Shown here piece after piece: positions 1 to 38,828 of a stretch of DNA of 38,828 nt. A model generated the notes under the pieces. The model made no database searches. It saw only the letters and a list, made by a program, of their open reading frames with translations, and was not told the DNA's origin. Each line of letters begins with the position of its first letter. Position 1 is the first letter of the stretch. The stretch comes from Anolis carolinensis (lineage: Eukaryota). The translations under genes and the position numbers were made by a program. The stretch spans positions 149,173 through 188,000 of the forward strand of contig NW_026943847.1 in assembly GCF_035594765.1 (NCBI RefSeq). The letters run 5' to 3'.

Positions 1-24
1 CCCCCCATCCCTCCCCCCACTCAC

Positions 25-64
<40 letters not shown>

Positions 65-912
65 CCCCCCCCCCCGAAAGGCCTCCTTCCTTCTTTCCTT
101 CCTTCCTTCTGACAGGAAAGAGCGCCGCCCGGCCCCTCCCCCCCCAGTGTTCCCGCCTCTCGCTGCACTTCCGCCCTCAAGAAACATGTCGGCCGCGGGC
201 AGGAGACCCACAGAGGGGCGGGGCCCGAGACGGAGAGGCAGGCGGAGAGACACGCCCCTTCTTTCCTTTCCTCCCAACGCCCAATGAGAATCCGCCTTCC
301 TCTCAGAGCGGCGTCATCTCGGCGCAGAGTCCCACTCACCCCCTCCTCTCTCTCTCTCTCTCTCTCCGAAAGGCCTCCTTCCTTCTTTCCTTCCCTCGAA
401 GGCGCTGGTAGAAAAGAGCGCCGCCCGGCCCCGCCCACCCCGAGTCTCCCCGCCTCTCGCAGGACTTCCGCCCTCAAGAAACATGGCGGCCGCGGGCAGG
501 ATTCCCACAGAGGGGCGGGGCCCGAGAGAAGCGGAGAGACAGAAGCGGACAGACACGCCCCTTCTTTCCTTCCTCTCAACGCCCAGCGTCCGCCAATGAG
601 AATCCGCCTTCCTCTCTGGCGTCATCGGTCTCCGGGCAGGAACGCCCCCGCCCTGCCCCCCGCTCCGCCCTTCTGCCGTTAACGGTCACTAAGGGATCGG
701 CCAATCGGAATCGGCCTCGTCTCTCCGCGTCACCCGTCTCCAGGGAGACTCGCCGGCGCCTTCCCGCCTCTGGGTCGGACTCTCCTGGCCCGCTCCTCAT
801 CGCAGGCAGGCTGCTGAAGCGGAGAAGGGGGGGCCAGGCCAAGGAGCGGGAGGCACCTCTGCGTGGACGGGTCATGTCGGGGAAGCAGCCTCCTCTCTCC
901 GCCTCCGCTCGG
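1..912. promoter_or_regulatory. GC/CpG-rich island 1, probable bidirectional promoter, paralog of island 2
   Basis: CpG-dense. Contains ETS-type ACTTCCG (167, 464), YY1-like AAACATGGCGGC (479-490), GC boxes, CCAAT (281, 593, 701) and GCGTCA CRE half-sites (619, 727). Minus-strand GTGAGT donors at 19-24 and 334-339; plus-strand donor G|GTGAG at 911/912. Segment 590-780 aligns with 11652-11835. Confidence 0.75.
17..625. repeat. Imperfect ~300-bp tandem duplication of the promoter/first-exon segment
   Basis: Shared anchors: ccgaaaggcctccttccttctttccttcc (74/366), acttccgccctcaagaaacatg (167/464), ccaatgagaatccgccttcctctc (281/593). Both copies carry a (CT)n tract. Confidence 0.9.
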
Positions 913-1012
913 TGAGGTTTCCCCGCTTCATAATGTGTCGCTTGGGAACCTGAAATGTAGGTCTGACGGGACTGGCAGTTTCCTCTTCCCTCATTATAAC
1001 GACTGCCATATA

Positions 1013-1049
1013 CAGTAGAGTCTCACTTATCCAACACTCGCTTATCCAA
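1013..1049 (+). mobile_element. Orphan left TIR of a Tigger/pogo-type DNA transposon
   Basis: TA followed by cagtagagtctcacttatccaaca matches the reverse complement of the terminus at 22686-22709 (22/24). Confidence 0.7.
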
Positions 1050-1051
1050 TC

Positions 1052-1773
1052 ACAGTCTGGCTTCAGGCCTGGAGACGGCTCTGGTCGCCTTGGTGGGTGA
1101 CCTCCGCAGGGAGCTGGACAGGGGAGTGTGACCCTGCTGGTTCTCTTGGACATCTCAGCGGCTTTCGAGACCATCGACCATGGTCTCCTTCTGGGACGTC
1201 TCTCCGGGATGGGCCTTGGGGGTTCCGCTCTGCAGTGGCTCCAGTCCTTCCTGGAGGGCCGTTCCCAGATGGTGAAGCTGGGGGACACCTGCTCGGACCC
1301 CTGGCCTTTGACCTGTGGGGTCCTGCAAGGTTCCATTCTGTCCCCCATGCTTTTTAACATCTACATGAAACCGCTGGGAGAGGTCATCCGGAGTATTGGA
1401 GTGCGGTGCCATCTCTACGCGGATGACACCCAACTCTACTACTCCTTTCCACCAAACTCCAAGGAAGCCCCTCGGATATTGGATCAGTGCCTGGCCGCTG
1501 TGTTGGCCTGGATGAGGGTGAACAAACTGAGACTTAATTCCGACAAGACAGAGGTCCTCCAGGTCAGTCGTAAGTCTGATCGGGGTATTGGGTGGCAACC
1601 TGTGCTGGACGGGGTCGCACTCCCCCTGAAGGCGCAGGTCCATTGCAGCTTGGGGGTCCTCCTGGATTCGGGGCTGACGCTTGAGGCCCAGGTGTCGGCC
1701 GTGGCCGGGAGGACCTTTGCACAACTAAAACTTGTGCGCCAGCTGCGACCGTACCTCGAGAAGTCTGATCTGA
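1052..1773 (+). mobile_element. L2-clade LINE reverse transcriptase fragment
   Basis: ORF 1128..1790 has LLDISAAFETIDH, GVLQGSILSPMLFNIY, YADDTQLY and LRLNSDKTEVL. Confidence 0.92.
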
Positions 1774-1775
1774 CT

Positions 1776-2490
1776 TTCAGTAGGCAGTGAGTTCCATAGT
1801 CGGGGGGCCACAGCAGAAAAGGCCCTCTCCCTTGTACTCACAAGGCGGGCCTGGGATATAGACAGTGGTGATAAAAGGGCCTCCCCGGATGATCGTAAAG
1901 ATCGGGCAGGTTTATGGAGGGAGATACGGTCACGGAGGTAGGTGGGTCCCAAACCGTTTAGGGCTTTATAGATGATGGTCTGCACCTTGAATTGGGACCG
2001 GAAGATGAACGGCAGCCAGTGGAGCTCCTTAAACAAGGGAGTGGATCTCTCCCTGTAACTTGCCCCCGTTATTAATCTGGCAGCCGAGCGTTGGACCAGT
2101 TGTAATTTCCGAGCCATCTTCAAGGGAAGCCCCACGTAGAGCGCATTACAGTAGTCCAGTCTAGAGGTAACTAAGGCATGCACCACCGTGGTCAAGTCAG
2201 ACTTCACGAGGTATGGTCGCAGTTGGCGCACAGGTTTGAGTTGTGCAAAGGCCCTCCCGGCCACCGCCGACACCTGAGCCTCAAGCGTCAACACTGAGTC
2301 CAGGAGGACCCCCAAACTACGGACCTGTGATTTCAGGGGGAGTGCAACCCCGTCCAGCACAGGCTGCCACCCAATACCCCGATCCGACGAGCGACTGACC
2401 AGGAGGGCCTCTGTCTTGTCAGGATTGATCCTCAGCTTGTTCCTCCTCATCCAGTCTGCCACAGCGGCCAGGCACTGGTTCAGCATCCGA
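1776..2490 (-). mobile_element. L2-clade LINE C-terminal fragment, inverted
   Basis: ORF 1725..2588 has NPDKTEALL, SRLDYCNALYVGLP, LHWLP and RAFSAVAPRLWNSLP. Confidence 0.92.
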
Positions 2491-2750
2491 GGTTCAGCAT
2501 TTAAGGCCTTGAGAGGGGTATATATTTTAAACTTGTGTCCTTTGTATGATGTTTTATGGACTTTAATATGTATTTTATAGAAAGGCAATTTTAATGTAGA
2601 TCTTTTATAGTTAGTTTTATATATATATATCTTTGTTGAATTTTGACAATGTTTGTGTTTTTAAAATTGTGTTGTAACCTCCCTCGAATTGCAAGGAGAG
2701 GCAAGTAAGAAATAAAATTATTATTATTATCATTATTATTGTTATTGTTA
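2491..2750 (+). mobile_element. L2 3' UTR and tail
   Basis: AT-rich UTR, terminal stem-loop (cctccctcg...ggagagg), then aaataaa and a (TTA)n tail. Confidence 0.7.
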
Positions 2751-2825
2751 TATGTACGCATTGAGTTGCTAGAGGTGTAACTTCAGATTGATTTGTAGTT
2801 TTCTTTCTTGCAATAGGACTGAATA
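2751..2825 (+). pseudogene. Remnant of a deleted paralog of gene B (intron sequence)
   Basis: Aligns with 15851-15926 in the gene B intron after exon 3 (atatgta.gcattg.gttgcta...ttcag.ttgatttg.agttttctttcttgcaatag.actgaata). Confidence 0.7.
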
Positions 2826-3089
2826 CTGGCAGGGTTTGGGGCGATTGACTTTGCAATATGGGAGTCGTGGTTCATGCCCATCCAGAGAGCACCAAACCCA
2901 CCCGACTACAGTTCTCGACCAACATGGCCCACAAACCCAACATGGCCGACTGAATACTGGCAGGGTTTGGGGTGACTGCCATTTGCATATGGGAGTTGTA
3001 GTTCACCCTTAGCCAGAGAGCCTTGAACCCAGTCGACAAATAACCCAGCCAACAAATGCTTTTTTCAACTCACCTGGGCACCACTAGGT
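2817..3089 (+). repeat. ~131-bp tandem repeat (about 1.7 copies), possibly the end of a non-autonomous Helitron
   Basis: gactgaatactggcagggtttgggg occurs at 2817 and 2948, and the segment ends near CTAG (3084-3087). The family call is from recall only. Confidence 0.5.
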
Positions 3090-3419
3090 TTACACAAATT
3101 ACAATTTTGGTATTTAAAAACAATATTTTATACAAATAATAATTTTGGTACATTTTTTTTAAAAAGGACTATTTAACAAATATAAAGGGAACAAGGACAC
3201 ACACCTTGCACAATAAGAACAAAACTAACTGACATCAAATGCTAATTTACAAAACTCACTCACTATATGATTTGTATCTCTATTTACTCTTATTTCCTTT
3301 CAATGCGGTTCTATACTTCATCAATGTAGTTAATATGTCCATCTCAACGGATTCATGAATCTTCATCAGTCGTTGTAGTCATTTTTTGTCTTCCATTCTC
3401 TGCAGTTGGGGAGGGATAC

Positions 3420-4760
3420 TGTGTGTCCTAATGGACCCTTTGCCAAAGGTGGGGATTGAACAGTCTCATATCCAGAAAGGGTTTCACTCTACACAGGGAT
3501 AAGTACACACAAAGCAAGGCTGATGGTCTCATGTTCCAGGGCTCTCTCGGTATAAAGTCTGAGGTTTATTAAACAAACACAAGACAAGCCAAGACCATAT
3601 TATTTTATAGGAAAACTAAAGTCTTCAGTCCAGCTAAAACAGTGGTTCCCAACCTGGGGTCCATGGACCACCAGTGGTCCGCAAGAACTAAAATAGGGTT
3701 CACAGCCTCACAGTTACTACAGCATTACAATGAGAGTGACTGGTCTCGCGAAACCCTCTTATAGTCCTGAGGATTATTAAATATGGTTTTCTGTGGGCGA
3801 GCAGATGACGACTAACTGGATGGCATATCAGGAATGAGAGCTGACGTGGTCTATCCAATGCAATTTTCTGAATCATCACTCCAAATAACCAAACCAAATC
3901 TAAAGTTGACCAAAAACTGATTTATAACCCTTCTGGTACTAATTTTGGAGAGTGGTCCCTTGTCAAATGATCCCTAGTTTAAAAAAAGGTTGGGAGCCAC
4001 TGAGCTAAAATAATTGGAGCAACACAGTTGAAGGAACAATGAATACAAGTGCAGGTCAAGAGTCCAATTATTGCGGACAAGTTGAGTACTGCAGATACAG
4101 GTCAGGAGTGAAAATTAACAAGAACCAAGGTCACAGTCCCAACAGTCACATGCCAGGAGTTCATTCAGCTGAGTTGATAAAACAACAACCAAGAAATCAA
4201 GAGTACAAACCGAATTTAGAGTCCCAAAGTCAAGCCAGAAAGTCAGGGATACAAACAAAGTCCAAGTCCATATACGAAACCTAGACGTCAGTCCAGAATT
4301 TAGAGTCAATGATTCAGGATACAACAAAGTCCAGAAAAGGGTTAAAAGTACAGGGCTAGCACCCAAAATTTCAACCAAGGGACTCAGGACAGATCACAGT
4401 ACATACAGTACACATGCATGGGAAACAATTGATGCCATTGAATGCAGAAGAGCCAAGAAATAAGGCAGGAGTATGAAGATACGACGTTATCTGCAACCAA
4501 AGAGCTATTCTTTTTCAGAACCCTTTAATCCAGAGATCTCTGCTGCTGCTCATTTCAGCAAACCTTCACACATCATCCTAGAAGCCTGCGATGGGTCTCT
4601 TTGCGGAGGAGGTTAGGTGAACCCCTTCCAAGCTTGCTGCCATTCTGAGTGACACCTGCTCCCAGTAGCCGTCAACCAAGGCCACACAAACTCCGATTCA
4701 TGGTGGAGAGAGAGCAAGGTGCTGGCCTTCCTCTTTCCTTCCAATGTGTTTTTATAGATT
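3420..4760 (-). mobile_element. Possible LTR-like element in the gene A 3' region
   Basis: Strong strand bias with repeated gtcc/agtc words, minus-strand AATAAA at 3565-3570, and absent from the paralogous gene C 3' region. Termini and TSD were not identified. Confidence 0.35.
3640..4002. mobile_element. Non-autonomous hAT (Charlie-like) MITE
   Basis: TIRs cagtggttcccaacct / aggttgggagccactg; perfect 8-bp TSD agctaaaa (3632-3639, 4003-4010). Confidence 0.93.
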
Positions 4761-4857
4761 CGGAAACTCAAAGGCCCGTCTCCTCTAGAGGTACATGAGT
4801 TCTGTGATGTCTACTGTATGCTGAACTTTTTCTAAAGCTCTGTTCCTATTCCGTGCA

Positions 4858-6006
4858 TTAAGGTGACTTCTCCTCTGTGTGGGTCCTTTGATGGGAACAT
4901 AGACTGCCACTCTGACTGAGGCTTTCTCCACATTCTATGCATTTATATGGCTTCTCCCCTGTGTGCTTCCTTTGATGGGAACGTAGACTGTAACTCCGAC
5001 TGAAGCTTTCTCCACATTCTATGCATTTATAGGGCTTCTCCCCTGTGTGCTTCCTTTGATGGGAACGTAGACTGCCACTGTGACTGAAGTTTTCTCCACA
5101 TTCCATGCATTTATATGGCTTCTCCCCTGTGTGGGTCCTTTGATGGGAACGTAGACTGTCACTCCGACTGAAGCTTTCTCCACATTCTATGCATTTATAG
5201 GGTTTCTCCCCTGTGTGGGTCCTTTGATGGGAACGTAATTTGTCACTCCGACTGAAGCTCTTTCCACATTCCACACATTCATATGGCTTCTCCCCTATGT
5301 GAGTCCTTTGATGGGAACGTAGATTGCCACTGTGACTGAAGCTCTTTCCGCATTCTACGCATTTATGTGGCTTCTCCCCTGTGTGGGTCTTTTGATGGGA
5401 ACGTAGACTGCCACTTTGACTGAAGCTTTCTCCACATTCTATGCATTTATATGGCTTCTCCCCTGTGTGCTTCCTTTGATGGGAACGTAGACTGTCACTC
5501 CGACTGAAATTTTCTCCACATTCTATGCATTTATAGGGCTTCTCCCCTGTGTGCTTCCTTTGATGGGAACGTAGACTGCCACTGTGACTGAAGTTTTCTC
5601 CACATTCCATGCATTTAGAGGGCTTCTCCCCTGTGTGGGTCCTTTGATGGGAACATAGACTGCCACTGTGACTGAAGTTTTCTCCACATTCCATGCATTT
5701 ATATGGCTTCTCCCCTGTGTGGGTCCTTTGATGGGAACGTAGACTGTCACTCCGACTGAAGCTTTCTCCACATTCTATGCATTTATAGGGTTTCTCCCCT
5801 GTGTGGGTCCTTTGATGGGAACGTAATTTGTCACTCCGACTGAAGCTCTTTCCACATTCCACACATTCATATGGCTTCTCCCCTGTGTGGGTCCGTTCAT
5901 GTACAGTAAGAGAACTTTTGCAATCAAATTGTTTCCCACATTCCAGACACTGATGTAACTTCTCCCCTGTGTGTGATCTAGGATAGGGAGGTAGAGGACT
6001 TGCCAT
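4858..6006 (-). CDS. Gene A: C2H2 zinc-finger-only protein, 382 aa, 13 fingers
   Basis: 13 tandem CxxC..H...H fingers with TGEKP-type linkers. ATG at 6006 in a good Kozak context (agaATGG), with an in-frame TAA 9 codons upstream. A decayed 14th finger (CTE*EQSFRKSSAYSRHHRTH) follows the stop. Confidence 0.85.
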
Positions 6007-6297
6007 TCTTTTATATTTATAATTCAAATATTATGCCAGGCGTTCACAGATATAACCTCCTGAGCAGCACAGTCTTTGTATTGCTGTAGCCTTCTGCTCG
6101 CTTTCCCAAGCCTCTCTTTTTTCAGCACAATCTTATTTCCTCCTCTTAACTGCATAGGTTTGTAGCTTGAAATATATTTTTACTACTTATTTTTTCTTGT
6201 TGTCATTGCTGTGTATTTTGAAGTCCCTTTAGACTTAGAGCACTCCTTGGGCAAAGCTCTCACAACGTATTCTTTGCAGAGCTTTTTCAGAAGTTAC
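6007..6297 (-). other. 5' non-coding part of the gene A terminal exon (acceptor at 6298/6297)
   Basis: ttcccctcatttgtctgcag|GTAAC. The acceptor and flanks 5960-6460 align with gene C 34920-35430. Confidence 0.65.
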
Positions 6298-6579
6298 CTG
6301 CAGACAAATGAGGGGAAAATCTCTTCAGGAGTTGAACAGAGAAAGATCTCATGGAACATGAAAAACAAGTCTCGTGCTGTAACAAACCCAGGGGAAGAGG
6401 GTGAGCCCATTGCCTGGTGAGAAATGCTTTAACACTTGCCTAACAACAAACTATCCCTCCTCAGGTCCAAAGGGGACAGTGCGCAAAGATACTCTGCACA
6501 AAATAAAATCCAACCCTACCGATTAAAATCCAACAATGCAGCAAAGCTGAAGGCATAACAGGCTGTGAACTGTGAACAT

Positions 6580-7650
6580 TTATTTTTGGCATCTTTCGCT
6601 GAATTAAATTATTCTCAATGTCTTGTAGAGATATGTGGTCAGCCTTATATAAATTAATGTAATAATGTTTTAAAGCCTGTTGAATATTGATATCATCTAT
6701 TAATATTTTATCCTCATGTTGTATCTTAACAGTAAGTCCCCTTCAGGGTAGAGAAAGGCGGGGTAGAAATGTCATAAATAAATAAATACATAAATAAAGA
6801 ATTGACAATTACATTTTTGGGCTTTCTTTCCTCAACGTATATGCTAACTATTTCCTTGGTTTGTTAGCTGATTCAAAATATTTTTTTTTGCATTCTTTAT
6901 TTTAGTTTCCAATTCATTAACTAGTAACACAATAATTGCTTTTGTAGGAGTTTTATCTGAGTTAGAATGTTTGAATTCAAAGGATTTTTCTTTAACTCCT
7001 CTTCTTTTTTTAATATCATCTGAAATTATCTGAAAATATTTCTGTCTATTCTTTCTCATTTCAGTGTTGCATTTTATAAAGTATCCTCTAATATAAGCTG
7101 TACTGGCATCCCATACTGTTTGAATATCTGTAACTTGATTTAAATTAAATTCCAAATATTCTTTCAGTTTTTCTTTCAAATTCTCAATTACGTCCTCCTT
7201 TTGCAGTAGTGATTCATTCAGCTGCCATCTAAGTGTTTTTAATAATAATAATAATAATAACTTTATTTTTATACCCGCCCCATCTCCCCGAAGGAACTCG
7301 GGGCGGCTTACATGGGGCCTTGCCCGATAAAACAATCAAATATCAAAACACAGCAATAAAACAGTTATCCAATAAAAACATCAATTACAGTAAAAACAAT
7401 CGTTAAATCAACATAAAACATACAATATTAACACTGGAGTCTAATTCATAGAACCCAGGCAAAGCGCAACATGTGCCGAAATGGGCCGAAATGGGGAAGG
7501 GCCATTTTTTACTTTCTTTTTAATTACTAGAGTCACTGGATTATGATCTGAGATAGTTTTGGGTAGGAGTTCTGTCTTTTGAACAGGTTTTGAGTTTGGC
7601 AGATATCCATATCTTTTCCATTCTAGAGAAAGTATTTTGTCTTTCTGAAA
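6580..7650 (-). mobile_element. L1/Tx1-like LINE ORF2 fragment (end of endonuclease plus linker), interrupted by L2 tails
   Basis: ISDHNPV near 7530-7555; WQLNESLL...VWDASTAYIRG in ORF 6844..7335. L2-type tails at about 6733-6797 (+) and 7241-7490 (-). Confidence 0.75.
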
Positions 7651-7658
7651 ATTGTGTA

Positions 7659-8160
7659 CTGTATATACTCGAGTAAAAGCCGAGGCACCTAATTTAACAC
7701 AAAAAACTGGGAAAAACTATTGACTCAAGTATAAGACGGGGTGGGAAATGCAGCAGGTACTGGTACATTTCAAAATAAAAATAGATAGCAATAAAATTAG
7801 ATTAATGGAGGCATCAGAAGGTTAAATGTTTTTGAATATTTACATACAACTGCAATTTAAGACTTTCCAACTGTGATTAAATTATTATTCTAAGCTTCTT
7901 CAATGTAAATGTGCTTATATATTCTTCCAATAATCACCATAGTTTATTTTAACTATACATTTTGGGGGAAATGCAGTGTGTATACGAATAAAGAAAAGTG
8001 GGAAAGACGAGTGCCGAGGAGAGGAAGGCGTGCGCTGCACGGGAAAGGAGGAGAGGCTTATACTTGCGTATATACAGTATATTCTTTGCATCCCCCTCCC
8101 CGAGAGTTTGTCTTTCTTTGGTGAAATCACTCCATTCCAATCTCCCAAAAGGCACCCGTT
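7659..8160 (+). mobile_element. Tc1/mariner (Tc2-like) non-autonomous element, left part
   Basis: TA followed by a ctgtatatactcgagtaaaagccg terminus, with an internal repeat gactcaagtataagacg. No right TIR seen. Confidence 0.55.
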
Positions 8161-8164
8161 TTCA

Positions 8165-8600
8165 TAATGGAGGTCTGTTGGAAACTAGGCACGTGGGGTT
8201 TATATATCTGTGTAATGACAAGGGTGGGAGAAAGAACTCTTGTCTGCCCGAGGCAAGTGTGAATGTTGCAGCTGGCCACCTTGATTGACACTGAATTTCA
8301 TTTTTAAAGCCTGCCTGCTTTCTGCCTGGGGGAATCCTTTGTTGGGAGGTGTTAGCTGACCCATTGTTTCATGCCTGCAATTCTCATTTTTTGAGTGTTG
8401 ATTTTTATTTACTGATTTTAGAGTCTTTTTTCATACTGGTAGCCAGATTGTGTTCAATTTCATGGTTTTCTCCTTTCTGTTGAAATTGTCCACATGCTTG
8501 TGGATTTCAATGGCTTTTCTGTGTAGTCTGACATGGTAGTTGTCAGAGTAATCCAACATTTCTGTGTTCTCAAATAATATACTATGTTGGTTCATCAAGT
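8165..8600 (-). mobile_element. Penelope-like element fragment (end of GIY-YIG endonuclease plus UTR)
   Basis: HSILFENTEMLD...YHVRLHRKAIEIHKHVDNFNRKE...LNTIWLPV in ORF 8431..8967. Confidence 0.75.
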
Positions 8601-8709
8601 GTTCGGCTTCCCCTTGGCAACATCTTTGTAGATGGCTGATTCTCCCACACCAGAAGAGACTCGGGCTCTCATCTGGCTCGTCATACCTCATAGAGCTTGT
8701 TGAGTTTAG

Positions 8710-9160
8710 GATCGCAGTGCTCGAACCGGTTTGTAAACGGAGATGCAGACTATTTGCAGAATCGCGTCCCTGTTTACAAACCGGCTCGAGCACTGCGATC
8801 TGCGGAGGAGGCCCTGCTCTCAGTCCCACCCCCGTCTCAAGCACGGCTGGTGGGAACGAGAAAGGGGGCCTTCTCCGTGCTCCTCCCCTCCTCTGGAAAT
8901 CCCTCCCAAAAGAACGAAAAACTGCCCCCTCCCTCCTTGCCTTCAAACTAAAAACACATCTATGCACTCTGGCCTACTGAGAGGAGGAAGACTAATACGA
9001 CTCGATATGTATCATTGTCTAGATATATTAAATCCTGTCTAGATACTGGAATTGATCTCAATTGGACACCATCTGACCACTTAATAAGGTCTGAGCTGTT
9101 TGAAGTGTTTATTCTGTGTACATTTACACTATGTGACTATATTTGCTAGGCTTGTCAAGT
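8710..9160 (+). mobile_element. L2 3' fragment with a short inverted duplication at its 5' junction
   Basis: YLQNRV..YKPARALRSAEEALLSVP..RLVGTRKGAFSV. Segment 8710-8738 is the reverse complement of 8772-8800 (28/29). Confidence 0.8.
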
Positions 9161-9256
9161 TTTATTTTTGAGGAGAGTCCTCCAAGTTCTGTCAGTCATC
9201 CAGATTTGACTGCAGGCATGTTTCAAAATCCAAAAAGATGTCCCATTGGTGAGGAA

Positions 9257-9565
9257 GAGGAGGGGGAAAGGCTTCCTTTCTGTTGCTCTGGAGACTAAGG
9301 GACAACGGAGCCAGGAGGTCAAACGGCAAGAAAAGGGATTCCTCCCAAACACGAGGAAGGACTTCCTGAGGGCAAGAAGAAGAGCTGTTCAGCAGGGGAA
9401 CTCTCTGCCTCAGAGTCTGGTGGGAGCTCCTTCTTTGGAGGATTTAGTCAGAGGCTGGATGGAGATCTGTCGGGAGGATTTGGATTGTGTTTCCCTGCCT
9501 GGCAGAAGGTGGTGGGGCTGGGTGGCCCTTGGGGTCTCTCCCAACCCTCTGGCTTCGGGGATTCC
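9257..9565 (+). mobile_element. CR1 LINE 3' end, diverged
   Basis: RQEKGFLPNTRKDFLR..RAVQQGNSLPQSLVGAPSLE plus a CR1-type UTR, homologous to 32340-32645. Confidence 0.8.
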
Positions 9566-10185
9566 TCGTGTCTCAGTCCTAGGCCAAGGCTGCCGCCTCC
9601 CCCTCCCCCGCCTCCTCCTCAAGGACTTGGGAGATATTTGTCTTGGGATAGAACTCCCAGGTTCCTCCAACCCTCATGCCAGGAGGGTTTCTGGGCGTTG
9701 TAGTCCAAGAGAGCCATTCCCTTTGGGGAGAGAGGGAGGGTTAGAAATAAAGTTATTACTATTACTATTATTATCATTATTCCCTCCACTCTCTTGAGCA
9801 GGGATTCCCAAACTCTATTCCTCTGGGATTTCTTGGACTTTAGCACCCAGAAGCCTCAGCTGCCTTGGCCCAAGATCAGGGATTCTGGGACATGGAGTCC
9901 CTGGAAGTGGAAGGCCAAGGCTTGGGAAGGGAGGCTCCTGAGAAGGGACCAGGCTTCCACGGCTGAACTGCTCTTGCCATCCAGAAATGCTTCCCAATGT
10001 TTAGTTGGAAGCTTCTTTCCCACAATGTGAATCAACTGCTTTCCATTTTAGTCTCCAGAGTAGCAGGAAAAACTTGCCCTTTTCTCCTCAGTGGGACATC
10101 CTTCCCCATATTGGCTCTCCTGTCCCCTCGGCCTTTCTTTCCCTCTCAGCTAAAGATACCCAAACTACTCCCAAGTCCGCCTCAC

Positions 10186-10291
10186 CTTTTGGCACCTGCT
10201 GGTCCTTCTCCACTTCGGCCTGGAGCTTCTTCTGCACAGCCTCCGCCAATCCCTCCCTGCAGACGCCCTTCTTTCCGCAGGACAGCCCTCT
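10186..10291 (-). other. Candidate non-coding 5' UTR exon of gene A
   Basis: Acceptor ccttccctcggcag| and donor AAAG|gtgagg; purine-rich; lies between island 2 and the gene A terminal exon. Confidence 0.4.
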
Positions 10292-10417
10292 CTGCCGAGG
10301 GAAGGTTATGCGTCTGTTGCCATTTCCCAAAAAGGACAAAGCCGTCAAAAAGGGAAAAGCAGCAACAACAGCAGTTCAGCAGATCAGGAGCTCCATAATA
10401 ATAATAATAATAATAAT

Positions 10418-21539: not shown

Positions 21540-22709
21540 ACGTTATTTATATTCCGCTCTATCTCCCCAAGGGGACTGAGGGCAGATCACCAATACACAT
21601 ACACGGCAAACATTCAATACCGTTTGGACAGAACAGAATAAGACAAACAGAAGGAGGTAGGTAGTCTTGAAGTCCAGTTTTTTGGTGCCTTGGAGGCTGA
21701 TGTCGCGCTCAGATTCAGTCACAGGGGTGCTGTTGCTTCATTCTCTATGACGGAGAGCTATCAGAACTTCCTCCTTCCAACTTCCTCTTCGTCACCACAT
21801 TTCTGGTCTTGATGTTTATGATGTCGCAAAATACCTCCCCCGCAATGTATGGTACCTAATTTCTCTACTTACAGCTCATAGACTGTTTTCGAACTGCTTA
21901 GGTAAACAGTGAGCTGGGCTTGAGGTCGAGCGCTCACCCCCAACCGGGCTTCGAACTGGCCACCTTTCGGTTGGTGGATCTTATTACTGCTGTTGATTTA
22001 CCAGTTGTGCTACAGCCCAGCCCTAAGGAATTTGTTCCTTCCACGGAGGAATTTTTGAAGGAAATTTACCTGCCCAGGAAAGTGGTTTTGTTGCTAGACA
22101 ATGCCTCAACACACCCTGATGCAGAGGAGCTTCAAGAGGGGGACATGAAGGCGATGTTTCTGCCACCGAATGTAACCGTCATATGCCAACCGATGGATCA
22201 GGGCGTTTTGGAAGAGCTCAAAAGGAACTATTGCAGGAAGCTATTCTCGGCAAGGATAGAAGAAATGGAATAAGTTGATCTCGCAAAGATGGCGAGACTT
22301 CGCAGCGGAGAAATGGCAATCGCTGGAAAAGCAGGCAAGGGTCACAGATTTTAAAAAATCTTCACAAGACTGAACTTTTTATGGATTTAACTTCCAACAG
22401 TGTTGTTTTATGCAATTCTATATTTATAGTCAATTTTAGTAGTAAACACTTTTGTAGTCAATGCTTTCAATACATTGCGATGTTTTGGTGCTAAATTAGT
22501 AAATACAGTGATTTCTCCATAATGTTACCATGTATTGAACTGCTTTTTATGTCAATTTGTTGTAAAACATGATGTTTTGGTGCTTAATTTCTAAAATCAT
22601 AATGTAATTTGACCTTTAATAGGCTTTTCCTTAATCCCTCCTTATTATCCAACATTTTCACTTATCCAGTGTTCTGGTCAGTTTATGTTGGATAAGCGAG
22701 ACTCTGCTG
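20712..22709 (+). mobile_element. Tigger/pogo (CENP-B/Jerky-like) transposase pseudogene with right TIR
   Basis: MATKRKKVV, ALYVWFTQLRDKG..ISGPIL, FNCDETGL, SKERLTMLAC, LLLDNASTHP and QPMDQGV, with stops and frameshifts. TIR ends at 22709. Confidence 0.9.
21496..22023 (-). mobile_element. tRNA-headed SINE with an L2-type tail (Anolis SINE2-like) nested in the Tigger
   Basis: On the minus strand: A box tagcacaactgg, B box agttcgaagcc, L2-like 3' stem-loop and an (AAT)n tail. The transposase frame resumes at 22021. Confidence 0.82.
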
Positions 22710-23179
22710 TTCTCTGAAATTAGGTATGGGATGTTCTACGTTGGAGCGGAAAAATCAAACATTAAGGGAGCATGAGAAAAGAACTGGGATTGGGGGAGAG
22801 AAATAAAAAGGAGAGAAGGATGGTGAAATGGGTGGTAGTTGGTAAAGTCTAAAGCTAGAGAAAAAGGCAAGCATTTGGATGTGAAGGGAAAAGGCATCCA
22901 TTCCCCAGAGAGAAGGAGACGGAATAAACAACCGGGCTGGGCTGAGCAACAGGGAGCCTCAGGAGCGTATGTTACTCATCTCTCTCTTAGAGGCTCCAGG
23001 CAGACAACCAGGGTCCATCTTCACTGAACAAGGGGAGGGGAAAGGACAACAGGCATATCTTCTTTTCCTCCATGTTTATGTTGTTTTAAGGATCATTTCA
23101 ATCCACTCCTTATCCCACTTCCTTTGAGTCTTTATGACGCACACTGAGGAATGATTGTTTATGTTCTTCTTCTTCACAG

Positions 23180-25209
23180 TAGATAACGGGGAGAAGAGCC
23201 ATGTATGCACCAAATACAGGAAGCATTTGGGACACAACGGGTGCCTTCATCGACACCAGCAAGCCCACAGAGAAGATGGAGGTTCTGCCAGAGAAAGGCC
23301 CAACAAATGCATTGTATGTGGGCAATGTTTTACCCAAAATGTGGCACTTGTCCTTCACAAGACACTTGATGTTGGGAAAAGCCATCTTAAAGGGAAAGTA
23401 TCTGCAAAATGTGTGGTGAAACACAAGAAATTTCACACAGGTCAGGAACAATACAGATGCCAAGAGTGTGGGAAGTGTTTTGCTGAAAGTTCAGCCTTGT
23501 TGAGCCACAAAAGAGTCCACACCAGGGAGAAGCCATACAAATGTCAGGAGTGTGGGAAATGTTCTGCTTCCCATTCAGACTTGTTGAAGCACAAAAGACT
23601 CCACACAGGAGAGAAGCCATACCAATGCCAGGAGTGTGGGAAATGTTTTACTTGCAGTTCAACCTTGGTGAGCCACAAAAGACTCCACACAGGAGAGAAG
23701 CCATACCAATGCCAGGAGTGTGGGAAATGTTTTACTTGCAGTTCAACCTTGGTGAGCCACAAAAGACTCCACACAGGAGAGAAGCCACACCAATGTCAGG
23801 AGTGTGGGAAATGTTTTGCTGAAAGTTCAGCCTTGTTGAGCCACAAAAGAGTCCACACCAGGGAGAAGCCATACAAATGTGAGGAGTGTGGGAAATGTTC
23901 TGTTTCCCATTCAGACTTGTTGAAGCACAAAAGACTCCACACAGGAGAGAAGCCATACCAGTGCCAGGAGTGTGGGAAATGTTTTACTTGCAGTTCAACC
24001 TTGGTGAGCCACAAAAGACTCCACACAGGAGAGAAGCCACACCAATGCCAGGAGTGTGGGAAATGTTTTGCTGAAAGTTCAGCCTTGTTGAGCCACAAAA
24101 GAGTCCACACCAGGGAGAAGCCATACAAATGTGAGGAGTGTGGGAAATGTTCTGTTTCCCATTCAGACTTGTTGAAGCACAAAAGACTCCACACAGGAGA
24201 GAAGCCATACCAATGCCAGGAGTGTGGGAAATGTTTTACTTGCAGTTCAACCTTGGTGAGCCACAAAAGACTCCACACAGGAGAGAAGCCACACCAATGC
24301 CAGGAGTGTGGGAAATGTTTTGCTGAAAGTTCAGCCTTGTTGAGCCACAAAAGAGTCCACACCAGGGAGAAGCCATACAAATGTGAGGAGTGTGGGAAAT
24401 GTTCTGTTTCCCATTCAGACTTGTTGAAGCACAAAAGACTCCACACAGGAGAGAAGCCATACCAGTGCCAGGAGTGTGGGAAATGTTTTACTTGCAGTTC
24501 AACCTTGGTGAGCCACAAAAGACTCCACACAGGAGAGAAGCCACACCAATGTCAGGAGTGTGGGAAATGTTTTGCTGAAAGTTCAGCCTTGTTGAGCCAC
24601 AAAAGAGTCCACACCAGGGAGAAGCCATACAAATGTGAGGAGTGTGGGAAATGTTCTGTTTCCCATTCAGACTTGTTGAAGCACAAAAGACTCCACACAG
24701 GAGAGAAGCCATACCAGTGCCAGGAGTGTGGGAAATGTTTTACTTGCAGTTCAACCTTGGTGAGCCACAAAAGACTCCACACAGGAGAGAAGCCACACCA
24801 ATGCCAGGAGTGTGGGAAATGTTTTGCTGAAAGTTCAGCCTTGTTGAGCCACAAAAGAGTCCACACAGGAGAGAAGCCATACCAATGCCAGGAGTGTGGG
24901 AAATGTTTTGCTTACAGTTCAAACTTGTTGAGCCACAAAAGACTCCACACAGGAGAGAAGCCATACCAATGCCAGGAGTGTGGGAAATGTTTTGCTTTCA
25001 GTTCACACTTGGTGAGCCACAAAAGACTCCACACAGGAGAGAAGCCATACCAATGCCAGGAGTGTGGGAAATGTTTTGCTGTCAGTTCACACTTGGCGAG
25101 GCACAAAAGAAGCCACACAGGAGAGAAGCCATATAAATGCCATGAATGTGGAAAATGTTTTACTCAGAGTTCAGCCCTTAACCAGCACCAGAGAACACAT
25201 ACCGGCTAA
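23180..25209 (+). CDS. Gene B exon 6: 21 C2H2 fingers preceded by degenerate fingers; spliced SCAN-KRAB-ZNF product about 911 aa
   Basis: Acceptor ttcttcttcacag|TA is phase 1, matching the KRAB donor. Exons sum to 390+118+71+127+2030 = 2736 nt with no internal stop; TAA at 25207-25209. Confidence 0.92.
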
Positions 25210-25370
25210 AAAACAGCCATTGTGGGTAAATGTCTGATTTCAAACAGGACCCTTTGAGAAGTTCTGCGTCAGATTTGGTGGAGTCCCCGTTCTTGTCATT
25301 TGAACCTGTAAGTTGGAGGTCTGTTCTCTGGAGCAGCAGAAAGAAAGCTCTGTGTGACAATCCTTCAGAG

Positions 25371-25505
25371 CAGTGGTTCTCAACCTGTGGGTCCACAGAT
25401 GTTTTGGCCTTCAACTTCCATAAAGCCTAACAGCTGGTAAACTGGCTGGGATTTCTGGGAGTTGTAGGCCAAAACACCCGGGGACCCACAGGTTGAGGAC
25501 CACTG
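25371..25505. mobile_element. Small hAT MITE in the gene B 3' UTR
   Basis: TIRs cagtggttctcaacctgtgggtcc / ggacccacaggttgaggaccactg; TSD cttcagag / cttcagtg (7/8). Confidence 0.88.
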
Positions 25506-25893
25506 CTTCAGTGTCAGTTCCTGGAAGGTGTAGGAGACAAAGATAGGCTCACACAGCTTGTAGCTATGGAAAACTTTATTGAATCCGCCTTGCCAAAATG
25601 GCCGCAAAGCTTCTACTGCCCGTCTTCCGCTCTTTCCCCTCAGTATATTGGGTGGTTGCTTCCCTCCTCCCTTCACGTCTCTTCTCCATTCACACCTCCC
25701 TTTCCTTTTGTCCTTTCCCACGTTTGAAGACCAGACCCTGTCATAAATCAGCCTTCCCAGCCAAATGGTCTTCTTTATCCGATTTGTTGTAGTCAGGTGT
25801 GAAAAGAACAGCTTGGAGAATGCTGATCTTTTTGCATCCTGACATTCAGAGAGTTAAATATTAAGTTAAGTCTTGTCACCTCGTCTGAAAAGA

Positions 25894-25899
25894 AATAAA
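25894..25899 (+). terminator. Candidate polyadenylation signal of gene B
   Basis: First AATAAA seen after the stop, followed by a GU/U-rich tract at about 25918-25940. Confidence 0.55.
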
Positions 25900-26096
25900 C
25901 CATATGTGATTCCATCACTTGTTCTTCTGGTCTTAGTTTCCAGCTCCATTTCCACCTTGGTTTAAATGTCCAGTTTGTGAACGTTGTGCCCCTACAGACA
26001 CATCCTCTGTTTTCCTCTTTAGTCAGGACTGGTCAGCTTGAATATTGTAAATGGCCGTTATGGGAGGGAGCCAGAGTTAGCCCCTTCCCTTTCAGA

Positions 26097-26160
26097 CAGT
26101 GGCTGTCAACCAGTGGTCCACGGACTACCAGTGGTTCGCAAGAACTAAAATACGGTCTGC
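26097..26160 (+). mobile_element. Truncated 5' end of the same hAT family as 3640..4002
   Basis: cagtggctgtcaacc...ccagtggttcgcaagaactaaaata aligns with 3640-3700. Confidence 0.7.
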
Positions 26161-28010
26161 CTTCTAAGCTTCCCTTCCTTTGCTTTCTTTTCTCTTGCCC
26201 TTCCTTCCCCTTTCTTCCTTCTTTCCTTCTATCCTTGTCTTCTTGTCCCTTCCTTTGCCTTCTTTTCTCTTGCCCTTCATTCCTTCCTTTTTCTCTTCCC
26301 TTCCCATCCTGCCCTTTGCTGCCTTTTCTCTTCTTCTTCCATCCTTTTTCTCTTCCCTCCCTTTTCTCCCCTTTGCCTTTTCTCTTGCCCTTCCTTCCTT
26401 TTTTCTTCCCTTCACTTCCCTTCCTTTTCCTTCTTTTCTCTTGCCCTTCCTTCCTTTTTCTCTTCTCTCCTCTTCCCTTCCTTTGCCTTCTTTTCTCTTG
26501 CCTTCTTTCCTTGCTTTTTCTTGCTCTTCGCTTGCCTTCCCTTCCTTTGCCCATCATATGTTATGGACTGGAGTAGAGTACAATATATGTCTCATTTGAT
26601 GCCTTATGAACTTGAATGCAAACTATAATTGTTTTTCTTAATCTGTTTATCCTATTATATTATATTATTGATGTTCTCTGATTGTTGTTTATGTGAGTTT
26701 AATATGTCGTAAGCCTCTTTGGGTCCAGTGAGGGAGAAAAGCAGGATATAAATAAAGATTCATCATCATCATCATCATCATTATTATTTTCTCTTGCCAT
26801 TCTTTACTTCCCTTTTTCTCTTCCCTTCCATCCCTTTGCCCTCTTTTCCCTTGCCCTTCCTTCCTTCTTTCCTTGCTTTACCTTCCCTTCCCTTCTTTTC
26901 TCTTGTCCTTCCTTCCTTTTTCTCTTCTCTTCCCATATTTTCCTTTGCCTTATTTTCTCTTCCCCTTCCTTCCTTCCCTTCCCTTGTCTTCTTTTCTCTT
27001 GCCCTTCCTTCCTTTTTCTCTTCTCTTCCCATATTTTCCTTTGCCTTATTTTCTCTTCCCCTTCCTTCCTTCCCTTCCTTTGTCTTCTTTTCTCTTGTCC
27101 TTCCTTCCTTTTTCTCTTCTCTTCCCATATTTTCCTTTGCCTTATTTTCTCTTCCCCTTCCTTCCTTCCTTCCCTTCCTTTGTCTTCTTTTCTCTTGTCC
27201 TTCCTTCCTTTTTCTCTTCTCTTCCCATATATTCCTTTGCCTTCTTTTCTCTTCCCCTTCCTTCCTTCCCTTCCTTTGCCTTCTTTTCTCTTGCCCTTCC
27301 TTCCTTTTTCTCTTCTCTTCCCATATTTTCCTTTGCCTTATTTTCTCTTCCCCTTCCTTCCTTCTCTTCCTTTGTCTTCTTTTCTCTTGTCCTTCCTTTC
27401 TTTTTCTCTTCTCTTCCCATATTTTCCTTTGCCTTCTTTTCTCTTCCCCTTCCTTCCTTCCCTTCCTTTGCCTTCTTTTCTCTTGCCCTTCCTTCCTTTT
27501 TCTCTTCTCTTCCCATATTTTCCTTTGCCTTATTTTCTCTTCCCCTTCCTTCCTTCCCTTCCCTTCCCTTCCTTTGTCTTCTTTTCTCTTGCCCTTCCTT
27601 CCTTTTTCTCTTCTCTTCCCATATTTTCCTTTGCCTTATTTTCTCTTCCTCTTCCTTCCTTCCCTTCCCTTGTCTTCTTTTCTCTTGCCCTTCCTTCCTT
27701 TTTCTCTTCTCTTCCCATATTTTCCTTTGCCTTATTTTCTCTTCCCCTTCCTTCCTTCCCTTCCCTTGTCTTCTTTTCTCTTGCCCTTCCTTCCTTTTTC
27801 TCTTCTCTTCCCATATTTTCCTTTGCCTTATTTTCTCTTCCTCTTCCTTCCTTCCCTTCCTTTGTCTTCTTTTCTCTTGTCCTTCCTTCCTTTTTCTCTT
27901 CTCTTCCCATATTTTCCTTTGCCTTATTTTCTCTTCCCCTTCCTTCCTTCCCTTCCCTTGTCTTCTTTTCTCTTGCCCTTCCTTCCTTTTTCTCTTCTCT
28001 TCCCATCCTT
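26161..28010. repeat. Polypyrimidine tract including a 96-bp minisatellite (about 12 copies, 26900-28010), split by an L2 tail (26555-26788)
   Basis: cccatattttcctttgcc recurs about every 96 bp, and the antisense ORFs repeat every 32 aa. Confidence 0.92.
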
Positions 28011-28019
28011 TCCACTACC

Positions 28020-28410
28020 GAGAAGGAAGGCCCTGTCTCTCATCCCTGCCAATCATGCCAGCGAAGAGGGCGGGATTGAGAGCAGGGCCTCTCCAGACGG
28101 TCTTAGACTCCGAGATGGTTCATAAGGGGAGAGACGTTTGGACAGGTAACCCATCCAACACAGGCTGTGACCCTGTGCCCTGTTTGGCCTTGCGACTGAC
28201 AAGGAAGACCTCTGCGTACAGATGACATTGAACTCCAAAACTTCAGATGATCTCTCCCAACGGCTTCATGTAGATGTTACACAGCGTGGGAGACAGTATT
28301 GAACCCTGCGGGGATTCTGGAAGGGATTCTGCTTTTCCTGCCTGGCAGAAGGGGGTTGGACTAGATGGCCCTCGTGGTCTCTTCCAAATATACTGTTCTG
28401 TGAATCTCTG
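28020..28410. mobile_element. Small L2 (-) and CR1 (+) fragments
   Basis: GYLSKRLSPYEPSRSLRPSGEALL, PQGSILSPTLCNIYMKPLGEII, and a CR1 tail ggactagatggccctcgtggtctcttcca. Confidence 0.7.
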
Positions 28411-29164
28411 ATTTGGGTAAGAAGGCAAGGGCCTAGAGAGATGGGGGTTCCTCTCTCTGGATGACCCCAAAAAGGGGCTGGAGAGCGACCTGCGGAGGAT
28501 GGTCTGGCTGGTGACGCTGCTTGGAGAGAATGGGGCTGGACTCCACGACCCACGGGATCAGTGGTTTCATGGCGAAAGAACACACATCTCCTCCTCCTCC
28601 TCCCAGTCAGTTTGGGTTGTGTGCTGAGGGGCTAATCATCTTCAGACCACGCAGGAATAAACCACCAAAGCACCCCCAACAGATGGTCATACCATCTCAG
28701 CTTAAAAACCTCCAAAGGAGACTCTTATGGACTCCCGATAGGAGCAGACTCCACTACTGAACAGCTCTTACCTTCAGGAAATGCTTTCTGTTGTGTAGGT
28801 GAGGCCTGCACAACTAGTCGGTGTTAATGAGTGATGGAAGGAAAGGAGAAGCAGAGTAAAACACACACACAAGACCCCTGCTAGACAGGCAGGTGAATTC
28901 AGTCCTCTCACGGCCTCCTCCAGCTATACAATGGGACAGACTGTCTCATAGGCAAGGAGTTGATTCCAACCCCCAAAACACTGCAGAGTCCTGGTCACAG
29001 TTTCACAGCCTCTGGCCTTGTAAAGTAGTTCGTCTCTTTGAATAAACACTCTTGAGTTCTGAATTTCATCCAAAATCCTTGGAGGTTTTATTCTTGATTT
29101 ATTCACTACTTATAACTATTTACAGGTCTTCTCTTAATATACAAAGATACACAATAAGAATGAG

Positions 29165-29710
29165 TAAGGGCTGTTGGAGAGTGGCCTAGGCTGCCTCAGA
29201 GTGTGGTGGAGTCTCCTTCTCTGGAGGCTTCTCTGCAGAGGCTCTCTATCGGGAGTGCTTTGATTGTGCCTTCCTGCATGGCAGGGGCAGGACGGGGTGG
29301 CCCTTGGGGGTCTCTTCCGGCTCTAGGGTCCTAGGAGTCCATTCCAGGAGGAGGCAACACGGGGTCTCATGGACACGCCTTTCCTCTCCGTCCACCTCTC
29401 ATCCTGACCACGGCCAACCCTTTTGGGATCCAACATTTCCTTCCTGCCGAGGGAGAAGCCCTTCCTTCTTTCCTCCAAGTGAAACATACCCAGCTGTCTC
29501 TCTCCGCCCTTCTCTACATCCCGTCTCTGGAGATATTCTGACCTGTCAATATCCGTCTTGAATTGTGGGACCGAGACCTGGAGACAGGGTCATTCCAGGT
29601 GAGTCTGACCAAAGCGGAAGAAAGGAGGCCGTGACTTCCTTGGATATAGACAGAATCCTCCTATCGGGACAGCCTAGAAGCACATTGGCTTTTATAGCTG
29701 CTACATCATA
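29165..29710. mobile_element. CR1 fragments (+ 29165-29335, - 29545-29710)
   Basis: CR1 3' end similarity (gtggtggagtctccttctctggagg) and AAIKANVLLGC. Confidence 0.6.
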
Positions 29711-29714
29711 ATCT

Positions 29715-32170
29715 GTTTTTAAAAATAATTTATATTCAAAGACAAGAAAGAAAAACAAATGCATATTTATACAAATTACAAATACATTTATTATTATTTT
29801 TTTAAAAAAAAATCGTACATCCTTTTACAGCAGCCACATTATATTCAGTACAATCTACAGTACGTTAACATTTGGCATCTACTGTTATTTTCACGCTTAT
29901 ACAGATTTCTTACCCTCCCCCAAGTCACTTTTTTTATTTATCATCTGTCCAAAATTCCTTTTCATTCCCTCTTGTGGAGGTAATTCTGTCTTTCTTTTTG
30001 AATCCTCTTCCAATACATTTTCTCCAGACATCATCACAACCACTTTGTTTCTAAATCCCTCTCCACGTCAACCTATCATTTCTTCCCAGTTTCCATACTT
30101 CCTTATACCATTCTTCTATCTCTATATTTATTTCCCTTTTCCAATTCCTTGCTATAAGCAGTCTTGCAATTGTTAATGCGTTTGTTATCGCATCTTTGTC
30201 CTCTTTTTCCAACTGTTTATTATTATATAATGAGAATAAAGCCATGCTAAGACTTCTTTCTATTTGAATGTTCATTGTGTCTATCTCTCTTAATACTTTT
30301 CCCCAGAAATTATTTATATATTGACACTGCCACCACATATGTATGTATGTTCCCGATTCTTGGCATCCTCTCCAGCAATTGTTTGAGTAGTTTTTATTTA
30401 TATTTCCTATTCTTATGGGTGTGAGGTACCATTTCCATATCAACTAAATAATAATTTTCTTTAACACATATGGATATATTTTTCAAGTGTCTTTGTCCCC
30501 ATAATTGTAACCCCTCTGTTTCATTGATTTTCATTCCTATATCTTCTTTCCAAATCTTCTTGAAGGTGTTATTCTTTACTTTTCCTTTGTTTTTTTCAAT
30601 TAATATTTTAGAAATTTTACTGGATATTCCTTTCAAATTTTTATGTTCCTAATCTTTTCTTTCTTCATTCCAACCTTTGGCCAATCCCCTATTTTATCTA
30701 AGTTTTTCCCCTTAATTTTTTTATCCATCATATATATTTTTTATTTTTTGAAAATGTCTTTTCCATTATAATTGGGGTTATTATTGAGCCATCTGTTATT
30801 AACTTTCTCCTGTATTTGTTCCATATTTCTACTGCATTACTCAACATTGGGTTCCCAGTTTACCTAATTTTTTTTCTCATAAACTATTTTAAAACATATT
30901 CCGAATTTCTTCTTCCACTTTTCCTGAATCCATTATTAACTATTCTACATCCTCCTTTTCATCATTCCTTGTATAACCAATCTCAGTCTGTTTGCTTTAT
31001 AATATTTTTTCATATGAGGAAGCGCTAATCCTTCTTCTTTTTGAGATCTGTTCTGTAGCTTGTTTCGTCAATTTCTTTGACTGCCATTACAGTATTTATC
31101 ATTTGTCCAAATAAGTCTCCTTTGGGGTGGAGAAAGGTGGGGTAGAAATGTTGCAAAGAAATAATGTATTCAACTCTTCTTCTGTAATCTGAAATGGCGT
31201 TATAAATATAAGGTATATGTAAGTATAAAGTTTATCCTCAGAAGCATTTTCATTTTTAGTATTGCTGTCTTTCCAAACCAAGATAGATGTGTATTAATTT
31301 TTTTTGAACTATTTTCCTCAATGCTACTACATTTACCTCTTCTATTTCTTTTAAGTCCTTTGTTATACTTACTCCCAGGTATATTAATTTGTTCTTGATT
31401 CTAATTCCCGTATGGCTCTGTTCTATAAAGTCTTTTTCTTTTTTCTTTGTATAATATAAACCCGTTGTTTTCCCAAATATCTTTTAATGATCCTCTCTCC
31501 TATCCATTTGACCTACCCAGATATTTAATCAATAACAATGTGTCATCAGCAAATAAGCTCACCTTCTGCTTTTCCTTTATTCCTACACCTTCTACATTCT
31601 TACCTTTTTGGATGGCGTTTGCAAATAATTCTATCACCATAGCAAATAAAATTGTTCTAATCATCCTTTTATTCTACTTCCCATTCCAAATTAATTCATA
31701 ATCTCACTTATTATCTGCCATGCTACACAATCAAAGCATTAAATATATCTAATGCTAGTATCCCCACTTTTAACTTCCTCTCTTGAGACACACATATTTT
31801 GTTTCATACTCTCCCTATCAAACGTAACATTTGTCTTCCTTTTACAAACCCAGATTGATCTTTCAATATATACTTGTACATGAATTTATTCATTCTATTG
31901 GCTATTATAACTGATAAAAACTTTGCATCCTGATTAACTAATGATGTAGGCCTGTAAGACCCTGGGTCTGTTAAATCTTTTCATATTAATATTATGAATG
32001 ACTTCCTCCATGATTCTGGTATTTTCTCCACAATCATTATTCCAATATACAATTCTAATATTGTTGCAGTCAGTATTTCTCTAATACTTTTGTAATATTC
32101 TGTTCCCAATCCGTCCAGAACTGGAGCTTTCCTGGCTTTATTTCTGTCCTCTTAATAGGTTGTTCTGATA
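29715..32170 (-). mobile_element. Decayed L1/Tx1-like LINE ORF2 (RT to CCHC) and 3' UTR
   Basis: KAPVLDGLGTEYYK, PGSYRPTSLVNQDAK, LFADDTLL (about 31535-31560) and WYLTP..CWRGCQESGTYIHMWWQC. Confidence 0.88.
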
Positions 32171-32337
32171 ATTCTTAATATAAATTACAATTTTGGCATT
32201 TTTAAGGAAAGGACTACATAAGAAACATTAAAGCTTCAAGGACACATAACCTACATAAAAAGAACAAAACTAATAGAAAAACCAATCTACAAAACTCTTG
32301 CTGCATGCTGATTTTTATCTCGATTTACTCACTTTAA

Positions 32338-32950
32338 ATCATAGAATCATTGAATCCCAGAGTTGGAAGAGACCTCATGGGCCATCCACTCAAATCCCCT
32401 GCCAAGAAGCAGGAAATCGCATTCAAAGCACCCTCGACAGATGGTCATCCAGCCTCTGCCTCAAAGCCTCCAAAGAAGGAGCCTCCACCACAGTCCGAGG
32501 GAGAGAGTTCCACTGCCGAACAGCCCTTCTCACCGTGAGGAAGTTCTTCCTGATGTTCAGGTGGAATCTCCTTTCCTGTAGTTTGAAGCCATTGTTCCAT
32601 TGCGTCCTAGTCTCCAGGGCAGCAGAAAACAAGCTTGCTCCCTCCTCCCTATGACTTCACGTATTTGTACATGGCTATCATGTCTCCTCTCAGCCTTCTC
32701 TTCTGCAGGCTAAACATGCCCAGGTCTTTAAGCCGCTCCCCATGGGGCTTGTTCTCCAGACCCTTGATCATTTTAGTTGCCCTCCTCTGGACACATTCCA
32801 GCTTGTCAACGTCTCCTTTCAATTGCAGTGCCCAGAATTAGACACAGTGTGATTCCAGGTAAAGTGGTCTGACCAAGGCAGAATAGAGGGGGAGCATGAC
32901 TTCCCTGGATCTAGACACTCTGCCCCTATTTATGCAGGCCAAAATCCCAT
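32338..32950 (-). mobile_element. CR1 3' end
   Basis: NNGFKLQERRFHLNIRKNFLTVRRAVRQWNSLPRTVVEAPSLE and an ATTCTATG-type tail. Confidence 0.9.
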
Positions 32951-32954
32951 AAGG

Positions 32955-33222
32955 AGGAGGGAGCAAGCTTATTGTCTGCTGCTCTGCAAACTAGGATGCA
33001 GAATAATGGCTTCAAAATACAGGAAAGGGGATTCCACCTGAACATAAGGAAGAAGTTCCTCATTGTGAAAGCAGTTCAGCTGTGGAACCTTCTTTGGAGG
33101 CTTTTAAGCAGAGGCTGGATGGCCATCTGTCCGGGGTGCTTTGAATGCAATTTCCTGCTTCTTGGCAGGGGGTTGGACTAGATGGCCCATGAGGTCTCTT
33201 CCAACTCTATGGTTATATGATT
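32955..33222 (+). mobile_element. CR1 3' end, inverted relative to its neighbour
   Basis: NNGFKIQERGFHLNIRKKFLIVKAV; UTR complementary to 32340-32480. Confidence 0.9.
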
Positions 33223-33311
33223 TCTTCCCCTTCCACTTCCTGTTCATGTCCCTTTTGAGTCATAGTCGTTAGAAGTTCTTTGGACAACCATTCTGCTTCT
33301 TTGCACTTGTC

Positions 33312-34958
33312 CTATTTATGTGGCTTCTCTCCTGTGTGAATCTTTTGATGGGTGTGTAGATTTCCACTCTGACTGAAGCTCTTTCCACATTCCATGCATT
33401 TATGTGGCTTCTCTCCTGTGTGAGTCCTTTGATGGGTGCGTAGATTTCCACTCTCACTGAAGCTCTTTCCACATTCCATGCATTTATGTGGCTTCTCTCC
33501 TGTGTGCATCCTTTGATGGGTGCGTAGATTTCCACTCTGACTGAAGCTCTTTCCACATTCCATGCATGTATGTGGCTTCTCTCCTGTGTGCATCCTTTGA
33601 TGGATACGCAGATCTCCACTCTGACTGAAGCTCTTTCCACATTCCATGCATGTATGCGGCTTCTCCCCTGTGTGAGTCCTTTGATGGGTGCGTAGATCTC
33701 CACTCTGACTGAAGCTCTTTCCACATTCCATGCATGTATGTGGCTTCTCTCCTGTGTGCATCCTTTGATGGATACGCAGATGTCCACTCTCACTGAAGCT
33801 CTTTCCACATTCCATGCATTTATGTGGCTTCTCCCCTGTGTGAGTCCTTTGATGGATACGCAGATGTCCACTCACACTGAAGTTCTTTCCACATTCCATG
33901 CATGTATGTGGCTTCTCCCCTGTGTGAGTCCTTTGATGGATACGCAGATGTCCACTCTCACTGAATCTCTTTCCACATTCCATGCATGTATGTGGCTTCT
34001 CTCCTGTGTGCATCCTTTGATGGGTGCGTAGATTTCCACTCTTACTGAATCTCTTTCCACATTCCATGCATGTATGTGGCTTCTCTCCTGTGTGCATCCT
34101 TTGATGGATACGCAGATGTCCACTCTCACTGAATCTCTTTCCACATTCCACACATTTATATGGCTTCTCCCCTTTGTGAGTCCTTTGATGGGTGCGTAGA
34201 TCTCCACTCCGACTGAAGCTCTTTCCACATTCCATGCATGTATGTGGTCTCTCCCCTGTGTGAGTCCTTTGATGGATACGCAGATGTCCACTCTGACTGA
34301 AGCTCTTTCCACATTCCATGCATTTATGTGGCTTCTCTCCTGTGTGCATCCTTTGATGGATACGCAGATCTCCACTCCGACTGAAGCTCTTTCCACATTC
34401 CATGCATGTATGTGGCTTCTCTCCTGTGTGTATCCTTTGATGGATACGCAGATGTCCACTCTCACTGAAGCTCTTTCCACATTCCATGCATGTATGTGGC
34501 TTCTCTCCTGTGTGCATCCTTTGATGGATACGCAGATGTCCACTCTTACTGAAGCTCTTTCCACATTCCATGCATATATGTGGCTTCTCCCCTGTGTGAA
34601 TCCTTTGATGGGTGCGTAGATTTCCACTCTGACTGAAGCTCTTTCCACATTCCATGCATGTATGTGGCTTCTCCCCTGTGTGAATCCTTTGATGGGTGCG
34701 TAGATTTCCACTCTGACTGAAGCTCTTTCCACATTCCATGCATGTATGTGGCGTCTCTCCTGTGTGCATCCTTTGATGGATACGCAGATGTCCACTGTCA
34801 CTGAAGCTCTTTCCACATTCCACACATTTATATGACTTCTCTCCTGTGTGAGTTCGTTGATGTTTAGCAAGAGAACTTCTTTCAATGAAACATTTCCCAC
34901 AGTCCTTACAATTATGTCGCTTCTCCCCTGTGTGTGATTTTGACAATGAAGTTTCCAT
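33312..34958 (-). CDS. Gene C: C2H2 zinc-finger-only protein, 548 aa, 19 fingers, paralog of gene A
   Basis: [13 protein letters not shown] followed by 19 fingers. Kozak aaaATGG with an in-frame TAA two codons upstream. Acceptor tcttattcatctcgcag|GTAAC at 35241/35240 is homologous to that of gene A; 3' homology block 32180-32335 matches 3095-3295. Confidence 0.88.
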
Positions 34959-36194
34959 TTTTTAAACATTTATTATTCTAATATTATGCCTGAAGTTCAC
35001 AGATATGGACTCCTGAATAGGACATTTCCTCTTCCCAGTCTCTGTATTGCTGTAGCCTTATTTTCTCTTTACCAACCCCTCTTTTTACAGCACAGTCCTC
35101 CCTTTCCTTACATTTAAAGGCATGTAGCTTGAAATATAATTTCTCCAATTTATTTCTTGTTCTTGTTAATCCTGCGTACTTTCCTTTCAGACGTAAGGCA
35201 AACGGCAATGTTTTCTTCATAAGGTTCGTTTAGAGGTTACCTGCGAGATGAATAAGAGGAAAATCTTATTAGGAGCAGAGTACAGAAAGATCTCATTGAA
35301 CATGAAGAACAATAGCCTAGTGCTGTAGCAATCACAGGGGAAGAGGGGAGAAAGACTGGCCCAACTGGTAAGAGCCCGTTGCCTGCTGAGAAGCACTTTA
35401 ACACTTGCCCAACAAAGAACAATCCCTGCAAAGGGGATAGCGGCCTAAGATCCTGTGTCTAATCCAACCTTGGTAAAGGAAGGCCTCTAATAATATGGTC
35501 AACACGGAAAGGGCCTAACGATGCAAAGCATTTCCTACCTAGATCCCGCTTCTTCACATCTCCACTCAAAACCTGAGTGGCCATCTGTATGGACAGACTA
35601 TCCCAAGTGATCAGTCTTGGGAGAAAAATACTTCCTCCAACTTGGGGGAGAGATATTTTCCTGATCCTCTCTTTCCCTGCAGCGTGATCCCTGCCCCACG
35701 TTTCTAAAGCAAGGCGCCTGGAGACACTGAGAGCACATTAGGCCACAAAGTTCCTTGACATACTGCATTCTTACAAAACCTATACCACAAAGGTATGTAA
35801 CTTCAGCCAGAGCCAAGGCACTCAGCCTAGCAGCAGTACATGAGAGAAGGCGGTATAGAGGAGACAGATGGATAGACCCCCAGGGTGAGTGGGAATCCTG
35901 CTGCCCTCCAGATCCTTCTGCACTCCAACAGCACCCTTGGGTGGGAGACATCATGATTCCTGCCCAGTTCTGCTCAGTTCAGTCCATTTTAGAAAGGACA
36001 TTGGCAAACTGCAGCGGATTCACAGAAAGGCAACAAGGACAGGAAGACATTACATTGTAAATGGAGGAAAAATAAAGGCAAAAGTTTGCTTTTGCACAGG
36101 AAACAATGTTGTGGCTCGAACTAAAATTATGTGCTAAAGATGATGCTTCTGACCGTCATCTGGGTAGTACCAGGTATAGCTTGTGCCACCAGAT

Positions 36195-37750
36195 GACTGC
36201 AACTAGGCCGACCACCTGCTCCCTCGATCCGTGTCCCTCCTGGATAGTAAGATCTTGCCTGGAGGGATTACGTGAACCTCTGTTGAATATAATAAATAGC
36301 TCCCTTGAGCAAGGAGTTTTTCCAGAGGGTTTAAAAGAGGCGATGGTATCTCCGCTGCTGAAGAGCCCAGACTTGGATCGTTCGGTTCCCGCTAGCTACC
36401 GCCCAGTCTCGAATCTTCCGTTTCTGGGCAAGGTGGTTGAGAGGGCAGCAGCGGAACAGTTGCAGCAGTTCCTCAATGACACAGCCGGACTTGTTCCCTT
36501 CCAGTCCGGCTTCCGTAGGGGGCACGGGACGGAGACTGTGCTAGTTGCCATCACAGATCAGCTTCGCTGCCAAAGGGATCAAGGCGGATCAGCGCTGCTT
36601 GTGTTATTGGATCTCACAGCAGCATTTGATACGGTCGATCACAATCTATTGACCCACTGCCTAGCCATGACGGGGGTTAGGGGGATACCCCTTAAATGGG
36701 TGTCCTCCTTCCTCCAGAATCAGGGACAGCGGGTGGTGAGGGGAGGGATGGTTTCCGAGAGGTCTCCGCTAACTTGTGGGGTCCACAGGAAGCTATTCTC
36801 TCTCCTCTATTATTTAACATCTATATGCGACCGCTTGCCCGACTGGTGCGGAGCTTTGGGCTCGAGTGCCACCAGTACGCTGATGACAATCAGCTCATTC
36901 TGAGGATGGAGGTCCGGCCGGACTCCGTACCCGATAGTTTCCATCAGTGCCTTGAGGCCGTTACTGGATGGTTGCGTGCCAGCAGGTTGAGGGTGAATCC
37001 AGCGAAGATGGAGATCCTTTGGCTGGGCCGTCCGGGTGGGGGGGAGATGCAGCTGCCTACCCTGGATGGCGAGACACTGCGTCCGTCATCTTCTGTAAAA
37101 AGTCTTGGTGTCTTATTGGACCCTCTGCTCACAATGGAGGCCCAGGTCTCTGCTGTGAGCAGATCTGCGTTTTTCCATCTACGTCAGGCTAGGCGACTGG
37201 CTCCCTACCTTTCTAGGAACGACCTGGCTACGGTGATCCAGGCGACGGTCACCTTGAGGCTCGGCTACTGTAACGCCCTCTACATTGGCCTTCCTCTGTC
37301 AGTGATCCGGAAACTGAAGCTGGTGCAAAATGCGGCAGCTCGTCTTCTCACCGGGGTGCCGGCGAGGTGGCGTATCACCCCAATTCTACAACAGCTGCAC
37401 TGGCTACCGATTGAGTACCGGACTACTTTCAAGATACTGGTACTAACCTTTAAGGCCTTACATGGTTTGGGGCCGGCGTACCTGAGGGCCCGCTTATCCC
37501 ACCACCAACCCCAGATATTACTTCGGTCCAAAGACCAAAATTTGCTTGAAGTCCCTAACATACGGACTTATCATTTGTCTTCTACTAGGCAGAGAGCCTT
37601 CTCGATTGTAGCCTTGCTCTTCCGACAAGCATTCAATGGGTGAAAAACTCGGGGCTATGTCTGTTTTTATTGTTGTTTTTATTGTTGTTATTGTTAATTT
37701 AAAGCTAAGTGTATTGTTTTAATCTATTTCTGTAAACCGCTCCGAGCCAA
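36195..37750 (+). mobile_element. 5'-truncated L2 LINE (RT to 3' end) with a frameshift near 36785
   Basis: TTCSLDPCPSW, SYRPVSNLPFLGKVVE, FQSGFR, LDLTAAFDTVDH, YADD and LHWLPIEYR (ORFs 36106..36903 and 36696..37643). Confidence 0.93.
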
Positions 37751-37769
37751 ATTAACCAGAGAATTTGTT

Positions 37770-37905
37770 GATCACATTCACAAGGACTGCCAAAGGGGTT
37801 CCTAAGACCATCAGAAATATGTGTTTCTGATGGTCTTTGACAACACCTCTGACATCCCCCTCGTGACCTACCCAGGGGTCCCGACCCCCTGGTTGAGAAA
37901 CATTG
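37770..37905. mobile_element. hAT MITE right part
   Basis: Ends gaccccctggttgagaaacattg, a hAT-type TIR. Confidence 0.5.
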
Positions 37906-37944
37906 ATTTACACTGTTACCCTATTGCATATGAAATCTGTTATA

Positions 37945-38828
37945 ATATAAATAATAATAATAAACTTTATTTTTATATCCCGCCCCATCTCCCCAAAGGG
38001 ACCCGGGGTGGCTTACAACAGGGACAAGCCCGAAAACAACAACACAAGACATTTGACCAAAAACATTCCAACGATTCACAAAATAAATAATAAATACATT
38101 AAAATCCAAGCAATAAAATCATAGAATTAAAAACAAACCAGCGGGGACAGGTTTCATAAAGTGCTGTGTCATGGAAATGAGTGATAAAGTGCCGTATGCC
38201 CTTAAAACAGAGAGAAGCATTCTAATGCCAGCTGTATTGGGCCTGTTCATTCAAACGCGCTCTGGAACATCCATGTTTTTAATTCCCGGCGGAAAATGGG
38301 CAGGGAAGGAGCTAACCTGATCTCCTTAGGGAGAGAGTTCCAGAGCCGGGATGGGGGCCACTGCCGAGAAGGCCCTCTCCCTCCCTCGTCCCCACCAGCC
38401 GCATTTGAGACAAAGGCGGGAGCGAGAGGAGTCTTTTTCTCAAATGTGGCTGGTGGGGACGAGGGAGGGAGAGGGCCTTCTCGGCAGTGCCCCCCCCCCC
38501 CCCCCGGCTCTGGAACTCTCTCCCTAAGGAGATCAGGTTACCGCCTTCCCTGCCCATTTTCCCGCCGGGAATTGAAAACATGGTTGTTCCAGAGCGCATT
38601 TGAATGAATAGGCCCAATAGAGCTGTCATCAGAATACTTCTTTATGTTTTAAAAGCATATGGCACTTTATCGCTGTTACTTATTTCCATTAAACAGCACT
38701 TTATGAAACCTGTCCCCGCTGGTTTGCTTTTAATTACTCTGATTTTATCTGCTTGGATTTTAATGTATTGTCCATATTTTATTTTGTGTATCGTTGGAAT
38801 GTTTTAAGTTTCTGTCAAATATGTTGTG
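37945..38828. mobile_element. Two L2 3' ends in a head-to-head palindrome
   Basis: Arm 38043-38410 is complementary to 38438-38828; RRELKTWLFQSAFE; (AAT)n tail at about 37945-37963. Confidence 0.9.

Follow-up and report, generated by a model that had tools for sequence, protein, structure and literature searches.

Finger-only and SCAN-KRAB zinc-finger genes placed head to head around a putative bidirectional CpG-island promoter in an anole gene array

The usual description of a zinc-finger cluster is one of individual genes copied tandemly. In the window analyzed here (38,828 nucleotides of Anolis carolinensis, contig NW_026943847.1, positions 149,173 to 188,000), two families appear to alternate on opposite strands, namely finger-only genes (A and C) and a SCAN-KRAB-finger gene (B), which raises the question of whether such neighbours are held together by a common function or by a common promoter. 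The initial annotation had read the locus as a tandemly repeated head-to-head unit, a co-regulated pair of an effector-bearing and an effector-less gene such as a repressor with a competitor or partner. The explanation that we favour as a whole, with a probability of about 0.65, is that the window belongs to a zinc-finger gene array that is specific to anoles and expands through tandem segmental duplication. The homologies, the structure and splicing of B, the open and selected ORFs of A and C, and the recurring order elsewhere were observed directly. One CpG-island promoter would lie between the heads of each pair and probably fire both ways; since both genes would depend on it, the duplication of a working promoter would tend to copy both by hitch-hiking. 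After copying, the finger arrays would re-amplify internally and their contact residues would diverge, while the B partner would often be deleted and the island and finger-only gene would survive, as probably happened at island 1, where the B copy has shrunk to 111 bases. The A and C proteins would be translated from a common ATG just before finger 1 as effector-less, sequence-specific DNA binders, B would dimerise with other SCAN proteins, and the two types would bind different DNA with no need to interact.

Table 1. Coordinates of the features in the window, counted from its first letter.
Feature	Position	Strand	Remarks
Island 1	1..1040	none	CpG island, internally duplicated; putative promoter
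Two opposed LINE reverse-transcriptase fragments	1101..2490	none	Pfam RVT_1
B-like remnant	2715..2825	+	Homologue of B intron 3 (15816-15926)
A/C 3' block, gene A copy	3122..3289	-	78% to 32170-32330; probably 3' UTR or flank
Gene A ORF	4858..6006	-	382 aa, 13 C2H2 fingers, no effector domain
Gene A 5' leader, terminal exon	6007..6297	-	Two upstream ATGs; acceptor before 6297
Dead PFDN6 (prefoldin 6) first coding exon copy	10186..10249	-	Start codon lost, genomic donor kept
Island 2	11450..12050	none	CpG island between A and B, paralogue of island 1; putative bidirectional promoter
B SCAN exon from ATG	14920..15309	+	Pfam SCAN PF02023, E 6e-36; predicted acceptor before 14792
B linker exon	15645..15762	+	X1 joints, paralogues
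B linker exon	16241..16311	+	Joints 15762>16241 and 16311>18784 in X1; paralogues
B KRAB-A exon	18784..18910	+	Pfam KRAB PF01352, E 2e-15
B terminal exon	23180..25209	+	21 complete C2H2 fingers
Gene C 3' block	32170..32330	-	Matches 3122-3289
Gene C ORF	33312..34958	-	548 aa, 19 C2H2 fingers, no effector domain
Gene C leader and intron	34959..35520	-	Leader to acceptor 35240; five upstream ATGs

Gene B is intact and spliced, and encodes a SCAN domain, a KRAB domain and 21 fingers. Its SCAN exon is 100% identical to H9GT08_ANOCA and is linked to the KRAB exon by three GT-AG joints in contigs, with the joint 15309>15645 present in X1 and X12. The transcript data are contigs assembled from four runs; they cover introns as well and hold no information on depth, starts or strand. 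The last junction, 18910>23180, is predicted: it is in frame at phase 1, is the same in the paralogue XP_016854541.1, and is absent among the 15 of 151 joints listed. The resulting protein model is open over 912 aa, its finger array is made largely from a three-finger repeat, and the anole has many B paralogues, with SCAN exons at 74-100%. One candidate exon of 33 bases, in frame at 15918-15950, was rejected, since X1 splices 15762>16241 and the paralogues lack the exon; its acceptor falls inside the segment that matches the B-like remnant. In KRAB-A the DV is kept and MEE replaces MLE, and judged from this motif B may or may not recruit TRIM28. The lizard KRAB consensus likewise lacks the central MLE leucine (PMC3971581).

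Genes A and C had been described as having their acceptor, 5' leader and 3' block in common, and this was borne out at 77-82% identity with the intron included. The first exon base after the common acceptor is 6297 in A and 35240 in C. The leaders are 77% identical and the upstream introns 82% over 160 aligned bases, the gene C intron being homologous to 6298-6559 of A, while the 3' blocks align with a score of 139 against a shuffle maximum of 58. The promoter and upstream exons of gene C fall outside the window. The finger-only status of both genes also held: the leader of A is closed in all three frames, 9 of the 10 upstream indels between A and C break the frame by not being multiples of three, and Pfam found finger families only, so that neither array has a SCAN, KRAB or BTB domain in its frame. 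Both ORFs begin at a common ATG in a strong context (A at -3, G at +4).

Framework dN/dS was 0.31 for A and 0.33 for C, and the minimal substitution events, 37 in A and 32 in C, include no stop or Cys/His loss; a simple neutral model gives P values of about 0.005 and 0.008, respectively. By these measures, A and C are intact ORFs under purifying selection. Moreover, the synonymous distance within the arrays (0.18 and 0.14) was lower than that between the A and C arrays (0.31), and fingers A2-A13 cluster together with a support of 94/93, just under the starred threshold, which indicates that A has been under selection since it separated from C. One X1 contig spans 5972-6216 of gene A, and introns are covered as well. 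Residues 1-46 of A used as a query retrieved generic finger proteins, ordered by finger count. ZF03812_1 on GL343733, which equals A in length (1149 bp, 13 fingers), was rejected as A because its fingerprints differ, and the first-finger fingerprints of A and C did not place the window in the older assembly among the 20 matches listed per term.

The proposed paralogy of the two islands was confirmed: the core 588-776 aligns with 11650-11834 at 80.5% identity over 190 bases (E 2e-43; 83% is the figure for the core in the further alignments), with a local score of 264 against 76 for the best of 50 shuffles. The CpG call of island 2 covers 11501-12020. Island 1 in turn consists of two tandem copies (27-318 and 332-626, with 92% of aligned columns identical), which accounts for its two minus-strand donors. 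The candidate donors, which had been described as similarly placed, lie at 24 and 339 (minus) and 912 (plus) in island 1 and at 11463 (minus) and 12024 (plus) in island 2. All five have a GT and score 7.4-11.3 on a rough matrix, by which 60 plus-strand and 40 minus-strand sites of the window exceed 7; the surroundings of the two plus donors align at shuffle level only (score 31, against a maximum of 33 in 200 shuffles). The island donors are plausible splice sites. Island 1 carries motifs that we take to be CCAAT (three), ETS-like (two), YY1-like (one) and GC boxes. A CpG island with motifs typical of bidirectional promoters separates the divergent genes A and B, and we infer that gene A starts at island 2. 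Among metagenome contigs, the island core motif had 0 matches.

Within the window, the colinear duplicate runs island, B or B-like gene, finger-only gene, and the five paralogous segments have diverged alike (77-85% identity), which fits a single duplication. Segment 2751-2825 does match an intron of B, as had been noted, and belongs to a longer remnant that aligns with B intron 3 at 81% over 111 bases (score 139, shuffle maximum 57) and, without its microsatellite tail, at 64/75 (85%) ungapped. Apart from the island and 2715-2825, no B-derived sequence was found between 913 and 4850. The LINE fragments, which match each other in inverted orientation (1470-1774 versus 2492-2191), are inserted at the expected place of B-like exons 2-3. 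The window contains a single complete head-to-head pair, formed by A and B around island 2, and there is no third island in 35430-38828.

The head-to-head order of the unit that had been taken as repeated recurs on other scaffolds. Gene order was taken from published gene tables of an older A. carolinensis assembly (PMC3971581 supplement), which show the order of the genes only. On the eight scaffolds where both families occur, the upstream neighbour of every B-family gene (19/19) is a finger-only gene on the opposite strand. Shuffling the order gave P = 0.0005 for the head-to-head layout, with copies that are not independent, and P = 0.085 for three held-out scaffolds alone; neither GL343673 (0/8) nor GL343520 (1 unresolved) entered this test. 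The distance from B start to A start is 8914 in the window and 8859 and 8854 on GL343786, and head-to-head gaps on other scaffolds are between about 5.5 and 41 kb wide. In mixed arrays a B-family gene is never without an upstream finger-only gene, and B could depend on it. More than half of the finger-only models (20/39) have no head-to-head B-family gene, and GL343673 carries nine B-family genes in tandem with no finger-only partners. Tail-to-tail adjacency is as regular as head-to-head (17/17). Close B paralogues differ in their upstream partner; among the closest, the C-type downstream neighbour is kept in 3/3 testable cases and the A-type upstream neighbour in 2/4. The greater constancy of the tail-to-tail neighbour indicates that recent duplication blocks are not simply the head-to-head pair.

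The initial annotation missed a PFDN6 relic, a dead first-coding-exon copy situated between gene A and island 2. It is on the strand of A, at a distance of 1.2 kb from the island, and falls in the junction zone, which runs from the end of the A/C homology (6559) to island 2. PFDN6 was the top match among 177,635 PDB sequences (residues 1-21, 14/21 identical; E 0.13, weak alone), and the match begins at residue 1 and stops at a phase-1 donor that scores 11.1. The first coding exon of human PFDN6 is 64 bases long. One X1 contig runs on in frame beyond the donor position; no second PFDN6 exon was found in the window, and the 10186 exon had no match by Pfam or word-indexed search. This copy is a candidate 5' UTR exon of gene A. 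The real anole PFDN6 is located on GL343733, on the same strand as seven finger-only models. Human PFDN6 and WDR46 lie head to head, 55 bp apart, in the extended MHC class II region (PMC9679377); the anole unit has its PFDN6 first-exon copy near island 2, and WDR46 and PFDN6 are 3.7 Mb apart in A. sagrei. The exon copy hints that the promoter may have originated in an MHC-region housekeeping gene. It is conceivable, though on balance we think it rather unlikely, that the island family descends from the PFDN6 bidirectional promoter. An early duplication at the margin of the anole MHC would then have set this promoter down with a SCAN-KRAB gene on one side and a finger array on the other, the PFDN6 first exon would have turned into a 5' UTR exon in a new family of finger-only genes, and the module of two genes would have been amplified dozens of times.

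The recurring order could also reflect a co-adapted pair, in which the finger-only protein competes or partners with the SCAN-KRAB protein of the same promoter and selection keeps both together. Such a pair would agree with the 19/19 mixed-array genes that have an upstream finger-only gene and with the purifying selection on both ORFs. However, none of the fingers of A (0/13) or C (0/19) matches any B finger at three or more of the four contact positions, our proxy for binding, and there is no common dimerisation domain, as A and C lack SCAN and the main partners of SCAN proteins are other SCAN proteins (bioRxiv 10.1101/2025.03.03.638093). Partners are lost and switched, nine B-family genes have none, and with MEE in B and lizard KRABs lacking the MLE leucine, repression is not assured (PMC3971581). 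We hold a co-adapted pair to be improbable; the repressor with competitor or partner of the initial annotation was unsupported, the pairing being neither fixed nor obligate. It appears that A and B are passengers on a common promoter and do not form a pair of repressor and competitor. The capture of a promoter might instead have been a local event, in which the block consists of the PFDN6 5' end, the island, B and the terminal exon of gene C, A is a chimera of the junction, and PFDN6-derived sequence lies left of base 1. The exon copy with its genomic donor in the junction zone, the in-window order of the duplicate, and the two PFDN6 copies annotated in A. carolinensis all suit this version, but the head-to-head order was found 19 times on eight scaffolds in old and young members, which argues against a one-off event, and A-like genes lie 8.85 kb from B-like genes elsewhere. 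We strongly doubt a purely local event.

Gene A could also have a separate start, in its own intron or a LINE, with island 2 serving B only and the alternation arising from tail-to-tail duplication of B-C blocks with separate promoters. No A junction is among the 15 of 151 joints listed (contigs, 5910-23410), an absence that is no counter-evidence to the island start; the more constant tail-to-tail neighbour of close B paralogues and the head-to-head gaps of 18-41 kb would also fit a separate start. Yet the only other CpG island between 6297 and 11500 is a LINE-like patch at 8641-8960, minus-strand donors occur at matching places in both islands, and the exon at 10186 offers a strong donor on the strand of A, so we give a separate start little credence. 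Finally, A and C might be decaying KRAB-zinc-finger pseudogenes that lost their upstream exons, the leader being a dead spacer and the arrays open by inertia. The leader sits where a KRAB-ZNF gene has its spacer; one of the five upstream ATGs of C opens 78 codons, and the exact A and C proteins are absent from a collection of 15 billion proteins. Against decay stand the within-array selection signal after the A/C split, the conserved ATG context, and the lack of any SCAN, KRAB or other effector-domain match upstream on the minus strand in the window. The leader had no protein relative among 1.84 billion proteins (0 matches), among 240 retrieved proteins or by Pfam, a result that points the same way and is compatible with a decayed coding spacer. 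The pseudogene explanation is very improbable, and the duplication of a working, common promoter is the reading that we retain.

Vertebrate KRAB and SCAN clusters, which arise by gene and segment duplication, likewise form clustered lineage-specific C2H2 arrays with a conserved framework and fast-changing contact residues (PMC10547255 and PMC3971581), whereas here two families alternate strictly on opposite strands with one putative promoter island between the heads. This alternating head-to-head layout was not found in full-text searches of open-access papers, and the main text of PMC3971581 has 0 matches for "head-to-head" or "bidirectional". Bidirectional CpG-island promoters serve about 10% of human genes and are enriched for GABPA, NRF1, NF-Y and YY1 (PMC3082894). 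The anole locus is similar in its CpG island between divergent genes and in its CCAAT, ETS-like, YY1-like, NRF1-like and GC-box motifs, but the putative anole promoter is itself a serially duplicated family. With its SCAN, KRAB-A and long finger array, the B protein is no different from the squamate SCAN-KRAB (SKZFP/ZKSCAN-like) expansion described in bioRxiv 10.1101/2025.03.03.638093; only the pairing with finger-only genes differs. Lizard gene models include 723 finger-only and 240 SCAN-KRAB genes (PMC3971581), so both types are commonplace, and the component parts are individually ordinary.

If the explanation is true, a shared promoter can determine which genes are duplicated as one unit, and the expansions of an effector-bearing and an effector-less family can be coupled without functional partnership. 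The at least 19 promoter paralogues would form a natural series on how bidirectional promoters diverge once one partner dies, and the selected ORFs would be evidence that many of the 723 lizard finger-only models are real selected genes and not annotation fragments. If the capture of the PFDN6 promoter is true as well, a captured promoter, not a common function, would organise much of the anole zinc-finger repertoire.

Two colinear copies of one layout lie in the window, each ordered island, B or B-like sequence and finger-only gene (see table). Re-checking proved all coordinates named in the initial annotation correct, and the proposed paralogy of the two islands held, with cores 80.5% identical over 190 bases (score 264 vs 76 for shuffles). 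Island 1 has two minus-strand donors because it is itself a young doublet with 92% identity. The GT sites described as similarly placed donors in both islands are present but unremarkable: the plus-donor flanks matched no better than shuffles, and a rough donor matrix rates 100 sites in the window as highly. The match to a gene B intron was verified (score 139 vs 57 for shuffles), and region 913-4850 yielded no other B-derived piece. Genes A and C share their acceptor, leader and 3' block as had been reported, and the upstream intron is also common to both. Identities across the five paralogous segments ranged from 77% to 85%, the spread expected of one old duplication. In one contig of X3 (X1, X3, X5 and X12 are sequencing runs whose contigs were matched to part of the window) island-1a sequence is followed by the shared core, which weakly hints at a third island version or an allele without the doublet. 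The minisatellites between B and C are long and CT-rich, with a period of about 96 bases.

Coordinates of the features in the window
Feature	Position	Strand
Island 1 (CpG island, putative bidirectional promoter)	1-1040	
Doublet in island 1	27-626	
Remnant, homologue of gene B intron 3	2715-2825	
Gene A (finger-only C2H2 ORF)	4858-6006	-
Unusual residues in A fingers	4858-5900	
Donor motif after acceptor, A	6297	-
PFDN6 exon copy	10186-10249	-
Island 2 (CpG island, putative bidirectional promoter)	11450-12050	
Gene B (SCAN-KRAB-finger gene)	14920-25209	+
SCAN exon of B	14920-15309	
Micro-exon candidate, B intron 3	15918-15950	
369-base skip, B last intron	20203-20573	
Transposase, B last intron	20852-22270	
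Finger array of B	23498-24920	
Minisatellites	26150-26560, 26784-28013	
Gene C (finger-only C2H2 ORF)	33312-34958	-
Donor motif after acceptor, C	35240	-

The recurrence of the cassette was evaluated with AnoCar2.0 gene models (strand, position, fingerprints) from the available rows of Supplementary Table 2 of PMC3971581. Twelve scaffolds were picked by PFDN6 content or B-like fingerprints, arrangement playing no part; two held a single model each and eight held both families. By hand, two merged models were split, one stitched model was positioned by its SCAN end, and a model with a KRAB-B match spanning another gene was counted as finger-only. On the eight scaffolds, the nearest upstream neighbour of the B-family models (paralogues of gene B) was an opposite-strand finger-only model in 19/19 cases (order-shuffle P = 0.0005, the copies not being independent; P = 0.085 when restricted to the three scaffolds selected once the pattern had been noticed). 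The claim of a repeated head-to-head cassette is supported beyond the window; the window itself holds only one complete pair. Outside the shuffle test, GL343673 carries nine tandem, partnerless B-family genes (0/8) and GL343520 one unresolved case, giving 19/28 in total. These counts leave out GL343330, GL343316 and GL343434, with 30 of the 57 B-like fingerprint places listed; on GL343434 two B-family genes lie on the same strand 6 kb apart, likely a further exception. Head-to-head spacing was 8914 bases in the window vs 8859 and 8854 on GL343786, and tail-to-tail adjacency was equally regular (17/17). The closest B paralogues had a C-type downstream neighbour in 3/3 testable cases and an A-type upstream neighbour in 2/4. 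On GL343626, no B-family gene is listed in the interval between two finger-only genes (114983 and 146374) that point away from one another. Certain scaffolds may represent alleles of one another or of the window; because of this and the non-independence of the copies, the shuffle test shows co-duplication, not selection. No published description of the alternating arrangement was found in the mostly open-access literature.

The five coding exons of gene B gave an open 912-aa protein with SCAN, KRAB-A and 21 fingers. Its SCAN exon matched UniRef H9GT08_ANOCA at 100% identity and three further named records of Anolis carolinensis at 95-97%, which marks the window as green anole DNA. Among the 15 of 151 joints listed, the SCAN-to-KRAB exons were connected by three GT-AG joints in X1 contigs and one of these also in X12, the runs being tentatively taken as RNA. 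The KRAB domain retains DV, and MEE replaces MLE; according to Liu et al. (PMC3971581), the lizard consensus lacks the MLE leucine and KAP1 binding is not to be assumed. The finger array consists mostly of a three-finger unit of 252 bases, many copies of which are identical, and so reflects very recent internal amplification; published B paralogues are listed with 9-14 fingers. The last intron holds a broken pogo/Tigger-type transposase (HTH_Tnp_Tc5, DDE_1) and a segment skipped in X3 and X5, probably an insertion polymorphism. The 33-base in-frame micro-exon candidate was rejected because the single joint observed there passes over it; what the island-1 remnant conserves of it is the acceptor.

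Genes A (13 fingers) and C (19 fingers) encode no other domain. The leader of each gene is closed in every frame, with 9 of 10 leader indels breaking the frame, and the two ORFs open with a homologous ATG (A at -3, G at +4). With first fingers dropped, framework dN/dS among the fingers of each array was 0.31 (A) and 0.33 (C), contact positions changed as fast as silent sites or faster (2.9 and 1.2), and neither array showed a stop or Cys/His loss (P about 0.005 and 0.008, simple substitution model). Silent distance within the arrays was about half of that between them, and fingers A2-A13 formed a single group (69 columns, rough support). A and C are most plausibly genuine finger-only genes; the upstream ATGs (five in C, two in A) and the lack of a spliced A transcript among the 15 of 151 joints listed count against this. 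In both genes a good donor motif directly follows the acceptor (scores 8.9 in A and 7.4 in C), as in a recursive splice site; this may be chance. Most A fingers carry Glu after the second Cys-Gly, where Lys is usual, two have Cys at helix +5 and several have Lys before the last His; these residues may weaken backbone contacts.

Between A and island 2, the minus strand (10249-10186) encodes a match to residues 1-21 of prefoldin subunit 6 (14 identical, E 0.13, best among 177,635 PDB sequences). The start codon is lost, and the match ends at a donor among the strongest scored near A. A single X1 contig reads on in frame beyond this donor with letters that are not on the plus strand of the window, as expected of a spliced PFDN6 mRNA from residue 22 and the length of the exon. 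This segment is, by its sequence, a dead copy of the first coding exon of PFDN6 with its genomic donor kept; a second PFDN6 exon was not found in the window. Its D codon (10204-10202) differs in all four runs matched (10202 G>T). According to PMC9679377, two copies of PFDN6 are annotated in A. carolinensis; one lies on GL343733, on the same strand as seven A/C-type finger-only models, and human PFDN6 and WDR46 stand head to head with 55 bp between. The exon copy, the GL343733 linkage and the WDR46 pairing suggest a location at the MHC edge, and the island is possibly a captured PFDN6 promoter.

The initial annotation had read the duplicated unit as a co-regulated pair, for example a repressor with a competitor or partner. 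In the available rows, B-family genes in mixed arrays are never without a finger-only neighbour, the single point in favour of functional pairing. However, 20/39 finger-only models there, an undercount owing to merged models, have no head-to-head B-family gene, and only 111 bases of the B copy are left at island 1. A competitor role is not supported by the fingers, since none of A (0/13) or C (0/19) matches B at three of four contact positions; a partner role is not borne out either, as neither A nor C carries a SCAN domain. According to bioRxiv 2025.03.03.638093, the partners of SCAN proteins are chiefly other SCAN proteins. Functional pairing of the finger-only and SCAN-KRAB-finger genes is unsupported. 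We infer a common transcription start of A and B at the island; hitch-hiking on a common promoter explains the pattern with fewer assumptions than a functional pair.
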